Part shown: one piece after another, positions 1 through 64,000 of the stretch | Layout of the letters: the number at the start of each line of letters is the position of its first letter | Numbering within the stretch: position 1 is the first letter of the stretch | Source: Minisyncoccota bacterium | GTDB taxonomy: Bacteria; Patescibacteriota; Minisyncoccia; Phycocordibacterales; WO2-35-19 | DNA: 64,000 nucleotides | Assembly (NCBI GenBank): GCA_036517255.1 | Contig: DATDXE010000017.1 | Location: forward strand, 39,599 to 103,598 | Direction: 5' to 3' | The notes under the pieces: model-generated | Database searches by the model: none | Seen by the model: only the letters and a program-made list of their open reading frames with translations | What the model was told of the DNA's origin: nothing | Position numbers and translations under genes: made by a program

Positions 1-183
1 CTTTCTGTCTTCCTTCTCGCCTTCTTTCTCTTAGGCACCCTAGTGAAAGTACATACTTTTTGGAAGCACAGCGACATGAGTTCCAAAGCCCAAGAGCGCA
101 ATGAATTTCTCAAAAATGCCGCCCTTCTCGGCGCTCTTCTCATGTTTCTCTCCGTTCTCGAGCCTTGGAGTTTGTCGTTTTAA
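1..183 (+). CDS. 3' end of a CDS running in from upstream of the window; C-terminal 60 aa resemble a DoxX-family membrane protein (…HTFWKHSDM…AQERNEFLKNAALLGALLMF…)
   Basis: Open frame 1 from position 1 to TAA at 181-183; hydrophobic tail; motif resemblance only. Confidence 0.35.
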   Translation, partial: LSVFLLAFFLLGTLVKVHTFWKHSDMSSKAQERNEFLKNAALLGALLMFLSVLEPWSLSF

Positions 184-208
184 CTAACCAAGGGTCACCC
201 TTGGTTAG
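184..208. repeat. Palindromic element copy CTAACCAAGGGT-C-ACCCTTGGTTAG (12-bp perfect stem) between two convergent gene ends; terminator-like hairpin
   Basis: Read directly; reverse complement of left arm equals right arm; member of the CCAAGGGTCACCCTTGG family seen 6 more times. Confidence 0.55.
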
Positions 209-540
209 TCTTTTAACCCATCGATCTTGCTTGCCAAGATGAAGTCATTTTCTGATAGGCCTGATATTGCGTGTGTGGAAAGACGGATGGTTACCTTCTT
301 ATAATCATGCAAATTAATGTCTGGGTGATGGCCTTCGGCTTCAGCAATCTTACCCACTTCATTTACAAAATTTAGAGCATCCTTGAAATCTTTAAAAACA
401 TAATTTTTCTCCAGCTCTTTGTCCTCGATTAGCATCCAATTTTCATCTACTTCCTCCAGCATTTCTTTAACTTCTATTTTATCAAAAGGCTTGATCTTAC
501 CTTCACATGGTACGCAGTGTTTTTTTGACAAGTCATTCAT
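205..540 (-). CDS. Pterin-4a-carbinolamine dehydratase (PCD/DCoH family)
   Basis: 111 aa with the characteristic …EAEGHHPD… motif and PCD-like length. Confidence 0.7.
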   Translation of the reverse strand: MNDLSKKHCVPCEGKIKPFDKIEVKEMLEEVDENWMLIEDKELEKNYVFKDFKDALNFVNEVGKIAEAEGHHPDINLHDYKKVTIRLSTHAISGLSENDFILASKIDGLKD

Positions 541-542
541 GG

Positions 543-1259
543 TTACATTTCTTTGTTTCCAGTATGGCTACGTGGCACTCCGAAAGTTATCGGAGCATTC
601 TTAATAGCCTCCAATATTTCGTCGTCGCTATCTGTAAGAACAAATAATGAGAGATCGCTTTTGTCTATCATATTTTCTTTCGACATTTTTTCTTTAAAGA
701 ACGCGACTAGCGGTTCCCAGTACTCTACCCCCACTAAAATGATGGGTACTTGAGATATTTTGAGAGTTTGAACCAGAGTCAATATTTCTGAAAATTCGTC
801 TAAGGTGCCGAATCCTCCCGGGAAGAAGACGTATGCCTCTGCCGAGAAAGAAAGAGCCACCTTCCTACTGAAGAAATGATGGAACATCATTTTACCAGTC
901 AAATATTTGTTAGTTACCTGGCCTTCTGGCAGTTCAATGAGGAGTCCTATTGAATTACCTCCAGCCTCATATGCTCCACGATTACTTGCTTCCATGATGC
1001 CTGGGCCACCACCAGTGACTATTGAATAATGAAGTTCTTCGACTATTCTTTTACCAAGACCACGAGCTTTTTCGTAGTAAGGGTCGTTTTCAGGTGTTCT
1101 AGTCGAACCAAAAACAGTCACTGATTTCGGATAATTTTTTAGAAATTCGAAACCTTCTGAAAATTCTTTCGATATGAGGGCTACTCGATCGAGTGCTATC
1201 TCCGACATCTGTTCGAAGGTGAGAGAGGTAAGTGGTTTTTGATTGTTCCCAGTATCCAT
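543..1259 (-). CDS. LOG family protein (TIGR00730, cytokinin riboside 5'-monophosphate phosphoribohydrolase-like / Rossmann-fold nucleotide-binding)
   Basis: GGGPGIMEA and PGGFGTLDE motifs typical of the LOG family. Confidence 0.7.
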   Translation of the reverse strand: MDTGNNQKPLTSLTFEQMSEIALDRVALISKEFSEGFEFLKNYPKSVTVFGSTRTPENDPYYEKARGLGKRIVEELHYSIVTGGGPGIMEASNRGAYEAGGNSIGLLIELPEGQVTNKYLTGKMMFHHFFSRKVALSFSAEAYVFFPGGFGTLDEFSEILTLVQTLKISQVPIILVGVEYWEPLVAFFKEKMSKENMIDKSDLSLFVLTDSDDEILEAIKNAPITFGVPRSHTGNKEM

Positions 1260-1332
1260 TGCAGTGTTTCTTATCTTTGTTAATCTTTAATCAATTGTCG
1301 TTTAATCAATTGTGAGTATAATCATAATCTAT

Positions 1333-1842
1333 ATGAAAAATTTATCAAAAAGGGAGTGGGTAGCTGTCAGCGTCTCTTTGGCTTTCGTGGTCTATATTAT
1401 GTTCGGTAGTACTGTGATGAGCGTCTTTAATAGGTCTTCTCAAGGTGATGTAGCCGCAGTGGAGTCTATCTTTAATAGCAACGATAATCAAAATATAATG
1501 AATGAAAGCGTAGCGGGTGGTGTCATGACACAAGATCTATCTATCGGTTCAGGCCCAGAAATTCGTTCTGGTATGGCTGTTTCTGTTCACTATGTTTTGA
1601 AACTTTCTGATGGCACTTTGATCCAAGATTCTAAAGTTGTTGGTGGGGGAGAGCCGTTCACCTTTCTTTATGGAGCAGGACAGCTTATCCCTGGTTGGGA
1701 GATGGGTATAGAAGGTATGAAAGTCGGTGGCAAGCGCCTTATCACTATCCCTCCTGCTCTCGGCTACGGCTCTCAAGCAGTCGGTCCTATTCCTGCCGAG
1801 TCTACTCTCTTCTTTGAAATCGAAGTAGTCAGCGCAGAGTAG
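1333..1842 (+). CDS. FKBP-type peptidyl-prolyl cis-trans isomerase with N-terminal membrane anchor
   Basis: FKBP domain …VHYVLKLSDGTLIQDS…FTFLYGAGQLIPGWEMGIEGMKVGGKRLITIPPALGYG; ORF track starts at GTG 1312, first ATG at 1333 preferred. Confidence 0.75.
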   Translation: MKNLSKREWVAVSVSLAFVVYIMFGSTVMSVFNRSSQGDVAAVESIFNSNDNQNIMNESVAGGVMTQDLSIGSGPEIRSGMAVSVHYVLKLSDGTLIQDSKVVGGGEPFTFLYGAGQLIPGWEMGIEGMKVGGKRLITIPPALGYGSQAVGPIPAESTLFFEIEVVSAE

Positions 1843-1879
1843 AGTAGAGACCCTTTCCCTAATATGTTATAATGAGCCA

Positions 1880-2128
1880 ATGAGAAAAAGGCTTATAAAA
1901 TCAAACAAAGGTAAGCATCTCCCTGTCTTTTTAGAAAAAGATGAGGACGGCTTTTATATTGTTGAATGCCCTGTTTTTAGGGGTTGTTATACACAAGGTA
2001 AGACAATAGACGAGGCGCTTACAAATATAAGGGAAGTAATCGATTTGTGTTTAGAGGAGACGGAAAACCAAAAAGTTCTAAAATCATATTTTCCTACCGA
2101 AATAAGTTTGCACACAGTTAGCGTCTAA
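1880..2128 (+). CDS. hicB: HicB-family antitoxin (UPF0150-like, type II TA)
   Basis: 82 aa, …EKDEDGFYIVECPVFRGCYTQGKTIDEALTNIREVIDLCLEE… matches the HicB N-terminal domain; immediately upstream of a HicA-like ORF. Confidence 0.6.
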   Translation: MRKRLIKSNKGKHLPVFLEKDEDGFYIVECPVFRGCYTQGKTIDEALTNIREVIDLCLEETENQKVLKSYFPTEISLHTVSV

Positions 2129-2137
2129 GTATTTAAG

Positions 2138-2356
2138 ATGGGAGACAAAATTCCATCATGGCCGTATAGGAAAGTTGTTAGAAATTTAGAAAAGTTGGGT
2201 TATAAAATAGTACGCCAGAAGGGGAGCCATATCAGAATGTTTTGTTCAGGTAAGGACCCAATCACAGTTCCCGCTAACAGTCCTGTAGCTCGTGGTACTC
2301 TCCGTAAAATTCTCCGTGATATTAATGTTAATCTGTCTGATTTTTTGGATATTTAA
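2138..2356 (+). CDS. hicA: HicA-family mRNA-interferase toxin (YcfA-like)
   Basis: 72 aa; …LEKLGYKIVRQKGSHIRM… conserved G-S-H core of HicA; 10-bp spacing from hicB. Confidence 0.65.
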   Translation: MGDKIPSWPYRKVVRNLEKLGYKIVRQKGSHIRMFCSGKDPITVPANSPVARGTLRKILRDINVNLSDFLDI

Positions 2357-2360
2357 TAGG

Positions 2361-4307
2361 TTATATAACTTTAAAATCTAAGTTCTTGCGATCGAGGTCG
2401 GCGGAGGCGAGGCGGACTTTTATTTTGTCGCCTAAAGAGTATTTCTTCTTGGTGCGAATACCGATAACAGCATAATTCTTCTCATCTAGGACATAAGTAT
2501 CGTCCAACATTTCCTTTAGTTTTGCCATACCTTCCGCTTTGGTATTTGGCTCTTCGATATAAATACCCCATTCAGTCACTCCAGAAATGATACCTTCAAA
2601 TTCCTGACCGATTTTGCCCATCATATATTCCACTTGTTTGTATCTTATGCTTTCTCGTTCAGCTTGGGTTCCTGCAATTTCTTTTTCGGTGGCGTCGTCG
2701 CAGATTTTCTGGAGTTCTGCCATTTCATCCTGTCCGATTTTGCCATTGTTTAAATGTTTTTCTAATGTTCGGTGGATCACCAGGTCGGGGTAACGGCGAA
2801 TAGGGGATGTGAAATGGGTGTAATATTCAAAAGCTAGTCCGAAGTGGCCGATATTCTTGGTCGAATAGACTGCTTTAGCCATCGATTTTACAGCCGCTGT
2901 GCGCACTAGCCCTTCGCTTGGATGGCCAGAGAGTTCCATAAGGAGTTCATTTATTTCTCTTGCCGTTATTCCATCTTCTATTTTCAACTCATGGCCCAAG
3001 GCTCTCACAAATATTGCGAGCTCCTGAAGTTTATCCATATTTGGAGAATCGTGTATTCGGAATATAGAAGCTCCGCCACGCTTTTCCAAGTGATCAAATA
3101 TAAATTTGGCTACCTCACGATTGGCGAGAAGCATCCACTCCTCGATCATTTTCATAGTATCGACCCTAGCTTTCTTAAATACTCTGATCGGCTTTCCTGT
3201 TTCATCAAGTTCAAATTTCACTTCTTCCGTTTCAAATTCGATGGCTCCATTTTCTTTATTTTCTTTTCTGTATATTTTCGCTATTCTATCAAGCTCGCTC
3301 AATTCATACCCAAAGTTCTTATCACTTAATTCTTGGTTCTTTATTCTTAGGTCTATTACTTCCTGCGCTTCTTCGTATGAAAATCTTTTATCAGAGTTTA
3401 TGATGCTCTTGCCAAACCAGCGCGACTTCACTTTTCCGCTTTCTTTCTCTAAGTCAAATATGGCTGAAAAGGCTAGGCGGTCCACATTAGGGTTGAGCGA
3501 ACAAAGTCCGTTTGAAAGTATTTCTGGAAGCATGGGTATAGTACGGTCGACAAGGTAAACGGAAAACTCTCTCTTCCTAGCTTCTTTATCTAGTAAGGTG
3601 CCGGGGCGCACAAAATGCGACACATCGGCAATATGCACTCCTATTCTATAAGTATTTTTATCGACTTCTTCAAAAGAAAGGGCATCGTCGAAGTCTTTAG
3701 CATCGACTGGGTCTATGGTGAAGGTAGTCACTCCTCTTATATCTTTACGAAGCTTAGCCTCCTCGCCCATTCTAGCTTCTTCTTTTTTGGCAATTTCCGT
3801 AGCTTCTTTTTCGACTTCAGGAGGGAAGTCATAGATGATACCTTTATCAACAAGAATAGAACGCATCTCTGTCTCATGTAAACCTTTCTTTCCTATTATT
3901 TCTACTATGGTGCCGGAAGGATTTATTTTAGGGTCAGTCCATGCGTCCATTTTTAACAAGGCCTTCATTTCCTCTTTCACTTCAGATGAAGGATTTTTGA
4001 TTTCAATATTTCTGTAGAATTTGAAATCGTCGGGAATAAGTAAAAAGCCAGTAGCCGATTTTTTTATGGTACCCACGAAATCAGTTTTGTTTCGTTTGAT
4101 TATTTTTATTACCCGACCTTTCTTTTTGTCGTATGATTTGCCGGTGATCTCTATTTCCACCTCGTCCCTATTCAGGGCGCAGTTTAGATCCTCTTCAAAA
4201 ATAATCACATTTTCTCCTTCAGCTTCCGTCTCACTTATTAATTCTACAAACCCGGTCGGTTTAGAAGTTATTTTTATTATGCCAGTTTTATTTTCCTGTA
4301 AGTTCAT
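2361..4307 (-). CDS. rnr: Ribonuclease R (RNase II/R family, RNB domain + C-terminal S1 domain)
   Basis: 648 aa; RNB catalytic-region motifs (…DPVDAKDFDDALS…, …HFGLAFEYYTHFTSPIRRYPDLVIHR…), S1-like C-terminus. Confidence 0.85.
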   Translation of the reverse strand: MNLQENKTGIIKITSKPTGFVELISETEAEGENVIIFEEDLNCALNRDEVEIEITGKSYDKKKGRVIKIIKRNKTDFVGTIKKSATGFLLIPDDFKFYRNIEIKNPSSEVKEEMKALLKMDAWTDPKINPSGTIVEIIGKKGLHETEMRSILVDKGIIYDFPPEVEKEATEIAKKEEARMGEEAKLRKDIRGVTTFTIDPVDAKDFDDALSFEEVDKNTYRIGVHIADVSHFVRPGTLLDKEARKREFSVYLVDRTIPMLPEILSNGLCSLNPNVDRLAFSAIFDLEKESGKVKSRWFGKSIINSDKRFSYEEAQEVIDLRIKNQELSDKNFGYELSELDRIAKIYRKENKENGAIEFETEEVKFELDETGKPIRVFKKARVDTMKMIEEWMLLANREVAKFIFDHLEKRGGASIFRIHDSPNMDKLQELAIFVRALGHELKIEDGITAREINELLMELSGHPSEGLVRTAAVKSMAKAVYSTKNIGHFGLAFEYYTHFTSPIRRYPDLVIHRTLEKHLNNGKIGQDEMAELQKICDDATEKEIAGTQAERESIRYKQVEYMMGKIGQEFEGIISGVTEWGIYIEEPNTKAEGMAKLKEMLDDTYVLDEKNYAVIGIRTKKKYSLGDKIKVRLASADLDRKNLDFKVI

Positions 4308-4352
4308 TTAGAGCTTTAAAGTAACACGTTTTTTCCATATCTACAATTAGAC

Positions 4353-4380
4353 GTGACATGATATTTGGAGGGTGTATAAT
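4353..4380 (+). promoter_or_regulatory. Sigma70-like promoter GTGACA-N16-TATAAT upstream of rpsP
   Basis: Hexamers read directly at 4353-4358 and 4375-4380. Confidence 0.4.
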
Positions 4381-4547
4381 GCAGACATCTCGGACGGTGC
4401 CCTATGTACCGTCGCAGTCAAGTTGCCGTCACTATAGGGTGATGGTTGTTGTGCCCTCATTTGGACCTCAGTCTCTCAGCAGGATTGGGGTCCACGGGGG
4501 CTTTTTGTTTGCACTTTTTTCATATATTTGTTAATGTATTTCTCGCA
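4381..4547 (+). promoter_or_regulatory. GC-rich structured 5' leader of rpsP with alternative pairings (CCCTAT / ATAGGGTG / GTGCCCTCA; GACGGT/ACCGTC; GGACC/GGTCC) ending in a T-run
   Basis: Inverted repeats read from sequence; function not established. Confidence 0.3.
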
Positions 4548-4964
4548 ATGCTATCGATACGACTTCAAAGAGTGGGCAGAAAACACGAGCCGTTGTTTAG
4601 GCTCGTTTTGACCGATTCCAAAAATTCCACTAAAAGCGGCAAATTTCTAGAAATACTAGGCTCTTACGATGCCCGCCGATCTGAAAAAGCAGAATTTAAT
4701 AATGAGAAAGTTTTACACTGGATTTCCAAGGGAGCACAGCCGTCTGACACAGTTCACAATCTTTTGTTAAAAAGAAGCCTGATAAAGGGTGAGAAAAGAA
4801 ACGTTCTTTCTAGAAAGCCTGTGCCCCCTAAAGCAGAAGAAGTTACTCCAGTAGTGGAAGCTCCAGTCCTAGAGGCTGTAGTTGAAGCTCCAGTCGCGAC
4901 AGAAGAAGTCGTTCCTCCAGAAACAGCTCTGGTTGAAAATGTTACAGAAGAAGTAGTACAATAA
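4548..4964 (+). CDS. rpsP: 30S ribosomal protein S16 with C-terminal Glu/Ala/Pro/Val-rich repeat extension
   Basis: MLSIRLQRVGRKHEPLFRLVL… classic S16 N-terminus; ATG at 4548 inside the longer ORF-track frame; C-terminus has VVEAPVLEAVVEAPVATEEVVPPE repeats. Confidence 0.85.
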   Translation: MLSIRLQRVGRKHEPLFRLVLTDSKNSTKSGKFLEILGSYDARRSEKAEFNNEKVLHWISKGAQPSDTVHNLLLKRSLIKGEKRNVLSRKPVPPKAEEVTPVVEAPVLEAVVEAPVATEEVVPPETALVENVTEEVVQ

Positions 4965-5004
4965 AGTTGAAGCCAAAAGGCTATTAAAATTTAAATATAC
5001 GGAA

Positions 5005-5331
5005 ATGGAACAAGATGCACAATTTCTAGAGTTTGTGGTGAAAGCTCTGGTTGACAATCCTCAGGATGTGAGGATAACAAGGACGGTGGATGAGATGGGT
5101 GTCCTCATGTCGCTTGATGTCAACCCTCTGGATATGGGTAAAATAATCGGTCGTGATGGCAATACCGCTAAAGCTATGCGCACTCTTTTGAGAGTGGTCG
5201 GTATGAAAAATAATGCTCGGGTCAATTTGAAAATAAATGAACCAGAAGGTGGCCGCAGACCAGAGCGCAGTGAAAGGAGTGCCAATATGCAGTCAGTGGA
5301 TGACGTGATAAATGATTTGAAGATGGAGTAA
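5005..5331 (+). CDS. KH-domain RNA-binding protein (YlqC/UPF0109-like), typical rpsP operon member
   Basis: …GKIIGRDGNTAKAMRTLL… KH GXXG loop; position between rpsP and trmD. Confidence 0.75.
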   Translation: MEQDAQFLEFVVKALVDNPQDVRITRTVDEMGVLMSLDVNPLDMGKIIGRDGNTAKAMRTLLRVVGMKNNARVNLKINEPEGGRRPERSERSANMQSVDDVINDLKME

Positions 5332-5338
5332 TCACTGC

Positions 5339-5980
5339 ATGACTTTCCACATCGTTACACTTTTTCCAGACTCTTTTAAGTCTTATATAAATTCGTCCAT
5401 TATTGGACGAGCTTTGCGTGATGAAAAAATAAAAATAAAATTTTACAATCCGAGGGATTATACAAAAGATAAACACAGAAGAATCGATCGTAAGCCTTAC
5501 GCAGGAGGCCCAGGTATGGTCATCGAAGCCTTACCTGTAATCAAAGCTATTGAAGCAGCGATAAAAAATACCAGGACTTTGAAAATTATTTGGACTTCTC
5601 CATCAGGTAAGCAGTTTGATAATGCTTATGCTGAGAAGGTTTCAAAAAAATTTACAGATATAATAATTATTTGCGGTAGATACGAGGGTATCGATGCTAG
5701 AGTTCGTAAAATTTTTAAGGCAGAACAAATTTCAGTGGGGCCTTTTGTGGTTACGGGAGGGGAGTTGCCAGCTATGATTATCCTCGACACCATTTCGCGT
5801 CGTATTCCTGGAGTGCTTGGGAAAATAGAGTCAGTAGAAGAAAATAGGGTTGCGAGTAGCGATGTCTACACTCGCCCTGAAGTTTTTGAGTATCAAAAGA
5901 AAAAATACAAAGTGCCTAAGATTCTTCTATCTGGACATCAAAAAAATATAGAGGATTGGAAGAAGTCAAAAAATAAATAA
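5339..5980 (+). CDS. trmD: tRNA (guanine37-N1)-methyltransferase
   Basis: 213 aa; TrmD family N-terminus MTFHIVTLFPDSF…, position after rpsP and the KH gene. Confidence 0.9.
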   Translation: MTFHIVTLFPDSFKSYINSSIIGRALRDEKIKIKFYNPRDYTKDKHRRIDRKPYAGGPGMVIEALPVIKAIEAAIKNTRTLKIIWTSPSGKQFDNAYAEKVSKKFTDIIIICGRYEGIDARVRKIFKAEQISVGPFVVTGGELPAMIILDTISRRIPGVLGKIESVEENRVASSDVYTRPEVFEYQKKKYKVPKILLSGHQKNIEDWKKSKNK

Positions 5981-5998
5981 ATTTTATATCAAAGGCTT

Positions 5999-6020
5999 GG
6001 GCTGGCATCTCTGCCAGCCC
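5999..6020. terminator. Hairpin GGGCTGGCA-tctc-TGCCAGCCC between convergent trmD and the downstream minus-strand gene
   Basis: Perfect 9-bp inverted repeat read directly; no strong T-run. Confidence 0.45.
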
Positions 6021-6039
6021 GTATGGTATGGTCGCACCG

Positions 6040-6606
6040 TCAGAAGAGGCGAAAAATTTCGCAGTTCTTGGGGGTTTTCGCGCTTGCGAAGTCGTGATGT
6101 GTTTTTCCCTCGATCACCAACCTCATTGCTCGGAGGAATGCTCCGTGGGAGACGATTAGCACGTCTTCATTCTCTTGGACGTCCTTGGTAATTTCCAGCA
6201 CCCTTTTGTGCGCTTCGGAAGCTCTTTCGCAGAGCATCTCGTCGTTCTCGTACCCCTCGGCCTCTTCGATGTACACATGGTCACCGACATTGCGGTACTT
6301 CGTGGCATGTTTCGAGAGTTCACTGTACTTGACCCCCGTGCACACCCCACAGTTTCTCTCGATAAGGATAGGCATTCCGAACATCGGAACACCGAGATGT
6401 ATCTGGCAGGCAAATGCCATAAGCGATGCTCGTTTTAGCGGCGAGGTCAGGATCATCTTGATGTTGTACTCCTGGCCGCTCACAAGCATCACTAATCGTT
6501 GAAGTTGCCCGTATCCGGCCGAGCTTATTTCTGTTTCTCTGCGCCCGTTTAGGATTTTCTTCGCGTTGTCTACATCTTCCGGATGTCGCACCGCGTACAC
6601 CGCCAT
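6040..6606 (-). CDS. Histidine phosphatase superfamily protein (phosphoglycerate-mutase-like), in a higher-GC segment
   Basis: …VRHPE… (RHG-like), …LTSPLKRA…, …IVSHGAFLRA… motifs. Confidence 0.55.
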   Translation of the reverse strand: MAVYAVRHPEDVDNAKKILNGRRETEISSAGYGQLQRLVMLVSGQEYNIKMILTSPLKRASLMAFACQIHLGVPMFGMPILIERNCGVCTGVKYSELSKHATKYRNVGDHVYIEEAEGYENDEMLCERASEAHKRVLEITKDVQENEDVLIVSHGAFLRAMRLVIEGKTHHDFASAKTPKNCEIFRLF

Positions 6607-6672
6607 AAAGATCGCCTTCTTTCTGGACCCGAGTCCTTTCTAACTATCTAATTTTTCTTTTATTCCCACAAC

Positions 6673-6701
6673 TTGCAAATTATTTTTACATATGCTATAA
6701 T
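6673..6701 (+). promoter_or_regulatory. Near-consensus sigma70 promoter TTGCAA-N17-TATAAT, followed by RBS AAAGGGG and ATG 6725
   Basis: Hexamers read at 6673-6678 and 6696-6701. Confidence 0.5.
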
Positions 6702-6724
6702 TTATAGCAGAAAGGGGTTGGACG

Positions 6725-7273
6725 ATGAACGTCTACCAGAAAGTGAGTACTGCCGTTGCTCTGTTTTTGTATCTGCCACTCGCGTTGCAGATACTGAATG
6801 GCGAGGTAACGCAGAACCTCGCTACATGGATCCTCTGGGGAACTCTCGACGGGATCGCGGCCGCTTCTATGTTCAGGAAGGGAGGGAATTGGCATCTTCC
6901 CACTGCTTACGTTGCGGGCTCTGTGTTTACTCTGGTCTGCATGATCAATAAACACATCTTCGCTTGGACATGGTTTGAGACGCTGATCTGCTTTATGGTC
7001 GTCGCCTGTGTAGTCGGATGGAAAATGTCGGGTTCTACACTCGCGACCATCTTGTCGAGTATCGGCACCGCCTTAGCTGGTGTGCCCCAGCTGAAAGATG
7101 CCATAGCTGACCCCACGGCAATGCCGTTTGAGATATACCTCGGTTTTCTCGGGGTGAACATTCTCTCGGTAAAGGGTGGGAAGGACTGGTCAATCAAAGA
7201 ACGGTTCTATCCCATCTGCTGCGGCGTTATCTGCGTAGCGATCGTCGTCGCTTCTGCTCGCAAATTCTTCTAG
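6725..7273 (+). CDS. Hypothetical polytopic membrane protein (about 6 TM segments)
   Basis: 182 aa, repeated hydrophobic stretches; own promoter and RBS; no family recognised. Confidence 0.45.
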   Translation: MNVYQKVSTAVALFLYLPLALQILNGEVTQNLATWILWGTLDGIAAASMFRKGGNWHLPTAYVAGSVFTLVCMINKHIFAWTWFETLICFMVVACVVGWKMSGSTLATILSSIGTALAGVPQLKDAIADPTAMPFEIYLGFLGVNILSVKGGKDWSIKERFYPICCGVICVAIVVASARKFF

Positions 7274-7376
7274 TTTGTTGATCTCGACCCAAGGCTCCTC
7301 ACGTGCAAAATGTTATGCGCGCGGAGGAGTCTTTTCGTTTGTATCTGTATAGTGTATATTCATCGCGGGAGGTTCT

Positions 7377-7604
7377 ATGTTGATATCTGAAGCGGCTGAC
7401 AAGATTGTTGTCTGTCCACGTTGTGGTTGGAAAGGCCATCTTTCAGAAGTGGCATCTGTGCCTCTCTCTGAACTTCTACCTGAATATCGGGCGACAGAAC
7501 ATCGCTGCCCTGTATCAACCTGTCGTAAGTTACTGGGGTGTTCTAATGCAACGGAAACCCTTTTTGCTGACGGTGTCCAGGTCCAGGAGGCCTCAGCAGT
7601 ATGA
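7377..7604 (+). CDS. Small zinc-ribbon-like hypothetical protein (CPRCG…CPVSTC)
   Basis: 75 aa, two Cys pairs; RBS GGGAGG 7 nt upstream. Confidence 0.35.
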   Translation: MLISEAADKIVVCPRCGWKGHLSEVASVPLSELLPEYRATEHRCPVSTCRKLLGCSNATETLFADGVQVQEASAV

Positions 7605-7694
7605 AGTCCAATCGAGCTCCCTCGTGCATGAAGTTATGTGCACTGGGGAGCTTTCTCGTTGAAAACGTTACTATCCACAAGATAGCTTGACAGC

Positions 7695-7722
7695 TTGACA
7701 AGTAATTCGACTTGACTATAAT
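7695..7722 (+). promoter_or_regulatory. Consensus sigma70 promoter TTGACA-N16-TATAAT upstream of the rpoB leader
   Basis: Hexamers at 7695-7700 and 7717-7722; a second TTGACA at 7687-7692. Confidence 0.5.
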
Positions 7723-7878
7723 AGTATTTACTATTGTTCGATTGAGTTACGGAGGAACCAATAGGCAGCTTTTATTACGAGGGATAAAGGGTCACTGCCT
7801 TGTACTATTATTTGTACTATCATTTGTCACTTGATTTCTATTACGCATAAAATAAAATACTAAATTTTTTCCGTTGTG

Positions 7879-7915
7879 TTCCTTCTAAAAGGAAGGAATA
7901 GCGGGTTTTTGTGCG
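7879..7915 (+). terminator. Candidate leader attenuator hairpin TTCCTTC-taaaag-GAAGGAA followed by a T-rich tract, inside the rpoB 5' UTR
   Basis: 7-bp inverted repeat plus gggtttttgtgcgtttt read directly; weak. Confidence 0.25.
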
Positions 7916-7972
7916 TTTTGGAGCTTCGGATTTTGAGGGGATTTAGTAAATCTAAAAAAATTTTAAATTCAC

Positions 7973-10900
7973 ATGCAAAAAACAGCACTACCTAAGAAAT
8001 ATTTCAGTCGCTACAAGAAGCCTCTCGCGCCGATACCTAATCTGGTCAAGGATCAAGTCGATTCTTTCGATTGGTTGGTGAAAGAAGGCCTGAAGGAGGT
8101 TTTCAATGAATTTTCTTCCATCCAAGATTTCTCTGGTAAAAAATTCCAACTCGATTTCACCGATTTTGAGTTGGAGAAGCCTCGCTATGATGAATATTAT
8201 GCTAAGGATAAGAAGCTTTCCTACGAAGCCCCTCTCAAAGTAACCGTCCGCCTCACCAACAAACTGATGAGCACCGTGAAGGACCAGGAAATATTTATGG
8301 CCGATTTTCCTATTATTACCGACCACGGCACTTTTATTATAGGAGGAGTGGAGAGAGTGATTGTGCCTCAACTTACTCGATCTTCCGGAGCGATGTTTAC
8401 CAGTGTAGTCATGAAGGGCCTCAATCTTTTCGGGGCAAAAATTATTCCAGGTAGAGGAGCTTGGATCGAAATCGAAACTGAGGTAGATAAAAGTTTGTTT
8501 GTCCGTATCGATAGAAAAAGGAAGTTCCCAGCCACTGTACTTCTAAGAGCTTTTGGTGCTGAAACTGATACTGATATTTTTGATTTATTTAAAAATAATC
8601 CTGCAGCTAAAGAATATATAGAGAAAACTTTGGCCAAGGATCATGCCAAAACAGTGGATGATTCTTTTATAGAGATACATAGGAGGTTACGTGATGGCGA
8701 TTTGGCGACAGCAGAGAATGCTCGTGAATTTGTCAAAGGCCTATTCGGGGTGGAGCGATATGACCTGTCAAAAGTTGGTCGTTTCCGTTTCAATTCTAGG
8801 TTCGGTAAAACTCTCGGAGGGAAGGAAGCGGATAGGAAAACTCTTTCTCTCGACGATCTCGCTACTATCATAAATCACATCGTCACTCTCAATATTACTC
8901 CAGGTTCTACGCCTGACGATATCGATCACCTTTCTTCTAGGAGAGTGCGTTATGTCGGTGAACTTTTCCAGCAGAAAATCCGTTTTGGTATGGCTCAAAT
9001 CAAGCGTAATATTCAAAATAGGATGTCGACTATCGAAACTGACGTCACTCTTCCAGTACAATTTATTTCGCCTAAGCCGTTGCAGGCTCGTATCAAAGAA
9101 TTTTTTGCTACCAACCAGCTCTCACAATTTATGAGTCAGGAAAATTCCCTGGCTGAAATCGAACATTTACGTACTCTCTCGGCTCTCGGCCCTGGAGGCC
9201 TCAATCGTTCTCGCGCTGGATTCGAAGTGCGCGATGTACATCCTTCGCACTACGGTAGGCTTTGTCCCATCCACACTCCTGAAGGTCCAAACATCGGCCT
9301 AGTACTTCACCTTGCCGCTTATGCTCGTATCAACGAATTTGGCATTATCGAAACTCCTTATGCCAAAGTAAAAAATGGTAAAGTTTCAAGTGATGTGGTT
9401 TACCTCAACGCATTGGAAGATGAAAAATTCAATATCGCTCATGCCGCTACTCCATGTGACGAAGAAGGTAACATTATTCCAGAGACTGTGGAGATACGAC
9501 ATGCAGGTAAGCCGACCCTCTGTCCTAAGAGCAAGGTTGACTATATAGATGTAGCTACTAACCAAGCTTTTTCCGTTGCTACATCCATGATTCCATTCTT
9601 GGAAAATGATGATGCGAACAGGTCACTCATGGGTTCCAACATGCAAAAGCAAGCTGTTACCTGCGTTACTCCTGAAGCACCGCTTGTGGCTACCGGTATG
9701 GAGGCCCCTGCCATGAGGGATACAGGAAGGCTCATTCTTTCCAAAACTGAAGGTACTGTTACCGCTGTCGATGGAAGAAGCATCAAGGTGAAGGATGGCA
9801 AGGGCGAAACTCATGAATACAAACTGATAAACTTTTCCAAAACGAATTCCGCTACCTGTTTCCACCAGAGACCTTCGGTTGATTTGGGTGACAAAGTAAA
9901 AAAGGGCGATGTCCTAGCGGATACTTTGACTAGTCAGAATGGGGAAATGGCTATCGGTCAAAACGTGCTGGTAGCTTTCCTTTCTTGGAGTGGCGCCAAC
10001 TATGAGGATGCAATCATTCTTTCCGAGCGTCTGATCAAAGAAAATAAATTTACTTCGATGCACATCGACGAATTTGTAGTCAGTGTGCGTGATACTAAGC
10101 TTGGTCCTGAAGTTACCACTTGTGATATTCCAAATGTGGGCGAAACCAAACTTCGTAACTTGGCGGAGGACGGTATTATCCGTGTCGGCGCTGAGGTCAG
10201 GCCAGGTGATATTCTTGTCGGTAAGATTACTCCAAAAGGTGAAACTCAACTTACTCCGGAAGAACGCTTGCTCCGATCGCTCTTCGGAGAAAAAGCTCGT
10301 GATGTGAAGGATACTTCCAAGAGGATGGAAGGAGGTAAAAAGGGTAGGGTAATCAGGGTGCAGGTATTTTCTCGAGAACAGGGTGATAAGCTAGACTCTG
10401 GTATTTTGAAAAGAATACATATTGAAATTGCTCAAATAAGAAATGTTTCAGTCGGCGATAAACTTGCAGGTCGACATGGTAACAAGGGAGTCATTTCCAA
10501 AATATTACCAGTCGAGGATATGCCATACATGGCTGATGGTACTCCGATGGATGTCATCCTTACTCCTCTCGGTGTGCCTAGCCGTATGAACTTGGGTCAA
10601 ATTTTAGAACTTCATCTCGGGTTAGCCGCGAACACTTTGAAATATCAAGCTGTCGTACCTCCTTTTTCTGGAGCTACTCATGCTGAAGTAAAGGAAGAAT
10701 TACAGAAGGCGGGATTCAGCGAAACAGGAAAAATCCAACTCTATGATGGTAGGACGGGCATGGCTTTTGAGAAGGAAACAGCTGTCGGTTATATGTATGT
10801 CTTGAAGCTTGACCACATGGTGGAGGACAAAATTCACATGCGTTCCATCGGGCCTTACTCTCTTATTACCCAACAGCCTCTTGGTGGTAAGGCTCAGGGC

Positions 10901-11143
10901 GGAGGCCAGAGGTTTGGAGAAATGGAGGTCTGGGCACTCTTGGGTCATGGTGCTGCTTATGTCCTGCGAGAAATGCTCACTATTAAGTCCGACGATATCG
11001 TAGGTAGGAGCGCCGCTTTCGATTCCATCGTCAAGGGAGAGAGGATAAGTGAGTCCAATATCCCAGCTTCCTTCAATGTGCTGATAAACAATCTTCGTGG
11101 CCTGGCTCTCGACGTCGACATGATAAAGGAAATTCAAAATTAA
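7973..11143 (+). CDS. rpoB: DNA-directed RNA polymerase subunit beta
   Basis: 1056 aa; conserved RpoB blocks throughout (e.g. …GGVERVIVPQL…, …NMQKQAV…, …GRHGNKGVISKI…). Confidence 0.95.
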   Translation: MQKTALPKKYFSRYKKPLAPIPNLVKDQVDSFDWLVKEGLKEVFNEFSSIQDFSGKKFQLDFTDFELEKPRYDEYYAKDKKLSYEAPLKVTVRLTNKLMSTVKDQEIFMADFPIITDHGTFIIGGVERVIVPQLTRSSGAMFTSVVMKGLNLFGAKIIPGRGAWIEIETEVDKSLFVRIDRKRKFPATVLLRAFGAETDTDIFDLFKNNPAAKEYIEKTLAKDHAKTVDDSFIEIHRRLRDGDLATAENAREFVKGLFGVERYDLSKVGRFRFNSRFGKTLGGKEADRKTLSLDDLATIINHIVTLNITPGSTPDDIDHLSSRRVRYVGELFQQKIRFGMAQIKRNIQNRMSTIETDVTLPVQFISPKPLQARIKEFFATNQLSQFMSQENSLAEIEHLRTLSALGPGGLNRSRAGFEVRDVHPSHYGRLCPIHTPEGPNIGLVLHLAAYARINEFGIIETPYAKVKNGKVSSDVVYLNALEDEKFNIAHAATPCDEEGNIIPETVEIRHAGKPTLCPKSKVDYIDVATNQAFSVATSMIPFLENDDANRSLMGSNMQKQAVTCVTPEAPLVATGMEAPAMRDTGRLILSKTEGTVTAVDGRSIKVKDGKGETHEYKLINFSKTNSATCFHQRPSVDLGDKVKKGDVLADTLTSQNGEMAIGQNVLVAFLSWSGANYEDAIILSERLIKENKFTSMHIDEFVVSVRDTKLGPEVTTCDIPNVGETKLRNLAEDGIIRVGAEVRPGDILVGKITPKGETQLTPEERLLRSLFGEKARDVKDTSKRMEGGKKGRVIRVQVFSREQGDKLDSGILKRIHIEIAQIRNVSVGDKLAGRHGNKGVISKILPVEDMPYMADGTPMDVILTPLGVPSRMNLGQILELHLGLAANTLKYQAVVPPFSGATHAEVKEELQKAGFSETGKIQLYDGRTGMAFEKETAVGYMYVLKLDHMVEDKIHMRSIGPYSLITQQPLGGKAQGGGQRFGEMEVWALLGHGAAYVLREMLTIKSDDIVGRSAAFDSIVKGERISESNIPASFNVLINNLRGLALDVDMIKEIQN

Positions 11144-11152
11144 TTAAAATTT

Positions 11153-14100
11153 ATGAGACCAAATCAATCACAAGAGGCAAATAATTTCGAAGCTATGAAA
11201 ATAGCTCTCGCTTCGCCGGAGCGTATCAAGGAGTGGTCGTTCGGTGAGGTCACCAAGCCTGAAACCATCAACTATCGCACCCAAAGGAGCGAGCGCAGTG
11301 GTCTTTTCGACGAGAAAATATTCGGTCCGGACAAGGATTTTGAATGTTACTGTGGAAAATATCGCGGCATCCGCTACAAAGGCATTGTCTGTGAAAAATG
11401 TGGTGTTGAAATCACTCGCTCGATTGTGCGCCGTGAAAGGATGGGCCACATCGAGCTTGCTGCTCCCGTCTCTCATGTTTGGTTTCTCAAATCGATGCCA
11501 TCGAGGATTTCTCTTATTCTCGGCATTCCTGCACAAGACATAGAGAAGGTGGTTTATTTTGCTGGTTATATCATCACTCGTGTTTCTGCTGAAGAAAAAG
11601 CTGGTATCTTGCGCGATCTCGATTCAGAATACAAATCCAAATCAAAACAACTAAATGAGGAAAAAGCTAAGGAATCTTTGAAAGAAAGGCTTCTCGCTAC
11701 CAAGAAGGAAATCGAAAGCTTGGTTGAAGGTAAAGTCTTGGACGAAGTCGAATATCACAAATATTCAGTGAAGTACGGTACTCTTTTCGAAGCTCAAATA
11801 GGTGCTGAAGCCATTTTCGATATTTTCAAGAAAATAGATATGGTTAAATTGGAGAAGAAGTTACTCGAAGAATACGAAAAAGCTGGAGCTATGGAATCAG
11901 CCAAAATTGCCAAGCGGCTTTCCACTATTCAGGCCATGATCAAATCAGGAGTGCGTCCAGAATGGATGTTCCTTACCCGTATTCCAGTTATTCCTCCGGC
12001 TCTTCGCCCGATGGTGCCTCTTGATGGTGGCAGGTATGCTACAAGCGATGTTAATGACTTATATAGGAGAGTAATCAATCGCAACAACCGATTGAAAAAA
12101 TTGAAGGAGATCCATGCTCCAGATGTTATTTTGCGTAATGAAAAAAGAATTTTGCAAGAAGCTGTGGACGCTCTGCTCGACAACTCCATCCGTCATGGTT
12201 CTCAAAGTGGAGCTACTGCAGGTATCCAGACAAAAGCTAGAGCTTTGAAATCGCTCTCTGATAACCTCAAAGGTAAAAAAGGCCTTTTCCGTCTGAACCT
12301 TTTGGGTAAACGCGTCGATTATTCTGGTCGTTCGGTTATCGTCGTTGGTCCCGACCTCAAATTACATCAGTGTGGTTTGCCGAAGTATATGGCTCTCGAA
12401 CTCTTCAGACCTTTTATTATTTCCGAACTTATCAAGAAGGAGCTGGCTTACAACGTACGTGGAGCCGGGCGACTTATCGATGAAGCTCTGCCTGAGGTTT
12501 GGGCTATTCTTGAAGAGGTAATCAAGGGTAAATATGTACTCTTGAACCGAGCTCCTACTCTTCACCGATTGGGCATCCAAGCTTTCCAGCCGATTCTGGT
12601 TGAGGGAAGTGCTATTCAGGTGCACCCTCTTACTTGTAATGCTTTTAATGCCGATTTCGATGGCGACACTATGTCAGTCCATGTTCCTCTTTCTGAAGAG
12701 GCACAGATGGAAGCCAAGGAAATCATGGCCGCCAATAAAAACATCTTGAAGCCGGGAAGCGGCGATCCTACTATTTCGAACAAACCCCTCGATATTATTC
12801 TGGGTTGTTATTGGATGACAAAAGACGTATCGGGAGAAAAAGGGGAGAACATGATTTTTGAGGATCCAAACAGTGCCATCATTGCTTACAACTTCAGTGC
12901 TGTTAGTTTACGCGCTAAGATTAAAGTTCTAGGCAACGATTCTCTGAAGTACGCACAATTCGGAGGTAAGATTTTCGAAACTACCATTGGTAAAATCCTC
13001 TTCAACTTCGTATTGCCTCCAGATTATCCTTTTGTCAACTATGAAGTAACTAAGAAGAAATTAGTTCAGCTTGTCGACGATCTTACTAAAATTTATGGCA
13101 TAGGATCTGTACCGGCCATCATGGATAAAATAAAAGAATTTGGTTTTCGTTACGCTACTGTTTCTGGTACTACTTGGGCCATGTACGACATCAATGTGCC
13201 GGAGGAAAAGCACGCTGTTATTGAAGGGGCTTTGAAGAAAGTGGAGGAAGTTTCTAATCAGTACGATCAAGGTTTGGTTTCGGAAGAAGAGAAGAAAATA
13301 AAAAATATTGAAATTTGGACAGCCGCTAAAGACGATATTGAGAAGAAAGTGCAGGATTCGCTTGATAAAACAGGCTCTGTTTACGATCTAGTCAATTCTG
13401 GAGCCAGAGGTTCCTTCGGACAGCTTACTCAGATGATTGGTATGAAAGGACTTATCGTGAACACTGCTGGAGAAACTATCGATTTTCCTATCACTTCTTC
13501 TTACAAAGAAGGCCTGACTCCGCTTGAATACTTCATCACTACTCACGGTGCTCGTAAGGGTATGACGGACACGGCTCTCAATACCGCTAAAGCCGGTTAT
13601 CTCACGAGGAGACTTTTCGATGTAGCCCAGGATGCTATTGTTTTGGAAGAGGACTGTAAAACCAAAGAGGGTATTATAATTAGTCGAGAAACCTCTGCAG
13701 GTATGGAAGTATCTCTCTCTAAACTGGTCAAGGGCCGCTACCTTTCACATGATGTTCTCGATAAAGAGGGTAAAACTCTGTTTGAAAGGAATCATTATTT
13801 AACTAAGGAAGATGCGAAGGCGATAGAAGACGCGGGAGTAGAGAGTGTTACCGTCCGTTCTCCTCTTACTTGCAAAACTTTAAGTGGCGTTTGTATCTAT
13901 TGCTACGGCTCTGATCTCGGTCGCGATGAGGTTATAGATATTGGTGAAGCTATCGGTACTGTGGCTGCTCAGGCGATCGGCGAGCCTGGTACTCAGCTGA
14001 CGATGAGGACCTTCCATGCTGGAGGTACCGCATCTGTCGGAGGCGACATTACTCAAGGTTTGCCTCGTGTTGAGGAAATTTTCGAAAATCGTACTCCTAA

Positions 14101-14812
14101 AAATCCTGCCCTAGTCTCACATATCGATGGTATCGTGTCCGAGATAAAGAGTGACGGTAAAGACAGAACCATAATACTGGCTTCTTCAGGGGCAGAAAAA
14201 AGTAAAGCTAAATCAAATCTTGAATATGCCGTAAACTTCAACCGCGTTATCTTGGTGAAGCAAGGGGATGAAATAAAGAAAGGTGATGTTATGACTGATG
14301 GTTCCATTGATCTTGATGAATTGTTCAAGTATGCCGGTAAGGAAGCTACCCAGAATTACATCATCGATGAAATTACCAAAATTTATGAGCTTCAGGGAGA
14401 GCCAGTTTCTAGGAAACATATAGAAGTTATCATAAGGCAAATGTTTAGCCGTCGTAAAATCAAGAGCCCAGGCGATACCACCTTCTCTTCAAGTGATGTT
14501 ATTCCTCTTTCTGAAGTGGAAAAAGTAAATAATGTCATGAAGGAGCAGAATAAAGAAGAAGCCAAGACGGAGGCTGTCTTGCTTGGGATATCAGAGGTTT
14601 CTTTGACTAGGACTAGTTTCCTCTCATCCGCTTCCTTTGAGCGCACCACCAGGTCTCTTATCACCAACTCACTTCGTGGAGCCGTGGACAACCTTACCGG
14701 CCTCAAGGAAAATGTCATCATCGGCCGTGTCATCCCTGCTGGTACCGGTTTCCCAGGTAGCCGCAAGTTCAAGATGATACAAGAATTGCAGGAGAAGTTG
14801 GATAGAAGATAA
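11153..14812 (+). CDS. rpoC: DNA-directed RNA polymerase subunit beta'
   Basis: 1219 aa; Zn-finger CYCGKYRGIRYKGIVCEKCGVE, catalytic NADFDGD motif, immediately downstream of rpoB. Confidence 0.95.
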   Translation: MRPNQSQEANNFEAMKIALASPERIKEWSFGEVTKPETINYRTQRSERSGLFDEKIFGPDKDFECYCGKYRGIRYKGIVCEKCGVEITRSIVRRERMGHIELAAPVSHVWFLKSMPSRISLILGIPAQDIEKVVYFAGYIITRVSAEEKAGILRDLDSEYKSKSKQLNEEKAKESLKERLLATKKEIESLVEGKVLDEVEYHKYSVKYGTLFEAQIGAEAIFDIFKKIDMVKLEKKLLEEYEKAGAMESAKIAKRLSTIQAMIKSGVRPEWMFLTRIPVIPPALRPMVPLDGGRYATSDVNDLYRRVINRNNRLKKLKEIHAPDVILRNEKRILQEAVDALLDNSIRHGSQSGATAGIQTKARALKSLSDNLKGKKGLFRLNLLGKRVDYSGRSVIVVGPDLKLHQCGLPKYMALELFRPFIISELIKKELAYNVRGAGRLIDEALPEVWAILEEVIKGKYVLLNRAPTLHRLGIQAFQPILVEGSAIQVHPLTCNAFNADFDGDTMSVHVPLSEEAQMEAKEIMAANKNILKPGSGDPTISNKPLDIILGCYWMTKDVSGEKGENMIFEDPNSAIIAYNFSAVSLRAKIKVLGNDSLKYAQFGGKIFETTIGKILFNFVLPPDYPFVNYEVTKKKLVQLVDDLTKIYGIGSVPAIMDKIKEFGFRYATVSGTTWAMYDINVPEEKHAVIEGALKKVEEVSNQYDQGLVSEEEKKIKNIEIWTAAKDDIEKKVQDSLDKTGSVYDLVNSGARGSFGQLTQMIGMKGLIVNTAGETIDFPITSSYKEGLTPLEYFITTHGARKGMTDTALNTAKAGYLTRRLFDVAQDAIVLEEDCKTKEGIIISRETSAGMEVSLSKLVKGRYLSHDVLDKEGKTLFERNHYLTKEDAKAIEDAGVESVTVRSPLTCKTLSGVCIYCYGSDLGRDEVIDIGEAIGTVAAQAIGEPGTQLTMRTFHAGGTASVGGDITQGLPRVEEIFENRTPKNPALVSHIDGIVSEIKSDGKDRTIILASSGAEKSKAKSNLEYAVNFNRVILVKQGDEIKKGDVMTDGSIDLDELFKYAGKEATQNYIIDEITKIYELQGEPVSRKHIEVIIRQMFSRRKIKSPGDTTFSSSDVIPLSEVEKVNNVMKEQNKEEAKTEAVLLGISEVSLTRTSFLSSASFERTTRSLITNSLRGAVDNLTGLKENVIIGRVIPAGTGFPGSRKFKMIQELQEKLDRR

Positions 14813-14815
14813 TTA

Positions 14816-14852
14816 ATTGAAAGATGGAAAAAAGGAAAGATGGAAAGATTTG
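14816..14852. repeat. Left arm of imperfect inverted repeat (GAAAGATGGAAAAAAGGAAAGATGGAAAGATT) flanking a two-gene cassette
   Basis: Reverse complement of 15683-15716 is GGAAAGATTTAAAAATGGAAAAATGGAAAGATT; shared …ATGGAAAGATT ends. Confidence 0.35.
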
Positions 14853-14874
14853 GGGAGGGGGAAATTAAAAGATT

Positions 14875-15249
14875 ATGGTTTACAAAAGATTCGAGGAGAT
14901 AAAAGTGTGGGATGAATCGAGAAACTTTGTAAATGACATATACAATCTTTTCAGAACCCATCAAAAGCTTAGCAAAGACTATTCTCTAGTGGATCAACTA
15001 AAAAGAGCCTCATACTCTATAATGCTCAATATTGCTGAAGGCTTTGAGAGAGGATCAAATAAAGAGTTTGCTAACTTCCTTAATATTGCTAAGGGTTCTG
15101 CTGGCGAAGTTCGCTCGATTCTCTATATTTTGAAAGATAATCAGTATATAAACGAAAGTGAATTTGAGAATCTTTGTTTGAAGGTCGAAAATATTTCCAC
15201 CCAGCTTTCAAACTTCAGAAAATTCTTGATTGCTAATATAAAAAAATAA
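14875..15249 (+). CDS. Four-helix-bundle protein (TIGR02436, the so-called 23S rRNA intervening-sequence protein family; Avd-like fold)
   Basis: 124 aa; …YSLVDQLKRASYSIMLNIAEGFERGSNKEFANFLNIAKGSAGEVRSILYI… family signature; strong RBS GGGGAGGGGG. Confidence 0.7.
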   Translation: MVYKRFEEIKVWDESRNFVNDIYNLFRTHQKLSKDYSLVDQLKRASYSIMLNIAEGFERGSNKEFANFLNIAKGSAGEVRSILYILKDNQYINESEFENLCLKVENISTQLSNFRKFLIANIKK

Positions 15250-15250
15250 A

Positions 15251-15682
15251 ATGGAAGCAGTTGGAAAAACAAATACCCCATTCATATATCCTTCTGTCGA
15301 AAAAGAGATTGGAGAAATCGAGAGAGTGGCTAGAGAATTGAATTTAGGAAAGTCCTTCGCCAATGATTTTTTAGAGAGATCCAAACATACAGAACTTGTA
15401 GAACTATCTGAGAATGATTGGTCAAGGCTAGAAAATACAGACTCGTTTGTTATTTCTGTTGGTGATTGGGATTCTGTAGCGAAAAATACCCTCGCCGGTC
15501 GGCTGGAAAATCCACGTAATTCAGAATTATTGAAGTCAAAAATTGAATCTGGGGTAGTTCTCGATGCTCCTATTGTTGTAAAGATAGGAGATGTGTTGCA
15601 TTTAGTTAGTGGCAATACACGTCTTATGGTAGCAAGAGCTTTGGGAATTAGACCGAAGGTATTGATTGTGGACATGAACTAA
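15251..15682 (+). CDS. Hypothetical protein with C-terminal ParB/sulfiredoxin-like (ParBc nuclease-fold) region
   Basis: 143 aa; …PIVVKIGDVLHLVSGNTRLMVARALGIRPKVLIV… resembles the ParB N-terminal GxRR-type block but with GNTR. Confidence 0.4.
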   Translation: MEAVGKTNTPFIYPSVEKEIGEIERVARELNLGKSFANDFLERSKHTELVELSENDWSRLENTDSFVISVGDWDSVAKNTLAGRLENPRNSELLKSKIESGVVLDAPIVVKIGDVLHLVSGNTRLMVARALGIRPKVLIVDMN

Positions 15683-15716
15683 TTTAATCTTTCCATTTTT
15701 CCATTTTTAAATCTTT
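15683..15716. repeat. Right arm of the imperfect inverted repeat flanking the cassette
   Basis: See 14816-14852. Confidence 0.35.
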
Positions 15717-15720
15717 CCTT

Positions 15721-17427
15721 ATGACTTCCTCCCCCGTAGAACAAATAAAAGATCGGCTCGATGTGGTCGAGGTTCTTGGGTCGTATATAAAACTAGATAA
15801 GGCTGGTAGAAACTATAAAGCTCGTTGCCCTTTCCACAATGAAAAGACACCCTCTTTTATCGTCTCTCCCGAAAGGCAGTCCTTCTACTGTTTTGGTTGT
15901 CAGGCTAAGGGTGATATGTTCGAATTTGTCCAAAAGTTTGAAGGTCTTGATTTTAGGGAAACTCTGAAGCTCCTCGCGGAAAAAGCTGGAGTAGAACTCA
16001 AAAATTATGACAACCACGCTCATGGTGAAGAGAAGAATAGAAAAGAAAAAATAATCGAAGTTCTTGATGCAGCTACTACTTTGTATGAAAATCTTTTGGC
16101 CAGTGGAAATCGTGTGTCCACAGAAATAATGCGTTATTTAGAGGCCAGGGGGATTAAAAAAGAAACTATAAAGAAATGGCGAATCGGATGGGCTCCAGAA
16201 GGGTGGAGAACAGCGCTCACTGGTCTAGGAGAAATGGGATTTAAAGAAAAAGAATTATTAGAGGCAGGATTGATCAAAAAAACTGAAGATGGAAGCAAAA
16301 CATACGATGTATTTCGAGGCCGAATCATGTTTCCCATCTTTGATCCGAGTGGGGAGGTGATCGCTTTCTCCGGGCGCATCTATAATGATCTCGGCAATTC
16401 TCCTAAATATGTCAATACTCCCGAAACTTTAGTTTTCAAAAAATCTGATGTGCTTTATGGTTTACACGAAGCTAAAAGCGAAATACGTCGGCTCGACTAT
16501 ACTGTATTAGTCGAGGGCCAGGTAGACTTAGTTCTCTCACATCAGGCTGGAGTGCGTAATACTGTCGCCAGTTCGGGCACTGCCCTCACGGAATCCCATT
16601 TGAAGCGGATTCAGAAATTGTCGAACCGTTGTATTATCGCCTACGACAGCGATCCCGCTGGTCGGAGTGCCGCCAAAAGGAGTGGCGAGCTTGCTCTTTC
16701 TCTTGGTATGGAAGTAAAAATTGCTTCTCTGCCTGACGGGGAAGATCCGGGCGATGTTATCTTGAAATCGGGAGATAAGTGGAAAGAGCTCTTGAAATCA
16801 TCCGTTAATCTGGTAGAATTCGTAATCGACGAAGCGGTACGGAAAAATAAAAAAATTGGTGAACTCCCACGTGAGTTCAATAAGTCCGTAATACCACTTC
16901 TATCTTTGATTCAAAGCGAGATGGCCCGCTCTGAATTTGTAACTCTTTCTGCTCGCAAGACTGGCTTGCCAGAGAGTAGTATTTTGGGAGATTTAAAAAA
17001 ATTTTCTAGTAAGGCCTTACTCTCAAATAATGAGAGAGAGCAAAATAAAGAAACTTCGGTTGAGCCGTTTGTCCTTACTCCGGAAGAAATGCTTGCTGGT
17101 ATTATCGTTGGTTCTCTTCTTCCAGAAAAAAATCAGGAAGAAATCAGAGAACGGTTTAAGGAAATGTTGGGAGAAGAATTTTTTCGGGAGCTTGTCGAAA
17201 ATTCAAGATTCGACAAGGATACTCTCATCTTTGAAACTGAGGCTCGTTTCGATGGGTTTGATATAAGCGAAGTTGCTCAGGAGTTACTTACAAGGATAGA
17301 AAAAAGCATTCTACTACGACGTCTTTCTGGATTGGGTAGAGAGCTTGATAATGTCGAGAGTGATTCGGAAAGGGATAAATTAAAAGAGGAGGCGCTCTCT
17401 GTTTCAAAAAGACTTTCTAATATTTAA
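15721..17427 (+). CDS. dnaG: DNA primase
   Basis: 568 aa; Zn-binding CPFHNEKTPSF…CFGC, TOPRIM region; no Shine-Dalgarno upstream. Confidence 0.9.
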   Translation: MTSSPVEQIKDRLDVVEVLGSYIKLDKAGRNYKARCPFHNEKTPSFIVSPERQSFYCFGCQAKGDMFEFVQKFEGLDFRETLKLLAEKAGVELKNYDNHAHGEEKNRKEKIIEVLDAATTLYENLLASGNRVSTEIMRYLEARGIKKETIKKWRIGWAPEGWRTALTGLGEMGFKEKELLEAGLIKKTEDGSKTYDVFRGRIMFPIFDPSGEVIAFSGRIYNDLGNSPKYVNTPETLVFKKSDVLYGLHEAKSEIRRLDYTVLVEGQVDLVLSHQAGVRNTVASSGTALTESHLKRIQKLSNRCIIAYDSDPAGRSAAKRSGELALSLGMEVKIASLPDGEDPGDVILKSGDKWKELLKSSVNLVEFVIDEAVRKNKKIGELPREFNKSVIPLLSLIQSEMARSEFVTLSARKTGLPESSILGDLKKFSSKALLSNNEREQNKETSVEPFVLTPEEMLAGIIVGSLLPEKNQEEIRERFKEMLGEEFFRELVENSRFDKDTLIFETEARFDGFDISEVAQELLTRIEKSILLRRLSGLGRELDNVESDSERDKLKEEALSVSKRLSNI

Positions 17428-17459
17428 ATTAAAAATTAATTCATTCTTCGAAAAACCAG

Positions 17460-18671
17460 ATGTCAAAAAAAATAGCTAAAACTAAAAAATATAAAAAACT
17501 AAAAACAGCTCGCTTGAAAAAGGTGGTGAAGAAGCCTGCAAAAAAAGCCATAAAGAAAGAGGTAAAATCAAAGAAGCTTAAAAAAGAAGCTCCAGCTCAA
17601 AAGGCAAAGAAGTCAGCTATGGATGCCGGTGCTCTTCGCCTCATAGCCAAAGGTAAGGATAGAGGCTTCATTACCTACGATGAAATATTAAAAGAATTTC
17701 CAACTGTCGAGAATGATGTCATTTTTCTGGAAGGATTGTATGAAAAACTTTCAGGTTCAGGTATCGATGTGCTCGAAGGAGGCGGTCTTTTGGATGAATC
17801 GGCCTCAAACAAAACTCTCGATTATGTAAAAGAAGATGGTACTTATGATTCTATACAGATGTATTTGAAAGAAATTGGTCAACACCAACTCATTACTGGA
17901 GCTATGGAAAAAGAGCTGGCTAAAAGAATTGCTCTTGGCGATCTCGAGGCTAAAAATCTTTTAGCTCGTGCCAACCTGCGACTAGTAGTTTCTATCGCCA
18001 AAAAATATATTGGCCGTTCTGCCGACCTTACTCTCCTCGATCTTATCCAGGAAGGGAACCTGGGGCTTTTCAAAGCGGTTGATAAATTCGATTGGACCAA
18101 GGGTTATAAATTTTCCACCTATGCTACTTGGTGGATTCGACAGGCTATTACTCGTGCTCTTGCCGATCAATCACGCACTATCCGTGTGCCGGTGCATATG
18201 GTTGAAACTATTGCTAAATATAAGCAGGTAGTGAGGAGGCTTTCTCAAGATTTGGGTCGCGATCCACTAGCTGAGGAAATTGCGCTGGAAATGAATATCG
18301 AACCGGAGAAGGTCTATATGATCGAAAAAATCGATCAAGCCACTGTATCCCTTGAGACTCCAGTAGGGGATGAGGAAGACAAGTCGACTTTAGGAGACTT
18401 CATGGCTGATGATAAAATACTTTCTCCTGATCAGGAATCCAATCGTCGCATTATTCGTGACCAACTGATGGAAATTCTAGCCGAGCTTCCGGAAAAAGAG
18501 AGGAGAATTATAGAAATGAGGAACGGCTTAGCCGATGGCATCTATCATACTTTGGAAGATGTGGGTAAAGAGTTTGGGGTTACTCGTGAACGTATCCGTC
18601 AAATCGAAGCCAAAGCTCTGGAAAAAATGCGTCAGCATGAAAAGGCAAACCGTCTTCAGAATTATTTATAA
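17460..18671 (+). CDS. rpoD: RNA polymerase sigma-70 factor with lysine-rich N-terminal tail
   Basis: 403 aa; regions 2-4 (…[40 protein letters not shown]…; …[24 protein letters not shown]…). Confidence 0.9.
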
Positions 18672-18679
18672 AAAGTGAT

Positions 18680-18708
18680 AGCGGGCGGGCCTTGAGGGTC
18701 CGCCCGCT
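18680..18708. terminator. GC-rich hairpin AGCGGGCGGGCC-ttgagg-GTCCGCCCGCT between convergent rpoD and the minus-strand gene
   Basis: 11-bp stem read directly; belongs to the CCCGCCCG palindrome family. Confidence 0.6.
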
Positions 18709-18711
18709 GTG

Positions 18712-18945
18712 TTACTGCTCGACGACCTCCAATACATCGTCGAACCTGAGGTTTCTGCCGCTGATGCCCGTCCAGAAGTTTCTTCGGGCTAGTTTCAGAA
18801 AGTCGGCTTCTTGACCTGGGGCCAAGCTTACCTCTATCGTCTCGGGGTCGTGGGTCACTATCGTTATTACCCTGAGAGTCCTGACCAAGGCGCTCTCGAT
18901 CTGTTCCTTGTGGGTGCTCCACCCAAATCTGATCTTTAGCCGCAT
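18712..18945 (-). CDS. Hypothetical small protein (78 aa) in higher-GC DNA
   Basis: ATG at 18945 preceded by AGGAGG and a TTGCAA-N16-TATAAT promoter on the minus strand; longer ORF-track frame to 19038 lacks these signals. Confidence 0.4.
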   Translation of the reverse strand: MRLKIRFGWSTHKEQIESALVRTLRVITIVTHDPETIEVSLAPGQEADFLKLARRNFWTGISGRNLRFDDVLEVVEQ

Positions 18946-18967
18946 TGTGTGCTGCCTCCTGACTACT

Positions 18968-19016
18968 ATTATATCATATCTACAGTATTTTGCAAGCAAG
19001 AGCGACGTGCTATAAT
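18968..19016. promoter_or_regulatory. Back-to-back divergent promoters sharing one palindromic -35 hexamer TTGCAA (18990-18995), with -10 TATAAT at 18968-18973 (minus strand) and 19011-19016 (plus strand)
   Basis: Hexamers and spacers (16 and 15 nt) read directly. Confidence 0.4.
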
Positions 19017-19022
19017 CTTTAG

Positions 19023-19883
19023 GTGAAAGAGGCTTCAAAAAATCAAATTCTCCTGATCGTGGCGGCGATAATGTTATTAGCTTTGGTTGGTTGGGGTGGT
19101 TTTAAATTTTATAAAACTGCAGAGAATTTGAAGATGACTAAAGTCGAACTTGCGAGCACTACTGCTGCTCTCCTAACTAAAACATCAGAAGGTGTTGTTC
19201 TTAATGATGCTCTTTATTCAGAACAGCAAAAAAATTCATATTTTGAAAATCAAATAAAAGAAATTGCGGGTACTGTAGGAGTGTTGGACAAACTTTCGAA
19301 AACCGATAAAGAGCTTTTGCAGAAGTATTCCAAAGTATATTTCTTGAACGAACATTATGTACCACAGTCGCTTGCTACGATTACCCCTATATATGTGAAT
19401 GAAGAAAATAGATCGTATAAAATCCACTCAAAAATATTATCTTATTTAGAAAACATGATGCGGGAGGCTGAAGTGGCCAACACTCCTATACGAATCGTCT
19501 CTGCTTATCGCTCATATGATGAGCAGGTAGCATTGAAGGGAAATTATCAATTTACGTATGGCACTGGAGCCAATACCTTTTCTGCCGATCAGGGATACTC
19601 TGAGCATCAACTTGGCACAACTGTTGATTTTACTACAGTGAAATTAGGAGGAAATTTTAACCAGTTTGCTGATACTCTTGGCTATAAATGGCTTTTAGAT
19701 AACGCTTATAAATATGGTTTTATACTTTCGTATCCGGAAAATAATTCTTACTATCAGTTTGAGCCGTGGCATTGGAGGTTCGTTGGTAAAAGTTTGGCTA
19801 TGATGCTTTACGAAGAAAAACAAAACTTCTACGATGTCGATCAGCGCAAAATCGACGCTTATTTAGTAAAAATATTTGATTAA
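19023..19883 (+). CDS. D-alanyl-D-alanine carboxypeptidase, VanY/peptidase M15 family, N-terminal membrane anchor
   Basis: …IRIVSAYRSYDEQVAL… and …SEHQLGTTVDF… zinc-ligand motifs; GTG start 7 nt after the -10. Confidence 0.75.
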   Translation: MKEASKNQILLIVAAIMLLALVGWGGFKFYKTAENLKMTKVELASTTAALLTKTSEGVVLNDALYSEQQKNSYFENQIKEIAGTVGVLDKLSKTDKELLQKYSKVYFLNEHYVPQSLATITPIYVNEENRSYKIHSKILSYLENMMREAEVANTPIRIVSAYRSYDEQVALKGNYQFTYGTGANTFSADQGYSEHQLGTTVDFTTVKLGGNFNQFADTLGYKWLLDNAYKYGFILSYPENNSYYQFEPWHWRFVGKSLAMMLYEEKQNFYDVDQRKIDAYLVKIFD

Positions 19884-19907
19884 TCTTGCGGTATGTATAA
19901 AAACGAT

Positions 19908-19931
19908 GAGCGCGCGGATGGCCGCGCGCTC
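19908..19931. terminator. Perfect hairpin GAGCGCGCGG-atgg-CCGCGCGCTC between convergent genes
   Basis: 10-bp inverted repeat read directly. Confidence 0.55.
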
Positions 19932-20017
19932 TAGCTTGTTTTGGACTCGATAAACTTCTTGAGTCCGAGCTCAACTACTCTGTATTGGAAGTATTCCTCT
20001 TGGGAACCGAGCCACTG

Positions 20018-20458
20018 TTATGCCTCGATTCCTTCGGGGAGCACCTTGTACAGTTGCCGATCGGTCTCTGCCGTTCTTCCCCAGTCACCCTTGTCGTAGT
20101 GTTTTACTACTGCGACAAGAATATCCCAGAATTTCTCGCAGAGGTCTAAGTATCCCAGCCCCTCCAAATCTCTGTCTGGATCATGAGGCATTACCTGGGG
20201 GCTTTTGGGGTTACTTAATGCGCTACGTTCTCGCATGTAGCGCTCGATCAGGCTGGCGGCTCTGGTGGGCGGGACCTTTTCAGGTTCAATCCCGAGAATG
20301 GTTCGGTATAGAGGTGGGTCGTTCGACCAGCATCTCTCTTTACCTTTTTTGTCCCGGTGTTCTCTTATTGCCCACCGGAACTGGACTATAGCGATTTTTG
20401 TCACGGCCTTATCCTTGAGTAGGGGGAGAGCCGCTATATGAGCGTGTGTTAATAGCAT
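20018..20458 (-). CDS. Hypothetical protein (146 aa) in a higher-GC patch
   Basis: Long ORF; opposite-strand ORF translates to Pro/Arg/Leu-rich low-complexity typical of antisense; no family recognised. Confidence 0.4.
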   Translation of the reverse strand: MLLTHAHIAALPLLKDKAVTKIAIVQFRWAIREHRDKKGKERCWSNDPPLYRTILGIEPEKVPPTRAASLIERYMRERSALSNPKSPQVMPHDPDRDLEGLGYLDLCEKFWDILVAVVKHYDKGDWGRTAETDRQLYKVLPEGIEA

Positions 20459-20533
20459 AACCTTCTCCTTCCCGAAGAGTCGGGCAACTTTCTGCCTCTA
20501 GAATAGCAAATTATAATCTACATTGCAATACGT

Positions 20534-20911
20534 TTATTTCCTTTCGTCAAAATCTAAACAGACCGAATTCATGCAAAAACGTTTGCCTGTGGGGGTTGGG
20601 CCGTCTTCAAATATATGGCCCAGGTGCGAGTTGCACTTACTACAAACTACTTCGGTTCTGCTCATGCCGTGTGATTCATCGTGAATCAGATTAACTGAAC
20701 CAGAGAGAGCTTCATCAAAAGAAGGCCAGCCGGTACCTGAATCAAATTTAGTATCCGAAGCAAAAAGTTTATTACCACATACTACACACTTATACATACC
20801 GCTTCTTTTCTCATGCAGCAATTCACCAGTAAACGGCGCTTCCGTCCCTTTCTCCCTCAACACCTTATATTGCTCCTCCGTCAATTTTTTCCTCAATTCT
20901 TCTTCGTCCAT
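20534..20911 (-). CDS. msrB: Peptide-methionine (R)-S-oxide reductase
   Basis: 125 aa; two CxxC pairs and …GWPSF…HLGHIFEDGP… SelR signature. Confidence 0.9.
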   Translation of the reverse strand: MDEEELRKKLTEEQYKVLREKGTEAPFTGELLHEKRSGMYKCVVCGNKLFASDTKFDSGTGWPSFDEALSGSVNLIHDESHGMSRTEVVCSKCNSHLGHIFEDGPTPTGKRFCMNSVCLDFDERK

Positions 20912-20963
20912 ATTTATATTTTAGCAAAATTATACCCCATCCCCGGATGTATTTGATTTTGAT

Positions 20964-21983
20964 TTATCTCTTACTTATGACACTCTTTTTATATACATCT
21001 AAATGTTCCAGAGCGATGCCGGTGCCGAGGGCTACGCAGTAAAGGGCGTCTTTAGCTAGAGCCGCTTTGACCCCGATGCGGCGTAGGACGAGTTCGGGGA
21101 AGTTGCGAAGTTGGGAGGAACCGCCGGTCATGATGATGCCGTAGTCGATAATATCGGCAGAAAGTTCTGGAGGAGTTTCTTGCAGGACATCTTTAATCGC
21201 TTTGATAATATCGCGCAGTTCTTTGCCGATCGCTCTTACTATCTCATTTGTTTTTATTTCTACTGTTCTGGGTAAGCCTGATATCAAGTCCCGACCTTTT
21301 ACATCCATCACTAAATCTTCTTCCAATGGGATAGCCGAACCAATTTTTATCTTTACATCCTCAGCCGTTTTGTCCCCGATAGATAGGTTAAAATTTTTCT
21401 TTATGTAATCGGCGATAGCCTGATCGATTTTGTTCCCAGCACATTTTACAGAGTTGGCTGCGACAATGCCTCCCATGGAAATGACAGCTACGTCAGTTGT
21501 GCCTCCTCCGATGTCGACTATCATGTGACCTCGTGCTTCGTGGATGGGGATACCGGCGCCGATCGCCGCTAGAATCGGCTCTTTTACAACATAGGCATTT
21601 TTGGCTCCAGCTTTTATGGCTGCTTCGATCACCGCTCTGCGTTCAGTCGATGTTACTCCTGCGGGAACTGAAATAAGGACATCAGGTTTTATAAAGGTCC
21701 ATTTACCTAGAGCTTTGTTTATATAATATCGGAGCATGGCTTCTGTTACTCGGTAATCAGCGATGACCCCATCCTTCATCGGCCTGTAGGCGATGACATT
21801 GTCGGGAGTACGCCCAATCATGGTCTTGGCCTCAGCTCCCACAGCTAGTATTTTATTGTCCTGCTCCGATACTGCGACAACTGACGGCTCGTTTAGGACG
21901 ATACCTTTTCCAGGAAGGAAAACGAGGGTATTTGCCGTACCCAAGTCGATGCCGAGCCTTTTATTGAATATGCCCATGTGCAA
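20964..21983 (-). CDS. mreB: Rod shape-determining protein MreB
   Basis: …LGIDLGTANTLVF… phosphate-1 motif and actin-fold motifs throughout. Confidence 0.9.
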   Translation of the reverse strand: MHMGIFNKRLGIDLGTANTLVFLPGKGIVLNEPSVVAVSEQDNKILAVGAEAKTMIGRTPDNVIAYRPMKDGVIADYRVTEAMLRYYINKALGKWTFIKPDVLISVPAGVTSTERRAVIEAAIKAGAKNAYVVKEPILAAIGAGIPIHEARGHMIVDIGGGTTDVAVISMGGIVAANSVKCAGNKIDQAIADYIKKNFNLSIGDKTAEDVKIKIGSAIPLEEDLVMDVKGRDLISGLPRTVEIKTNEIVRAIGKELRDIIKAIKDVLQETPPELSADIIDYGIIMTGGSSQLRNFPELVLRRIGVKAALAKDALYCVALGTGIALEHLDVYKKSVISKR

Positions 21984-22036
21984 GCAATACTACACAAAAT
22001 TGTCGAAAGTCGAAAGTACGTATAGACTTGAAGCAA

Positions 22037-23938
22037 ATGTGGATTATCGAAGTTATCCCAATAAAAAAAGGCTTTGGCAAGGATGGCCTTTCTTACTTCT
22101 CGTCCGTTTCGATGGAAGAAGGGAGTATCGTCAAAATACCTTTAAGAGGTAAAACGGTTTCTGGCATCGTCACTGCTTGCACCCCTGCCGCCAAGGCAAA
22201 GGCCGAATTAAAATCATCCTCTTTTTCTTTGCGGAAAATTTCTAGTATATCGGCTAAGTATTTTTTTGAAGATGAATGGATCGCGGCTGCCAAAAAAACA
22301 GCTAATTTTTTTGCTTATTCTTTAGGTTCGACCATCGCCGCTCTTTCTCCTGTTTCGGTACTTGATAATATTTCAAAATTATCACAGAAGGCAAAAAAGG
22401 ATAAAGTAAAAAGTACAAGTATTAAATTAAAAACAGAAGTACTCTGCATCCAAAGTGAGGATGAGGAACGTTTCGGCCATTATCGGGCCGCTATCCGCGA
22501 AGAGTTTGCTCGAGGTCACTCAGTATTTTTTGTACTCCCTACGATTGAAGATGTTTATGTGGCCGAAGAAGAGTTGCAGAAGGGTATAGCCGATTACACT
22601 TTTTCTTTTCATTCCGATCTCGCTTTTCCCGAAATACTGAAAAGGTCGAAAGCAGTTTCCAAAGTGAAGCATCCGGTTCTCGTGGTCGTGACTCCCCAGT
22701 GGCTCTTTCTTAAAAGGGAGGATCTCGGCACCGTAATTTTAGATAGTGAAAATAGTTCTGGCTGGAAAACTCTGGGCAGGCCGTATCTCGATATGAGGAA
22801 ATTTGCCGAATTTTTCGCCAGAGAAAAAGGAGTGAGGTTTATTTTGGGCGCCGACATCCTACGAGTGGAAACTCTGCATCGATACAAACAGGAGGAAATT
22901 TTTGCCTTCGAATCAGTGAAATTCAGGTTTTCTTCTTTGGCAGAGTCAGCTCTCATTAGTATGGTAGGGAAGGATGTGGAGAAACAGAAGAAGTTTAGGA
23001 CTACTTCGCCCGAACTTATGGCTATGGTCAGTGCTGCTAAGGACGAAAAGAAAAATATATTTATTTACGCTACGCGCAAAGGTCTTTCTCCGATCACGGT
23101 GTGTAGCGATTGCGGGGAAAACGTCGTTTGTCACAATTGCGCTTCTCCTATGGTTCTGTACAAGCGCGCCAGTGTCAATGTTTTTCGTTGTCATCAGTGT
23201 AGTAGCGAAAGGAGTGCAAAAGAAATTTGTAAAAACTGTGCTTCGTGGAGGCTCCAGCCTCTAGGGGTCGGTATAGAAAATATTATTGATGAGATAGAGA
23301 CATCTTTTCCTGAAGTAAATATTTTACAAATTAGTCGGGATGTCGCTACCCAATCCAGAGCTTCGCAGATTGCTGATAAATTTTATAAAACCCCGGGAAC
23401 GATTTTAATAGGGACCGAGATGGCTCTTCACTATTTGCGTCAAGGCCAGGTCGATTTTACGGCTGTAGCTTCGATTGATTCGCTTTTTTCTGTCCCCGAT
23501 TTTAGGATCAGAGAAAAAATATTTCATATTGTGGCCAGAGTGAGGAATCTAGCCCGGGAAGCCTCTATCGTACAGGTGCGCAAGGCTGAGAGGAATACTC
23601 TAGAGCTTGCTTTGAGTGGTAATGTTCTTGATTTTTATAAAATGGAAATTGATGATAGGGAAATTTTACAGTACCCTCCATTTTCAGTATTTATAAAGAT
23701 TACGGTGCGTGGTACTAAAATTACGGTTGAAAAGGAAGCTCATTTCTTAGAAGAATATTTCAGGAAATGGCAGCCGACTATTTTTGACTCTCGTTCCGAG
23801 AGGCGCGATAGTCAAGCTGCCTTAAACTGTGTGTTAAAAGTTCCAAAAACGGATTATCCCGATCCTGATTTAAGCTCTAGGCTCCTCTCTTTGCCTCCTC
23901 AGTTTGAGATCAAAGTCGACCCTGACAATTTATTGTAG
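22037..23938 (+). CDS. priA: Primosomal protein N' (PriA)-like protein with degenerate helicase ATPase motifs
   Basis: PriA N-terminal 3'BD-like start and Cys-rich zinc-binding region CSDCGENVVCHNCASPMV…CHQCSS…CKNCAS; no GxGKT Walker A; DSEN in place of DEEH. Confidence 0.65.
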   Translation: MWIIEVIPIKKGFGKDGLSYFSSVSMEEGSIVKIPLRGKTVSGIVTACTPAAKAKAELKSSSFSLRKISSISAKYFFEDEWIAAAKKTANFFAYSLGSTIAALSPVSVLDNISKLSQKAKKDKVKSTSIKLKTEVLCIQSEDEERFGHYRAAIREEFARGHSVFFVLPTIEDVYVAEEELQKGIADYTFSFHSDLAFPEILKRSKAVSKVKHPVLVVVTPQWLFLKREDLGTVILDSENSSGWKTLGRPYLDMRKFAEFFAREKGVRFILGADILRVETLHRYKQEEIFAFESVKFRFSSLAESALISMVGKDVEKQKKFRTTSPELMAMVSAAKDEKKNIFIYATRKGLSPITVCSDCGENVVCHNCASPMVLYKRASVNVFRCHQCSSERSAKEICKNCASWRLQPLGVGIENIIDEIETSFPEVNILQISRDVATQSRASQIADKFYKTPGTILIGTEMALHYLRQGQVDFTAVASIDSLFSVPDFRIREKIFHIVARVRNLAREASIVQVRKAERNTLELALSGNVLDFYKMEIDDREILQYPPFSVFIKITVRGTKITVEKEAHFLEEYFRKWQPTIFDSRSERRDSQAALNCVLKVPKTDYPDPDLSSRLLSLPPQFEIKVDPDNLL

Positions 23939-23956
23939 AAATGTTAGATTTTAAGC

Positions 23957-24487
23957 ATGGACGAAATTATCCAGAAGGAGAACCCTATTTTAAGGAAAAA
24001 ATCAGAGGAAGTGTTGGTAGGTGATATTCCTTCTAAGAAGATTCAAAAAATTATAGCTTCGATGAAAGAAGCTCTCGAGAGCCAGGAGGATGGGGTGGCT
24101 ATCGCCGCTCCTCAAATAGGCAAGAACCTAAGAATTTTTGTTATGTCTAAAAGGGTATTTGATCTTGTCGGTACTAAGCCCCAAGTTGACAAGCCCTTTG
24201 GAGACGCTGTTTTTGTTAATCCTAAAATTACCAAGTTATCACGAAAAAAAATAGAACAAGATGAGGGTTGTCTCTCGGTCCGGTATTTGTACGGTAAAGT
24301 AATGAGAGCCGAGAAAGCTACTATAGAGGCATATGATGAATGCGGTAAGAAGTTTGTTTCCGGAGGTTCGGGGTTGGTCGCTCAAATATTTCAGCACGAG
24401 TGTGACCATCTCGATGGAGTTCTTTTTATCGACAAAGCAAAGGATCTGCAAGAAATTCCTCCCGAAGTAGAAAAACCACTGAAATGA
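23957..24487 (+). CDS. def: Peptide deformylase
   Basis: …GVAIAAPQIG…, …EGCLSV…, …HECDHLDG… three PDF motifs. Confidence 0.9.
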   Translation: MDEIIQKENPILRKKSEEVLVGDIPSKKIQKIIASMKEALESQEDGVAIAAPQIGKNLRIFVMSKRVFDLVGTKPQVDKPFGDAVFVNPKITKLSRKKIEQDEGCLSVRYLYGKVMRAEKATIEAYDECGKKFVSGGSGLVAQIFQHECDHLDGVLFIDKAKDLQEIPPEVEKPLK

Positions 24488-25410
24488 AATTTGTATTTTT
24501 TGGATCAAGCCAGTTTTCTGTTTATGTTCTCGAAGAGCTAGAAAAATCTAGTGTTTTGCCGAGTCTTATCGTCACTGTTCCAGACAAACCCAAAGGTAGG
24601 AAATTGATTTTGACTGCGAATGTGGTGAAAACTTGGGCACAAGAAAAAAATATCCCAGTCATTACAGAAATTAATAAAGAAAAATTGAAAGCCGAAAATG
24701 CGGATTTCTTTTTGGTAGCAGCTTATGGCAAGATTTTGAAAAAAGAGATTTTTGATATCCCAAAATTTAAAACTCTCAACATCCATCCTTCTCTCCTCCC
24801 CAAATATCGCGGAGCTTCGCCTATGATTTCTCAGATTCTAAATGATGCCGGAGGTCCCGAGAGTAGCGAGGGAATGGGCACTTCTATTATGCTGATTGAC
24901 GAAGGGATAGATACCGGGCCGATATTATCACAACGTAAAATTGTATTTGGTATTCCTCCACCTGCTAAGGAAGGAGGCCCGCCCGAAACGACTGTTTCAG
25001 TCGGGCGGGTGGCCGAAGAGCCGGAGGGGGTTTTTAATAGAAGTGAGGTATTAGATATCGAGGAATTAGAACTTTTGATGGCCAAAGGAAGTGTTGATTT
25101 ATTTGTAGAAATTATAGAAGATTATTTGAACGAAAAAATTGAACCTAAACCTCAAAATAATGCTGACGCCACTTACTGTCATAAAATCAGAAAAGAAGAT
25201 GGGCTTTTGGATTTGGAGGGAGATGCTCGTAAGAATCTTTTAAAAATCAAAGCGTTTGCAGTTTGGCCTCGCACTTATTTTATAAAAAATGGTAAAAGAA
25301 TAATCGTCACAGATGCTAGGGTTGAAGATAATAAACTGGAAATTATCCGTGTTATTCCTGAAGGCAAAAAAGAAATGCCCTACGAGGACTTTTTGAGAGG
25401 AAACATGTAA
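24484..25410 (+). CDS. fmt: Methionyl-tRNA formyltransferase, with a ~40-aa insertion in the catalytic-domain region
   Basis: …NIHPSLLPKYRGASP… formyltransferase motif; overlaps def stop (ATGA); insertion GIPPPAKEGGPPETTVSVGRVAEEPEG coded by GC-rich palindromic DNA. Confidence 0.85.
   Translation: MKFVFFGSSQFSVYVLEELEKSSVLPSLIVTVPDKPKGRKLILTANVVKTWAQEKNIPVITEINKEKLKAENADFFLVAAYGKILKKEIFDIPKFKTLNIHPSLLPKYRGASPMISQILNDAGGPESSEGMGTSIMLIDEGIDTGPILSQRKIVFGIPPPAKEGGPPETTVSVGRVAEEPEGVFNRSEVLDIEELELLMAKGSVDLFVEIIEDYLNEKIEPKPQNNADATYCHKIRKEDGLLDLEGDARKNLLKIKAFAVWPRTYFIKNGKRIIVTDARVEDNKLEIIRVIPEGKKEMPYEDFLRGNM
24976..25014. repeat. GC-rich palindrome GGCCCGCCCGA-N14-TCGGGCGGGTGGCC lying in-frame inside fmt
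   Basis: 9-bp perfect inverted repeat read directly; same core as 18680-18708 and 27954-27991. Confidence 0.5.
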
Positions 25411-25429
25411 AATTAAAGAAATATAAAAA

Positions 25430-27538
25430 ATGTATCTCAAGTCTTTAGAAATATCAGGTTTTAAGAGCTTTGCTAAGAAAAGTAGTCTTGATTTCAAGTC
25501 GGCTGTAACAGCGATTGTCGGTCCTAATGGAAGTGGTAAGAGTAATGTGGCCGAAGCCTTTCGGTTTGTGCTGGGGGAACAGTCTATAAAAAGCATGAGA
25601 GGCAAAAAAGGTGAAGATTTGATTTGGAATGGTAGTGAGGAACAGCCGCGGGCTAACAGAGCTCTAGTCAAAGCGATTTTCGATAATAAAAAAAAGATTT
25701 TTAATTTAGATTTTGATGAAGTGAGTATCGAAAGAGTAGTTAACCGCGATGGTGTTAATGAGTATTCTATAAACGGTACTCAAGTTCGTCTGAAAGATGT
25801 TTTAGAGCTTTTGGCGGGAGCCCATGTTGGCGCTTCTGGCCATCATATTATTTCTCAGGGAGAGGCGGACAGGATTTTGACATCTAGTATCAAGGAGAGA
25901 AGATCCATGATAGAGGATGCTCTGGGACTAAAAGTTTATCAGTATAAAAGAGTCGAGAGTGAACGCAAACTTGAAAAAACTTTTGAAAATATTTCTCAAG
26001 TGGAGTCTCTCCGTAGGGAAATAGCTCCCCATCTACGATTTCTGAAGAAGCAAATGGAAAAAATCGATAAAGCATTGGAAGTAAAGGATGGACTTACGCA
26101 GATATACAGGGAATATTTAAAAAGGGAAAGTGTTTTTATCGAGTATGAAAAAGCAAACTTAGCTCTTGAGAAAAAACCTTTATTTGAAAGGCAGGAGAGT
26201 CTGAAAAAAAATACTGAAAATCATAAAATATTTGAGATAGAAGCTAATATAAAAAAAGAGAGACAGGAGAAGGACACTCTCTCTCGAGAGGCAGGCAGGT
26301 TGGAAGGTGAGATAGCAGCCAGTCAAAAATTGATTGATAAAACAAGACGAGAAATAAATGAGAGAGAAAATATTACCATTTCTATAAAAGAAATTGAAAA
26401 ATTGTTTCAAGAAATTGAGATAGTGAATGAGATAGTAGAGATAAAAAAGATAATAAGGGGGTTTCTTGATAGTAAAAGGGTCATAAACGGAGAGTCTCTC
26501 TTGAAAGAGGCCGAGGAATCGGTACTAGATTTAAAAAGGAGGAAGGAAGAAATAGAACGACAAATCCAAGAAAAAGAATCAAACATCAGAAATCTAGAAA
26601 GTTTGGAAAGAGAAGTTTTACAACTTTCTTCTCAGGCTGATGTTATCAAATCCCAAATTGAATCTCTTCATAATAAAGAAGAGAGATTACGCGCCATTGA
26701 GGGGGATTTCTTGCGTGAAGTAGAGGAGGCTAGTGTGCTTTTAGGTGTTGCTGTTACTGGATTTAATAATCTTGATATTAGTCGAGAACAAATATTAGGT
26801 GAAGAACGAAAAGTTCAAGAAGAAAGGAGGAGGGAAGTAGAGAGGATGAAAATACGATTGGAAGAGCTCGGGGCCTCTGGAGGTGAGGATACAGTAAAAG
26901 AATTTAGAGAAGCAACTGAGAGAGATGCTTTTTTGGAACGGGAACTTGCTGATCTTTATAAATCATCTGATTCTTTGAAAACGATGATAGCCGAATTGCA
27001 AGATAGGCTTAATACAGAATTTAATCAAGGTATAAGCAAAATAAACTCAGCTTTTCAAAACTTCTTTGAATTAATGTTTGGCGGGGGAACCGCTCGTCTT
27101 GAACTTGTCCAAGAAAAAAGCCAAGTTGAGGGAGATTTGGAAGAAGGCTTTGCCCCGAGAAACTCGATCGAAGAGAAGAGCGAAGTGGGGATAGAGATAG
27201 ATGTTTCGCTACCCAAGAAGCGTATACGAGGTCTCAATATGCTCTCGGGAGGGGAAAGGGCTCTTACTTCTATTGCTTTGCTTTTTGCCATGTCCCAGGT
27301 CAATCCACCTCCATTTATTATTTTAGACGAAACCGATGCTGCACTGGACGAAGCAAATTCTAGAAAATACGGTGATATGATAGCTGCTCTTTCTAAGTAT
27401 TCTCAGCTCATCCTCATCACTCACAACCGCGAAACTATGTCCCGTGCTGGTGTCATTTACGGCGTCACTATGGGCAGCTCTGGCATCTCCAAACTTCTCT
27501 CCATCGAATTTGCTGAAGCTGTCGCGGTGGCGAAGTAA
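25430..27538 (+). CDS. smc: SMC-family ATPase, short (702 aa), no recognisable hinge domain
   Basis: N-terminal …FKSFAKKSSLDFKSAVTAIVGPNGSGKSNVAEAFRFVLGEQS…; C-terminal …LSGGERALTSIALLFAM…ILDETDAALDEAN…ITHNRETMSRAGVIYGVTM; coiled-coil middle. Confidence 0.7.
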   Translation: MYLKSLEISGFKSFAKKSSLDFKSAVTAIVGPNGSGKSNVAEAFRFVLGEQSIKSMRGKKGEDLIWNGSEEQPRANRALVKAIFDNKKKIFNLDFDEVSIERVVNRDGVNEYSINGTQVRLKDVLELLAGAHVGASGHHIISQGEADRILTSSIKERRSMIEDALGLKVYQYKRVESERKLEKTFENISQVESLRREIAPHLRFLKKQMEKIDKALEVKDGLTQIYREYLKRESVFIEYEKANLALEKKPLFERQESLKKNTENHKIFEIEANIKKERQEKDTLSREAGRLEGEIAASQKLIDKTRREINERENITISIKEIEKLFQEIEIVNEIVEIKKIIRGFLDSKRVINGESLLKEAEESVLDLKRRKEEIERQIQEKESNIRNLESLEREVLQLSSQADVIKSQIESLHNKEERLRAIEGDFLREVEEASVLLGVAVTGFNNLDISREQILGEERKVQEERRREVERMKIRLEELGASGGEDTVKEFREATERDAFLERELADLYKSSDSLKTMIAELQDRLNTEFNQGISKINSAFQNFFELMFGGGTARLELVQEKSQVEGDLEEGFAPRNSIEEKSEVGIEIDVSLPKKRIRGLNMLSGGERALTSIALLFAMSQVNPPPFIILDETDAALDEANSRKYGDMIAALSKYSQLILITHNRETMSRAGVIYGVTMGSSGISKLLSIEFAEAVAVAK

Positions 27539-27555
27539 ATGATAGTCTGTAAGAA

Positions 27556-29229
27556 ATGTCACCTATTCGTTTTGAGATAGAAAAGAAAATCCCAAATTCC
27601 CTCGGGCGGGCCGGTAGGTTGAGTACACCTCATGGAGATATTTTGACTCCTGCTTTTGTAGCAGTCGGAACGAAAGGGACAGTGAAATCGCTTACTCCAG
27701 AAGAGATAAGAGAAGCGGGAAGTCAGGTCGTGCTTGCAAATACTTATCATCTCTATCTGCAGCCAGGGGATAAGATAATTAAAGAGGCAGGAGGATTACA
27801 TAAATTTATGAATTGGGGTGGCCCCACTTTCACTGATTCTGGCGGTTTCCAAGCTTTCTCTCTCGGTGTAGCTTATGGTAACGGGATAGGGAAGTTTATA
27901 GCCGCAAATGAACCTGATCAGGAGATAATGGAAAGATTGAAAGAAGAAAATAAGCCCGCCCGCCTCGATAACGAGAGCGTTTCGGGCGGGGAAAAATTAG
28001 CAGAAAGAAAATCGAAGGTAACAGAAGAAGGAGTGGAATTTGTATCAGTGCTCGATGGCAGTAAACATTTTATGTCACCGGAAGACTCTATAAGAATTCA
28101 GAATGACATTGGAGCTGATATGATATTTGCTCTGGACGAATTTACTTCTCCTCATGCCGATCACGCAAAGATAAAAGCGACTATTGAAAGGACAGAAAGA
28201 TGGGCGAAGAGGTGTTTGGAGGCGCATAAGAAGGGCCTCACCCCCGACCCCTCTCCCAAGGAGAGGGGGGATCGCTTCGGTTGGGATACTGCGATTAAGC
28301 TTAAGTTTAGGAACTTACAGGAGCAAGCACTTTTATTTAGAAAGAACCCAACAGAAGCTGAAAAGATTTTATGGGAGCGTTTGAGAGGCAATTTCAATGG
28401 TCTTCATTTTAGGAGACAACATGTTGTGGGACATTTTATAGTAGATTTTGTGTGTTTGGCTAATGGATTAGTCATTGAAGTTGATGGTGATATTCACGAT
28501 GATCAAGTAGAGAGAGATCAAGAAAGGACAAATTTCTTAGAACAATCCGGTTTTAAAGTTGTTAGATTCAGAAATGAAGAAGTTCTGAATAATGTCGACG
28601 TTGTTATAAAACAGATTATCGGCATTTTGAAAGCCCTCCCCTTGGGGGAGGGTTTGGGAGGGGCCTCTTCCCAAGCTCTCTTCGGCATCGTCCAGGGCGG
28701 TCGGCATGAGGATTTGCGCAAGCAGTCGGCCAAGTCGATCGGTAATATGGATTTCGATGGTTTTGGTATTGGCGGTACTTTCGTGAAAGAAGATATGGCG
28801 ACGGCAGTGCATTGGGTAAACGAAGTTTTGCCAGAAGAAAAACCACGACACCTTCTCGGGGTGGGGGAGCCTGTGGATTTAATTTTAGGCGTGGAAGAAG
28901 GTTGTGATACTTTCGATTGTGTTGCTCCCACCCGTATTGCTCGCAACGGTACTCTTTATACTCGCAACGGAAAAATAAATATTACAAACGCAAAATACAG
29001 TAATTTTTTTGAGCCGATAGAAAAGGGTTGTGGCTGTTATACTTGCAAGAATTATACGTGTGCTTATGTGTCGCACTTATTTCGGGCTAAAGAAATGCTT
29101 GCGGCCACTCTCGCTAGTATCCACAATCTCTATTTTTTGAATAATCTCATGACTGAAATTCGGCAGAGCATTCTAGATGGTAAATTTACTGAATTAAAAG
29201 AAGAATTTTTAGGTAAGTATAAATCTTAA
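27556..29229 (+). CDS. tgt: Queuine tRNA-ribosyltransferase (tRNA-guanine transglycosylase) carrying an in-frame ~145-aa DUF559 endonuclease-like insertion
   Basis: Tgt N-terminal block (…LTPAFVAVGTKGTVKSL…LANTYHLYLQPG…FTDSGGFQ…), central …ALFGIVQGG…FDGFGIGG…, C-terminal Zn site CGCYTCKNYTCAYVSHL; inserted segment matches the DUF559 signature. Confidence 0.8.
   Translation: MSPIRFEIEKKIPNSLGRAGRLSTPHGDILTPAFVAVGTKGTVKSLTPEEIREAGSQVVLANTYHLYLQPGDKIIKEAGGLHKFMNWGGPTFTDSGGFQAFSLGVAYGNGIGKFIAANEPDQEIMERLKEENKPARLDNESVSGGEKLAERKSKVTEEGVEFVSVLDGSKHFMSPEDSIRIQNDIGADMIFALDEFTSPHADHAKIKATIERTERWAKRCLEAHKKGLTPDPSPKERGDRFGWDTAIKLKFRNLQEQALLFRKNPTEAEKILWERLRGNFNGLHFRRQHVVGHFIVDFVCLANGLVIEVDGDIHDDQVERDQERTNFLEQSGFKVVRFRNEEVLNNVDVVIKQIIGILKALPLGEGLGGASSQALFGIVQGGRHEDLRKQSAKSIGNMDFDGFGIGGTFVKEDMATAVHWVNEVLPEEKPRHLLGVGEPVDLILGVEEGCDTFDCVAPTRIARNGTLYTRNGKINITNAKYSNFFEPIEKGCGCYTCKNYTCAYVSHLFRAKEMLAATLASIHNLYFLNNLMTEIRQSILDGKFTELKEEFLGKYKS
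27954..27991. repeat. GC-rich palindrome GCCCGCCCG-N20-CGGGCGGGG lying in-frame in the tgt 5' region
   Basis: Read directly; encodes …KPARLDNESVSGGEK…. Confidence 0.45.
28232..28672 (+). mobile_element. DUF559 (Vsr/restriction-endonuclease-like) domain insertion inside tgt, bounded by GC-rich hairpins (28248-28268 CCCCTCTCC/GAGAGGGG; 28634-28652 CCCTCCC/GGGAGGG)
   Basis: …EAEKILWERLRGNFNGLHFRRQHVVGHFIVDFVCLANGLVIEVDGDIHD…RDQERTNFLEQSGFKVVRFRNEEV… is the DUF559 signature; visibly GC-richer than flanks; reading frame of tgt preserved. Confidence 0.55.
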
Positions 29230-29258
29230 TTTCTTGCTATCATTGAAGGCTTATTTAT

Positions 29259-31340
29259 ATGCACGGTAAATTCAAAATAAAAAGTACCCATAAACCTGCT
29301 GGGGATCAACCGAAGGCTATAGAGAGTTTAGTGAAAGGATTGAAGAAAGGTTTGAGCAGTCAGACCCTTTTAGGTGTAACGGGAAGCGGTAAGACATTTA
29401 CGATGGCTAATGTCATAGAAGCCGTGCAAAAACCGACTCTTGTCATTGCTCATAATAAGACATTAGCTGCTCAATTAGCTCAAGAGTATCGAGAATTTTT
29501 TCCCGATAACGCTGTGCATTATTTTGTCTCTTATTACGATTTCTACCAGCCAGAAGCCTATATGCCAGTCACCGACACTTATATAGAGAAAGAGGCCATG
29601 ATCAATGAGGAAATAGAAAGATTGCGTCATGCTTCGACTCAGGCACTCTTGACCAGGAAAGACGTGATAATAGTCGCTTCAGTATCGTGCATTTATGGTT
29701 TAGGCAGTCCTGAAGAATACGAAAAAGTAAACCTTAAAATAATAAAAGACCAAAAAATTGCTCGGGGAGATTTTATGCGCAATCTGATAGCTATACATTA
29801 TGAAAGGACTACCCTCGATCTGAAATCTGGCTTTTTTCGGGCTCTTGGGAATACAATCGAGGTCATTCCAGTCTCAGAGAATAATATTTACAGAATAGAA
29901 ATTGCAGAAGACAGGATCCAAAAAATCCAGAAGATAGATGCTATCACTAGACAAGTAATAGAAGAGCCAGAAACATTTTATTTGTTTCCTGCAAAACACT
30001 TTATTACGAGTGACGAGAAGCTCAAGGTTGCATTCAAAACTATAAAATCCGAACTAAGCGATCAACTAAAGAAGTTTGAAAAAGAAGGCAAAATTCTAGA
30101 AGCCGATAGGCTGAAAAGAAGAACAAGTTATGATCTCGCTATGATAAAAGAGATAGGCTATTGTAATGGTATTGAAAATTATTCTCGTCATTTTGATGGG
30201 AGATCAGTCGGTGAACCAGCTCACACTCTTCTATCGTATTTTCCACGCACTTCCGATGGAAAGTCCGATTTTCTCACTATAATAGATGAGTCGCATGTTA
30301 CTGTTCCTCAAATCGGAGCGATGTACGCTGGGGATCAAGCGAGGAAAGCAACATTGGTGGAACATGGTTTTAGATTGCCATCAGCGAAAGATAATCGTCC
30401 TCTCAGGTTTGAAGAGTTTGAACAGAGAGTGGGACAAGTAATTTATACTTCAGCTACTCCTGCCAAATATGAAATCGAACATAGTCAAAACGTCGCCGAG
30501 CAGGTTATTCGACCAACTGGTCTTATTGATCCAGAGGTAAGCATCCGGCCGATCACGGGAAGTTACCAAGGGTCACCCTTGGCCGGAGCCCTTGGGCCAA
30601 AGGTGACCCTTGGTAACCAAGCAAGATATCAGGGCCAAATCCAAGATTTCATTAAGGAAGCTGAAAAGGATGTAAAAAAGGGGGGTAGAGCTATTGCCAC
30701 TACTCTTACTAAGAAGATGGCTGAAGACCTTTCAGAATACTTGAAGGATAAAAAAATAAAAGCAGAGTACTTACATAGCGATATTAAAACAATAGAGAGA
30801 ATAGAGATACTAACAAAATTTAGGAGGGGTTCAAAGAATGGAGGGTTTGATGTGCTTGTGGGTGTAAATCTTTTGCGGGAAGGACTCGACCTGCCAGAAG
30901 TTTCCTTCATCGGAATTTTGGATGCCGATAAAGAAGGTTTCCTGCGAAGCGAAACTTCACTTATTCAAATCATCGGTCGTGCCGCCAGGAATGTGGACGG
31001 TAGAGTCGTCCTTTATGCTGATCGTGTCACTGGTTCTATGGAAAGAGCAATAGGGGAAACCAATCGTCGTCGAGCTATTCAGCTTGAATACAATGAAAAG
31101 CATGGTATTACTCCGCAAACTATCATAAAAGAAATCAAAGATATTACTGATCAACTTCAAAAAGGGCACAGAGAGGTGGTGGGGGCGCTCCTCAAAATTG
31201 ATTCTAAAAATAAAAATATTCCAAAACTTATCCGCACCAAAGAAAAACAAATGAATGCCTCGGTCAAAATCCTTGACTTCGAAACTGCCGCTATCCTCAG
31301 GGATGAAATAAAAGAGCTAGAGAAAATAGCCTCTAAGTAG
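29259..31340 (+). CDS. uvrB: Excinuclease ABC subunit B
   Basis: …LLGVTGSGKTFTMANVI…, helicase motifs, C-terminal UVR motif; in-frame palindromic insertion at 30561-30618. Confidence 0.9.
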   Translation: MHGKFKIKSTHKPAGDQPKAIESLVKGLKKGLSSQTLLGVTGSGKTFTMANVIEAVQKPTLVIAHNKTLAAQLAQEYREFFPDNAVHYFVSYYDFYQPEAYMPVTDTYIEKEAMINEEIERLRHASTQALLTRKDVIIVASVSCIYGLGSPEEYEKVNLKIIKDQKIARGDFMRNLIAIHYERTTLDLKSGFFRALGNTIEVIPVSENNIYRIEIAEDRIQKIQKIDAITRQVIEEPETFYLFPAKHFITSDEKLKVAFKTIKSELSDQLKKFEKEGKILEADRLKRRTSYDLAMIKEIGYCNGIENYSRHFDGRSVGEPAHTLLSYFPRTSDGKSDFLTIIDESHVTVPQIGAMYAGDQARKATLVEHGFRLPSAKDNRPLRFEEFEQRVGQVIYTSATPAKYEIEHSQNVAEQVIRPTGLIDPEVSIRPITGSYQGSPLAGALGPKVTLGNQARYQGQIQDFIKEAEKDVKKGGRAIATTLTKKMAEDLSEYLKDKKIKAEYLHSDIKTIERIEILTKFRRGSKNGGFDVLVGVNLLREGLDLPEVSFIGILDADKEGFLRSETSLIQIIGRAARNVDGRVVLYADRVTGSMERAIGETNRRRAIQLEYNEKHGITPQTIIKEIKDITDQLQKGHREVVGALLKIDSKNKNIPKLIRTKEKQMNASVKILDFETAAILRDEIKELEKIASK
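30561..30618. repeat. Two tandem copies of the palindromic element (CCAAGGGTCACCCTTGG at 30565-30581; CCAAAGGTGACCCTTGG at 30596-30612) in-frame inside uvrB
   Basis: Read directly; encodes …GSYQGSPLAGALGPKVTLGNQ…. Confidence 0.6.
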
Positions 31341-31390
31341 TAAAATACAAAGGTATATATCTTGAAATTAAAAATTAAAAATTTTACACT

Positions 31391-32590
31391 ATGTCCTTAA
31401 AATCTGGGGTGGGTATCAGTCAAGGAGATGATTCATATACTGTCGGAGCCAATGCTTGTCAGGACGCTATAAATAATTTAGGGGAAAGCGACCCAAGCCT
31501 CCTCATCGTATTTTCTTCTGTAAAGTACGATCAGCAAAAAATGCTTGATGGGGTGCGTTCGGTTAGTCCTAAAGCACTTCTCGTTGGTTCCTCTACTGCG
31601 GGAGAAATTACTACTAATGGTCCTGCTAAGTATAATTCTGTCGCGGTGATGGCCATCAAATCCTCCGATATTAAATTTTACGCTGGGGTAGGGGAGGATA
31701 TCGCGAGTGGTGCGAGGGAGGCTGGCAGGAGAGCAGCAGATGCAGTAAAGGCTTTAGCGCAGGAACCGCTGAAAACATTCATGATGATTCCCGATGTACT
31801 CGTGGGTAATGGAGCTGAAATAGTGCGAGGGGTGCTCGATTCTTTAGGAGAGCATTTTCCTGTCGTCGGCGGGGCTTCTGGTGATGATTTCGAATTTAAA
31901 AAAACCTATCAGTATTTGAACGACAAGGTTTATTCCGGGGTGATTATTGGCCTAGGACTTACCGGTAACTTCAAAATAGGCATAGGAGTGAAGCATGGCT
32001 GGATACCGGTAGGTGAACCTCTAAAAGTAACTAAATCTTCTGGTTCGATCCTACATGAACTTGATGGCAAGCCAGCTATAAAAATTTATGAAGATTATTT
32101 TGGTGAGGACGAAGCTAAATCTTTACGCACCGAAACTCTTGCCAAGCTTGCCATTACTTATCCTTTGGGTATGAAAGTAGAAGGCAGTGATGAACTCTTG
32201 ATTAGAGATCCAATAACAGTCGATGCTGCAGGTTCCATCACTTGTGCGGCAGAAATACCAGAAGGCTCTGATATCCGCCTTATGGTTGGTAGTCGTGAAG
32301 AAGCTGTAAAGGTGGCTAAGGCTGCAGCCATAAGTGCAGTAGAGCAGCTTGGTGGTGAAAAACCAAAAGCTGTCATTATCTTCAACTGTATTGCTCGCAG
32401 TAAACTTTTTGGTGATCGTTCGGGAGAAGAAATAGATGCTATACAAGAAGCCGTAGGAACGGACGTTCCCCTAATCGGTTTCTATACCTATGGTGAGCAG
32501 GCGCCTCTTGGAGGTGAGGTGCGTAATATAGAAAAGTGTAACCCCGCATTCCATAACGAGACGGTAGTTATTTGTGTTTTAGCTGATTAA
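31391..32590 (+). CDS. FIST-domain protein (FIST-N + FIST-C putative sensor)
   Basis: 399 aa; …LLVGSSTAGEITTNG… and the C-terminal half match the FIST domain layout; directly upstream of a histidine kinase. Confidence 0.6.
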   Translation: MSLKSGVGISQGDDSYTVGANACQDAINNLGESDPSLLIVFSSVKYDQQKMLDGVRSVSPKALLVGSSTAGEITTNGPAKYNSVAVMAIKSSDIKFYAGVGEDIASGAREAGRRAADAVKALAQEPLKTFMMIPDVLVGNGAEIVRGVLDSLGEHFPVVGGASGDDFEFKKTYQYLNDKVYSGVIIGLGLTGNFKIGIGVKHGWIPVGEPLKVTKSSGSILHELDGKPAIKIYEDYFGEDEAKSLRTETLAKLAITYPLGMKVEGSDELLIRDPITVDAAGSITCAAEIPEGSDIRLMVGSREEAVKVAKAAAISAVEQLGGEKPKAVIIFNCIARSKLFGDRSGEEIDAIQEAVGTDVPLIGFYTYGEQAPLGGEVRNIEKCNPAFHNETVVICVLAD

Positions 32591-32595
32591 AATCT

Positions 32596-33510
32596 ATGGA
32601 TTTATTTTCTTTATTTGTTAAAGAAAACGTAGCTATTGTCATCGGGGCTATCATCACATGTATCTTTATATACAAATTTTCCACTGAATCTAGACTTCGA
32701 AGTCTGCGAGACAAGGTAACCAAACTTGAAGAAGTTTCCAAGGATCACAGTAAAAGTGCCACTCTCCTTATTAGGCGTGATTTGGAATTGCAAAGAGCGA
32801 CTGAAAAAATGCGGGAGTTGGACAAAATAAAATCAAACTTTATCTCGGTTGTGGCACACCAACTACGCACTCCGCTCTCTGGTATTAAGTGGACTTTAAA
32901 CATGATTATTTCTGGAGAACTAGGGCCTATAAATAATGAACAAAAAACTTTTCTGCTCAAGAGCTATGAAAGTAATGATAGGATGATAAATTTAGTCAAT
33001 GATATGCTCGGGGCCGACAGGGTGCAGTCAGGCAAAGTGCATTACAATTTTAGGTATATCGATATTCTTGATCTTTTAGATAATGTGCTTTTTGAAATGT
33101 CCTCTCAGGCTCATAAAAAAAACGTCTCAGTGGAATTTAATGAAAAAATAGCTTTTCTGCCCAAAGTTTGTGTCGATCCGGATACGATGCGAGCAGTATT
33201 CCAGAATTTGCTTGAGAACTCTATAAAATATACAATTGATGGAGGTAAGATAATTATAGGAGCGAAGACAGAAGGCAAAAACGTCCTCATAGAAATTAGC
33301 GATAACGGTATCGGTATCCCTAAGGTTGAACAAAACAATGTCTTCAATCGTTTTTTTAGAGCTACTAATGCTGTTAAAAAAGAAACAGATGGTTCAGGTT
33401 TGGGCTTATTTATTGCCAAGTCTGTAGTAGAAAAGCATGGAGGCAAGATCTGGTTTGAGAGCGAAGAAGGTCAGGGCACTAAATTTTTCTTCACCATACC
33501 AATCACTTAA
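32596..33510 (+). CDS. Sensor histidine kinase (one N-terminal TM, HisKA + HATPase_c)
   Basis: H-box …SVVAHQLRTPLSGIKW…; N, G1, G2 boxes (…NLLENSIKYT…, …DNGIGIP…, …GSGLGL…). Confidence 0.8.
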   Translation: MDLFSLFVKENVAIVIGAIITCIFIYKFSTESRLRSLRDKVTKLEEVSKDHSKSATLLIRRDLELQRATEKMRELDKIKSNFISVVAHQLRTPLSGIKWTLNMIISGELGPINNEQKTFLLKSYESNDRMINLVNDMLGADRVQSGKVHYNFRYIDILDLLDNVLFEMSSQAHKKNVSVEFNEKIAFLPKVCVDPDTMRAVFQNLLENSIKYTIDGGKIIIGAKTEGKNVLIEISDNGIGIPKVEQNNVFNRFFRATNAVKKETDGSGLGLFIAKSVVEKHGGKIWFESEEGQGTKFFFTIPIT

Positions 33511-33519
33511 TTTATTTTA

Positions 33520-34326
33520 ATGTTACAGAATATGAAAAAAATACTTATAATAGAGGACGATTCCTTTTTGGGTGATGTTTTGGTGCAAAAACTAAAAGGT
33601 GAAGGTTTTGAGGTTTCTCTCGCTCGAGATGGTGCAGAAGGATTGAAAGACATAAGAGAAATAAAACCTGACTTAATCCTGCTAGACATTGTTCTTCCAA
33701 CCATGAATGGATACGAAATACTTGAAGCCAAACAGGCTGATAAAGAAATATCGACTATTCCTGTTATCGTCATTTCTAACTCTGGTCAACCCGTCGAGAT
33801 AAGTAGAGTCCTTTCTCTGGGAGTGAAGGATTATTTAGTGAAAGCCCAGTTCGATCCTCAAGAAGTAGTTTCGAAGGTGAAGTCGCAACTCATCAAGGGT
33901 AATGAGGCTGCAGGTTCTAAAACTTCTGGAGAATTACCTCGGGGGGCCGCTGCTCTTGCCGGTAAGAAGGTTATGTGGGTGGAAGATGATAAATTTCTTT
34001 CCGATATTATTGCTCGAAAGCTCTCTTCAACCGGCTGTACGCTCTTTCATGCTCCTGATGGTGAAGCCGCTTTAAAATTGATAGCTGAGCAAATGCCGGA
34101 TATAATTATGCTCGATGTTCTTCTCCCGGGTATGGATGGATTTGAAGTATTACATCGTATTAAAGCTGATCCTAAAACAAGTAAGGTTCCAGTTATAATG
34201 CTTTCAAACTTGAATCAAAAGGTCGATATCGATAAGAGTAAGGAGTTGGGGGCAGCTCAATTTTTGGTCAAAGCTACCATGTCTCTCGATGAAATTATCG
34301 AGAATATTCGTCTTATTCTTAAATAG
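33520..34326 (+). CDS. Response regulator with two tandem receiver (REC) domains and no output domain
   Basis: Two CheY-like blocks (…KKILIIEDD…[10 protein letters not shown]…; …KKVMWVEDD…[14 protein letters not shown]…). Confidence 0.8.
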
Positions 34327-34401
34327 AAAGAGGTTTTTTTCTGTGTTATACTGCTGCACATATACCCCCTAAAGCGAAGAGAGGGGTGTTGTTTTGTACC
34401 C

Positions 34402-37095
34402 ATGAATAAAAATATAAACAATAAAAGAGAAGTAAGAAAAGAGGAACTACTTATAGTAAAAGGAGCTCGTACCCACAATCTCAAAAATATTACAGTAGAA
34501 ATGCCACGTAATAAGATGGTGGCTTTCACTGGTCTTTCTGGTTCGGGCAAATCTTCTCTCGCGTTTGATACTATATTTGCTGAAGGCCAGCGGCGTTATG
34601 TGGAGTCACTTTCTTCTTATGCTCGTCAATTCTTGAGGCAAATGGCTAAGCCTGATGTGGATGAAATATCGGGCCTTTCTCCCGCCATATCGATCGATCA
34701 GAAATCGCGTTCCAACAATCCTCGTTCTACCGTAGCTACAATTACGGAAATCTATGACTATTTACGCGTCCTGTATTCACGCATTGGTCGGCCGCACTGC
34801 CTGACTTGCGGAGAGGAAATTAAACGCTTATCAAATGATGAGATCAAAAATTTTATTCTTGAAAAGGTTTCAAAAACGGAAAAGAAAGATTTATCTTCTC
34901 AGAAAGTCCTCGGATCTCCGAAGAAAACTTCGGCCAGACTTTCTTCTAAGACAAATTTTCCTTTTCCTATTTATTTAGAACTTTTTGCTCCGATAGTAAG
35001 AGGTAGGAAGGGAGAGTACTACCAACTTCTTTACGATATGCTTGGTAAAGGTTACACAGAGGCTGTGATAGATGGTAAGCGTCAGAGTTTGCGAGAAAGA
35101 ATAGAACTTTCAAAAACAAAACGTCACGACATTTCTGTCCTTGTCGATTCGATTAATGTGGCTGATTTTACTACTGATCCAAAAGCGGCAAATGAAAGAT
35201 TGTCGGAATCACTTGAACACGCTCTCTCTGAAGCTGATGGTTTAGTAGAGATTTCTTTCCGTGATATCGGAAAAGATGGGCATCTTCAAAAAGATTCCCT
35301 TGAAGATGCCCATCAAGGAGAGAAAACTATTATGTCCAACAAATTTGCTTGCCCGAATGATGGCTATTCTTATCCAGAAATAGAACCTCGTCTTTTTTCC
35401 TTTAACTCTCCTTATGGAGCTTGTCCAGAATGTAATGGGTTAGGAACACGACATTTTTTTGGTGATGAAGTTTGTCCAGTTTGTCATGGTGCCAGACTCC
35501 GTCCTGAGGCTCTTCAGGTTTTAATCGGTGGTAAAAATATAGTTCATTTTACCTCGCTCTCCATCAAAGATGCTTTTGAATTTCTTGATTCAGCCACGTT
35601 AACTCTCCGAGAGAAAAATATTTCAAAGGTAATAGTAAGAGAAATAGAATCGAGGCTTAGGTTTATGCTAAATGTTGGTATCGAGTACCTTTCACTCGAT
35701 CGTAGGGCACACACACTTTCTGGCGGTGAGGCCCAGCGTATAAGGCTTGCGAGCCAGCTTGGTTCAGGTCTTGTAGGAGCTCTTTATGTGCTGGATGAAC
35801 CGACGATCGGTCTTCATTCTCGTGACAACGAAAGATTGATCAAGACTCTTCTGGAGCTAAGAGATTTTGGTAATACCATTCTTGTGGTAGAACATGATGA
35901 AGATACTATTTTTGCTTCCGATTACATTATTGATATTGGTCCAGGAGCTGGTGTGCATGGTGGGGAAGTAGTGGCTTCTGGCTGGCTTGATGACTTACTT
36001 ACCGCTAAAAAAAATGATTCTGGTTCCCGTACACTTGCATATCTTCGTGGGGAGGATCATATACAAATTCCGGACGAGAGGCGTACTCAAGATAAGGGTA
36101 AACTGGCAATCAGGAGTGGTAATATTTTTAACATAAAAAATATGGACGTGGATGTGCCCCTAGGCCGCATGGTGGCCATAACCGGTGTATCTGGTTCGGG
36201 TAAATCATCATTTGTGTACGAAATTATCCATAAGAATTTGCAAGCACGATTTGAAAGAAAATATCGTAGCAACGAGACTTACAATTGCGCTTCTTTCACT
36301 GGTAGTGAATATCTGGGGCGTTCGATACTTATCGACCAGTCACCGATCGGGCGTACTCCACGATCAAATCCAGCCACGTACACTGGAGCTTGGAGTTTTA
36401 TTCGTGAACTTTTTGCTGAGAGTTCAGAGGCCCGTGTCCGTGGCTGGGGTCCAAGTCGATTTTCTTTCAATGTTAAAGGAGGTCGTTGCGAAACTTGTCA
36501 GGGTAATGGGGAAATAGAAGTAGAAATGCATTTCCTGCCTACTGTTTATGTGCCGTGTGATGTCTGTGGGGGAAAGAGGTTTATGAAAGAAACTTTGGAG
36601 ATCAGGTATAAAAAGAAAAGCATTTACGATGTGCTCAAAATGACGGTGGAGGAAGCCCTCAAATTTTTTGAAGATATTCCTGCAATTTACGATCGGTTGA
36701 AAACTATGGATGAGGTGGGCTTAGGTTACTTACAGCTTGGCCAATCAGCCACCACTCTTTCAGGTGGGGAAGCTCAGAGAGTCAAAATTTCATCTGAACT
36801 ATACAGACCTCATATTCAAAAAACAGTTTATATTTTGGATGAGCCAACCATAGGTTTGCATTACGATGATGTTAAGAAGCTCTTAGCTATCTTGCAAAAA
36901 CTTATCGACAAAGGCAATACAGTCATAGTCATCGAACACAATCTCGATCTCATAAAAAATGCCGACTATGTGATCGATATCGGTCCTGAAGGCGGGATAG
37001 GGGGTGGTAAAGTCGTAGCCAAAGGCACCCCCGAAGAAGTGGCCAACAACAAAAATTCCTACACCGGTGCTTATCTCAAAAAAGCACTCAAGTAG
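34402..37095 (+). CDS. uvrA: Excinuclease ABC subunit A
   Basis: Two ABC modules (…[16 protein letters not shown]…; …[11 protein letters not shown]…), …[12 protein letters not shown]… signatures, Zn-finger Cys clusters. Confidence 0.9.
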
Positions 37096-37154
37096 GAATT
37101 ACCTATCTGAGTATGTCAAACTCGTATGTTTAAAATTCTTGATATAATTAAGCT

Positions 37155-38501
37155 ATGGCAAGTAAACCTATAATAGTACGGTTCCCCCCTAGTCCGACGG
37201 GGTTGCTCCATGTGGGAGGAGTAAGGACTGCTCTTTATAATTACCTTTTTGCTAAACAGAACGGGGGTAAATTTTTACTACGTATAGAAGACACAGATAA
37301 AGAGAGGAGTAAAAAAGAGTATGAGGAAGATATTATAGATTCTTTAAATTGGCTCGGTTTAGATTGGGATAACAAAGGAAGTGAGTGGAGACAAAGTGAC
37401 AGAACAGAAATTTACAGAGGGAAAATACAAGAACTTATCCAGAAAGGAGCTGCTTATATTGCAGAATTACAGGAAGGAGAGACGGACGAAGATAAAAGAG
37501 TAGTGAGATTCAAAAACCCAGGAGGAAAAATAAAATTTCAAGATTTGATCCGAGGGGAGGTGGAAATGGAAGTAGGTGATCTCAATGATTTTATCATTGC
37601 CAAAAATATTGAGGAACCACTCTACCACCTGGTTGTCGTTGTAGACGATATGGAGTCGAGAGTGACTCATGTCATAAGAGGGGAAGATGGTATTTCAAAT
37701 ACTCCTCGTCAGATACTCATTCTCGAAGCTCTAGGTGGCGCTCGGCCTATTTACGCCCATTTACCACTAGTGCTTGCAGAGGATAAATCAAAACTCTCGA
37801 AGAGGAAGCATGGAGAGGCTGTTTCGCTCAAGTACTATCGCGATCGTGGTTATAGCCCGGAAGCAATATTAAATTTCGTTGCATTGATTGGCTGGAATCC
37901 TGGAACGGATCAGGAGGTATTTACTTTGGATGAGTTGGTCAAGGTATTTGACCTCTCTAAGGTGCAGAAAAAGGGAGGAGTGTTTGATATCAAAAAATTG
38001 GATTGGGTAAGTCGAGAGCATTTATTGAAAGAAAGTAAAAATGGAAAGATGGAAAAATTGGGAGAACAAATACAGAAAACAAAATATAAGGATAGTGAAA
38101 AATGGGGTGATTATGGATTCCTCGATAAATTTTTAGATATAATCTTAGATAGAATTCATAGGTGGGGCGAAGTGAGCGAGGTGCTTGAGGCAGGGGAGTA
38201 TGACTACTTATTTATCGATCCTGTCTTGGACAGGGGATTGATCGCTTGGAAAAAAAGTAGTCCAGAAAAAGCGAAAGAAAATTTAGAGAAGATAATTGAA
38301 ATCATTGATTCAAAAGTAAATGATAAAAGATTAGAGATAGAGACATTAGCAGGGGAGAGAGGGAAGGGAGATGTGCTTTGGCCCCTGCGTTATTCCCTAT
38401 CCGGTAAAGAAAAATCACCTGACCCGTTTACGCTACTTGATATTTTAGGAGTGGAGGAAAGTAAAAAAAGAATAAAAGCTGTGATTGAGATATTAAATTA
38501 A
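37155..38501 (+). CDS. gltX: Glutamate--tRNA ligase
   Basis: …RFPPSPTGLLHVGGVRTALYNY… HIGH-type region and KLSKRK motif. Confidence 0.85.
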   Translation: MASKPIIVRFPPSPTGLLHVGGVRTALYNYLFAKQNGGKFLLRIEDTDKERSKKEYEEDIIDSLNWLGLDWDNKGSEWRQSDRTEIYRGKIQELIQKGAAYIAELQEGETDEDKRVVRFKNPGGKIKFQDLIRGEVEMEVGDLNDFIIAKNIEEPLYHLVVVVDDMESRVTHVIRGEDGISNTPRQILILEALGGARPIYAHLPLVLAEDKSKLSKRKHGEAVSLKYYRDRGYSPEAILNFVALIGWNPGTDQEVFTLDELVKVFDLSKVQKKGGVFDIKKLDWVSREHLLKESKNGKMEKLGEQIQKTKYKDSEKWGDYGFLDKFLDIILDRIHRWGEVSEVLEAGEYDYLFIDPVLDRGLIAWKKSSPEKAKENLEKIIEIIDSKVNDKRLEIETLAGERGKGDVLWPLRYSLSGKEKSPDPFTLLDILGVEESKKRIKAVIEILN

Positions 38502-38545
38502 AAAATTGAAAATCATAAATTCATTAAAAATTGAAAATCATAAAC
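38502..38545 (+). repeat. 19-bp direct repeat AAAAATTGAAAATCATAAA x2 spanning the gltX stop and the TTG start of the M23 peptidase gene
   Basis: Two exact copies at 38502-38520 and 38527-38545; related AAAAATTGAAAAT upstream of cysS (54552-54566). Confidence 0.4.
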
Positions 38546-39831
38546 CAGCCCGACGAAGTCATTCTGGCGAGTTAAAAATTGCCGTCACCTTATCGGCCTT
38601 ATTTTTGTTTGGTGCGGTGGGCGTTTTTGCTCAAAATGTAACCGAGCTCGAAAACAAAATAGAAAACCATACAGAAGAAATAAAAAAACTCGATCAGGAA
38701 ATTAAAAAATGGGAGGGGGAAATAAACAGTAAACAGCGGGAAGCTAAGACTCTACAAAACACGATTCAAATTCTGGACACTAATGCTAAAAAAATAGGTA
38801 CCGAAATAAAGAAAACAGAAGTAAATATAAGTAAGGTCAATCTTTCCATATCAGAACTATCAAAAGAAATCTCTATTATTGAAGGTAAAATAGAGATAAA
38901 TTTTAAAGCTACTGCTTTGTCTTTAAGCGATCTCAATAGAGCCGATGACGAGTCGCTTGTAGAGGTATTTTTGGGTAGTGAAAGTATGGCTGAAGTACTT
39001 GATCAGTATGAAAGTGCTGGCCAGTTCCAGGATAGTATAAGGAGCAAGAGTGTTGAGCTAAGCCAGTATAAAGATGATTTGCAAGGTAAGAAGGTGGAAG
39101 TCGAAGGTGAAAAAAAGGAGTTGGTTAGTTTGAAAACTGAATTGGGCGACCAAAAGATGGTGCTCGATATAAACAAGAAAGAGAAAAATACTGTACTAAC
39201 TGAAACAAAAAATAAAGAATCGGAGTATAAAAAGATATTGGCTCAGAAGCAGATTGAAAAAGAAAAATTTGAAAAGGAGTTGTTTGATTTTGAATCGCAA
39301 TTGAAAATTGCTATCGATCCAAATAACTATGCTTCCGCTAAAAAAGGAGTGCTAGAGTGGCCTCTTGATAGTATTTTTATTACTCAGCAGTTCGGCAAGA
39401 CTGCTGATGCTAAGAGGCTCTACACTTCAGGTACTCACAATGGTGTGGACTTTAGAGCCTCACGAGGCACTAGAGTCTTGGCTTCACTTTCTGGCGTGGT
39501 GCAAAGCACGGGTAATACCGATGCTCAAAAGAGTTGTTACTCATACGGTAAATGGGTACTTATAAAACATGGTAACGGCCTGACGACTCTTTATGCTCAT
39601 CTTGATCTTATAAAGGTTGTTGCCGGTCAAGCCGTAAGCACAAGTGATATAATTGGTTACAGCGGACAAACCGGCTATGCCACTGGGCCTCACCTTCACT
39701 TCACGCTCTATGCGAGTGAAGGTGTGAGCGTCCAGAGGTATTCCCAAAGCCGTAATTGTAAGAATGTCGACATTCCTGTTGCTTCAAGCAATGCGTATCT
39801 CGATCCGATGAGATATTTTCCATCTTTATAA
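38506..39831 (+). CDS. Peptidase M23 family murein endopeptidase with N-terminal signal/anchor and long coiled-coil (EnvC-like)
   Basis: C-terminal …GTHNGVDFRASRGTRVLA…YAHLDLI…GYSGQTGYATGPHLHF… LytM motif; TTG start. Confidence 0.8.
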   Translation: MKIINSLKIENHKPARRSHSGELKIAVTLSALFLFGAVGVFAQNVTELENKIENHTEEIKKLDQEIKKWEGEINSKQREAKTLQNTIQILDTNAKKIGTEIKKTEVNISKVNLSISELSKEISIIEGKIEINFKATALSLSDLNRADDESLVEVFLGSESMAEVLDQYESAGQFQDSIRSKSVELSQYKDDLQGKKVEVEGEKKELVSLKTELGDQKMVLDINKKEKNTVLTETKNKESEYKKILAQKQIEKEKFEKELFDFESQLKIAIDPNNYASAKKGVLEWPLDSIFITQQFGKTADAKRLYTSGTHNGVDFRASRGTRVLASLSGVVQSTGNTDAQKSCYSYGKWVLIKHGNGLTTLYAHLDLIKVVAGQAVSTSDIIGYSGQTGYATGPHLHFTLYASEGVSVQRYSQSRNCKNVDIPVASSNAYLDPMRYFPSL

Positions 39832-39853
39832 AATAAAAATAATTTTTAAAAAT

Positions 39854-40048
39854 ATGAAAAAAAATCAAGTAAATAATGAAGGCAACTTCCCTCTTGATAA
39901 AGCAGGGGAGAGGGGCTTCATAAGAGAGATAGTATTAATAGTAGTGGCACTTATTGTAGTGAAGTATTATTTCGATGTAGATGTGATCGCGTATGGGGAA
40001 GAATACTTCGGAAAACTAGTTGGCTGGGTAAAAGGCTGGTTTGACTAA
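39854..40048 (+). CDS. Small hypothetical membrane protein (64 aa)
   Basis: Single TM (IVLIVVALIVV); followed by a strong terminator; no similarity recognised. Confidence 0.3.
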   Translation: MKKNQVNNEGNFPLDKAGERGFIREIVLIVVALIVVKYYFDVDVIAYGEEYFGKLVGWVKGWFD

Positions 40049-40147
40049 ATTCTCAAAGAGACCTTTTGTCTAAAGGCCAATAGTGTCAAAACATATATTG
40101 TGCGACGTTAGTACCCTAGAGCATTGTTCTCCCCCGTCGCAAAAGAA

Positions 40148-40187
40148 AACCACCCCTGACCTATTTGGCTCGGGGTGGTTTTTTTTA
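40148..40187 (+). terminator. Rho-independent terminator AACCACCCC-loop-GGGGTGGTT + T8
   Basis: 9-bp stem and TTTTTTTT run read directly. Confidence 0.6.
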
Positions 40188-40206
40188 TTAATTGACTCCT
40201 TTGCTG

Positions 40207-40764
40207 TTACCTATTCAGAGCAAGCTCTGTACGGTATTTGGAGTAAGCTTCGGTTTTCTTCCAACACTTTGAGGATGAGATCCAAGGCTGGAGACCTTCC
40301 TTTTCGAAGAGATACCTCGCATAAGCGGTGTTACCTTCTATAGTATGAAGATCTATACCAAGTTTCTCAGCACGATCAAGGTGATAATATTCATTGATCT
40401 GCATCACTCCCTTGTCGCTCTTGTTTACGAAACCGACGAGAGTTTTTCCATTTTTATCATGCTGCCTAAACTGTGACTCACAGCGAGCAACCTCGACAAG
40501 TACGGGCACATCAGAGAAATACTTGTTAACGTATTCCTCCACAGTCAATTCAGATTGGACATTTTCAGTGATGTCGATATTATCTTGAGAAAGAACGCCG
40601 TTAAAGTTTGCTCCGATACCCGATACTGACATAAGAAGACCAATCGCTGTAATCTGGAAAATAAGCCTAAGTTTTAAGTATAATCCGTTTACTCTCCTTT
40701 TCTCTTTGATGTTGCTCCAGAGTATTCGGGAGCCTATCTTGGAAAGAATCGAGAACACAACCAT
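40207..40764 (-). CDS. Lysozyme-like / lytic-transglycosylase-like domain protein with N-terminal TM
   Basis: …VARCESQFRQ…GVMQINEYYH… resembles the transglycosylase catalytic Glu-Ser…Q motif; assignment tentative. Confidence 0.4.
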   Translation of the reverse strand: MVVFSILSKIGSRILWSNIKEKRRVNGLYLKLRLIFQITAIGLLMSVSGIGANFNGVLSQDNIDITENVQSELTVEEYVNKYFSDVPVLVEVARCESQFRQHDKNGKTLVGFVNKSDKGVMQINEYYHLDRAEKLGIDLHTIEGNTAYARYLFEKEGLQPWISSSKCWKKTEAYSKYRTELALNR

Positions 40765-40929
40765 TAATTCTGCTCTCGCTTTGACCAGTTAGGCTCTGAC
40801 TTCCCTTATAAAGGAAAGGTCCGGTAAGAAACCAGACTTGTATACATTATACACCTATTCAACCTTGCTGTCAATAGTAATCTGTGGTCAAATAATTTGA
40901 CCCGAAAAAGACTCAAGAATAAGCCTAAA

Positions 40930-40978
40930 ATACCAAGGATGACCTTCAGGCTGCTGTACTGAGGGTCATCCTTGGTAT
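40930..40978. repeat. Palindromic element copy ATACCAAGGATGACC-N19-GGTCATCCTTGGTAT immediately 3' of the surface-protein gene
   Basis: 15-bp inverted arms read directly. Confidence 0.55.
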
Positions 40979-40983
40979 TTTTT

Positions 40984-43677
40984 CTAGAATTCTTGATATG
41001 TCGGATCTATAGCAAAATTGGCTGTACAGCTGACGGAGGAACTCACTGTAAAGCTATATGAAGGATTGGTGCCACTGCAATTCCCTGTCCATCGAACGAA
41101 TATCCTGCCTGTAGCTGGGGTGGCAATGAGAGTAACATTAGAATCTTGGGCGTATGTTTCTGAACAGTCAGCTCCACAGTTGATTCCTCCTGGATTACTT
41201 ACTACTGTTCCCTGCCCTGTTTTGTTGACACTTACATTTACCGTAGGGTTCTGTACTGTTATGGTTATATTATCAGTACCGTTTCCTGGTTGACAGGTAG
41301 CGGTGTAGGTTCTTGATGAAGTGAGGTTACCGGTAGCTTGGTTGCCAGAAGTGCCTGTCCAGCCGGTTGGTGATACTGTACATCCTCCACTAGCCCCATT
41401 TGAACTCCAGATTATATTTGTGCCTGTGTTGTAGGGTATGGTAGTTTGCCCGGCATTTATATCTACTGTAGCAGCTGAAGCCTGTTTGGCCCAAGAGAAA
41501 CTGTATGAAGCCCCTCCTCCATTTTCGTAATATTCCATGACTAAAGTTTTATTTCCTGCTGTAACTGCAACTGGTGTAGATGCTACCGTTCTATAACCAT
41601 GGTCGCTCCAATCATTTACTAAGTAACCAGAATCGGGGCTGCCGTCAAGATTATTGTCGAAATAAAGCCTTACCCCATCGTCCCCTCCTATAGTAAATAT
41701 ATAATTGCCGGCAGTGAAATTGAACGTGCCTTTTGATCTTATGGAATAGGTATTAGTATTTGAAGAATCAGGGCCGCTATTCCCCCAATCTCTATATGGA
41801 ATAGGGCTTGCAGTATCAGGGGCTGGACTTGATAAAGCGGATTGATTTACTGCTGTGGTCGTAATCGTGTTGAAAGCCATTCCATCATAGAGACAGCCTT
41901 TCATAAAGTTTGATCCTGCTCCCGTATCGCAGGAAGCGAGTGGAGCTACAGTCACCGTTACCGATCCGTTTCCTGTTCCTCCCGGGCCAGTACAACTGAG
42001 GGAGTAGGTCGTAGAAGTAGTTATATTTCCAGTCGAGACGCCTGTACTATTAGTAGTTCCGGTAGACCAATTTCCTGCTGGCATATTAGTTCCTGTGCAA
42101 CTTGTAGCATTAGTTATGGTCCAAGAAATATTAGAGGAAGTATTGTAGGCAATGGAAGTAGGGTTTGCGGTAAGAGTTATCGTCGGTAGTCCTGGCACTG
42201 CCGCCCGGCTGGCGGTACATGAAGCAGAGGTACTGCCGCCGTTTTGCCCACTACAAGTCCAATTTACTGAAGTGCCTGCAGCTGGGAACGAAGTGTTCGA
42301 AGAGGATCCATTGCCACACTGGGTATCTGGACTGTATTGGGTTATGCTAGAAGCATAGGTTTTTCCATTCGCTGTGCCGCAAGTGCCATTTATTGGAGCA
42401 ACTGTTGCAGTAAATGTCTGAACAACACAATTATTGGATTCGTTAGATTCAGAAACTGAATTATTTATATCAGCGCAAAATTCAAAACGATGAGTGCCCG
42501 CATTAATAGAAGCATTCCAGTTTTCACTTTCTGAGGCTCCGGAAGACAGTGCCCCTGTCGTTGCGTTTCCTGGAGTTAGATCCCACGAGCCATTATTCCC
42601 AATATCTATTCTTAATCGAGCCTGACTAGAACCAGCAGAACCTGCTCCGGAATTCCTAATATTTACTCTGAAGTCCATATTACCAGCAGAGACTGAGCCT
42701 CCTGGGAGTACGACTTCTGCAATCAAATCAGGCCGAGTAACATTTATTGTAAGAAGCCCGCCCAAATCATATCTATCGTCACTATTCCAGCGTCCTCTTA
42801 TTCCAATAGAATAAGTTGATAAGGGAGTGTTGGCGGCCGTTACGACTCTGAAGGTAGTACTTGCCATGCCATTATTGGGCACACTTACATTTGTAACCGT
42901 AAAATTGCAAGTAGCGTTGTTGGGACAAGCGTAGTATCGACTCATATTGACCGTACCCGACATACCGTCAATTGCTTGTATAGTTATCGGGTAGTATGCA
43001 GTCTGTCCCGCGTTTATAGTTTTACTTTTAGGTGAATTCAAAGTGACGGTGAAATCGGGTGGGGGCGCGCTACAATCTCCCCCACTACTTATATTGCAAT
43101 TACTATAGTTTTCTCCAGCATACTCTTGGCATACTCCGTCTCCGCAAGTAGGTCCGGAAGGTTCATCAGAGGCTGGCACCACTATTTGGTACCCATCGTG
43201 ATCCGCAGTACCGGCACAAAAAGAATTAGAGATTGAAGGTGGAACTTGTGTACCTCCAGGCTGAAGTCGCCTACCCTGGTATTGCAAACCATTATTACAA
43301 TCAAAAATTTGAGTCCCAGAAGGATAATCTCCATTCATAAATCCCTGCAGAATTGGAGGAGTAATCCAGACCCAAGGGTCTGACACCAGAGAACCAGGAT
43401 CACAAGCCAGAACCGTCGGATAACATATGCCAGGACTATAAACATTCATACTAAAAAACCCCAGGTCATTTATACTTTCAATGAAATCATAACTCTCAAG
43501 CACAACCTCACGCCAAGAAGAGGTATTCATAAAAGAAATATCCATCCTGTCTGACCAACCAAAATTTTGTTCTTGAAAGAAATAGGTTTTAGCTGGCTCA
43601 GCATCTACTATCGTCGGAATACAGAAGAGAAAAAGAGTGTAGACAATTAATAATAACTTTCTGGAAATAGATTTCAT
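40984..43677 (-). CDS. Large secreted Thr/Ser/Gly/Asn-rich surface protein with PA14 domain and C-terminal InlB-B-repeat-like domain
   Basis: N-terminal signal peptide; …GNYIFTIGGDDGVRLYFDNN…DHGYRTVASTPVAVTAGNKTLVMEYYENGGGASYSFSWA… PA14-like; …GQGTVVSNPGGINCGADCSETYAQDSNVTLIATPATGRIFVRWTGNCSG… bacterial-repeat domain. Confidence 0.7.
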   Translation of the reverse strand: MKSISRKLLLIVYTLFLFCIPTIVDAEPAKTYFFQEQNFGWSDRMDISFMNTSSWREVVLESYDFIESINDLGFFSMNVYSPGICYPTVLACDPGSLVSDPWVWITPPILQGFMNGDYPSGTQIFDCNNGLQYQGRRLQPGGTQVPPSISNSFCAGTADHDGYQIVVPASDEPSGPTCGDGVCQEYAGENYSNCNISSGGDCSAPPPDFTVTLNSPKSKTINAGQTAYYPITIQAIDGMSGTVNMSRYYACPNNATCNFTVTNVSVPNNGMASTTFRVVTAANTPLSTYSIGIRGRWNSDDRYDLGGLLTINVTRPDLIAEVVLPGGSVSAGNMDFRVNIRNSGAGSAGSSQARLRIDIGNNGSWDLTPGNATTGALSSGASESENWNASINAGTHRFEFCADINNSVSESNESNNCVVQTFTATVAPINGTCGTANGKTYASSITQYSPDTQCGNGSSSNTSFPAAGTSVNWTCSGQNGGSTSASCTASRAAVPGLPTITLTANPTSIAYNTSSNISWTITNATSCTGTNMPAGNWSTGTTNSTGVSTGNITTSTTYSLSCTGPGGTGNGSVTVTVAPLASCDTGAGSNFMKGCLYDGMAFNTITTTAVNQSALSSPAPDTASPIPYRDWGNSGPDSSNTNTYSIRSKGTFNFTAGNYIFTIGGDDGVRLYFDNNLDGSPDSGYLVNDWSDHGYRTVASTPVAVTAGNKTLVMEYYENGGGASYSFSWAKQASAATVDINAGQTTIPYNTGTNIIWSSNGASGGCTVSPTGWTGTSGNQATGNLTSSRTYTATCQPGNGTDNITITVQNPTVNVSVNKTGQGTVVSNPGGINCGADCSETYAQDSNVTLIATPATGRIFVRWTGNCSGTNPSYSFTVSSSVSCTANFAIDPTYQEF

Positions 43678-43681
43678 ATCT

Positions 43682-44152
43682 TTATTTTATACTAGTTATT
43701 GATACAACCGGAGAATTAACCACAACACTCACAACTATACCGTTCTTGGTCATTATTATATTTTTGAAGCTTTTATCGAAAGTGGCCACTTCCCAATTAT
43801 TATCTAAAAAGTACTTTGCATAAAGATTATTGATAGCCTTTAGAGTTAAATTACTACTATACGAAATGGTGGATTGGGTCTTACCATCCTCTGTTTTGCT
43901 GGTATAGCTCGATAGAATGACAGCGTCTTTATCTAATACAATATCCTGGGGTAGATCAGATGGAATTTCCTCATTGGACAGTGGCAAAATACTATTTGTA
44001 TTTTGATTTTCTTCCTTTGGTAGAACTTTAGTAAGAGATCCATTATTCCAATACAAAAAGGCTGTAAGTAGAATAATCACCACTACAGCCAAAATTGCCT
44101 GATACTTCCTCCTACCGTTGGTAGACTGATCCATCCCAAAATTATACAGCAA
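43682..44152 (-). CDS. Hypothetical membrane-anchored protein (156 aa)
   Basis: One N-terminal TM (ILAVVVIILLTAFLYW), rest Ser/Thr/Asn-rich; no family recognised. Confidence 0.4.
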   Translation of the reverse strand: MLYNFGMDQSTNGRRKYQAILAVVVIILLTAFLYWNNGSLTKVLPKEENQNTNSILPLSNEEIPSDLPQDIVLDKDAVILSSYTSKTEDGKTQSTISYSSNLTLKAINNLYAKYFLDNNWEVATFDKSFKNIIMTKNGIVVSVVVNSPVVSITSIK

Positions 44153-44168
44153 AAATAAAAAGCGTATC

Positions 44169-44882
44169 TTATTTTGTGGATAAGGCCTGATCGATAATTT
44201 GCTTCAATTCAGTATAAGAAAGCGCGCCGACATGTTTTTGACCGTTGATAATGAAAGAGGGGGTACCAGAAATACCAACCTTTCCCGCCATTTGTATGTC
44301 AGCATTTACGACACTGGTCTTCTCTCCCCCATCGAGGCATTTATTAAATTCATTGGTATCTAGACTGAGATCTGATGCATAACGCTTGAGACTAGGAATG
44401 TCTAGCCCTGCTCCATTCGACTTACCATTTTCAAAAAGTAAGTCGTGATACTGCCAAAATTTATTTTGATCGTTTGCACATTCACTTGCCTCGGCTGCTT
44501 TGTGTGCAGACGGGTGTAAGGAAGCTATGGGAAACTGCCTGTATATAAAAGTTATTTTATTAGTATCGACGTACTCTTCTTTTATCTGTTTGTATGTCGT
44601 ATTCCAAAACTGCTGACAAAATGGGCATTGAAAGTCAGAGAATTCATATACCACCACTTCCCCGTCCCCCTCTGTCGCTTCATCTGCTCTAGATACAATA
44701 TCTATTATTTCCGTGTTTTCTTGTTGAACATTTATTTCTTGTTTTTGACTTGCTTCTGATGAAGTATTATTACTACTCCAGAAAATACTTATAGCAATAA
44801 GTATGCCACTCAATAAAATGCTATTTGAGACTGATAGTATATCTTTATTCTGATCCATTGATGTGTACTGTATCACTTTCAC
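44169..44882 (-). CDS. DsbA-family thiol:disulfide oxidoreductase, membrane-anchored
   Basis: …YEFSDFQCPFCQQF… CxxC thioredoxin-fold motif. Confidence 0.75.
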   Translation of the reverse strand: MKVIQYTSMDQNKDILSVSNSILLSGILIAISIFWSSNNTSSEASQKQEINVQQENTEIIDIVSRADEATEGDGEVVVYEFSDFQCPFCQQFWNTTYKQIKEEYVDTNKITFIYRQFPIASLHPSAHKAAEASECANDQNKFWQYHDLLFENGKSNGAGLDIPSLKRYASDLSLDTNEFNKCLDGGEKTSVVNADIQMAGKVGISGTPSFIINGQKHVGALSYTELKQIIDQALSTK

Positions 44883-46263
44883 TCAAACCAGACAATACTT
44901 CCACATAGCCATCACTTCCTGTAATACCGGTTGTTATTTCCACCTTTTCTATAATCTTTTTCTCTACAAATTTATTTACGTACATTTTACCATCTTCTCT
45001 CATCACCGCGTATGTTGGTATCGAGAGAACATCTTTTTTTTCCGCTGAAGCTATAGTTACCCCTGCAGTAAGGCCACTTCTTATTTTGACATCTGGATTG
45101 TTTATTTCTATCCTCAATTTATAATTCACCACTTCGTCTACCACTGTTTCTCCCGGATCTATGAAGGTCACAGTGCCCTGGAACTTTTCTCCCGGATAAG
45201 CATCGAATTCGATCTTGACCACATTGCCTGCTGCTACTTTACCGATATTTATTTCAGAAACATTAGCCTCTATATACATGTCGTTTTCCGAGATGACTGA
45301 GACAAATATTTCTCCTGCTTGAGCGATTTCTCCCACATCAGCATCTTGCCTACTCACCGTACCACCGAAAGGAGCTGTAATGCGTGATTTACGCAGCTCA
45401 GCTTCTAGAGAGGAGATAGATGATTTGATTTGATTAACCCTTTCCTCTCCTGCGCCACTTGCACTAAGTACTCCATCGCGCGCAGTGGCCACTGTGTTTC
45501 TGGCGCTGTCTATGGCAGTTTTATAACCAGTGACAGTTGCTTCATAAGCAAAATTAGCGGGGGCAAAAGAGTTGACGGCGTAAGCTACTTTATTTAAGAA
45601 ATTAGAAACAGTGTTTATTCGCTCCAGAGCGATACTCACAAAATTTTTACTGTCACTAGAATTGAGCTGTAAAAGTTCGGCCTGGAATTTATTGAGAGTT
45701 ATTTCGATGTCAAAACGATTTGAGTTTAGTTCTATCACGATGTCGGATGGTACAGAGAAATAGTGTACGTAGTTTCCATCACTAAACTTAACTTCGAAAT
45801 TAGGATTGGTGCGCGGAGTTTTGAAAAATTGATCAGCCTTGTTTCGCACTGCATTGTCGGCCGCACTAAAAGCTTCACGAATGGCCGATTCGATCTTCTT
45901 CCCCTCGTCCAAAAGCCCGGATTCCTCTTCAGCTAAAAGCGCTCTTTCCTTGGCCAAATTTGCTAAATCAGCTCCCATATCAAGCTCAGCAATAACTTGT
46001 CCTTGCACTACCCTATTACCCACCTCGACATAAGAGCGGGCCACTCTGCCATTTTTATCAAACCCTAGCTCTACCTCATTCCTGGCTTTAGTTTTTCCCG
46101 TCACCACCACTTCCTGTACAATATCTCTCCTCTCCACCTTGGCTATTTGTGCTTCCTCTCCTCCACCAGCTATCACAAAACCTATAATTACCACAAGCAA
46201 TAAAATAGCGGAAATAATGTATTTCTTTTTGAAAAATTTTGCCTTCATAAGATTTCCCATCAT
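44845..46263 (-). CDS. Efflux-pump periplasmic adaptor (HlyD/membrane-fusion protein family)
   Basis: N-terminal TM, coiled-coil, beta-barrel/lipoyl-like segments; adjacent to ABC ATPase. Confidence 0.75.
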   Translation of the reverse strand: MMGNLMKAKFFKKKYIISAILLLVVIIGFVIAGGGEEAQIAKVERRDIVQEVVVTGKTKARNEVELGFDKNGRVARSYVEVGNRVVQGQVIAELDMGADLANLAKERALLAEEESGLLDEGKKIESAIREAFSAADNAVRNKADQFFKTPRTNPNFEVKFSDGNYVHYFSVPSDIVIELNSNRFDIEITLNKFQAELLQLNSSDSKNFVSIALERINTVSNFLNKVAYAVNSFAPANFAYEATVTGYKTAIDSARNTVATARDGVLSASGAGEERVNQIKSSISSLEAELRKSRITAPFGGTVSRQDADVGEIAQAGEIFVSVISENDMYIEANVSEINIGKVAAGNVVKIEFDAYPGEKFQGTVTFIDPGETVVDEVVNYKLRIEINNPDVKIRSGLTAGVTIASAEKKDVLSIPTYAVMREDGKMYVNKFVEKKIIEKVEITTGITGSDGYVEVLSGLSESDTVHINGSE

Positions 46264-46270
46264 ACCACAT

Positions 46271-46942
46271 TTATCCCTCTATTATCCCATCGACTAATTT
46301 GAAAATTTTGTGGGTGAGGCGGGCGTATTCGGGCTCGTGAGTGACCATGACGATGGTCTGGCCGTGTTCTTTGTTGAGGTTGAGGAATACTTTGAGAACC
46401 GTGTCAGCTGTTTCTGAATCGAGGTTCGCAGTCGGCTCATCAGCAAAAATAATTTTGGGTTCATGAGCGATAGCCCGAGCGATAGAGACTCTCTGTTGTT
46501 CCCCACCAGAGAGCTGGCTCGGCAAGTTATCCATCCTATGTTCCAAATCCACCTTATCGAGTGCTTTGCGGGCAATTTCATAAGCTTTTTCTTTCTCATG
46601 GCCTTGCATAAGAAGCGGTACAGCTACATTTTCTAAAGCTGAGAGCTCTGGTACCAAAGCATAATCTTGGAAAACATAGCCCAGCTCTTTCAGTCGGAAG
46701 CCGACCCTTGCTTCTTCATTCAAGCTAGAAACATTTGTGCCATCTATGATAATTTCTCCTGAATTTGGATAATCAAGAAGCCCAAGTTGATACAAAAGGG
46801 TCGACTTACCAGAGCCTGACCTACCAGTGATAGCCACAAACTGCCCCTTCTCAATATTGAGCGACAAATCTTTTAGCACATGGAGTTCTTTGTCTCCAGA
46901 GCGAAAAGATTTCTTTAAATTTCTTACTTTAATTATTTGCAT
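46271..46942 (-). CDS. ABC transporter ATP-binding protein (MacB/LolD-type)
   Basis: Walker A GRSGSGKST, signature LSGGEQQRVSIARA, Walker B IIFADEPT. Confidence 0.9.
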   Translation of the reverse strand: MQIIKVRNLKKSFRSGDKELHVLKDLSLNIEKGQFVAITGRSGSGKSTLLYQLGLLDYPNSGEIIIDGTNVSSLNEEARVGFRLKELGYVFQDYALVPELSALENVAVPLLMQGHEKEKAYEIARKALDKVDLEHRMDNLPSQLSGGEQQRVSIARAIAHEPKIIFADEPTANLDSETADTVLKVFLNLNKEHGQTIVMVTHEPEYARLTHKIFKLVDGIIEG

Positions 46943-47001
46943 TTAGTCGTATATTTTATTATATTTCTATCCTATATTATCTTCTATTATTTTCCTAGGA
47001 A

Positions 47002-47463
47002 ATGCCTCCATTTAAATTATTTAAAAAAGTAAACCAAGAGATAAAATATAAGACTGAGAATAATGAGGACGGTCTTTATATTTATATACTCTTTCCTATT
47101 GCCTTCATCTTCCTGCTTACCTTCATGGGAGCCAGGATAATTAGTCATATAAACCCGGACTTACACATCCCATGGTGGGGGGTGCACGTGCACCATTATG
47201 CTTATGGTTTTTTCATTCTTGCGGCAGCTGGATATCTTTCCCTAGTTTTTTCTGGACCTAGGGCAAAATATTGGATAGCCATGCTGCACGGTTTTGGCCT
47301 TGGTCTTTCTTTCGATGAGTTTGGTATCTGGCTCCATCTCTCCGATGATGATTTGGCCAGATGGAGTTATGATGGTTTTCTCATCATCATTGGCCTTATC
47401 GTACTTATCCTCTCTGCCAAAAGAGGCATCAGATTCATTAAAAATTTTATCCCTTTCACCTAA
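47002..47463 (+). CDS. Hypothetical membrane protein (153 aa, about 4 TM; HVHHYAYGFF motif)
   Basis: ATG with AGGAA RBS; opposite strand to the flanking ABC genes. Confidence 0.45.
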   Translation: MPPFKLFKKVNQEIKYKTENNEDGLYIYILFPIAFIFLLTFMGARIISHINPDLHIPWWGVHVHHYAYGFFILAAAGYLSLVFSGPRAKYWIAMLHGFGLGLSFDEFGIWLHLSDDDLARWSYDGFLIIIGLIVLILSAKRGIRFIKNFIPFT

Positions 47464-47473
47464 ATTAACCAAT

Positions 47474-47515
47474 AACCAAGGATGACCCTTGGTATACCAA
47501 GGGTCATCCTTGGTT
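47474..47515. repeat. Perfect 42-nt palindrome made of two opposed element copies (AACCAAGGATGACCCTTGGTA | TACCAAGGGTCATCCTTGGTT) between convergent genes
   Basis: Reverse complement of the 21-nt left arm equals the right arm exactly. Confidence 0.65.
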
Positions 47516-47519
47516 AAGC

Positions 47520-48797
47520 CTATCGGCCTAGGATAGAATCTAAAGTGTTTTTCTTTACTACTAACCTTGCAGGAACAAAGCCGGCGATGATAGTGGCGAG
47601 TATGATGAGGAAGGCGCGTAAGAAAGTGCCTGGGACTTCAGCTACTAATATGCCGTCGGAGAATGGGAAGTTGATCGGATGAGCAGCGAAGAATGGCACC
47701 ATAAATCCGTAAAGGAGGGTCATGCCTATAAAGATGCCTAGAGTGGCATAGAAGACTGATTGCAAAACGTATGATATCTCGATCGCTCCTGGAGCAATAC
47801 CGATACCTTTCATAATACCGATAAATTTTCTTCTTGTAATCGCGTTAATAAATACTACGATGAAGATGGTAATAGAGGCGACGACCAGGCTGATCGAGCC
47901 CATGACGTTTCCGAGCATGCCAAAAGTATTTTGAATATCGAGTAGGAACTTCGGCAGTGATTCCTGCCAGGTTTGTACTCGCGATGTTTCCCCTACCCCG
48001 GCTTTAAGCAGAGCTTCTTTTACTAAATAAGGGTCACTTCCTGGTTTTAATTTGATCGCAATTTCGTCCACATTAAAATCGCCTCTTCCGATAAGTGGTC
48101 GTAAACTTCTATCAAGCATAAATATTCGCATGTCGATAGAATCTGTTTTAGATTGCACGATGCCTTTTATCATTACTTCTTTGGTATTACCGCCTACAGT
48201 AAGTCGTACTCTGTCGCCCACAGCTACGTTTTCTAGGAGGGGAAATCCCGGAATGTCGACCGGTAAATATTTTTTAGTTAGGTTGGCGCCGATTAAGATA
48301 GCGTCGGCATCGCCGGAATTAAGGTAGGAACCCTCGATGATTTTGGAAGCCAGATGAGTTGTCGCATCTTCTGTATCAGGATCAATACCAGCGACTACTC
48401 CCCCAGCACTATTTGGATCATCGGCAAGGCGCACTCTTGCTTTGTAATTGGCCTCGATACTTCCTGATTCCATATATCGAGCCGCCACATTTTCCACCCA
48501 AGGCATATTTTTGATCGTGCTCAGTATCGCTGGGCTGTTTTCAATATAATTTTTCTTAGTCAGGTTTGTGATCAAAATATCACCCGAATAATTTTCTACA
48601 TACACGTCAGTCGAACCTTGAAGTAATCCGACTAATATTCCACGCACCACTACTAAATTTAAGAACGTGAGCGTCATCACAAATATAATCAAAAAAGTCG
48701 TCGATTTCCCCGACCTCTTCAGTTGCCGCAGGGCCAAAAAGAACCCAACTTCCATATTGGTTCCCCACCTATTTATTTTTTTAGTTATTCTTTCCAT
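47520..48797 (-). CDS. ABC transporter permease, FtsX/MacB family (large extracytoplasmic domain between TM1 and TM2)
   Basis: 425 aa, 4 TM with C-terminal FtsX-like helices. Confidence 0.8.
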   Translation of the reverse strand: MERITKKINRWGTNMEVGFFLALRQLKRSGKSTTFLIIFVMTLTFLNLVVVRGILVGLLQGSTDVYVENYSGDILITNLTKKNYIENSPAILSTIKNMPWVENVAARYMESGSIEANYKARVRLADDPNSAGGVVAGIDPDTEDATTHLASKIIEGSYLNSGDADAILIGANLTKKYLPVDIPGFPLLENVAVGDRVRLTVGGNTKEVMIKGIVQSKTDSIDMRIFMLDRSLRPLIGRGDFNVDEIAIKLKPGSDPYLVKEALLKAGVGETSRVQTWQESLPKFLLDIQNTFGMLGNVMGSISLVVASITIFIVVFINAITRRKFIGIMKGIGIAPGAIEISYVLQSVFYATLGIFIGMTLLYGFMVPFFAAHPINFPFSDGILVAEVPGTFLRAFLIILATIIAGFVPARLVVKKNTLDSILGR

Positions 48798-49271
48798 TTA
48801 CTTCAACCCTTTGCAGTTTGCCGCTGGAGTATAGCCTGCAGCTCGGGCTTCGTCGATAGAGGTAAAGGTAATTTTATTTTTATCTGATATTTGTTTGGCT
48901 CCAGCACATGTCGGCAGGTGGTACTTGGTGCCGTTTTTTGACGCCACTACCTCAATTTTCCCCAAAGCCTCTTCTTGAGGAATTGTGGCCGCCGCAGGTT
49001 GAGTATTTTTTATAACAGAGGTCTTATTTTTTTCTATATCTTGTTCTTGGTTCTTGATACTTGATACTAAATTTTCTTTTTCTTGCACTACTCTCACTGG
49101 TTCCTTCTCGCTCCTTATTGCAGTAAATCGACCCACACAAAAAGCACTTATTGCTACCAACACTACTACTGCGACCCACCACCAAGTACTTCCCAGAAAC
49201 TTTTCAAACTTGGATTTTAGGCTGTTTTCCTCTTTTTTTTCTAGATCATCTATATTTGCATATTCTTCCAT
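48798..49271 (-). CDS. Membrane-anchored protein with C-terminal Ada-like metal-binding domain
   Basis: …KYHLPTCAGAKQISDKNKITFTSIDEARAAGYTPAANCKGL… matches the Ada N-terminal zinc-binding pattern (YHxPxC…I…N…F…EA…AGYxPC). Confidence 0.45.
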   Translation of the reverse strand: MEEYANIDDLEKKEENSLKSKFEKFLGSTWWWVAVVVLVAISAFCVGRFTAIRSEKEPVRVVQEKENLVSSIKNQEQDIEKNKTSVIKNTQPAAATIPQEEALGKIEVVASKNGTKYHLPTCAGAKQISDKNKITFTSIDEARAAGYTPAANCKGLK

Positions 49272-49294
49272 ATTAGTTTATTATACATCCCAAT

Positions 49295-49567
49295 ATGGCA
49301 CATAAGAAAGCAGCAGGTTCAACTAAAAATGGTAGAGATTCAGGCCCTCAATATCTCGGGGTCAAACTTGGTGCTGGTTCTGTGGCTCAAATCGGCTCTG
49401 TTATTATCCGCCAACGCGGCTCTGCTATCCTACCTGGTAAAAATGTAAAAATGGGTCGCGACCACACCATTTTTTCCTTGAAAGAGGGTAAAGTAGAATT
49501 TTCCTCAAAACGCAAGACTCATTTCGACGGTAAGATTATGGTGAAGAAACTTGTGAGTGTGGTGTAA
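49295..49567 (+). CDS. rpmA: 50S ribosomal protein L27
   Basis: [16 protein letters not shown]…GVK…G…VIIRQRG…. Confidence 0.9.
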
Positions 49568-50240
49568 GTATATATTTCTTATACCTCACCCCTCTATATA
49601 AGAGCCAGATAATAGCCACGGCGATGGCGAAACGCAGACCTATCAGTTTTATTGTATTTTCTCCTATCACAAAGGCTAAGATGCCCCAGAAGGCACTCCA
49701 TGCGATTATTGTTGGTATGGAATAAAGAAGGAATTTTTTAAATGGAAAATGTAGTATGCCGGCTGATGTAGAAATGAGCGCGGCCAAATTTGGATGCCAG
49801 TAACTCAAGAATATTGCTTTCTTACCGTATTGAGTCAGTTTATTTTGAGCGTCTTCTATCGGTTTTTGAAGCCCAAATTTTAGGAGGATCTTGTACCAAC
49901 CGTATTTTCCAAGTAGATAGTTGCAGGTATAGGCAATGGTGAGGCCGAGACTCACGAGAGTGATGACCAAAGTGACAGCCATTTTATTATTCCCGGCGAA
50001 TATTACCCCCAGGAAAATGACCAAACTCCCTGGGTAATAGAGCCCAGCGAAGAGCATCCCCTCTATAATCGCACTTGCAAGTACTATCCAATATCCATAG
50101 AGGTCGAAATAGTGTCGAGTCGCTAGTATAAGTTCTGTGTCGTTTGGTAAGCCCGACTTTTTCCAAAAAATCCACAACAAAGTAAATACGACGAGGAGTA
50201 CTAAGGGCGCCCCCACTACTCTCCAAATATTCCTAATCAT
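49536..50240 (-). CDS. DedA/SNARE-associated (TVP38/TMEM64) family membrane protein
   Basis: Hydropathy and …[35 protein letters not shown]… DedA core. Confidence 0.7.
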
Positions 50241-50310
50241 GCTTTTATCTTATCATCTTATTGACTTAATAAATTCTTGTAGTATCCTTTTTTATCGGAG
50301 GGAAAAAACT

Positions 50311-50550
50311 ATGAAGTTTAGCTTGTATCGGGTCGCTCTCGCGTGCCTTATTGGCGACTTTGGGTCGGCACTGGTTGGGGTGCTCGGCAGCGAGGCAAAC
50401 AGTGCGAGGCGTCTAATGGTTCAGACTGTGGACCATGTGCTTTTTACAATCTTCGTGATTCTCATTTCTTACCAACTCATCTGTGATATCGTGGATCGGA
50501 AGAATAAAGCCGATGCTCCGGATGATGGACATGGTGAGCAAACAGGTTGA
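50311..50550 (+). CDS. Small hypothetical membrane protein (79 aa)
   Basis: ATG 50311 preceded by GGAGGG RBS; two hydrophobic segments. Confidence 0.3.
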   Translation: MKFSLYRVALACLIGDFGSALVGVLGSEANSARRLMVQTVDHVLFTIFVILISYQLICDIVDRKNKADAPDDGHGEQTG

Positions 50551-50587
50551 GAAGCGGGGGCGTGGAGAGATCCGCGCCCCTTCCGTT

Positions 50588-51031
50588 TTATAATGCCTCA
50601 ACTGATAGAACAAGTTCAGCTTTCTTACCTTCGGTTTTGATTTCTATTCTATGCTCTCCAATTTCTTTTAGCATCCCTTTCATCAGCAAAGATTCTTCCG
50701 GCAATTTGATATTAGTTTGTTCTTCGATTGCTTTTAGAACTTCTGTTTTGTGAATGCCAGCAAACAAATGTCCTGCTTCACTTGCTTTTGATTTGATTAC
50801 AATTTTCTTTTCTGAAAGAGATTCAATGTTTTTTTCCAAGAGTTCTTCTTGAATTTTTCTTTCTTCTTCATCTCTACTTCTCTCTATTTTTAATCTCGCC
50901 ACTTCTTTCTCTGTCGCTACTACTCCCATTTTCCTCGGCAACAAAAAATTCTGCGCATAACCCTCCGCTACATCCTTCACATCTCCCTTCCTTCCTATTC
51001 CCGCTATATCTTTTAGCAAAATTACTTTCAT
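50588..51031 (-). CDS. rplI: 50S ribosomal protein L9
   Basis: MKVILLKDIAGIGRKGDVKDVAEGYAQNFLLPRK…. Confidence 0.85.
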   Translation of the reverse strand: MKVILLKDIAGIGRKGDVKDVAEGYAQNFLLPRKMGVVATEKEVARLKIERSRDEEERKIQEELLEKNIESLSEKKIVIKSKASEAGHLFAGIHKTEVLKAIEEQTNIKLPEESLLMKGMLKEIGEHRIEIKTEGKKAELVLSVEAL

Positions 51032-51032
51032 A

Positions 51033-51314
51033 TTATCCTAACTCGGCTATATCCTTATCTAAAAGATAATACTCTTTTAGAGTAGCTTCTGCTCTTGGAT
51101 CGTCAAAAGGAATAAATTCAAGTTTGCTATCTTCTCTTTTTTTACCGAACCAAAGATGTTTATCACCTGGAGCTGGGTTAGGGTTGATATACATACCTCT
51201 GTCAGGACCGATTCTATTTTGATGAGCAATAACTTCCCTAGCCGCATCCCTTGCTTCTATTTCTTGAGGGCTATTTTCTGGAGAGTCTGCTGTTGGTTGT
51301 GAATTGAAACTCAT
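51033..51314 (-). CDS. Hypothetical protein (93 aa) co-oriented with and abutting rplI
   Basis: ORF only; no family recognised. Confidence 0.35.
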   Translation of the reverse strand: MSFNSQPTADSPENSPQEIEARDAAREVIAHQNRIGPDRGMYINPNPAPGDKHLWFGKKREDSKLEFIPFDDPRAEATLKEYYLLDKDIAELG

Positions 51315-51397
51315 GAATTATAAATTACCTATAATGGAATCATTCTAACCCAATCCTATATATAATTAAAGCTAAAATTGGGTTTAGGGTATTTAAC

Positions 51398-51427
51398 TTG
51401 ACAAGTACCCCAATTTGGGTGTATAAT
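51398..51427 (+). promoter_or_regulatory. Sigma70 promoter TTGACA-N18-TATAAT
   Basis: Hexamers at 51398-51403 and 51422-51427. Confidence 0.45.
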
Positions 51428-51575
51428 ACAGGAGGTAAATCCATTGCCAAAACCTTGGCTATCGGTAGAGGTGAAGTGCTTTTCCAGAGGAACGCAAACC
51501 CACTGGATCGAGACACATAGTCTCCACCTCGTAGTAACTTGTCAAAGGCAAAATCTCTCGAAAGGAGATAGTAGT

Positions 51576-52211
51576 ATGAAAACCAAAAGTGCAATTTTCC
51601 AGATGTACGCCCCAACGGACAGCGAGGTTCCCTCGCATGAATCCGGCCCGGGCCTGCCGGTGGTGTTATTTTTGGCTTTTGTTGCTGTGGTGGTTGGAGT
51701 TATTTACTCTCTGCATACCAACAAAGAGGGATACTCCCTGGCGGCTCTAGTGATGTTGGTTGCCTTAGAGGCTATGTGCCTCTGCACCATCATAATCCTC
51801 CTCCTCGACAAAAAACGGGGCGGGTGGGAGAGGCTTACCACAGATTACAAGCTCCGCATCGTGCAAGCAAAGGCTGACGAGCTCCAATATCTTTTGGGGT
51901 GGCACTTCGCCAAGGACCTACTCTTCAGGATGACCGAGGAGGAAATCCGAGAACGCGCCCACTCTGTATTGCTCTGGGCCGTGAAGGACATTTTGGAAGC
52001 CCAGAGCAACCGGAGTGGGATCCCAAGGATCGATTCGCCCACGGTTCGTCAGTATATCGACGAAGCCACCAATTCTCACAGATCAGGACTCGAAGCCGAC
52101 CTCGGAAAACTCTATGATGGTCTGCTTCGATTCGGAGTCGTCGAGTCGGGCGGGTACGGCAAGTACTTCGATGAGGTGCGGGAAAAGTATCCGCACCTCT
52201 CTGAAATGTAG
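51576..52211 (+). CDS. Hypothetical membrane protein (211 aa, 2 TM) in higher-GC DNA
   Basis: ATG 51576 with AAAGGAGA RBS; ORF-track start 51444 (TTG) would lie upstream of the predicted transcript start. Confidence 0.45.
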   Translation: MKTKSAIFQMYAPTDSEVPSHESGPGLPVVLFLAFVAVVVGVIYSLHTNKEGYSLAALVMLVALEAMCLCTIIILLLDKKRGGWERLTTDYKLRIVQAKADELQYLLGWHFAKDLLFRMTEEEIRERAHSVLLWAVKDILEAQSNRSGIPRIDSPTVRQYIDEATNSHRSGLEADLGKLYDGLLRFGVVESGGYGKYFDEVREKYPHLSEM

Positions 52212-52241
52212 TTGTGTAGGAGTAACTCTCCAGCACACCAA

Positions 52242-52265
52242 GGGCCGCGCGGCAACGCGCGGCCC
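52242..52265. terminator. Perfect hairpin GGGCCGCGCG-gcaa-CGCGCGGCCC between convergent genes
   Basis: 10-bp inverted repeat read directly. Confidence 0.55.
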
Positions 52266-53560
52266 TATTTCGTATTCAAAAACTCCACCGCTCTCTCTAG
52301 TACCCTGTCCTTACCAGAAGCTACATCTTCCGCCGTATTTTTTATTTCTATTTTAGGCAACAGGCCCCCATTTGATATCGAGTTACCGAGCGGGGTGAGC
52401 CAGTGAGCGATAGTCACTTTAAGTGATGTGTCCCCTGTTATATCGACGAGTTCCTGCACCGAACCTTTCCCAAATGTTTTTTCACCGATAAGAACGGCTT
52501 TGCCGTGCTCACTCAAAGCTCCAGCCAAAATTTCGGAAGCTGAGGCTGAACCGCCATTTACTAGGATGACAAATTTCAAATTTTTGTTGAATATATCGTA
52601 ACCATAACTCCTATGTTCTACATTTTCTCTCTTACCTCCAAAATCTTCCGACACGATTATCTCTCCAGTTGGCAGGAACCAGCTTGCCATCGATACTGCC
52701 GCTTCCAAGTAACCTCCTGGATTATTGCGTAAATCCAAGATTAATTTATCTGAACCTGATTCGACGAATTGTCGGAGAGCTTGTCTGAACAAATTTGCTG
52801 AATTTTCGGAGAAGCTGAAAAGTTGTATGAGGTAGGCTCCGCTTGGAAGTTTTTTGTAATCAATAGTTGGGATGTTGATCGTATCGCGAACTATACTTTT
52901 TACTAGTGGTTCTTTCACTCCGTCCCGAGCGAAAGTGATAGTGACAGCAGTTCCCTGCTCTCCTCTTATGAGTGAAATAGCTTCTTCGGTCGACATTTTC
53001 ACTGCGTTGGTGTCGCCTATCTGCAATATTTTATCGCCCGCTTTTACTCCAGCTTTCTCCGCTGGAGTATCTTTGAGTGGAGCGATGACAGTCAGGATGC
53101 CGCTTTGTGAAGCGATTTCCATACCTACTCCACTAAACGAACCTCTTATTTCTTCGGCAAACATTTTTGATTCGACTGGAGGAAAGAAAACAGTGTAAGG
53201 GTCGCCATAAGCGGAGGCCAAACCTTCGATCGCTCCCCAAACTTTTTTGTCGGAGGTTAGAGCAGTCGTGTTGGTACTTGTCGAAGATACAAATTTTTCT
53301 TCGAGTACCCTCCAAGTTTCCCAAAATGGATCAAAATTTACATCAGCTATTTCGCTCTCTGGAACTCCGCCTATGTTTATGACAGCTCTTTTTTCTTCTT
53401 TCCCTTTTCCAAAATAAAAACCAGCGCCAAATATGAGGCCGATCAAAGCTATGGAAACAAATGTCTGGGTCAGGGTGCCCTTGTATGTGGATAAAGGCGA
53501 GGCGGTAAATTTCTCTTTAATATTGAACATTGATACAATTGTATCAAAGTGATCACTCAT
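52265..53560 (-). CDS. ctpA: Carboxyl-terminal processing protease (peptidase S41) with PDZ domain and N-terminal membrane anchor
   Basis: PDZ …GVKAGDKILQIGD… and …LILDLRNNPGGYL… S41 motif; start placed at ATG 53560 (ORF-track start 53674 also possible). Confidence 0.75.
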   Translation of the reverse strand: MSDHFDTIVSMFNIKEKFTASPLSTYKGTLTQTFVSIALIGLIFGAGFYFGKGKEEKRAVINIGGVPESEIADVNFDPFWETWRVLEEKFVSSTSTNTTALTSDKKVWGAIEGLASAYGDPYTVFFPPVESKMFAEEIRGSFSGVGMEIASQSGILTVIAPLKDTPAEKAGVKAGDKILQIGDTNAVKMSTEEAISLIRGEQGTAVTITFARDGVKEPLVKSIVRDTINIPTIDYKKLPSGAYLIQLFSFSENSANLFRQALRQFVESGSDKLILDLRNNPGGYLEAAVSMASWFLPTGEIIVSEDFGGKRENVEHRSYGYDIFNKNLKFVILVNGGSASASEILAGALSEHGKAVLIGEKTFGKGSVQELVDITGDTSLKVTIAHWLTPLGNSISNGGLLPKIEIKNTAEDVASGKDRVLERAVEFLNTK

Positions 53561-53626
53561 TATCAAAAAAAATATTCTTCTTGGCTCGATGTTAGTTTGC
53601 CTCAAAAGGAAGAGATAGAGAAAATT

Positions 53627-54454
53627 ATGCGTGAATACGGACTCGATTCTTCCATCGCAAATGATTTGTTGCATCCTACTCCCAAGCCGAAAGTAGTTGC
53701 TTCAGGCGACAAGCTCTACACCGTGGTCCATATTCCTGTTCTTAAACACAGTCACTCTGGTACAAGTAGTGAACAGGAAATAGATTTCGTCATTGGTCGT
53801 AAAGTTCTTATTACTGTGCGCTATGACACGATCGACGCTCTTTATAAATATGCCAAAGAATCGGAAGTGAAGGAGATGCTCGAACGCGAGGAAGGCGGTA
53901 ACCACACTTTCGTAGAAATCATGACAGGAATTTATACCTGCCTTTTTGATGAACTTTTATTCATTGAAGATAGATTAAATGGTATAGAGAAAAAAATATT
54001 TCAAGGAAAAGAAAAAGAGATGGTTCTCCATATATCCAAAGTTGGTCGCGACCTACTTAATTTTAGAAGGGTGATCGAGCCTCATGGACAGATGTTTGCT
54101 GAACTGAAGCTTCTCGGTACTGAAGTTTTAGGTAAGAAGTTTAATACTGAAATGGATGAACTTATCGAGGAATGGCAGCGTTTGGTAAAATCGGCTAACG
54201 ATCATGCTAATTTCCTTTCAGAACTTCGAGAGACGAATAATTCCCTTCTTTCTACCAAACAGAATGAAGTGATGAAAACTCTCACCGTTCTCGCTTCTAT
54301 GACTATTCCCGCTTCTATTATCGCTTCCATCTTCAACATGGCAGTCGATCTGCCCCTGGTTGACCGGGCAGACGCTTTCTATATAATCATCGCCAGCATG
54401 ATAGGGCTTTCGCTCTGCATGTTTGCCTTCTTCAAAATAAAAAAGTGGCTATAG
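53627..54454 (+). CDS. CorA-family divalent-cation transporter-like protein lacking the canonical GMN motif
   Basis: Two C-terminal TM helices and terminal …FKIKKWL; position expected for YGMNF reads …IFNMAVD…; ATG 53627 preferred over GTG 53549. Confidence 0.6.
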   Translation: MREYGLDSSIANDLLHPTPKPKVVASGDKLYTVVHIPVLKHSHSGTSSEQEIDFVIGRKVLITVRYDTIDALYKYAKESEVKEMLEREEGGNHTFVEIMTGIYTCLFDELLFIEDRLNGIEKKIFQGKEKEMVLHISKVGRDLLNFRRVIEPHGQMFAELKLLGTEVLGKKFNTEMDELIEEWQRLVKSANDHANFLSELRETNNSLLSTKQNEVMKTLTVLASMTIPASIIASIFNMAVDLPLVDRADAFYIIIASMIGLSLCMFAFFKIKKWL

Positions 54455-54570
54455 GATTAATTTCTAATTTTTAGTTCCTAATTTTTATTTAATTATTAAT
54501 GTGTTAATGTTTGGAAATTCCTAAATTTAGTCATTGATTAAAAATTTTAAATTAAAAATTGAAAATTAAG

Positions 54571-56004
54571 ATGGATATCAAACTTCAGAACACACTTACG
54601 GGAGAGAAGGAAAGATTCTCGTCAATATCTGATGGCACAGTCAGTATGTATCACTGCGGACCGACAGTTTACGGTAGGCAGCATATTGGCAACCTCTCCA
54701 TGTTTGTTTTCACCGATGTTTTGCGAAGAACTTTTGAGTATTTTGATTATAAAGTAAATCAAGTGATAAATATTACTGACTTCGGACACCTTTCTGGTGA
54801 CAACGAAGGTAATGCCGATATAGGGGAAGATAAAATGACTAAAGGTTTGAAAGCTGAAGGTCTAGAAATAAATATGGAGAATATGAAAGTGCTGGCCAAA
54901 AAGTATGCGGACATTTTCAAAGCCGATCTGGAACAACTTAATATCAAGAAACCTTCCCACTTTCCTTTTGCATCTGACTATATAGAAGAGCAAAAAAAAC
55001 TAATAGAAAAATTAGAAGAAAAAGGTCTCGCTTATATTATTAGTGATGGAGTTTATTTTGATACGGAAAAGTTCCCAAATTATGGCAAGCTCGGCCCCCA
55101 CTCCGTCAAAGACTTCGCGGGGCAAGCAAGGATTAGTGAAAATCTGGAAAAGAAAAACCCTAAAGATTTTGTTTTATGGAAAATTTCAGAGGTTCCCCCG
55201 ATGTCTGACATAGGGAAACAGGAATTAGGTTGGGAGAGCAAATGGGGCCGAGGCTTCCCGGGTTGGCATATCGAATGTACCGCTATGATTTTTGCTTTGC
55301 TCGGTGAGCAGATTGATATCCATACCGGAGGGATCGAACACATAGGTGTACATCACAATAATGAAATCGCTCAGGCCGAAGCGGCGTCGGGCAAATCCCC
55401 TTTCTCCCGCTTCTGGCTGCACCGCGAACATATTCGCATTGACGACACGAAACTCTCAAAATCGACTGGCAACGTGCTCTACCTTTCTGACCTCAAAGAA
55501 CGCGGCATCCACCCGCTCTCTTACCGCTACTGGCTTTTGACTAGCCGCTACAACACCCCAAGCAATTTTACCTGGGAAGCTGTGGAGGGAGCGCAGGTGG
55601 CGCTTGAAAAAATCGTCGCGGAATATGCCGAAAAACCAAGGATGACCCTTGGTTCCGGAATTGCCGAAGGCGAACCAAAGGTCATCTTTAGTTTTTCTGA
55701 AGCTATTGCAGATGATCTCAATACTCCCGTTGCTATTGCTTTGCTTCAAGAAATAAATGACAAAGAAACTATAAATAAAATGGATCAGGTTTTGGGTTTA
55801 AACATAAAAAAATTAGCAGAACAGATTCGGGAAATCCCTGATGAAATAAAAGATTTACAAAAACAACGTGATGAGGCTCGCAAAAACAATGATTATAAAC
55901 TCTCCGATGAATTGCGCGACAAAATTGAGCATGCCGGTTTTATGGTAAAAGACACGGGCAATTCTAGTCTTATTTTAAGATCTCTCTCTACTATTGCCCA
56001 ATAA
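54571..56004 (+). CDS. cysS: Cysteine--tRNA ligase
   Basis: …MYHCGPTVYGRQHIGN… (HIGH-type) and …KLSKSTGN… (KMSKS); ATG 54571 (ORF track begins at TTG 54559). Confidence 0.9.
   Translation: MDIKLQNTLTGEKERFSSISDGTVSMYHCGPTVYGRQHIGNLSMFVFTDVLRRTFEYFDYKVNQVINITDFGHLSGDNEGNADIGEDKMTKGLKAEGLEINMENMKVLAKKYADIFKADLEQLNIKKPSHFPFASDYIEEQKKLIEKLEEKGLAYIISDGVYFDTEKFPNYGKLGPHSVKDFAGQARISENLEKKNPKDFVLWKISEVPPMSDIGKQELGWESKWGRGFPGWHIECTAMIFALLGEQIDIHTGGIEHIGVHHNNEIAQAEAASGKSPFSRFWLHREHIRIDDTKLSKSTGNVLYLSDLKERGIHPLSYRYWLLTSRYNTPSNFTWEAVEGAQVALEKIVAEYAEKPRMTLGSGIAEGEPKVIFSFSEAIADDLNTPVAIALLQEINDKETINKMDQVLGLNIKKLAEQIREIPDEIKDLQKQRDEARKNNDYKLSDELRDKIEHAGFMVKDTGNSSLILRSLSTIAQ
55634..55654. repeat. Palindromic element copy AACCAAGGATGACCCTTGGTT in-frame inside cysS
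   Basis: Read directly; encodes …KPRMTLGS…. Confidence 0.55.
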
Positions 56005-56005
56005 A

Positions 56006-56034
56006 CTTGACGGATGATTATTAATTTGCTATAA
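56006..56034 (+). promoter_or_regulatory. Sigma70 promoter TTGACG-N17-TATAAT with downstream RBS AGGAGGG
   Basis: Hexamers at 56006-56011 and 56029-56034. Confidence 0.5.
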
Positions 56035-56075
56035 TACTAGAGGATAGGTAGTTTGTCAGTCTACAGGAGGGAAAC

Positions 56076-57194
56076 ATGAATCGTCTTTTGCAGGTGTTGT
56101 TTTTGCTTGTGCTACTCGTAGGGGTTACCCTAGTGGCACAAGAAGCGCCGGAAAACATCCCGATCATCGAGCCGGCCGGCGGGGACAACCCGACCGGAGG
56201 CACTTATTGCTTCATGGGCTACGTCCCCAAAGACGTGAACGCCTTGTGGCACATCGTCGGTTCGCGTTGGCGTGAGGCTCTTGCCCACCCCAAGAATGTG
56301 GTGTTACAGGAAGCCGAACGCGAGTTTACTAAGAAGGGAATGGTGTTCTACGCCATGAACCTCGGTGAATGCTTCTTCGTCCCTCCGGGGATGAAAGCAT
56401 ACGTTCCACTGATCGCGGAAGAAGTAGTCAAGTCCGACGGCGCGAGGAACGAGGGTGGTACGAACGCAACTTCTAACGAAGCGGCGATCGATACTCCGCC
56501 AATCGTTAGTGATTCCATTCTTTTGGGTGTGTTCTTCCTGTTTGTCGTGGTTCTTACGATTTTCGTTATTATTGAAGTCAAGAGAGATCGGACAAATCGG
56601 CTGGAAGCGCTCAATTGGGAGCGCGACCATCCCGCTGAAGCTGGTCCTCCTGTCATCGAAGGCGGAATGGAGCAGATCCGTGCGGTGGATCGAATCGAAG
56701 TCGCTACTGGCCTACTGCAGGATGTGGCCGCGGCGAGCTTCGTCCCGGATTCGAAACCTCGGGAATACCGGGTGATCGGAGAGATCGTCCGCGGTGTTCT
56801 CAACGGGACTGGGATGGTCCAATATGACGGCATCGATCCGCAGGAGAGAGTGTTTACCGACACTCCTGCTGTGCGGGCCCTCATGGAACACATCCCGACC
56901 GGGCAACGTGTTCACCGATTCGTCCTGTGGGCATGTGCCAACGGCGCGTGGTCGCAGATGATCGGCGGTGACGGGCTCACTTTCACTCCGACTCTCGATC
57001 AAAACGGCCTGCAGATTCGTCTCCAGACTCCTATCGTCCAGGCAACCGCCGCGGATGTTCAGAAGTATGGGGAGCCTGATTACGATCCCCGTTACGACAC
57101 TGTCGCGGCGGCCATGGGCAGAAATGAACCTCTCGTCCACCTGGCTGCCGATCTACCTCGTCGCAACCGAGTATTCATCGGGGGCGAACGGTAG
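56076..57194 (+). CDS. Hypothetical signal-peptide protein with one central TM helix (372 aa); markedly GC-rich gene
   Basis: Signal peptide MNRLLQVLFLLVLLVGVTLVAQEA, TM ILLGVFFLFVVVLTIFVII; own promoter, RBS and terminator; no family recognised. Confidence 0.5.
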   Translation: MNRLLQVLFLLVLLVGVTLVAQEAPENIPIIEPAGGDNPTGGTYCFMGYVPKDVNALWHIVGSRWREALAHPKNVVLQEAEREFTKKGMVFYAMNLGECFFVPPGMKAYVPLIAEEVVKSDGARNEGGTNATSNEAAIDTPPIVSDSILLGVFFLFVVVLTIFVIIEVKRDRTNRLEALNWERDHPAEAGPPVIEGGMEQIRAVDRIEVATGLLQDVAAASFVPDSKPREYRVIGEIVRGVLNGTGMVQYDGIDPQERVFTDTPAVRALMEHIPTGQRVHRFVLWACANGAWSQMIGGDGLTFTPTLDQNGLQIRLQTPIVQATAADVQKYGEPDYDPRYDTVAAAMGRNEPLVHLAADLPRRNRVFIGGER

Positions 57195-57218
57195 CGGAGA
57201 CCACGCACCACAATCCCG

Positions 57219-57245
57219 TCCCGGGACTCAACCAGAGTCCCGGGC
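57219..57245 (+). terminator. Hairpin TCCCGGGACT-caaccag-AGTCCCGGG
   Basis: 10-bp inverted repeat read directly, followed by GGTTTACGTTT. Confidence 0.45.
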
Positions 57246-57434
57246 GGTTTACGTTTGATAAAACTAGTGAGGTGTGCTTTAATTTAAAAAGATGTGGCGG
57301 TCAAACTCGTTTTGCGGAGGGGCAAGTGGAAGGGTACATACCGGACATTGTTTTTCTTTGCGTCGCTATAACGCTTTCAAGTTGTGCGGCGTTTCGACAC
57401 AGTCAAAATAAACACAAGAGAAAGGAGGTCAAAA

Positions 57435-57608
57435 GTGAGGGATTGGTTCTACAACCAGAAACCCGTGGAGAAGGACAGAAACAAGATTGCAGACGCCAGA
57501 CGTTCGAAGAAACGGGGGCGCAGTCATTCCCACCGGCTTAAGAGAGGTCCCAAATGCCGTATCCCCAAGGGAGAGCGCGGGATCTATCGGCGCCGGAATT
57601 ATGGGTAA
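57435..57608 (+). CDS. Candidate small, highly basic protein (57 aa, Arg/Lys-rich)
   Basis: GTG start 6 nt after a perfect AAAGGAGG RBS; followed by a 12-bp perfect hairpin terminator; no family recognised. Confidence 0.35.
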   Translation: MRDWFYNQKPVEKDRNKIADARRSKKRGRSHSHRLKRGPKCRIPKGERGIYRRRNYG

Positions 57609-57617
57609 AGCTTTTAC

Positions 57618-57648
57618 CAGCGGTCGGAGTGTGATGCTCCGACCGCTG
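57618..57648 (+). terminator. Perfect hairpin CAGCGGTCGGAG-tgtgatg-CTCCGACCGCTG
   Basis: 12-bp inverted repeat read directly. Confidence 0.55.
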
Positions 57649-57711
57649 AATGTTTATTTATATTGAGAGTATCACTAGAAAGTGTTAAATTGAACCTGGA
57701 GAGAAGATCCT

Positions 57712-58263
57712 ATGATAGTGAGATTAGTAGCACTCGCAGTTCTTTCTAGTCTTTGTTTGGTGCCCGTCGTGGCTCAAGCAAGGATAGATGTCGTCGCTTT
57801 AGATCGAGCGAATGACAAAATCGCGAAAAAGGAGTTTGACAGCGCGGTCGGCCTTTTCGTATTGATTTTCACGGATTTTAATCCGAGAGATCTTGAGACC
57901 TGTAACTTGGTCTCTGCTCACGCGGCTATAAGGTGGGTTGAAAATCATGCAATGAGGCGACCAGGGGAAATGGCCGCGCTCGGAGTGACGGCCCAAGCCG
58001 CCGCAAGGGTACGCAGAGTATTTGCGGGGATCCTTGCGAGAAACATTTTCGAGAAGCTTGAGAACGGTGAGTCCGTAGAAGGAGGCAGGTGTAGTTTACC
58101 GACCTTCGTTACAGGATCGCCGACCGGTTCGGGTTTTACCGACCTGACGAGTTTTTCCAAAATGATCTCGTTTCTCGAGTCTCTCATCACGAGGGACAAA
58201 GAGGTGCGAGATGAGATTCCCGAGAAAGGAATCCGCAAACTTCGAGAGAAGTACCTAAAGTGA
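57712..58263 (+). CDS. Hypothetical secreted protein (183 aa, signal peptide), GC-rich
   Basis: Signal peptide MIVRLVALAVLSSLCLVPVVAQA; followed by a strong terminator. Confidence 0.5.
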   Translation: MIVRLVALAVLSSLCLVPVVAQARIDVVALDRANDKIAKKEFDSAVGLFVLIFTDFNPRDLETCNLVSAHAAIRWVENHAMRRPGEMAALGVTAQAAARVRRVFAGILARNIFEKLENGESVEGGRCSLPTFVTGSPTGSGFTDLTSFSKMISFLESLITRDKEVRDEIPEKGIRKLREKYLK

Positions 58264-58278
58264 ACGCGAGCGGATGGA

Positions 58279-58320
58279 AAGCTTCGGCGTCCTCCAAGAT
58301 GCCGAAGCTTTTGCTTTTTT
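58279..58320 (+). terminator. Rho-independent terminator AAGCTTCGGC-loop-GCCGAAGCTT + TTTGCTTTTTT
   Basis: 10-bp stem plus T-run read directly. Confidence 0.65.
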
Positions 58321-58374
58321 AATATTTTTACATTACTCTTAGTTTTGTAATAAAATTTTTGTATTTAAATTAAA

Positions 58375-60591
58375 ATGAAACTTGTTATCGTAGAATCACC
58401 AGCGAAATCGAAAACAATTTCCAAGTATTTGGGAAGCGAGTATAAAGTGCTCGCGAGTATTGGGCATGTGCGGGATTTACCAAAGAGTAACAAAAAAGCT
58501 ATCGATATCCCTGGTGGCTTCATCCCCCATTACGAAATAAGTAAAGGCAAAGAAAAAGTGGTAGCTGAAATAAAAGCGGCTGCAAAAAAGGCAGATGAAA
58601 TATTGCTCGCGACAGACCCCGATCGTGAGGGAGAAGCTATTGCTTGGCACCTCTCAGAGATTATTACTGAAGGAAAGAAGGAAAAAAGGAAAGATATTAA
58701 AAGAGTTACTTATCATGAAATTACGAAGGAAGCTGTGGAAGAAGCCTTCAAACACCCACGAGATATAGATGAAAATTTAAAGGAAGCTCAAGAAGCCAGG
58801 CGAGTTCTGGACAGGCTCGTCGGTTATGATTTATCTGGTTTAATTTGGAAAAAGGTGCGATATGGCTTATCCGCTGGGCGCGTCCAATCCCCCGCTTTGC
58901 GCATTATAATGGAACGTGAGCGCGAAATCCGCGCTTTCAAACCGGAAGGATATTGGGTGGTAACGGCAAAACTTTCTACAGAAAAAAAAGAAGAAATTTT
59001 ATTTACTTGCACTGAAGAGCCGAAAACAGAAAAAGAAGCAGCCAGTATCGTAGAGACAGGAAAGAACAATGGATGGAGAGTGGTGAGCGTGGAAGAAAGT
59101 CAGGTGAAAAGAAGTCCACGGCCACCATTTATTACTTCTACATTACAACAAGCTGCTTCAAGTAGGCTCGGTTTCGCTCCTTCGAGAACTATGGGTATTG
59201 CCCAGAAACTTTATGAATCAGGCCTCATAACTTACATGAGAACTGACTCTATCACTTTGTCGGGCAATGCTATTTCCCAGATAAATAACATCGTGGAGAA
59301 AAAATTTGGCAAAGGATTATTTTTAGCCAGGAAATTCACAAGCAAATCCAAAAACGCACAAGAAGCCCATGAGGCAATAAGACCGACAGATTTCAGCAAG
59401 GATTCTGCGGGTATAAACGATGAACAGAAAAAGTTATACAACCTCATTTGGTCCCGAACCGTCGCCAGCCAAATGCAAGACGCAGAGATGATGAGGACGA
59501 GGGTGCTTGCGAATGTCGGGGAACCAAGGGTCACCCTTGGTATTCCTGATTTTGCAGCCAATGGCCAAAGAGTCGTCTCCCCTGGTTGGCTCTTAGCAGA
59601 TATAAAAGCTCGCGGAGAAGATGTGGAATTGCCAAAAATGAAAGCTGGGGATTCTCTCAATCTTTTAAATATAGGAAGTGAAGGTAAGCAGACAGAGCCA
59701 CCAGGTCGTTACAGTGAAGCAGGTTTAATTAAAGAATTAGAGAAAAGAGGTATCGGCCGCCCTTCTACTTACGCTTCTACTATTAAAACTATTGTGGATA
59801 GAGGTTATGTGGAGAAAGATGGTAAGGCTTTGAAGCCGACGGACACTGGCGACGTCGTCTCTACTTTCTTGGAAAATAATTTCGAAAAATACATTGGTGA
59901 CACTTTCACCGCCGATATGGAAGATGAGCTGGATGATATAGCCCTAGGTAAAAGGAAATATGAGCCGACCCTGCGCGAATTCTATGGGCCATTTCTGAAG
60001 GATGTGAAGAGTAAAGATAAAATAGATAAACTGACTACTCTGGGCGACGTAGATCCCCAAATTAAATGCCCTATTTGTGGCAAAGGCATGGTAATTAAGC
60101 TCGGTCGCGGAGGCAAATTCATGTCTTGCGAGACTTTCCCAGATTGTAAAGGTATGCGGACGATACTCGGAGAAATCATAGAGGAAGCCAAACCTATTGG
60201 GGTGGACCCAACAACAGATTTGCCTATATATGTCATGGACGGCAGGTTTGGGCCATATGTACAGTTGGGTGAGAAAGGAAAAAAGGAAAAAGGAAAGAAG
60301 GAAAAATTAAGAATGGCCAGTATTCCGAAAGAGAAGAATCCTCATGAGGTAACAGTGGAAGAAGCTTTACATTACCTCTCTCTCCCCCGCTTACTCGGTA
60401 ATCACCCCGAAACTGGCAAACCAATCTCAGCCAATATTGGGCGCTTCGGCCCATATGTCGTACATGAGAAAGATTTTAGATCTCTAAAAGAAGACGACGT
60501 TTATAAAGTCACATTTGAACGAGCTCTAGAAATATTCTCTGAACCCAAAAAATTCCGCCGTGGTAGATTTGCAAAGAAGGAAGAAAGTTAG
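58375..60591 (+). CDS. topA: DNA topoisomerase I with C-terminal zinc ribbon
   Basis: TOPRIM N-terminus MKLVIVESPAKSKTISKYLG…, …TDPDREGEAIAWH…, Zn ribbon CPICGKGMV…CETFPDC; in-frame palindromic element at 59523-59541. Confidence 0.9.
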   Translation: MKLVIVESPAKSKTISKYLGSEYKVLASIGHVRDLPKSNKKAIDIPGGFIPHYEISKGKEKVVAEIKAAAKKADEILLATDPDREGEAIAWHLSEIITEGKKEKRKDIKRVTYHEITKEAVEEAFKHPRDIDENLKEAQEARRVLDRLVGYDLSGLIWKKVRYGLSAGRVQSPALRIIMEREREIRAFKPEGYWVVTAKLSTEKKEEILFTCTEEPKTEKEAASIVETGKNNGWRVVSVEESQVKRSPRPPFITSTLQQAASSRLGFAPSRTMGIAQKLYESGLITYMRTDSITLSGNAISQINNIVEKKFGKGLFLARKFTSKSKNAQEAHEAIRPTDFSKDSAGINDEQKKLYNLIWSRTVASQMQDAEMMRTRVLANVGEPRVTLGIPDFAANGQRVVSPGWLLADIKARGEDVELPKMKAGDSLNLLNIGSEGKQTEPPGRYSEAGLIKELEKRGIGRPSTYASTIKTIVDRGYVEKDGKALKPTDTGDVVSTFLENNFEKYIGDTFTADMEDELDDIALGKRKYEPTLREFYGPFLKDVKSKDKIDKLTTLGDVDPQIKCPICGKGMVIKLGRGGKFMSCETFPDCKGMRTILGEIIEEAKPIGVDPTTDLPIYVMDGRFGPYVQLGEKGKKEKGKKEKLRMASIPKEKNPHEVTVEEALHYLSLPRLLGNHPETGKPISANIGRFGPYVVHEKDFRSLKEDDVYKVTFERALEIFSEPKKFRRGRFAKKEES
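59523..59541. repeat. Palindromic element copy ACCAAGGGT-C-ACCCTTGGT in-frame inside topA
   Basis: Read directly; encodes …EPRVTLGIP…. Confidence 0.55.
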
Positions 60592-60600
60592 CTTCCTCTA

Positions 60601-61692
60601 CTATAAAGAGAAATTTTTGACGGAGTAAATATCTTGATCTTCCTTGCCCAGCGAAGCTCGACCACCAGGAGATGCGGCGTTGGGTATTAGAGTGTTATCG
60701 TCTTTCTTTATATCTTCAGGAGTCCTGTCATCCTCGGCCGTCGTAGCTATTTCAATTTTATCTACCTCCTCCTCTTTTTTGGGTTCTATATTCTGACTTT
60801 CAACTTTATGAACTTTTGACTTCTCACTCTCCTCATATCTCTCCATCATCTCATTCCTGCTACTAGCCTTTTTATTTTTTAGGAGTTCGAATATTGCATT
60901 AAGGTCGTCGTATGAAAAGAAGTCGATCATCAGCTTACCCCCCGTTTTTTTCCTTTCTATCTGCACACGGGTACCTAGACTTTCAGAAAACTTTTCTTCA
61001 AATTCGAAAACGACCGGATCCATTTCTGGAGTAATAACACGAGCTCTTTCCACAGCGATTTTGCGAGCGATAAGCTCGGCTTCGCGCACTGATATTTTTT
61101 TGTAAAGTACTTCTTTGAACAGAACTGATTGTTCCTGTGGCCTGTCCGAGAGCATGAGGAGTGGTCTAGTATGGCCTTCGGTAATCTTTCCTTCTGAAAC
61201 AGCATTTTGTATTTCTTCCGGAAGGGAAAGTAGGCGTAAGGTATTCGATACGTATTCTCTACTCTTGCCTATTTTCTGAGCGATAGTGATGTGTTTGAAA
61301 CCAAATTCGTCCACTAGTTTTTTGAAAGCTCTGGCGCGTTCGACTGCGTTCAAATCTTCTCTTTGCACATTTTCGATGATAGCAAGCTCGAGTTTCATCA
61401 GGTCGTTTTCCTCCCCTGCTCGTATGAGTACTGGCACCTCTCTTAGGCCTGCGAGCCTCGATGCTCGTAGGCGCCTCTCTCCTGCGATCAATTCATATTC
61501 TACTTTAAGACCGTCCTCTCGAAAGTTTTCTTTGCGGGTGACTACAAGTGCTTGGAGTACACCATATTGTTTTATCGAATCAGCCAGGGCCTGCAGAGCC
61601 ACTGGGTCAAATTCTTTCCTTGGCTGGTATGGGTTTGGTTTTATTTTATCCACCTCGACCCAAAATATAGAATCATTATAAAACTGTGACAT
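60601..61692 (-). CDS. parB: ParB/Spo0J chromosome-partitioning protein with long acidic C-terminal extension
   Basis: …YQPRKEFDPVALQALADSIKQYGVLQALVV…YELIAGERRLRASRLAGLREVPVLI… ParB box; HTH; divergent C-terminus. Confidence 0.85.
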   Translation of the reverse strand: MSQFYNDSIFWVEVDKIKPNPYQPRKEFDPVALQALADSIKQYGVLQALVVTRKENFREDGLKVEYELIAGERRLRASRLAGLREVPVLIRAGEENDLMKLELAIIENVQREDLNAVERARAFKKLVDEFGFKHITIAQKIGKSREYVSNTLRLLSLPEEIQNAVSEGKITEGHTRPLLMLSDRPQEQSVLFKEVLYKKISVREAELIARKIAVERARVITPEMDPVVFEFEEKFSESLGTRVQIERKKTGGKLMIDFFSYDDLNAIFELLKNKKASSRNEMMERYEESEKSKVHKVESQNIEPKKEEEVDKIEIATTAEDDRTPEDIKKDDNTLIPNAASPGGRASLGKEDQDIYSVKNFSL

Positions 61693-61791
61693 AAATAATT
61701 TGTGTAATTATAGAAAAATTATAGCAGAATAATTTGAAAAATGGTAAAGTCTAAAGTAAGTCCGCTGTTGCTCGAGCTATGGCGGGACAAA

Positions 61792-61872
61792 GCCGGAGTG
61801 GCGGAATGGTAGACGCGCACGACTCAAAATCGTGTATCGCAAGGTGTGAGAGTTCAAGTCTCTCCTCCGGCA
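61792..61872 (+). tRNA. tRNA-Leu (anticodon CAA), long variable arm, no encoded CCA
   Basis: Acceptor GCCGGAG/CTCCGGC, anticodon stem CACGA/TCGTG with loop CTCAAAA, variable arm TATCGCAAGGTGTG, T-arm GAGAG-TTCAAGT-CTCTC. Confidence 0.8.
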
Positions 61873-61915
61873 CTTGACAAACACTACGTAACCTGCTATA
61901 CTGTGAGCAGGAGGC

Positions 61916-62242
61916 CTAGTATAAAAGATCCCAACTAACACCGGCTCCCACAGTAACTTCCATTTTTTCCTCATCAAAATAAGTATTTTGGATATTACTC
62001 AAGCTAATTTGGACTCCATTGGTAATGGTTTGTCCGTTAGTAGAATGTCCTGTATTTCTGATTTTTACAGCAATATCACGATCGTGATAGCCCTTTAGTA
62101 TTTTGGCAAGTTCTTCTATATTCGTGGGTGATTCAGTGATTTTGGGTACACCGCGATATATTCCACCAAAATCACTTTGATCAAAATCGTGAGGAGAAAA
62201 ATTCCCACTAGTTTTATACGGTTGGTCGGGCTCAGTGGTCAT
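61916..62242 (-). pseudogene. N-terminal fragment (108 aa) of an FAD-binding (PCMH/FAD_binding_4-type) oxidoreductase, truncated 44 bp from the tRNA-Leu 3' end
   Basis: …IAVKIRNTGHSTNGQTITNGVQISLSNI…VTVGAGVSWDLLY matches only the FAD-binding subdomain; full proteins of this type are about 4 times longer. Confidence 0.45.
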
Positions 62243-62307
62243 ATTTTCATAATGAATTTACAATTATAATCATAAGTATATACTAATCTTTTTCAAGATA
62301 AACTTCT

Positions 62308-63228
62308 ATGCAAAAAATACTAGTGATTCTCGGCCCCACGGCATCGGGCAAAAGTGAGGTGGCTGTCGAGTTGGCCAAACAATTTAATGGAGAAATTGTT
62401 TCGGCTGATTCGAGGCAGGTGTATAAGGGGCTGGATATTGGTACCGGCAAAATTACCAAGAAAGAGATGCAGGGTGTCCCCCACTACTTACTTGATGTTG
62501 TGAGCCTTAAAAAACAGTTTTCTGTTTCTGATTATAAAAAACTGGCAGATAAAGCAATAGACAAAATTTTAAAGAAAAACAAGCTTCCTATTATTTGCGG
62601 CGGCACAGGGCTTTATATAGATGCTCTACTTGGCAAAATTAATATCCCTGAGGTACCACCCAACCCCAAACTACGCAAACAACTTGAAAGCAAACCTGTA
62701 GCAGAACTATTCAATATCTTGAGAAACTTAGACCCAGAGAGAGCTGGGAATATCGATGCTAAAAATCCTAGAAGACTTATTCGAGCGATAGAAATAGCAT
62801 TAGCTGGCCCCCACTCTACATCTCCCTCTGGTCGAGTTTCGCGGGGCAACACATTGAAATACAATGTGTTGAAAATTGGGATCAAAATAGAAGAGAAGAA
62901 TTTAAAAGAAAAGATAAATAAGAGGATCGGGGGGTGGATGAAAAAGGGTTTAGTAAAAGAAGTTCAAAATTTGCATAAAGGAGGTCTTTCCTGGAAACGG
63001 ATGGAAGAAATTGGATTGGAGTATCGTCTTGTCGCTCTATATTTACAAAATAAAATCACCAAAGAAAAATTAATAGATAGGATACAGATAGAGACTTGGC
63101 AGTATGCTAAGAGGCAGATGACCTGGTTTAAAAGGACTGTCCGTCAAGGAGGCGGGGACAAAAAAATAATCTGGCTTCCACCTAATATCTCAAAGATGAA
63201 ATCTGAAGTTAAAAAATTTATAAAATAG
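62308..63228 (+). CDS. miaA: tRNA dimethylallyltransferase
   Basis: …ILVILGPTASGKSEVAVELAKQFNGEIVSADSRQVYKGLDIGTGK… P-loop and MiaA signature. Confidence 0.9.
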   Translation: MQKILVILGPTASGKSEVAVELAKQFNGEIVSADSRQVYKGLDIGTGKITKKEMQGVPHYLLDVVSLKKQFSVSDYKKLADKAIDKILKKNKLPIICGGTGLYIDALLGKINIPEVPPNPKLRKQLESKPVAELFNILRNLDPERAGNIDAKNPRRLIRAIEIALAGPHSTSPSGRVSRGNTLKYNVLKIGIKIEEKNLKEKINKRIGGWMKKGLVKEVQNLHKGGLSWKRMEEIGLEYRLVALYLQNKITKEKLIDRIQIETWQYAKRQMTWFKRTVRQGGGDKKIIWLPPNISKMKSEVKKFIK

Positions 63229-63230
63229 AT

Positions 63231-63252
63231 GCTCCGGCTTTTCAGCCGGAGC
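63231..63252. terminator. Hairpin GCTCCGGCT-tttca-GCCGGAGC after miaA
   Basis: 8-9-bp inverted repeat read directly. Confidence 0.5.
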
Positions 63253-63283
63253 GAGGGGTTTTGCCTTGAACTGGGAGCGGGTT

Positions 63284-63841
63284 CTAGGCGAACAGTGGTT
63301 CTTGAATTTCCGTAGGTACTGCTTTCCAGATTCTTGCAAACTGTTGGTTACTGGTCAGCAGTGCGAGTCCCTCGGCCTCTTTCAGCGTGATCTGGTCGAG
63401 CCTACAAGCGAGGCAAAATAGTATCGCCTCACAAGTTTCTCGAGGACCACCCGCAAGAGAGAAAATGAATCCTCTTGTGCGGATCGCACTGGCTACTTCT
63501 TTCTGTGGATTACCCGTTAGACAGAGGAAACTCGTGTCCTGTCCAGGGTTTGCAGCAAGCTGGGCCGCTTCTTCAGCGACTGCTCCAGATAGAGCGGCTA
63601 CCTTGTTCGAATGTATTTCTCCAGTGATGGTTGTGAATAAGGCTACTCCATTTACTGGATTTGCTACCATGAAAAAACCGCCCCGAATCCGTTCCATGGG
63701 AGAAACATTGTTCAGAATCCACGCTAGCTGGTCATGGATTTCAAAAAACTTCTTTTGAGTGTAGATCAAGTTGCGTCCTCCAAAAACTAAGGATCTGCCT
63801 CTGCCCTTTTGGGGACGAGAGAACTGATAATATTTTAACAT
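63284..63841 (-). CDS. Hypothetical protein (185 aa), relatively GC-rich
   Basis: Long ORF with coding-like composition; no family recognised. Confidence 0.4.
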   Translation of the reverse strand: MLKYYQFSRPQKGRGRSLVFGGRNLIYTQKKFFEIHDQLAWILNNVSPMERIRGGFFMVANPVNGVALFTTITGEIHSNKVAALSGAVAEEAAQLAANPGQDTSFLCLTGNPQKEVASAIRTRGFIFSLAGGPRETCEAILFCLACRLDQITLKEAEGLALLTSNQQFARIWKAVPTEIQEPLFA

Positions 63842-63904
63842 GTTGTTTTATTGAAAAATGGATGTGACTTGATACTGTGGATATGATATAAACTATATGG
63901 AGGA

Positions 63905-64000
63905 TTTCGCCTATGAAGACGACAGAATTTCCGTCTTCACAGACGGTCATCGACAACTGCACTAGCCAGAGCCACATCGTCATGGCTTTGCGATATGTGC
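63905..64000 (+). CDS. 5' end of a hypothetical CDS running out of the window
   Basis: ATG 63905 preceded by TGGAGGA RBS; open to the window end. Confidence 0.25.

Follow-up and report, generated by a model that had tools for sequence, protein, structure and literature searches.

The window, by which we mean the whole 64-kb stretch of DNA that was analysed, derives from an uncultured Paceibacterota (Parcubacteria, CPR) bacterium. Dispersed along it are copies of a hairpin-forming palindrome with the consensus (T)WACCAAGG-RTSAY-CCTTGGTW(A), in units of 19-27 nt, which occupy six loci with 8-10 units against an expectation of 0. Matches to CCAAGGRTSACCCTTGG with at most two mismatches start at positions 188, 30566, 30597, 40959, 47476, 47497, 55636 and 59524, and a looser scan of the window recovered an extra degenerate unit at 55674. 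The expectation was derived from 100 dinucleotide-preserving shuffles, all of which gave 0 matches. These eight near-exact units bear out the first-pass annotation in its recognition of a real repeat family. Its coordinates were right to within 1-4 nt, except that the palindrome at 47473-47516 is 44 nt long rather than 42 and the second, degenerate arm in cysS had been missed. Another sequence that had been listed as a diverged copy, CCAAAACCTTGG, actually lies at 51449-51460 rather than 51457-51468, is non-palindromic and does not belong to the family. The half-site CCAAGGG alone is not enriched in the window (6 occurrences outside the elements versus 6.9 expected).

Half of the six loci lie between genes, at 0-10 nt from a stop codon, and the other three are in frame within uvrB, cysS and topA. 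At four loci the units form inverted doublets, each of which folds into one long hairpin (20-23 bp, -19 to -25 kcal/mol, z-scores of -5 to -9). The order of the units is ATGAC followed by GTCAT in all inverted doublets, including one adjacent to a transposase gene described below. Each whole unit is a single dyad whose flanks, TA/AT/AA-ACC...GGT-TA/AT/AA in this genome, are inverted or unrelated and never direct repeats. Neither a GTAG nor a CGTC tag was found at the unit ends of this genome's copies, which have GGTWA instead; among the related copies, GGTAG was confined to those of other organisms (L156, L157 and L168). When the flanking and transposase-bearing contigs are included (~97 kb), the number of loci rises to 11, four of them within intact genes. 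At the loci of the window, flanking or transposase-bearing contigs, no terminal inverted repeats accompanied by direct target duplications were detected, and no copy showed presence/absence polymorphism among the strain variants recovered.

The intergenic copies are closely associated with gene ends. The single unit at 183-209 is a 27-nt perfect palindrome, ACTAACCAAGGGTCACCCTTGGTTAGT, with a predicted DNA hairpin of -12 kcal/mol (z -7.0). It sits between the stop codons of a plus-strand DoxX-like gene (TAA, 181-183) and a minus-strand Pterin_4a gene (205..540), and the TAA is supplied by the outer arm of the palindrome. The doublet at 47473-47516, two abutting units that together form a perfect palindrome, is likewise flanked by convergent genes, 47002..47463 on the plus strand and 47520..48797 (FtsX) on the minus strand. 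The doublet at 40927-40981, a 23-bp hairpin with a 9-nt loop whose inner half-stems have diverged but kept their mutual pairing, lies instead between two minus-strand genes, so that the earlier description of the intergenic copies as lying at convergent gene ends applies to the other two. It is located 2 nt 3´ of the stop codon of an 897-aa minus-strand gene (40984..43677) and upstream of a sigma-70-like promoter (12/12) of the next minus-strand gene. A simple terminator scan flagged two of the intergenic copies, one of them on the non-coding strand, and left the 183-209 copy unflagged; the T-tracts at the intergenic copies are weak or on the wrong strand. A secondary role of these copies as terminators is possible.

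The coding copies all keep the reading frame, as had been noted from the sequence, and uvrB, cysS and topA are intact and full-length. In uvrB (29259..31340, plus strand), a REPIN-like doublet at 30562-30617 consists of inverted units at 30565-30583 and 30596-30614, with 23-nt arms and 10 nt between them, and encodes ~19-23 additional residues (SYQGSPLAGALGPKVTLGNQAR). The linker that houses it is 6 aa long in 56 of 120 UvrB orthologs versus 25 aa here. Residues 435-457 have no counterpart among solved UvrB structures, and residues 435-456 have pLDDT <50 and no secondary structure in the predicted model. On these comparisons, the doublet in uvrB is an insertion specific to the lineage, in a linker between domains that is predicted to be disordered. 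The doublet in cysS (54559..56004, plus strand) spans 55630-55697, with an intact unit at 55635-55653 (KPRMTLG) and a degenerate inverted unit at 55674-55692 (EPKVIFS), and is positioned in the variable linker that precedes the DDLNTP helix. Because this linker varies in length in all CysS proteins, the copy cannot be called a clean insertion, and the idea of lineage-specific loop insertions, which held for the uvrB linker, did not extend to cysS. The topA gene (58375..60591, plus strand) carries a single unit at 59523-59541. It encodes (E)PRVTLG and falls in a loop for which about half of the orthologs have 5 residues. A further copy, just outside the window in rnhB, is read as T-K-G-D-P-L and corresponds to a 7-aa insertion relative to 3O3G. 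L137, considered as a candidate rnhB ortholog with an extended palindrome, proved by tblastn not to be one.

The peptide P-(R/K)-(V/M)-T-L-G, previously ascribed to all coding copies, is found in topA and in the intact cysS unit, but the first uvrB unit reads Q-G-S-P-L. Since this unit and the rnhB copy depart from the PRVTLG-type reading, all three frames of the palindrome are used. Stop codons occur only in one frame of the ATGAC form and the other frames are free of them. The palindrome is thus nearly devoid of stop codons, consistent with translation of the coding copies as short loop peptides.

In related genomes, the same sites in uvrB and topA hold other palindromes, each specific to its lineage, and an insert at one site is present in about half of the orthologs of UvrB and TopA. 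A palindrome from L169 has as its aligned counterpart in the window's ortholog, with length unchanged, a decayed quasi-palindrome. Given that the uvrB linker is only 6 residues long, occupation of the same position is expected under either independent insertion or replacement in situ.

The same core palindrome directly abuts a gene for a Y1 (HUH) transposase at three independent loci in public contigs (L145/L171, L168 and L016), all found by DNA pattern alone. A search of public genome contigs (596 Gb) with the 17-mer pattern was swamped by single chance matches, L016 being the useful one, and a 19-mer search of metagenome contigs returned 35 stretches, mostly unrelated single matches in high-GC contigs. 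The palindrome search of viral contigs gave 0 matches. At L145/L171, a gene for a 190-225 aa Y1_Tnp protein has a single unit ~100 nt upstream and, at its stop codon, a 45-nt identical copy of the 47473-47516 doublet. Units lie on both sides of the Y1 gene in the same arrangement at L168, and at L016 a unit is found 15 nt past the stop codon of a Y1 homolog. A further RAYT from Paceibacterota (L175) has a palindrome of its own on its flanks.

Several comparisons point to a RAYT-like protein. The sole NCBIfam match of the Y1 protein was NF047646, REP-associated tyrosine transposase, at 51.6 bits, which does not reach the curated cut-off of 80. In a profile search, the best-matching PDB sequence was 4ER8 TnpArep, with a marginal E of 0.017, and a single-sequence phmmer search of the RAYT against PDB gave no match. 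For the AF2 model of the RAYT (pLDDT 87), the top fold match was 4er8_A (E 1.2e-6, target TM 0.71), with the IS200/IS605 transposases ISDra2 and IS608 ranking behind it. Two alignments of CPR homologs, with 20 and 46 sequences, have the HUH motif (NH[FY]H) and the Tyr of SAYIHxNP in every sequence. Homologs are named RayT by JGI, and 2829 proteins were found at E <= 1e-5 in CPR metagenomes. No RAYT gene was detected in the 64-kb window or in ~17 kb of readable flanking contig. The L171 RAYT contig is, however, present in SRR2090153, a sample that also holds the window's uvrB and pterin contigs, and its tetranucleotide correlation with the window is 0.955, compared to 0.975 between the window halves and 0.83-0.87 for relatives. 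Together with the one shared 45-nt repeat, this co-occurrence and composition, rather than physical linkage, suggest that the L171 RAYT belongs to the same genome as the window.

We consider it probable that the window's repeats belong to a REP/REPIN-type element whose copies are most likely spread by a RAYT-like HUH/Y1 tyrosine transposase with its gene elsewhere in this genome. If it works like the E. coli RAYT and the IS200/IS605 transposases, this protein would recognise the hairpin folded in single-stranded DNA, cleave beside it and join it to a new site, thereby mobilising the repeats. Copies would persist only where they do little harm, either right after stop codons, where they may double as RNA 3´-end hairpins or terminators, or in frame in flexible protein linkers, where they would be translated as short loop peptides.

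Many of these features are shared with the REP/REPIN-RAYT systems of Proteobacteria, such as the E. coli REP with TnpA-REP (PDB 4ER8) and the Pseudomonas REPINs. Common to both are short, dispersed, imperfect palindromes, frequent pairing into inverted doublets, each folding as a single long hairpin, sites just 3´ of ORFs that at times supply the stop codon, and an HUH/Y1 gene bracketed by the same repeats; RAYT motifs (HUH, YIxxNP) and predicted fold match E. coli 4ER8 best. In contrast, the units here are shorter (19-27 nt) and nearly perfect dyads, they have GGTWA in place of the GTAG/CGTC tag of the described REP superfamilies, and FQ replaces the WQ motif conserved in class-2 RAYTs. The host is a member of the CPR/Patescibacteria, and about a third of the loci seen lie within genes. 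This proportion (4/11) is unusually high for REPs, for which an extragenic location is the norm. Intragenic REPs have nevertheless been described, many of them in genes for replication and repair such as uvrA, uvrB and recB (Di Nocera et al., 2013; PMC3733652). In that study, REPs and REP dimers were found in frame in genes for known proteins, the dimers encoding 20-30 residues, REP ends were seen to supply stop codons, and the authors argued that the intragenic insertions fall in flexible linkers (PMC3733652). In-frame REPs and dimers in the flexible linkers of repair genes are common to both sets, while the copies reported here come from a different phylum, derive from an untagged palindrome and occupy linker positions that hold different lineage-specific palindromes across many related genomes.

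In the IS200/IS605 elements, too, subterminal hairpins flank a gene for a Y1 HUH transposase, but here the hairpins are dispersed alone, without the gene, at at least ten loci, and the protein matches RAYT better than TnpA-IS200. Palindromic repeats that lie in frame in housekeeping genes and are translated as surface peptides are known from Rickettsia, where the RPEs were reportedly described in 2000. RPE-1 is ~100-150 bp long and the RPE families are specific to Rickettsia; no transposase is known for RPE-1. The present elements have units of 19-27 nt and doublets of 44-68 nt, a Paceibacterota host and a candidate RAYT, and would not be expected to resemble RPEs in sequence.

The resemblance of the coding copies to Rickettsia RPEs, as well as the lack of a transposase in the window itself, could be taken to mean that the repeats are RPE- or MITE-like elements unrelated to Y1, non-autonomous remnants moved by another transposase (for example, DDE) or by recombination, with the RAYT adjacency reflecting insertion preference only. 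We regard this as quite improbable. MITEs have terminal inverted repeats around internal sequence and direct target-site duplications, neither of which is present here, and because of this the MITE part of the earlier "REP/MITE-like selfish palindrome" is unsupported; the REP part is upheld by the RAYT-like gene flanked by the same palindrome. The units are also far shorter than RPEs or MITEs, the palindrome abuts a RAYT-like gene at three independently found multi-copy or neighbouring loci, and the RAYT of a different lineage is flanked by that lineage's own palindrome. Local origin by template switching (quasi-palindrome correction) at hairpin-prone linkers, with convergence and no transposition, would fit both the occupation of the same uvrB and topA positions by palindromes that differ between lineages and the length-neutral alignment of the L169 palindrome. 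It appears the least probable of the readings considered, as local processes cannot yield units that match perfectly over 19-45 nt at unrelated loci. Template switching could, however, be a source of the outer-arm extension and of the complementarity kept between doublet arms.

Alternatively, the hairpins might be maintained by selection for a host function, as bidirectional terminators, mRNA-stabilising stem-loops, sites for dimeric proteins (operator- or parS-like) or a DNA-uptake signal. The location of the intergenic copies next to stop codons, the two copies picked up by the terminator scan and the perfect dyad of the sequence are all in line with such roles, and CPR bacteria are thought to rely on DNA uptake. 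Terminators or operators would not, however, explain why half of the window loci are coding and add residues that orthologs lack, and the T-tracts are weak or on the wrong strand. DNA uptake sequences (DUS/USS) are short, oriented, non-palindromic motifs present in genome-wide excess, single coding copies included, unlike the half-site in the window. Close relatives hold a different palindrome at the same sites, and the palindrome adjoins RAYT-like genes. A parB gene is annotated at 60601..61692; the palindrome appears unrelated to the conserved parS consensus. Selection for a host function is therefore improbable overall, and the parS/ParB, operator and uptake-signal readings were rejected on the basis of the extra coding residues, the unenriched half-site and the RAYT adjacency.

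Within the preferred REP/REPIN-RAYT reading, a broader and more doubtful proposal is that such systems occur throughout Patescibacteria/CPR and reshape, time and again, the same linkers between domains of DNA-repair and replication proteins (UvrB, TopA and RNase HII), with occupancy inherited and the palindrome overwritten in step with the RAYT specificity of each lineage. This would imply homing or replacement of REPs into existing hairpins, or a selected role of the hairpin or peptide, rather than mere tolerance of random insertions.

Work on REP/REPIN-RAYT systems has been confined almost entirely to Proteobacteria, and our literature search found no paper linking them to Patescibacteria. 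The element is thus apparently of a known kind that has not yet been described in this phylum. Two contigs terminate exactly at a repeat, so the repeats may break CPR assemblies. They may also be a major source of variable insertions in CPR housekeeping proteins, and they amount to a small experiment of nature on the protein loops in which extra residues are tolerated. Should the recurrent use of the same sites be due to targeting and not to tolerance, it would be relevant to target choice by HUH transposases.

Eight matches to CCAAGGRTSACCCTTGG at no more than two mismatches were found in the window (at 188, 30566, 30597, 40959, 47476, 47497, 55636 and 59524) and none across 100 dinucleotide-preserving shuffles of the window, bearing out the dispersed palindromic family described in the first-pass annotation. 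With a looser pattern, a degenerate extra unit was picked up at 55674. The units group into six loci: single units at 183-209 (intergenic) and 59523-59541 (in topA), and inverted doublets at 30562-30617 (in uvrB), 40927-40981 and 47473-47516 (both intergenic) and ~55630-55697 (in cysS). Counting the flanking bases, the family consensus reads (T)W-ACCAAGG-RTSAY-CCTTGGT-W(A), with two unit forms, a perfect dyad, GGGTSACCC, and an oriented form, GGATGACCC, which reads GGGTCATCC on the opposite strand. Folded as single-stranded DNA, single units gave -9 to -12 kcal/mol, while each doublet formed one long hairpin of -19 to -25 kcal/mol (z-scores -5 to -9). The half-site CCAAGGG by itself was not enriched in the window (six copies lie outside the elements, where 6.9 would be expected), the sole Rfam match over the window was a tRNA, and no presence/absence polymorphism was seen for any copy among the strain variants recovered.

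The coding copies preserve the reading frame, as had been proposed: the uvrB, cysS and topA ORFs are intact and full length, and their Pfam architectures are as expected. Among 120 aligned UvrB orthologs, the linker from RPI to Y.GQI.DFI spans six residues in 56 sequences and 10-56 residues in 64; it is 25 residues long in the window protein. Alignments to solved UvrB structures (9GY7, 2FDC and others) were split, leaving residues 435-457 unmatched, and in the AlphaFold2 model residues 435-456, flanked by a strand (426-430) and a helix (460-473), had pLDDT <50 and no secondary structure. The TopA loop (N to IPDF) is at most five residues in 61 of 119 orthologs, nine in the window and up to 31 in others, and mycobacterial TopA structures have a loop of similar length at the matching position. 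The rnhB gene holds an additional family copy, ~4.5 kb upstream of the window, that is a seven-residue insertion relative to Thermotoga RNase HII. For cysS, sequence comparison makes a less clean case: the linker that holds the doublet is of variable length throughout the CysS proteins, with a net excess of ~10 residues here, and the second arm, which is degenerate, runs into the start of a conserved helix. Comparison with orthologs favors insertion for uvrB, and does so less cleanly for cysS. The P-(R/K)-(V/M)-T-L-G peptide said to be common to the coding copies is encoded by four units, but the first uvrB unit reads Q-G-S-P-L, and reading frames differ between copies; the rnhB copy reads T-K-G-D-P-L. 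Stop codons are absent from the palindrome in all frames apart from one in the ATGAC form, and an example of a predicted peptide spanning an insert is GALGPKVTLGNQAR.

Each of the three intergenic loci is found 0-10 nt from a stop codon, and the TAA stop of the Pterin_4a gene is provided by the outer palindrome arm at 183-209. The reported position at convergent gene ends applies to 183-209 and 47473-47516 but not to 40927-40981, which is 3´ of one minus-strand gene and ahead of the next, which has a consensus promoter. This promoter (40846-40874, minus strand, between the doublet and the gene) has a perfect 12/12 match to the sigma-70 consensus (TTGACA-17-TATAAT). A simple terminator scan flagged two of the three loci, with one of the two hits on the non-coding strand, and the intergenic copies may therefore act as terminators.

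The window (GC ~41%) is contained in an 83-kb metagenomic contig (ENA ERZ28563625 scaffold_588), and near-identical contigs are present in several further samples; anammox-reactor metagenomes are among those carrying this organism. The source names on the closest UvrB and TopA proteins include Candidatus Paceibacterota, Parcubacteria and Patescibacteria group, and the host is therefore a CPR bacterium; the TopA protein is also encoded on public contigs as long as 231 kb that bear the name Candidatus Paceibacterota. Elsewhere in the window, a 23S_rRNA_IVP family gene (PF05635; 14905-15249) lies directly 3´ of rpoC. Beside hicB (~1880-2128, HicB-like antitoxin), hicA (~2237-2356; 4265-4384 in L125) is called as a 39-aa remnant; in a strain variant (L132) it is an intact 72-aa HicA_toxin.

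A 19-mer scan across public metagenomic contigs yielded few matches, but two contigs had several copies. A contig recovered as L145/L171 has an ORF of 190-225 aa with a Pfam Y1_Tnp domain, a single unit ~100 nt upstream and a doublet overlapping its stop codon, and L168 has a second Y1_Tnp ORF with units on either side. In a Paceibacterota MAG contig from a genome-contig scan (L016), a homolog has a unit 15 nt past its stop, and a further unit follows the gyrA stop. The only NCBIfam match of the protein was "REP-associated tyrosine transposase" (RAYT), with a score under the curated cut-off. Two CPR homolog alignments, of 20 and 46 sequences, both show the HUH motif (NH[FY]H) and the Tyr of YIHxNP as invariant. 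The best PDB match of the CPR homolog profile was 4ER8, in which E. coli RAYT is complexed with a REP hairpin; the HUH and YIxxNP motifs coincide in this match. A fold search with a confident protein model (pLDDT 87) ranked 4er8_A first, above IS200/IS605 transposases. At E <= 1e-5 there were 2829 homologs, several of them carrying the JGI name RayT or a Patescibacteria assignment; many are on contigs of 1-2 kb.

We infer that the L171 RAYT gene probably belongs to the genome of the window, based on a shared doublet, sample co-occurrence and composition. The 45-nt doublet at its stop is identical to window positions 47473-47517, the only alignment between the two sequences. The RAYT contig was found in SRR2090153, alongside the uvrB and pterin contigs of the window, and sibling samples from the same studies also contain it. 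The tetranucleotide correlation between L171 and the window is 0.955, compared with 0.975 for the window halves and 0.83-0.87 for related Paceibacterota loci. Five further loci were seen in 16 kb from L171.

REPs, REPINs and RAYTs are well described, and the RPEs of Rickettsia are the classic case of in-frame elements. Intragenic REPs have been reported, many of them in genes for replication and repair (uvrA, uvrB and recB among these), with REP dimers coding for 20-30 residues and REP ends supplying stop codons (Di Nocera et al., 2013; PMC3733652). Compared with the described REPs, the window family is shorter, almost perfectly dyadic and without a GTAG or CGTC tag, has a CPR host, and occupies sites at which related lineages carry other palindromes. 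The literature searched, the coverage of which was incomplete, contained no paper that connects RAYT or REPIN to Patescibacteria.

A REP/REPIN family with a cognate RAYT is the best explanation for these observations. On the model of E. coli RAYT and IS200/IS605, the hairpin would be recognized on single-stranded DNA by the RAYT and cleaved and joined by this HUH/Y1 enzyme. Copies survive right after stop codons and in frame within disordered linkers. Coding loci make up four of the 11 loci seen, far under the random-insertion expectation for a gene-dense genome, which fits purifying selection. The same share greatly exceeds the one usual for REPs.

An RPE- or MITE-like element moved by another transposase is a weaker reading, given the lack of terminal repeats and target duplications and units that are too short; of the REP/MITE-like selfish palindrome originally suggested, the REP half is upheld by RAYT adjacency and inverted doublets, while the MITE half is not. 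If the palindromes were purely functional hairpins or protein-binding sites, the lineage-specific in-frame insertions and the RAYT adjacency would be left unexplained. Local origin via template switching may help maintain complementarity of the doublet arms, but does not account for 19-45 nt of identity between unrelated loci. Both are likewise weaker than a REP family with a cognate RAYT.

Related genomes carry other palindromes at the same positions. The syntenic contig L169 (TopA 81% identical) has ACCCCTCCCCAAGGGAGGGGT at the topA position (11178-11198), and L170 (UvrB 79% identical) has another inverted doublet at the uvrB position (11295-11350), CTTTCCTAAGG-TCTCG-CCTTAGGAAAG followed by its partner. 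In L176, GGGTATTTTTCTGCTGAAAAATCCCC is found in the uvrB site and again within the TGT (queuine tRNA-ribosyltransferase) gene (11336-11361 and 9346-9365). On L175, a further Paceibacterota RAYT gene lies between two copies of its own palindrome, GTCCTTGAAGGGCGCCTTCAAGGAC; a third is located 8.5 kb away. As side observations, the uvrB linker and the topA loop are both hot spots for insertion in Paceibacterota, with unrelated inserts of up to 50 residues in about half of orthologs; these are lineage-specific palindromes wherever the DNA was read, and peptide motifs including SPLLGKERG, FSAEKSP and VIFEKNTAKPSKE are found repeatedly in different proteins and lineages. A perfect palindrome with a 12-bp stem, GTTCCCCAAGGACTCTCCTTGGGGAAC, lies inside the L169 ortholog (4394-4420) of a 157-aa window protein (48798..49271, minus strand). 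At the aligned position, the window has an imperfect quasi-palindrome of equal length (~48951-48986), reflecting either decay of an old repeat or local perfecting in L169. In the window TGT gene (27556-29229), the TGT domain is interrupted by a DUF559 (Vsr-like endonuclease) domain, in frame at aa 254-357, which is absent from the TGT of L170 (399 aa) and L176 (444 aa). On either side of this insert lies a G+C-rich palindrome of a separate family, CCCCTCTCCCAAGGAGAGGGG and AAGCCCTCCCCTTGGGGGAGGGTTT (28248-28268 and 28631-28655), encoding SPKERG and LPLGEG. The insert looks like a nuclease cassette placed in frame between hairpins.

Given the palindromes in L169, L170, L176 and L175, lineage-specific families, with a RAYT-like gene adjoining where recovered and in-frame copies in housekeeping genes, appear general in the clade. 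Two contigs, L173 and L174, end precisely at the REP doublet adjoining the RAYT gene (L171 6337-6376), as would be expected of a repeat that breaks assemblies. REP repeats probably fragment CPR assemblies.

Follow-up and report, generated by a model that had tools for sequence, protein, structure and literature searches.

Here, we report that the gap between rpoC and dnaG in the window, i.e., the whole 64,000-nucleotide stretch of DNA that was analysed, is an insertion that carries a gene for a four-helix-bundle protein of the PF05635/TIGR02436 family (IVP) and a second, interchangeable gene, both enclosed by the two arms of an inverted repeat. The explanation that we favor, and hold to be probable, is that the insertion is a cassette of the intervening sequence (IVS) type, lodged in the spacer between two cistrons of a housekeeping operon. 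Its anatomy recalls that of the ORF-bearing 23S rRNA IVSs, with the IVP gene placed between complementary arrays of short tandem repeats, and the unit would consist of left arm, IVP, an optional passenger gene, and right arm.

The insert between rpoC and dnaG

According to the ORF list of the window, rpoB (7973–11143) and rpoC (11153–14812, plus strand; Pfam RNA_pol_Rpb1 domains were found on the identical gene of L005) are followed, after a gap of 908 nt, by dnaG (15721–17427, plus strand) and rpoD (17460–18671, plus strand), the latter closing an rpoB-rpoC-dnaG-rpoD array that runs uninterrupted in relatives. Two tightly packed plus-strand ORFs occupy the gap, namely the IVP gene or ORF1 (14875–15249, 124 aa) and ORF2 (15251–15682, 143 aa), which starts 1 nt past the IVP stop codon. 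Upstream of the IVP and within the bracket, a Shine-Dalgarno-like element, GGGGAGGGGG, can be read from the sequence (14855–14864, plus strand). Besides rpoB, rpoC, dnaG, and rpoD, the genes within ±5 kb of the cassette are VanY, SelR, and small ORFs. The window contains no rRNA, and Rfam gave zero matches in 14700–15800. The cassette region is no assembly artefact because region 14701–15800 is identical across six independent same-species contigs (ENA, JGI, and Logan). A split dnaG in L006 was discarded as an assembly artefact, i.e., a scaffold gap with Ns.

The assignment of ORF1 to the TIGR02436 four-helix-bundle family, made in the initial annotation, is borne out by profile scores of 120.9 bits for PF05635 (E 3.5e-35; cut-off 33.8) and 117.5 bits for TIGR02436 (cut-off 24). 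R44, S48, N52, and E55 are invariant across 30 homologues; RxxxSxxxNxxE is thus present in the window IVP, with the leading G of the longer GxxRxxxSxxxNxxE motif described for this family (PMC3936711) replaced by Q41. Profile matches to the five-chain structures 2GSC (E 5.7e-15) and 2RLD (E 3.7e-07) suggest by homology that the IVP is a putative five-subunit four-helix-bundle protein. Avd of the diversity-generating retroelements (DGRs) and the TIGR02436/PF05635 IVPs presumably make up one four-helix-bundle superfamily; unlike Avd, however, the window IVP falls in the PF05635 core rather than in the phage Avd group, and its PHROG Avd match is weak (E 0.039). The locus had been described as not a complete DGR, and we agree: no reverse transcriptase is encoded within ±5 kb of the IVP, and the 64 kb contain no template/variable pair. 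Just two families of direct repeats reach at least 40 nt (70–75% identity), and neither is like such a pair: one copy of D1 falls within gltX, and the D2 copies both precede gene starts at short distance. A DGR remnant was rejected as well, since neither a reverse transcriptase nor TR/VR repeats were found.

The two arms of the inverted repeat, i.e., the purine-rich left arm (14819–14850) and the pyrimidine-rich right arm (15686–15717), are 32 nt long, lie 835 nt apart, and are complementary at 28/32 positions (88%). Both are built from 8-mer tandem repeats, the left arm from 3.9 copies of GAAAGATG and the right arm holding 2.4 copies of TTTCCATT. The repeats noticed at first sight are real, as 0/5000 composition-preserving shuffles of both intergenic segments reached the score of the arm pair. 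The arm–arm duplex has a calculated energy of −34.7 kcal/mol, a value reached by 0/300 shuffles, and both the MFE and the centroid folds of 14800–15735 are closed by the arm–arm stem, although long-range folds over 0.9 kb are unreliable. The duplex energies are alike for the plus and the minus strand, which therefore leaves room for a role of the repeats at the DNA level. In a hand count over the bracket-scan alignments, three arm mismatches are wobble pairs on the plus strand, three are wobble pairs on the minus strand, and nine are neither, i.e., there is no G-U bias on the plus strand. Tandem-repeat arms are atypical of a simple processing stem, a hint that they may have an additional or different role, e.g., in protein binding or in slippage upon insertion.

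The 64-kb window holds no second copy of the cassette or of the repeat. A 75% look-alike of the repeat at 38022–38065 (LLKESKNGKMEKLGE) was dismissed as a chance match inside the gltX coding sequence. The insert runs the same way in all related species and in each of the six same-species contigs, which disfavors an invertible segment. At the window cassette, no duplication of the target site can be seen.

The junction in relatives and the second gene

Four Patescibacteria (L015–L018), whose RpoC C-terminus is 50–55% identical to that of the window, have an rpoB-rpoC-dnaG-rpoD array with only ~30–65 nt between rpoC and dnaG. Because dnaG comes directly after rpoC in these four distant relatives, the segment between the two genes is an insertion, in keeping with the first impression of an inserted segment. 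Relatives without the IVP have no repeats between rpoC and dnaG. Three other Paceibacteria (L111, L112, and L113) share the order rpoC-IVP-X-dnaG-rpoD, in which X is a SET gene in L111, a NUDIX gene in L112, and a tRNA_bind gene in L113, as against the ParB/Srx-like gene in the window and in L014. As in the window, GGAAAGAT-type arrays stand upstream of the IVP in L014 and in L111–L113, and ATCTTTCC(AT) arrays precede dnaG in L111–L113. L014, which is represented by one 910-bp contig, has kept an intact ORF2 next to a decayed IVP (a deletion of ~218 nt plus a frameshift); its right-arm TAATTTAATCTTTCCATTTTTCCAT is 100% conserved with the window, and its bracket is weakened such that 6/300 shuffles reach the score. 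The initial annotation had spoken of a two-gene cassette. The comparison shows instead that the conserved unit is the IVP with its repeats, not the IVP-ORF2 pair, and that the second gene is interchangeable.

Within the group formed by the window and L111–L113, the IVP is 81–87% identical, versus 69–73% for RpoC, 68–84% for RpoD, and 46–48% for DnaG. Four-fold synonymous sites are near saturation, with 0.42–0.54 for the IVP versus 0.22–0.42 for the long rpoC, rpoD, and dnaG comparisons, which disfavors recent horizontal "homing" as the source of the high IVP identity. The label "selfish," which had been attached to the insert, is doubtful for this clade because the IVP is more conserved than RpoC while synonymous sites are near saturation. 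Such strong conservation, judged from sequence comparison, shows that the IVP does something, without telling what.

The ParB/Srx-like character proposed for ORF2 holds at the level of the predicted fold, and it finds no counterpart among sequence families: ORF2 had zero Pfam, NCBIfam, or PADLOC matches, and Pfam, including ParBc (PF02195), matched neither ORF2 nor any of 50 family members. The AlphaFold model (pLDDT 90.5) has a single domain plus N-terminal helices. Among the top 50 PDB matches listed for the model, all are ParB, Srx, PadC, Noc, KorB, SerK, or SbnI with the exception of 1vk1, an unnamed Pyrococcus furiosus entry; the best match has an E value of 1.8e-3 with probability 1.0, and the best target-normalised TM-score, 0.59, is to Arabidopsis Srx. 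The named BFVD matches are nearly all ParB/Srx as well, and PHROG matches of the family are weak (ParB-like phrog_723; phrog_498 in 20/50 members, best E 0.007). G121-N122-T123-R124 are invariant or nearly so in the family alignment, and HLVSGNTRL of ORF2 could be aligned, with an E value of 0.43, to HLIAGERRL, the phosphate-binding box of ParB (GERR in H. pylori ParB). Set against the ParB/Srx superfamily (ParB CTPases, Srx, PadC, Noc, KorB, SerK, and SbnI), with which the modeled ORF2 shares its fold, ORF2 has no significant ParBc match, its model lacks the HTH and the C-terminal dimerisation domains of ParB proper, and the catalytic cysteine of Srx (GCHR) is missing, the corresponding ORF2 motif being GNTR with no conserved Cys in the family alignment. 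GEIERV and LENTDS are extra conserved N-terminal motifs of the family. ORF2 is most likely a small ParB/Srx-fold protein that would bind or hydrolyse nucleotides.

Clustered at 50% identity (E ≤ 1e-3), the ORF2 family, mainly of Paceibacteria, comprises at least 731 clusters; the true homologue closest to ORF2 comes from Rhodothermus phage RM378 and is uncharacterised. At none of the 85 other loci is the ORF2 homologue accompanied by an IVP, by rpoC or dnaG, or by a repeat bracket; no neighbor is conserved either, the commonest neighbor family occurring in 5/85 loci. Fusions to DnaJ, HD_4, and DUF5661 were seen among ORF2 relatives; their occurrence is too scattered, and they may stem from errors in gene calling, so that we left them unused.

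Are the IVP and the ParB/Srx-like protein partners in a dedicated module, e.g., a toxin–antitoxin, defence, or nucleic acid-modifying pair, as the initial annotation implied? The 1-nt gene spacing suggests translational coupling, the pair is present in L014 too, and many ParB/Srx-fold proteins are nucleases or NTPases. However, SET, NUDIX, and tRNA_bind genes substitute for ORF2 beside the same IVP and arms, an IVP is missing from the vicinity of all 85 other ORF2-family loci, the L014 IVP is a pseudogene next to an intact ORF2, and PADLOC defence models match neither protein, so that we regard a dedicated module as very improbable, and its toxin–antitoxin or defence version was rejected given the interchangeable partner and the missing PADLOC match. 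ORF2 seems to fill the passenger slot of the cassette rather than to be a functional partner of the IVP; in principle, the passenger may have been resident for a long time instead of having arrived later.

IVP brackets at other sites and the proposed mechanism

When the 1.2 kb downstream of the IVP were scanned in an unbiased way, in 8/8 CPR loci the best reverse-complement match lay precisely in the spacer that precedes the next host gene, and ≤1/300 shuffles reached the bracket score in seven of the eight. IVP genes at two other sites in Paceibacteria are bracketed as well. Arms of IVPs that are 73–76% identical and lie between dksA-like and comM genes are TTGAAAGATTGAA / TTCAATCTTTCAA, and those of a 64% identical IVP after rpsF-ssb-rpsR are CAATTCTACTAAGGAAC / GTTCCTTTGTAGAATTG, i.e., related arms with a GAAAGAT core in common surround IVPs at different chromosomal sites. 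The matrix of duplex energies between left and right arms is block-diagonal by site, which suggests, at the sequence level, that the two arms co-vary by site. Analogous locus-specific brackets enclose 12/14 IVP genes on cyanobacterial or Riemerella plasmids, with scores above those of neighboring genes (Mann-Whitney p 1.5e-4). The number of independent IVP loci is modest, and several plasmid loci are of common ancestry. The genes that adjoin bracketed IVPs are unrelated to each other (comM, efp, cmr3, and conjugation genes). Conversely, no bracket was detected at 73 ORF2-family loci elsewhere (maximum z 3.4), and the viral contigs gave just two distant IVP matches, both without a bracket. The bracket goes with the IVP, not with ORF2. 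These counts also bear on a chance origin of the repeat from low-complexity purine- or pyrimidine-rich spacers, a thought prompted by the biased composition and internal repetition of both arms: with the shuffling result above, with brackets of differing sequence at CPR and plasmid IVPs alike, and with the 73 control genes free of them, a chance origin is effectively refuted.

Two Nostoc plasmids, whose flanking genes are 91–97% identical, carry IVP cassettes in different junctions with reciprocal empty sites; an empty site reads TAG GTT ATG versus TAG-arm-IVP-arm-ATG in the filled one, again with no visible target-site duplication at the junctions. Hairpins that consist of arms only, without an ORF, also exist. 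The IVP has the orientation of its upstream gene in 21/22 loci.

A further reading is that the host uses the repeats to regulate dnaG-rpoD, through long-range RNA pairing or a repeated protein-binding motif, with the link to the IVP being secondary; the translation of primase would then be throttled, or insulated from rpoBC. The right arm stops 3 nt before the dnaG ATG, the 30-nt leader of dnaG is the most pyrimidine-rich among 50 window genes (purine fraction 0.17), the right arm is fully conserved between the window and L014, and the motif is kept across species with saturated synonymous sites. We nevertheless judge this reading improbable, as similar brackets surround IVPs beside comM, efp, cmr3, and conjugation genes, the IVP-less relatives have no repeats at the rpoC-dnaG junction, and the arms on the Nostoc plasmids come and go jointly with the IVP. 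Sequestration of the dnaG Shine-Dalgarno sequence by the arms was set aside, just 11/50 window genes having an SD-like motif of any kind.

The closest relative in anatomy is the IVS of 23S rRNA. In Coxiella, the IVP-family ORF S23p lies in the loop of a stem formed by 28-bp terminal inverted repeats and cleaved by RNase III (PMC4990558), and rRNA insertions of CPR bacteria also carry IVP ORFs (PMC11270868). The cassette resembles the 23S rRNA IVSs of Coxiella burnetii (S23p) and Leptospira in the PF05635 protein in the loop, in terminal inverted repeats of ~20–30 bp around the ORF, in the existence of ORF-bearing and ORF-less forms, and in a sporadic distribution with empty sites. It differs in that its host RNA would be the transcript of a protein-coding operon (the rpoC-dnaG spacer) instead of an rRNA helix, in that its arms are short-tandem-repeat arrays, and in that its loop holds a second, interchangeable gene; for the cassette, processing by RNase III is only proposed. 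By analogy, the cassette would be co-transcribed in the rpoBC-dnaG-rpoD message, and the arms may pair into a duplex of ~30 bp that turns the 0.9-kb insert into a loop. We infer that RNase III could cut this duplex, which would free the IVP(+ORF2) mRNA and part the rpoBC from the dnaG-rpoD messages; the host operon would be left undisturbed by the insert, since cleavage separates the messages. An RNase III gene (rnc) was not found among the 10 window ORFs tested.

RNase III sites lie between cistrons in phage T7, in phage lambda, and in the rplJL-rpoBC operon of E. coli. The likeness would be an intercistronic double-stranded RNA that separates messages; unlike these sites, which are local hairpins evolved in place, the cassette arms are 0.4–0.9 kb apart and travel with a gene.

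Alternatively, the repeats may act on DNA, as terminal inverted repeats of a non-autonomous, MITE-like element whose movement would depend on a recombinase or transposase from another locus or be aided by the IVP, the RNA stem being incidental. The cassettes share with MITEs the inverted termini, the ORF-less derivatives, and the insertion polymorphism between near-identical operons; the reciprocal empty sites in Nostoc, where arms and IVP insert as one unit, the arms-only copies, the related-arm IVPs with the GAAAGAT core at different chromosomal sites, and the wobble pairs and duplex energy without strand bias all speak for a DNA-level element. Unlike MITEs, however, IVP cassettes have no partner transposase or recombinase that was found in or near them, show no target-site duplication at the window or the Nostoc junctions, and are low in copy number (one IVP in the window and zero in ~700 kb of other CPR loci). 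They are strictly co-oriented with their host operons and inserted exactly from stop to next start, their arms differ a great deal from locus to locus, which sits uneasily with a single transposase, and the arms at a fixed site appear to have been under long-lasting selection. We consider the MITE-like reading unlikely on balance, albeit one to be taken seriously. It overlaps with the IVS-type cassette, and the two do not exclude each other.

Should the IVS-type cassette be generalised, the IVP with its tandem-repeat arms may be a widespread class of mobile, self-excising "intercistronic intervening sequences" that has gone unrecognised until now. We put this forward tentatively, as a possibility that we rate somewhat below even. 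Such elements would insert exactly from stop to next start in host operons (rpoBC-dnaG, rpsF-ssb-rpsR, cas10-cmr3, and conjugation operons) and also into rRNA, ride on host transcription, and leave the transcript through a stem cleaved by RNase III; they would come in two forms, one with the IVP and one without an ORF. For Paceibacteria, the loop, once excised, could be a sheltered slot in which passengers such as the ParB/Srx-like gene are captured and exchanged.

Meaning for intervening sequences and their hosts

Outside rRNA, where the majority of PF05635 genes are located, the annotation is just "four helix bundle protein," and IVP genes are also found inside restriction operons. The elements outlined here would account for IVP genes inside cas, restriction, and conjugation operons, and would give annotators a rule by which IVP elements can be recognised. 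For ~30 years, the rRNA IVSs and the ORF conserved in them have been on record, with neither their function nor their mode of spread explained (PMC4990558). Our analysis indicates that the anatomy of an ORF plus inverted repeats occurs in the spacers of protein-coding operons too, that the whole unit comes and goes at the exact junction of a stop codon with the start that follows, and that the IVP can stay under stronger constraint than RpoC. With these results, the IVS would cease to be a curiosity and become a defined element whose components, the arms in cis and the IVP in trans, can be tested. The passenger ORF2, for its part, defines a large family that has a predicted ParB/Srx fold, lacks a Pfam model, and includes a phage homologue. 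For the genome-reduced CPR bacteria, the cassette may represent a possible route by which small accessory genes enter essential operons without breaking them.

Gene content and origin of the rpoC-dnaG spacer

The ORF list places rpoB (7973-11143), rpoC (11153-14812), dnaG (15721-17427) and rpoD (17460-18671) in a row on the + strand, and two ORFs separated by 1 nt, ORF1 (14875-15249, 124 aa) and ORF2 (15251-15682, 143 aa), lie in the 908-nt rpoC-dnaG interval. The two spacers flanking this pair carry inverted-repeat arms of 32 nt each (left, 14819-14850; right, 15686-15717) that are complementary at 28 of 32 positions, a score reached by none of 5000 shuffles keeping each spacer's composition; GAAAGATG is repeated 3.9 times to make up the left arm, and 2.4 copies of TTTCCATT lie within the right. 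The region 14701-15800 is identical across six same-species contigs from three independent sources, and the arrangement reported in the initial annotation, i.e., the two genes and inverted repeats between rpoC and dnaG, is upheld by ORF calls, shuffles and these contigs. Its profile scores put ORF1 unambiguously in PF05635 (23S_rRNA_IVP), with 120.9 bits against a threshold of 33.8, and in TIGR02436, with 117.5 bits against 24, in line with its earlier four-helix-bundle assignment, and we call it IVP here. Its homologues of solved structure are 2GSC and 2RLD (five chains in each deposit), and its match to the phage Avd family is weak (E 0.039).

Four Patescibacteria with an RpoC C-terminus 50-55% identical have the order rpoB-rpoC-dnaG-rpoD with an rpoC-dnaG gap of only ~30-65 nt and without window-type repeats between the two genes. 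Measured against these compact empty sites, the 0.9 kb between rpoC and dnaG is inserted DNA, as previously suspected. In other species, the closest IVP homologues occupy exactly this slot. Identity across these genomes is 81-87% for IVP, 69-73% for RpoC, 68-84% for RpoD and 46-48% for DnaG, and four-fold synonymous sites are near saturation in all genes compared; the high IVP identity on this background therefore marks IVP and its arms as long-standing at the rpoC-dnaG site, where purifying selection maintains them.

The second gene differs from genome to genome. It encodes a SET-domain protein, a NUDIX protein and a tRNA-binding domain, respectively, in the Paceibacteria loci L111, L112 and L113, and the nearest ORF2 relative (63% identity; L014, a single 910-bp contig) lies in the order rpoC-IVP remnant-ORF2-dnaG, the IVP having lost ~218 nt and acquired a frameshift. 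GGAAAGAT-type arrays are found 5' of IVP in all five rpoC-dnaG loci (window, L014, L111-L113), and the reverse complement ATCTTTCC(AT) 5' of dnaG in the same five. ORF2 homologues at 85 other loci have no rpoC, dnaG or IVP neighbour and no recurrent neighbour of any kind (the commonest in at most 5 of 85). The second gene is interchangeable, and what had been called a two-gene cassette is really an IVP cassette in which one slot is open to passenger genes.

Several other features of the window were recorded. The dnaG leader (15691-15720) is the most pyrimidine-rich among 50 window genes (purine fraction 0.17); a Shine-Dalgarno-like motif occurs in just 11 of the 50, the strongest run being that of IVP, GGGGAGGGGG. 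A 44-nt segment at 38022-38065 that shares 75% identity with the left arm is part of a glutamyl-tRNA synthetase-like ORF (37155-38501), in which it encodes LLKESKNGKMEKLGE, and has no complementary partner nearby; it is a chance match in Lys/Glu-rich coding sequence, and we rejected it as a second repeat copy. In another contig of the window's species (L006, 5900-6300), dnaG is seemingly split by a ~260-nt extra segment with a 109-aa ORF, which is a scaffolding artefact rather than a real insertion because the segment terminates in an N run.

Arms around IVP genes in CPR bacteria and on plasmids

In our bracket scan, we took the 100 nt upstream of each IVP and searched the 1.2 kb downstream of it for their best reverse complement. 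This match sits in the spacer immediately before the next host gene in 8/8 CPR loci and is reached by at most 1 of 300 shuffles in those other than L014, where IVP has decayed and 6 of 300 reach it. A bracket test of this kind found nothing at 73 ORF2-family genes at other loci (maximum z 3.4, median 0.3). On this comparison, the bracket belongs to IVP. IVPs 73-76% identical occupy a second site, between dksA-like and comM genes, with no passenger in L114 and a 94-aa passenger in L116 (4378-4662, a hydrophobic ORF with no Pfam match). The arms at this site, TTGAAAGATTGAA / TTCAATCTTTCAA, differ from the window arms by G-to-T and C-to-A changes matched between arms, and a 64% identical IVP after rpsF-ssb-rpsR has unrelated arms, CAATTCTACTAAGGAAC / GTTCCTTTGTAGAATTG. 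The duplex-energy matrix of all left against all right arms is block-diagonal by site, each CPR site resting on 1-5 species. Arm complementarity is kept, not a particular motif.

IVP genes of cyanobacterial and Riemerella plasmids are co-directional within operons (e.g., cas10-IVP-cmr3, cas6-IVP-cas4 and rows of conjugation genes), and locus-specific complementary short-tandem-repeat arrays, with units including CAGGAGT, GGGAACA, GGGAAAA and GGGTGTA, bracket 12 of 14 plasmid IVPs; several of these loci are related to one another, and the independent cases are fewer than 14. Their bracket scores exceed those of neighbouring genes by a wide margin (Mann-Whitney p 1.5e-4). In a pair of Nostoc plasmids with flanking genes 91-97% identical, different IVP cassettes occupy different junctions of the same operon, and each plasmid displays the other's empty site: TAG GTT ATG versus TAG-arm-IVP-arm-ATG at junction one, and TAA TTT ATG versus TAA-arm-IVP-arm-ATG at junction two. 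These reciprocal empty sites therefore show that arms and ORF insert together as one unit, after a stop codon and ahead of the next start codon.

ORF-less hairpins built of arms alone share the heptamers of the IVP cassettes; they occur in spacers near these cassettes and look like miniature derivatives of them. Two of them (L134, 475-600; L126, 2783-2935) have CAGGAGT-type heptamer arms like those of the adjacent IVP cassettes, and that of L134 is missing from the corresponding L135 junction.

In 21 of 22 loci, IVP points the same way as the gene upstream of it. The only IVP found antisense to both neighbours, on a Calothrix plasmid (L125, 1342-1888), has no inverted bracket, only tandem GCTGTTA heptamers far upstream. 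In the cas10-IVP-cmr3 locus of a cyanobacterial plasmid CRISPR operon (L128, 1466-1893), the inverted bracket is clear, AGGAGATAAGGAGATAG / CTATCTCCTTACCTCCT; the cas6-IVP-cas4 locus, also in a CRISPR operon on a cyanobacterial plasmid (L129, 1283-1962), has long direct AAAAGCT/AAAAGCC arrays on both sides, its complementary array lying only downstream of cas4.

Known systems and a possible role of the arms in RNA

The cassette has the anatomy of an ORF-bearing 23S rRNA intervening sequence (IVS); however, the IVS is defined by its location in rRNA, and the cassette lies outside rRNA, the Rfam search of the whole 64 kb returning no rRNA and a tRNA gene (61792-61872) as sole match. In Coxiella, the terminal inverted repeats of the 23S IVS form a 28-bp stem that RNase III cleaves, with the IVP-family ORF S23p in its loop (PMC4990558), and rRNA insertions of CPR bacteria also carry IVP ORFs (PMC11270868). 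Readings of the cassette as a diversity-generating retroelement or a known defence system (no PADLOC match) were rejected. IVP genes inside cas loci are on record, with repeats unmentioned (PMC3936711); in the literature searched, whose coverage is incomplete, we found no account of non-rRNA IVP genes bracketed by inverted repeats, and an earlier description is possible.

The cassette has no conspicuous promoter or terminator around it and is therefore probably cotranscribed with rpoBC and dnaG-rpoD. The arm-arm stem closes both the predicted MFE and centroid folds of 14800-15735, long-range RNA folds of this kind being weak evidence, and the arm duplex of -34.7 kcal/mol is reached by 0 of 300 shuffles. 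From the IVS-like anatomy, the predicted folds and the duplex energy, we propose that the left and right arms may pair in the operon transcript and that RNase III may cut the duplex, which would free the IVP-ORF2 message, and rpoBC and dnaG-rpoD would no longer be coupled. Additional genes would be tolerated in the loop, and this would account for the variable passenger. Neither the wobble pairs nor the duplex energies of the arms favour one strand, and rnc was not identified among 10 window ORFs tested. A live rival is that the arms act on DNA, as mobile-element termini, which may coexist with a role in RNA; a classical transposon or MITE was rejected, with no transposase in or near the cassettes, no target-site duplication seen, and a single IVP in the window and none in about 700 kb of other CPR loci. 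Pairing and cleavage of the transcript remain our proposal.

The ORF2 family and its fold

ORF2 has no match in Pfam, NCBIfam or PADLOC. Clustering at 90% gives 383 family members, and at 50% identity the family comprises at least 731 clusters (E <= 1e-3); named members are nearly all Paceibacterota/Patescibacteria, every one annotated hypothetical, and 0 of 50 members have a Pfam match. Some relatives (P0243, P0248, P0244, P0328, P0331, P0349) are apparently fused to DnaJ, HD_4 (RelA/SpoT-type) or DUF5661, as fusions or gene-calling artefacts.

The AlphaFold model, with 50 homologues as input, has pLDDT 90.5 and pTM 0.84. In Foldseek against the PDB, 49 of the 50 matches listed are ParB/Srx-superfamily chains, including ParB CTPase domains, sulfiredoxin, PadC, Noc, KorB, SerK and SbnI, the sole other entry being 1vk1, an unnamed protein of Pyrococcus furiosus; the best match (E 1.8e-3) has a probability of 1.0, and Arabidopsis Srx gives the top target-normalised TM-score, 0.59. 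The invariant HLVSGNTRL of ORF2 lies opposite the HLIAGERRL box of H. pylori ParB in an alignment that alone is not significant (E 0.43). The ParB/Srx guess of the initial annotation therefore holds for the fold, at the level of structure, and not for ParBc membership by sequence. ORF2 has neither an HTH domain nor the sulfiredoxin cysteine, and we infer that this small protein binds or hydrolyses nucleotides.

The viral structure library again returned ParB/Srx, together with one full-length match (TM 0.75, E 1.6e-8) that, from its equal length of 149 aa and profile homology, is probably the hypothetical protein Rm378p033 of Rhodothermus phage RM378. The gene (L122, 2749-3198) is flanked by tail-sheath and dNMP-phosphatase genes. 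Profile comparison (hhalign) gives homology to the ORF2 family with probability 96.9% and E 1.4e-10, and both share the motif SGNTR...GI.PKV. Through Rm378p033, the ORF2 family is represented in a phage that has been cultured and sequenced.

What the first reader, a model, noticed from the sequence alone, without database searches (positions are those of the whole stretch)
18680..27991. Second, GC-rich palindrome family (CCCGCCCG…CGGGCGGG) used as terminator and inserted in-frame in fmt and tgt
Copies at 18680-18708 (rpoD terminator), 24976-25014 (inside fmt, part of a ~40-aa Pro/Glu/Gly-rich insertion absent from typical Fmt) and 27954-27991 (inside the tgt 5' region, coding …KPARLDNESVSGGEK…). 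In an AT-rich genome these GC hairpins stand out and again preserve reading frames, suggesting a second mobile palindrome class. Three further perfect GC hairpins at 19908-19931, 52242-52265 and 57618-57648 have different stem sequences.
Basis: seen in the sequence. Interest (0 to 1): 0.55.

Follow-up and report, generated by a model that had tools for sequence, protein, structure and literature searches.

The report
Tiny mobile GC hairpin inside genes
Two of the three reported GC-rich hairpins, those inside the fmt and tgt genes, are copies of a 27-48-base hairpin element that is widespread in uncultured bacteria. It slips precisely into protein-coding genes and appears to be read through as a short floppy loop. 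The third hairpin, after rpoD, is an ordinary hairpin between two genes.

Summary
All three hairpins exist at the stated coordinates and are far beyond chance. They are not one family.

**The fmt and tgt copies are family members.**
- The fmt copy (24978-25009) and the tgt copy (27955-27990) belong to a sequence-conserved element, CCYGCCCGAC-[variable stem-loop]-GTCGTTCGGGCGGG.
- It occurs in either orientation and in frame in housekeeping genes such as gyrA, secA, recG, murD and iscU.
- It also occurs nested inside itself and inside orphan tRNA fragments.
- One filled/empty pair shows an exact 36-nt insertion with no target duplication.
- 78% of distinct sequences have lengths that are multiples of three.

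**In the window, both copies are lineage-specific.**
- The tgt insert is absent from 29 aligned orthologs.
- The fmt insert lies in a hypervariable hotspot.
- Both inserts fall in segments that AlphaFold2 predicts to be disordered.

**The rpoD-downstream hairpin (18680-18708) is not a member.** Its arm order is opposite, it gives no covariance-model match, and it sits between two convergent stop codons.

**Best reading:** a REP/RPE-like miniature mobile hairpin in a candidate-phyla-radiation (CPR) bacterium, a new variant of a known kind. The mobilising enzyme is unknown. Small GIY-YIG nuclease genes are its only recurrent neighbour.

The parts
24978..25009 (-). Element copy in fmt. On the minus strand it reads CCCGCCCGACTGAAACAGTCGTTTCGGGCGGG (32 nt), which is the element's reference orientation, so it is antisense to fmt. 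It is translated as about GPPETTVSVGRV (Fmt residues 165-176).
   Evidence: The covariance model built from 35 metagenome copies scores 36.1 bits, E = 8e-6, on the minus strand. An identical 32-mer occurs in metagenome locus L141 and a near-identical one in L118. The RNA fold is -21 to -23.5 kcal/mol, z about -3.3.
27955..27990 (+). Divergent element copy in tgt (36 nt), sense to the gene. It is translated as PARLDNESVSGG (Tgt residues 134-145).
   Evidence: The covariance model scores 21 bits, E = 0.02, from the outer stem only. It shares the 13-mer CGTTTCGGGCGGG, including the rare extra T, with the fmt copy. It has the same K-P-A-R-L...S-G-G reading frame as copies in IscU (L011), MurD (L146) and RecG (L097). 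It is absent from 29 aligned orthologs.
24946..25056 (+). Hypervariable insertion hotspot of Fmt (residues about 155-191). It contains the element plus older GC-rich material, for example CCTCC...GGAGG at 24955-24977.
   Evidence: In alignment A1, 8 of 24 orthologs have no insert here and the others carry unrelated Pro/Gly/Glu-rich inserts. At least 12 related genomes carry perfect C-first hairpins at the same spot. In the AlphaFold2 model, pLDDT is 43-55 for residues 161-190 and below 50 for 172-186.
27946..27996 (+). 17-residue segment of Tgt (ENKPARLDNESVSGGEK) that is specific to this lineage and surrounds the element.
   Evidence: It is unique to this protein among 30 aligned Tgt sequences. 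It is predicted disordered, with pLDDT below 50 for residues 127-151.
18680..18708 (+). G-first hairpin in the 40-nt gap between the rpoD stop codon (18669-18671) and the stop of a convergent 77-aa ORF (18712-18945). It is not a member of the element family. It is probably a transcript-end hairpin.
   Evidence: The arm order is opposite. There is no covariance-model match at E <= 10. The plus-strand RNA folds better than the minus strand (-30.2 versus -22 kcal/mol), through G-U pairs. There is no U-tract and the terminator scan does not call it. It does not recur elsewhere.
19908..19931 (.). Unrelated perfect GC hairpin between convergent genes. It looks like a terminator on both strands.
52241..52266 (.). 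Unrelated perfect GC hairpin between convergent genes.
57618..57648 (.). Unrelated perfect intergenic hairpin.
28248..28268 (+). C-first hairpin CCCCTCTCC-CAA-GGAGAGGGG ('PSPKERG'), the left linker of the DUF559 insertion in tgt. It belongs to a different hairpin family of the same class.
   Evidence: It is predicted disordered.
28634..28652 (+). C-first hairpin CCCTCCCC-TTG-GGGGAGGG ('PLGEGLGG'), the right linker of the DUF559 insertion in tgt.
   Evidence: It is predicted disordered.
24484..25410 (+). fmt (methionyl-tRNA formyltransferase), a host gene.
27556..29229 (+). tgt (tRNA-guanine transglycosylase), a host gene. It also carries an in-frame DUF559 domain.

Best explanation
The fmt and tgt hairpins are copies of a miniature, non-autonomous mobile element.

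**What the element is**
- It is a 27-48-nt (mostly 30 or 36 nt) GC-rich imperfect palindrome.
- Its consensus is CCYGCCCGAC-[variable stem-loop]-GTCGTTCGGGCGGG.
- It has a 7-9-bp G/C outer stem, an inner stem that begins GAC/GTC, and a conserved 4-nt asymmetric bulge.

**What it does**
- It inserts precisely, without duplicating its target, in either orientation.
- It survives only where it is tolerated. Such places are permissive surface loops of proteins, orphan tRNA fragments, loops of other hairpins (including its own) and intergenic DNA.
- Its stems are pure G/C, 4 of its 6 frames are stop-free, and most copies are a multiple of three long. It can therefore sit inside essential genes of a gene-dense genome and be translated as 9-16 extra disordered residues.

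**In this window**
- It adds about 12 residues to a hypervariable loop of Fmt (antisense copy).
- It adds 12 residues to a lineage-specific loop of Tgt (sense copy).
- The rpoD-downstream hairpin is a separate, ordinary hairpin between convergent genes.

**Shown:** family membership, lineage-specific presence, the in-frame state, predicted disorder, one exact insertion without target duplication, nesting, and the 3n length bias.

**Inferred:** mobility itself, translation of the inserts, and the mechanism. I think the most likely mechanism is recognition of the single-stranded hairpin by a nuclease or transposase acting in trans, as for REP elements and their RAYT transposases. The small GIY-YIG nuclease is the only candidate seen so far.
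For: **Family and spread**
These were 121 non-redundant instances in contigs of 27-60% GC, nearly all with different flanks.
- It also gave 5 viral contigs.
- A covariance-model search of 1.3 Mb of unbiased Patescibacteria loci found 7 sites in 7 species. A pattern search added two more species.
- The model scores the fmt copy at 36.1 bits (E = 8e-6) and the tgt copy at 21 bits (E = 0.02).

**Structure**
- The inner stem shows compensatory changes: pair 11-22 is UA in 22 sequences and CG in 9, and pair 13-20 is AU in 17 and GC in 7. In total 19 cells changed on both sides, and 0 of 500 shuffles reached that number.

**Insertions in genes**
- Copies lie in frame in IscU, IscS and HPF.
- Copies lie in frame in RecG, UvrD, GyrA, SecA, PurL, MurD, PheS, ATP synthase gamma and others.
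- 42 of 45 copies inside long ORFs are a multiple of three long.
- 72 of 92 distinct sequences are a multiple of three long.
- Both orientations occur, 27 sense and 18 antisense.

**Precision and nesting**
- In L209, an orphan tRNA fragment can be compared with the intact tRNA copy in the same locus. The insertion is exactly 36 nt, with no target-site duplication.
- A GyrA carries a nested copy, KPARPD[PARQNHSGG]GRSGGD.
- Some copies lie inside the loops of other hairpins, and some are tandem.

**The window copies**
- The tgt insert is unique among 30 orthologs.
- The fmt insert lies in a hotspot where orthologs have either nothing or unrelated hairpins.
- Both inserts are predicted disordered.
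- The sequence is identical in at least 10 independently assembled contigs, so it is not an assembly artefact.
Against: - No empty-site allele of fmt or tgt was found. All near-identical contigs and all cluster members carry the inserts. Mobility in this genome is therefore inferred from comparisons across genomes.
- Only 2 copies occur in about 83 kb of this genome, which is far sparser than classical REPs.
- No transposase, RAYT or GIY-YIG gene is present in the window or its flanks.
- The tgt copy matches the family only through its outer stem and 3' core, so its membership is less certain.
- The metagenome set was selected with a pattern that fixes the outer stem and the 3' core. Conservation of those parts is therefore partly by construction.
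- Translation of the inserts has not been shown.
Confidence: 0.75

Rival explanations
1. The hairpins are not independently mobile. They are the ends or leftover footprints of small nuclease-gene cassettes (GIY-YIG or DUF559 homing-type cassettes), which insert and are later lost, leaving one or two hairpins behind.
For: - The DUF559 domain in tgt is bracketed by two C-first hairpins, in the window and in 14 orthologs.
- One ortholog (P0144) has only a hairpin-like 'PPEGRGLGW' peptide at the DUF559 site.
- GIY-YIG ORFs are the only recurrent neighbour of the element, in 12 of about 115 loci against 2 of 80 background loci. They are often within 100 nt and sometimes have a copy on both sides, as in L114 and L205.
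- GIY-YIG genes in the background loci L051 and L066 also have GC hairpins next to them.
Against: - About 90% of element copies have no nuclease gene within the fetched DNA.
- Position and orientation relative to the GIY-YIG gene vary.
- The L209 insertion is an exact 36-nt addition to an otherwise unchanged sequence.
- Nested copies are easier to explain by insertion of the hairpin itself.
- The hairpins that flank DUF559 belong to other sequence families.
- The association with GIY-YIG may arise only because both occur near tRNA genes.
Confidence: 0.12
2. The intragenic hairpins are functional RNA structures selected in place, for example to stabilise the mRNA or to pause ribosomes between folding units. 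Their similarity would then reflect convergent or conserved function rather than mobility.
For: - The folds are stable, -21 to -24 kcal/mol with z about -3.
- The inner stem shows compensatory changes.
- T-G wobble variants always lie on the same strand of the element.
- The fmt insert lies after the last strand of the N-terminal domain.
Against: - The element is absent from most orthologs of every host gene examined.
- It occurs antisense as often as would be expected (18 of 45), including in fmt itself.
- It occurs in orphan tRNA fragments, inside other hairpins and in tandem.
- Near-identical sequence in unrelated genes of very divergent genomes does not fit evolution in place.
Confidence: 0.08
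3. One reading: all three hairpins, including the rpoD terminator, are one palindrome family of this genome. Members would serve as terminators when intergenic and be tolerated when intragenic.
For: The octamer CGGGCGGG/CCCGCCCG is shared by all three. Some family members elsewhere are intergenic.
Against: - The arm order is opposite, and no strand choice can reconcile it.
- The covariance model gives no match.
- Copy 1 lacks the inner GAC...GTCGTT core.
- No G-first relatives occur in about 2.1 Mb of other loci.
Confidence: 0.04
4. The hairpins are a chance, compositional or assembly artefact.
For: G/C-only stems carry little information. The sequence comes from a metagenome-assembled genome.
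Against: - Shuffles give 0.00 expected matches.
- The sequence is identical in at least 10 independent contigs from ENA, JGI and Logan assemblies.
- A conserved 27-base core is found at more than 120 other sites.
Confidence: 0.01

Closest known systems
REP elements (repetitive extragenic palindromes), including the intragenic REPs described by Di Nocera et al. 2013 (PMC3733652)
   Same: - REPs are 20-40-nt GC-rich imperfect palindromes dispersed in the genome. They are sometimes clustered or in tandem.
- That paper reports REPs located entirely inside ORFs, encoding extra residues. Many of these are in repair and tRNA-related genes.
- This matches the host spectrum here: uvrD, recG, gyrA, tgt, fmt and pheS.
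   Different: - There is no terminal GTAG or CGTC tag.
- The outer stem is pure G/C with the C-rich arm first.
- Copy number per genome is low, 2 in about 83 kb.
- Most recognisable copies are a multiple of three long, and many are intragenic.
- No RAYT gene was found nearby.
- The same sequence is shared by very divergent genomes instead of being specific to a species.
Rickettsia palindromic elements (RPE-1 to RPE-8). From my own knowledge: Ogata et al. 2000. RPE-4 and RPE-6 are mentioned in PMC3733652.
   Same: These are selfish palindromic DNA inserted in frame into protein-coding genes of a reduced genome. They are translated as extra peptide segments at permissive sites.
   Different: RPE-1 is about 100-150 bp and AT-richer, and RPEs are restricted to Rickettsia. 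This element is three to five times smaller, is GC-rich, and is spread across many uncultured lineages.
GC clusters of yeast mitochondrial DNA, including the optional in-frame cluster in var1, and the 'byp' elements of Magnusiomyces (from my own knowledge; not checked here)
   Same: These are about 30-50-nt GC-rich palindromic mobile elements in an AT-richer genome. Some lie inside coding sequence.
   Different: They are in a eukaryotic organelle. The byp elements are skipped by the ribosome, whereas the 3n bias here argues for plain translation. No sequence relationship was tested.
MITEs, for example the Coxiella QMITEs (PMC5896051) and Correia elements
   Same: They are non-autonomous small repeats that can land in ORFs and add peptides.
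   Different: MITEs have terminal inverted repeats, create target-site duplications and are 50-500 bp long. Here there is no duplication and the whole element is a single 27-48-nt hairpin.
Intrinsic (Rho-independent) terminators. This comparison concerns only the hairpin at 18680-18708.
   Same: It is a stable GC hairpin starting 9 nt after the rpoD stop codon, between convergent genes.
   Different: There is no U-tract on either strand and the loop is 11 nt, so the consensus scan does not call it.

Membership tests
CCYGCCCGAC...GTCGTTCGGGCGGG hairpin element (family defined here) | C-rich arm first; outer stem CCYGCCC(GA)/(TC)GGGCGGG | tested here: met
   Met by the fmt copy (24978-25009) and the tgt copy (27955-27990). 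Not met by 18680-18708, which has the G-rich arm first.
CCYGCCCGAC...GTCGTTCGGGCGGG hairpin element (family defined here) | Conserved inner core GAC...GTCGTT(T), scored with a covariance model | tested here: met
   The fmt copy scores 36.1 bits, E = 8e-6, on the minus strand. The tgt copy scores 21 bits, E = 0.02, and has only ...GCGTTT of the core, so it is a divergent member. 18680-18708 gives no match at E <= 10.
CCYGCCCGAC...GTCGTTCGGGCGGG hairpin element (family defined here) | Presence or absence relative to orthologous sites | tested here: met
   The tgt insert is absent from 29 of 29 other aligned orthologs. The fmt insert lies in a hotspot that is empty in 8 of 24 orthologs. No empty allele was found within the same species.
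REP (repetitive extragenic palindrome) | 20-40-nt GC-rich imperfect palindrome | tested here: met
   The copies are 27-48 nt, with a 7-9-bp G/C stem and an asymmetric bulge.
REP (repetitive extragenic palindrome) | Unpaired terminal GTAG or CGTC tag | tested here: not met
   The element's ends are CCYG... and ...CGGG. The flanks show no conserved tetranucleotide. The family definitions are taken from PMC3733652.
REP (repetitive extragenic palindrome) | High copy number per genome and mainly extragenic location | tested here: not met
   There are 2 copies in about 83 kb, and both are intragenic. At least 45 of 121 metagenome copies lie inside long ORFs. The whole genome was not available.
REP (repetitive extragenic palindrome) | Associated RAYT (Y1 transposase) gene flanked by the repeats | tested here: not met
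   There is none in the window or its flanks. No recurrent transposase cluster appears among 2651 ORFs of the element-bearing loci; only GIY-YIG recurs. Complete genomes were not searched.
Rickettsia palindromic elements (RPE) | In-frame insertion into ORFs, translated as an extra peptide | tested here: inconclusive
   The in-frame state and the 3n bias are shown. Translation itself was not tested.
Rickettsia palindromic elements (RPE) | About 100-150-bp element of Rickettsia, with sequence homology to RPE families | tested here: not met
   The size is 27-48 nt and the host is Candidatus Paceibacterota. Size and host already exclude membership. Sequence homology to RPEs was not compared.
MITE | Terminal inverted repeats plus a target-site duplication | tested here: not met
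   The L209 filled/empty comparison shows an exact 36-nt insertion with no duplication.
Intrinsic terminator (hairpin 18680-18708 only) | GC-rich stem-loop directly followed by a U-tract at the 3' end of a gene | tested here: not met
   The hairpin is present and starts 9 nt after the rpoD stop codon. There is no T-run within 2 nt on either strand, and the scan does not call it. Function as a hairpin that protects the transcript's 3' end remains possible.
Known RNA families (Rfam 15) | Match above the gathering score | tested here: not met
   No Rfam family matches at any of the hairpins in the window or in L006, L007 and L059.

The most novel reading that the evidence does not exclude
Candidate-phyla-radiation bacteria may host a system analogous to REP elements and their RAYT transposases, built on different enzymes.
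- Tiny C-first GC hairpins would be the cis-acting substrates of small stand-alone nucleases: GIY-YIG, and DUF559/Vsr-like for a sister hairpin family.
- The hairpins would have evolved to be a multiple of three long and free of stop codons so that they can live inside the coding sequences of extremely gene-dense genomes.
- The same nucleases would build the '[orphan tRNA fragment + hairpin]-[nuclease ORF]-[intact tRNA]' cassettes and the in-frame DUF559 insertion in tgt.
Probability: 0.2. Interest if true: 0.8.

Novelty: new variant of a known kind. Interest (0 to 1): 0.6.

Why it matters
If this reading is right, an element only 27-48 nt long colonises essential genes of streamlined, uncultured bacteria. 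The invaded genes include fmt, tgt, gyrA, secA, recG and murD. The element is shared almost unchanged between very divergent genomes.

This matters in four ways:
- It extends selfish DNA inside coding sequence, known from Rickettsia, to the candidate phyla radiation.
- It explains part of the odd Pro/Gly/Glu/Arg-rich inserts in proteins of these bacteria. Those inserts confuse alignment, annotation and structure prediction.
- It gives a marker for permissive loops in conserved enzymes.
- It offers a well-defined substrate for finding out how hairpin elements that make no target duplication are moved, with GIY-YIG as a concrete candidate.

Tried and rejected
- **Hairpins as junctions of tandem tRNA genes with the same acceptor stem.** ARAGORN finds no tRNA there. 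Excising the element does not restore a tRNA across the junction. The tRNA-like flanks turned out to be orphan 5' tRNA fragments.
- **A known RNA family.** Rfam gives no match.
- **Strain polymorphism with an empty site.** All contigs are 100% identical, and all cluster members carry the inserts.
- **More copies just outside the window.** There are none in about 19 kb of flanks. Single half-sites at 27603, 42201, 52147 and 57241 are not degenerate copies.
- **A transposase or RAYT near the copies.** None is in the window, and none recurs in 120 loci.
- **Canonical terminator status for 18680-18708.** The scan does not call it.
- **A nuclease domain in the large Fmt inserts of P0039, P0049 and P0053.** By eye, these inserts show no nuclease-like sequence and look like a further repeat family, 'NFDSSSLKGSH..QNFH'. 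That motif is also seen at the Tgt hotspot of P0135. No domain scan was run on them.
- **Literature.** A full-text search for the element's sequence found no paper. Searches on CPR or Patescibacteria combined with palindromic or in-frame found nothing specific.
- **Choosing one inner fold.** Two mutually exclusive registers both pair well: CUGAA/UUCAG with a 3' bulge, and GAACGAC/GUCGUUC with a 5' bulge. Only the first shows changes on both sides of a pair, but the 3' side of the second was fixed by my search pattern.
Full report
**Source and setting.** The window is 42% GC. Its Fmt and Tgt proteins are identical to proteins that NCBI names as from a Candidatus Paceibacterota metagenome-assembled genome, a member of the Patescibacteria or candidate phyla radiation (CPR). 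The same DNA is 100% identical (one contig, L089, 99.99%) in at least 10 independently assembled contigs from ENA, JGI and Logan. The hairpins are therefore not assembly artefacts. The nearest other species share only about 50-60% Fmt identity.

**Check of the observation.**
- 18680-18708: AGCGGGCGG-11 nt-CCGCCCGCT.
- 24978-25009: CCCGCCCGA-14 nt-TCGGGCGGG.
- 27955-27990: CCCGCCCG-20 nt-CGGGCGGG.

They are well beyond chance. The pattern CCCGCCCG-N4-30-CGGGCGGG occurs twice, against 0.00 in shuffles. The window has 16 perfect GC-rich stems of at least 8 bp, against about 1 expected. The hairpins lie at the 99.4th to 99.9th percentile of local GC content. One detail changes the picture. Arm order is the same on both strands of a palindrome. 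Copy 1 has the G-rich arm first and copies 2 and 3 have the C-rich arm first, so copy 1 cannot be the same element in any orientation.

**The two intragenic copies are lineage-specific insertions.**
- *Tgt.* In an alignment of 30 Tgt orthologs, the 17 residues ENKPARLDNESVSGGEK are unique to this protein. The hairpin itself encodes PARLDNESVSGG, residues 134-145.
- *Fmt.* In an alignment of 25 Fmt orthologs, the hairpin lies in a hypervariable hotspot at residues about 155-191. Eight orthologs have nothing there. The rest carry unrelated Pro/Gly/Glu-rich inserts.
- *DNA level.* At least 12 related genomes have perfect C-first hairpins of other sequence at exactly this Fmt hotspot, such as CCCCTCTCCTT-N3-AAGGAGAGGGG.
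- *Predicted structure.* AlphaFold2 models place both inserts in low-confidence coil. In Fmt, pLDDT is 43-55 over residues 161-190 and below 50 for 172-186, in a model with mean pLDDT 84. In Tgt, pLDDT is below 50 for residues 127-151.

**The copies belong to a widespread, sequence-conserved element.** Reading the fmt copy on the minus strand gives CCCGCCCGACTGAAACAGTCGTTTCGGGCGGG.
- *Related genomes.* Elements from other Patescibacteria (L007, L059, L011, L033, L027, L022, L009, L006) share the stems and also the loop-proximal bases.
It gave at least 120 stretches and 121 non-redundant instances, in contigs of 27-60% GC with almost all flanks different. It also gave 5 viral contigs.
- *Consensus.* The element reads CCYGCCCGAC-[variable stem-loop]-GTCGTTCGGGCGGG and is 27-48 nt long, with peaks at 36, 30 and 27 nt.
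- *Structure.* The inner stem shows compensatory changes, for example CUGAA/UUCAG against CCGGA/UCCGG. Nineteen cells changed on both sides, and 0 of 500 shuffles reached that number. A second register also pairs well, so the exact inner fold is unresolved.
- *Scores for the window copies.* A covariance model built from the 36-nt class scores the fmt copy at 36.1 bits (E = 8e-6, minus strand). It scores the tgt copy at 21 bits (E = 0.02, outer stem only). It gives nothing for the rpoD hairpin even at E <= 10.
- *The tgt copy is a divergent member.* It shares the 13-mer CGTTTCGGGCGGG, with a rare extra T, with the fmt copy. It also has the same K-P-A-R-L...S-G-G frame as copies in IscU, MurD and RecG of other genomes.
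- *Density.* In 1.3 Mb of unbiased Patescibacteria loci the model finds 7 sites in 7 species. In about 83 kb of this genome there are 2.

**Behaviour of the element.**
- *Genes invaded.* It lies in frame in many housekeeping genes: IscU, IscS, HPF, RecG, UvrD, GyrA, SecA, PurL, MurD, PheS, ATP synthase gamma and thioredoxin reductase.
- *Orientation.* Both orientations occur, 27 sense and 18 antisense.
- *Length.* Of 45 copies inside long ORFs, 42 are a multiple of three long. Of 92 distinct sequences, 72 are. A hairpin that grows by whole base pairs should have lengths 30, 32, 34 and 36 about equally, but 32 and 34 are rare. Selection at the coding level has therefore shaped the family. This also argues that the inserts are translated and not spliced out.
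- *Stop codons.* By my reading of the consensus, four of its six frames are stop-free.
- *Precision.* Locus L209 carries an orphan 5' tRNA fragment and an intact copy of the same tRNA. The two differ by exactly the 36-nt element, with no target-site duplication.
- *Nesting and clustering.* A GyrA carries one copy nested inside another, KPARPD[PARQNHSGG]GRSGGD. Other copies lie in the loops of unrelated hairpins, in tandem, or next to variant hairpins.
- *Flanks.* Flanking bases show only weak, mutually complementary preferences.

**How it most likely works.** The anatomy is a short imperfect palindrome with a conserved asymmetric bulge. It inserts exactly, without duplication, in both orientations, and can nest in hairpin loops. 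This points to a non-autonomous element handled as a single-stranded hairpin by a protein acting in trans. That is the model established for REP elements and RAYT transposases and for IS200/IS605 (from my own knowledge, and PMC3733652). This step is inferred.

No transposase is encoded in the window or its flanks. None recurs near the 120 metagenome copies. The only recurrent neighbour is a small GIY-YIG nuclease (Pfam PF01541, E = 5e-13). It occurs in 12 of about 115 loci against 2 of 80 background loci, and often lies within 100 nt of the element. These genes sit in tRNA arrays, so the link could be indirect. Within the host proteins the insert is most simply a neutral, disordered surface loop.

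**The rpoD hairpin and the other three.** The hairpin at 18680-18708 fills the 40-nt gap between the rpoD stop codon and the stop of a convergent 77-aa ORF.
- It folds better as plus-strand RNA (-30.2 against -22 kcal/mol), thanks to G-U pairs.
- It lacks a U-tract and the terminator scan does not call it.
- No G-first relative occurs in about 2.1 Mb of other loci.
- It belongs with the hairpins at 19908, 52241 and 57618. These are unrelated intergenic stems, two of them between convergent genes and one terminator-like on both strands.

**Comparison with what is known.**
- *REPs.* Intragenic REPs are documented, with RPE-4 and RPE-6 of R. conorii counted among them. They are notably found in repair and tRNA-related genes (PMC3733652). 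The principle is therefore not new.
- *How this family differs from REPs.* It has no GTAG or CGTC tag, a pure G/C C-first stem, low copy number per genome, predominantly 3n lengths, no RAYT, and the same sequence in very divergent genomes.
- *How it differs from RPE-1.* It is several-fold smaller and GC-rich.
- *How it differs from MITEs.* It has no terminal inverted repeats and no target duplication.
- *Prior description.* A full-text search for the element's sequence found no paper, and Rfam has no matching family.
- *Classification.* I file it as a new variant of a known kind.

**Limits.**
- The metagenome set was selected with a pattern that fixes the outer stem and the 3' core.
- The whole genome was not available.
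- No empty allele was found in this species.
- Translation and mobility are inferred.
- The taxonomic range beyond Patescibacteria is unknown.

Noticed in passing
window 28240-28680 (inside tgt, 27556-29229): A complete DUF559/Vsr-like PD-(D/E)XK endonuclease domain (PF04480, E = 1e-34) is inserted in frame into Tgt. It is bracketed by two perfect C-first hairpins, at 28248-28268 and 28634-28652. The same insertion at the same site occurs in 14 orthologs that are 64-73% identical. AlphaFold2 folds the domain confidently (pLDDT 72-92) with both hairpin-coded linkers disordered. It looks like a homing-endonuclease-type insertion with no intein or intron.
   Followed up: partly
L209 5533-5929; L051 ~11700-12100; L066 ~9540-10000; L059 12333-12489; L007 14600-14720; L027 13600-13754: A recurrent cassette occurs at tRNA genes of Patescibacteria: [orphan 5' tRNA fragment with a GC hairpin inserted at tRNA position 9|10 or 21|22]-[small GIY-YIG nuclease ORF, sometimes missing]-[intact tRNA]. 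The hairpin differs between loci. It is the CCCGCCCGAC element in some, and CCTGCCTG-CCGG-CAGGCAGG or TCCGCCAG-CTGGCGGA in others.
   Followed up: partly
window 183-209, 30562-30617 (inside uvrB), 40927-40981, 47473-47516: A different palindrome family with core TACCAAGGGTCACCCTTGGTA. One copy is in frame in uvrB ('GSPLAGALGPKVTLGNQ').
   Followed up: no
L004-L083, Fmt hotspot (locus coordinates about 10460-10620); also L022 17699, L011 16856: A second, more abundant class of C-first hairpins (CCCCTCTCCTT-N3-6-AAGGAGAGGGG, CCCTCCCCT-N3-5-AGGGGAGGG) lies in frame in fmt, tgt and iscS of many Patescibacteria. They encode 'PSPxxGEG' or 'PLSxxRRG' motifs. Across the loci and the window, C-first GC hairpins outnumber G-first ones 74 to 16, and 64 to 18 in the related loci alone under a second criterion.
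   Followed up: partly
proteins P0039, P0049, P0053 (Fmt) and P0135, P0138, P0141, P0151, P0152, P0154 (Tgt): Further repeated peptide-coding inserts, 'NFDSSSLKGSH..QNFH' and 'LEQPGYFSAEKSP.S.ASR', occupy the same Fmt and Tgt hotspots in other genomes. This suggests additional mini-element families that use the same permissive loops.
   Followed up: no
L115 (GyrA ORF): One element copy is nested inside another, KPARPD[PARQNHSGG]GRSGGD. The same GyrA has a further copy about 360 residues downstream.
   Followed up: partly
L099, L102, L108, L113, L133, L189 (flanks of the element): Several metagenome copies sit inside arrays of short tandem repeats, such as TTGAAAT-like, GGTTCCT-like and CTTGTCC-like units.
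   Followed up: no
L007 15021-15299: A group I intron (Rfam RF00028, 62 bits) lies downstream of an interrupted tRNA-like 5' half, next to the hairpin-bearing orphan fragment.
   Followed up: no
window 14875-15249: A gene for a 23S rRNA intervening-sequence protein (PF05635, E = 3.5e-35) lies between rpoC and dnaG.
   Followed up: no
L084 versus L085 (8904-9122), and L089 versus L087 (beyond 12000): Assemblies of the same population differ just outside the window. The hicA toxin gene is called as 39 aa in one and 72 aa in the other. The gene content after the right flank also differs: NifU_N in L089, unnamed ORFs in L087 and L088.
   Followed up: no
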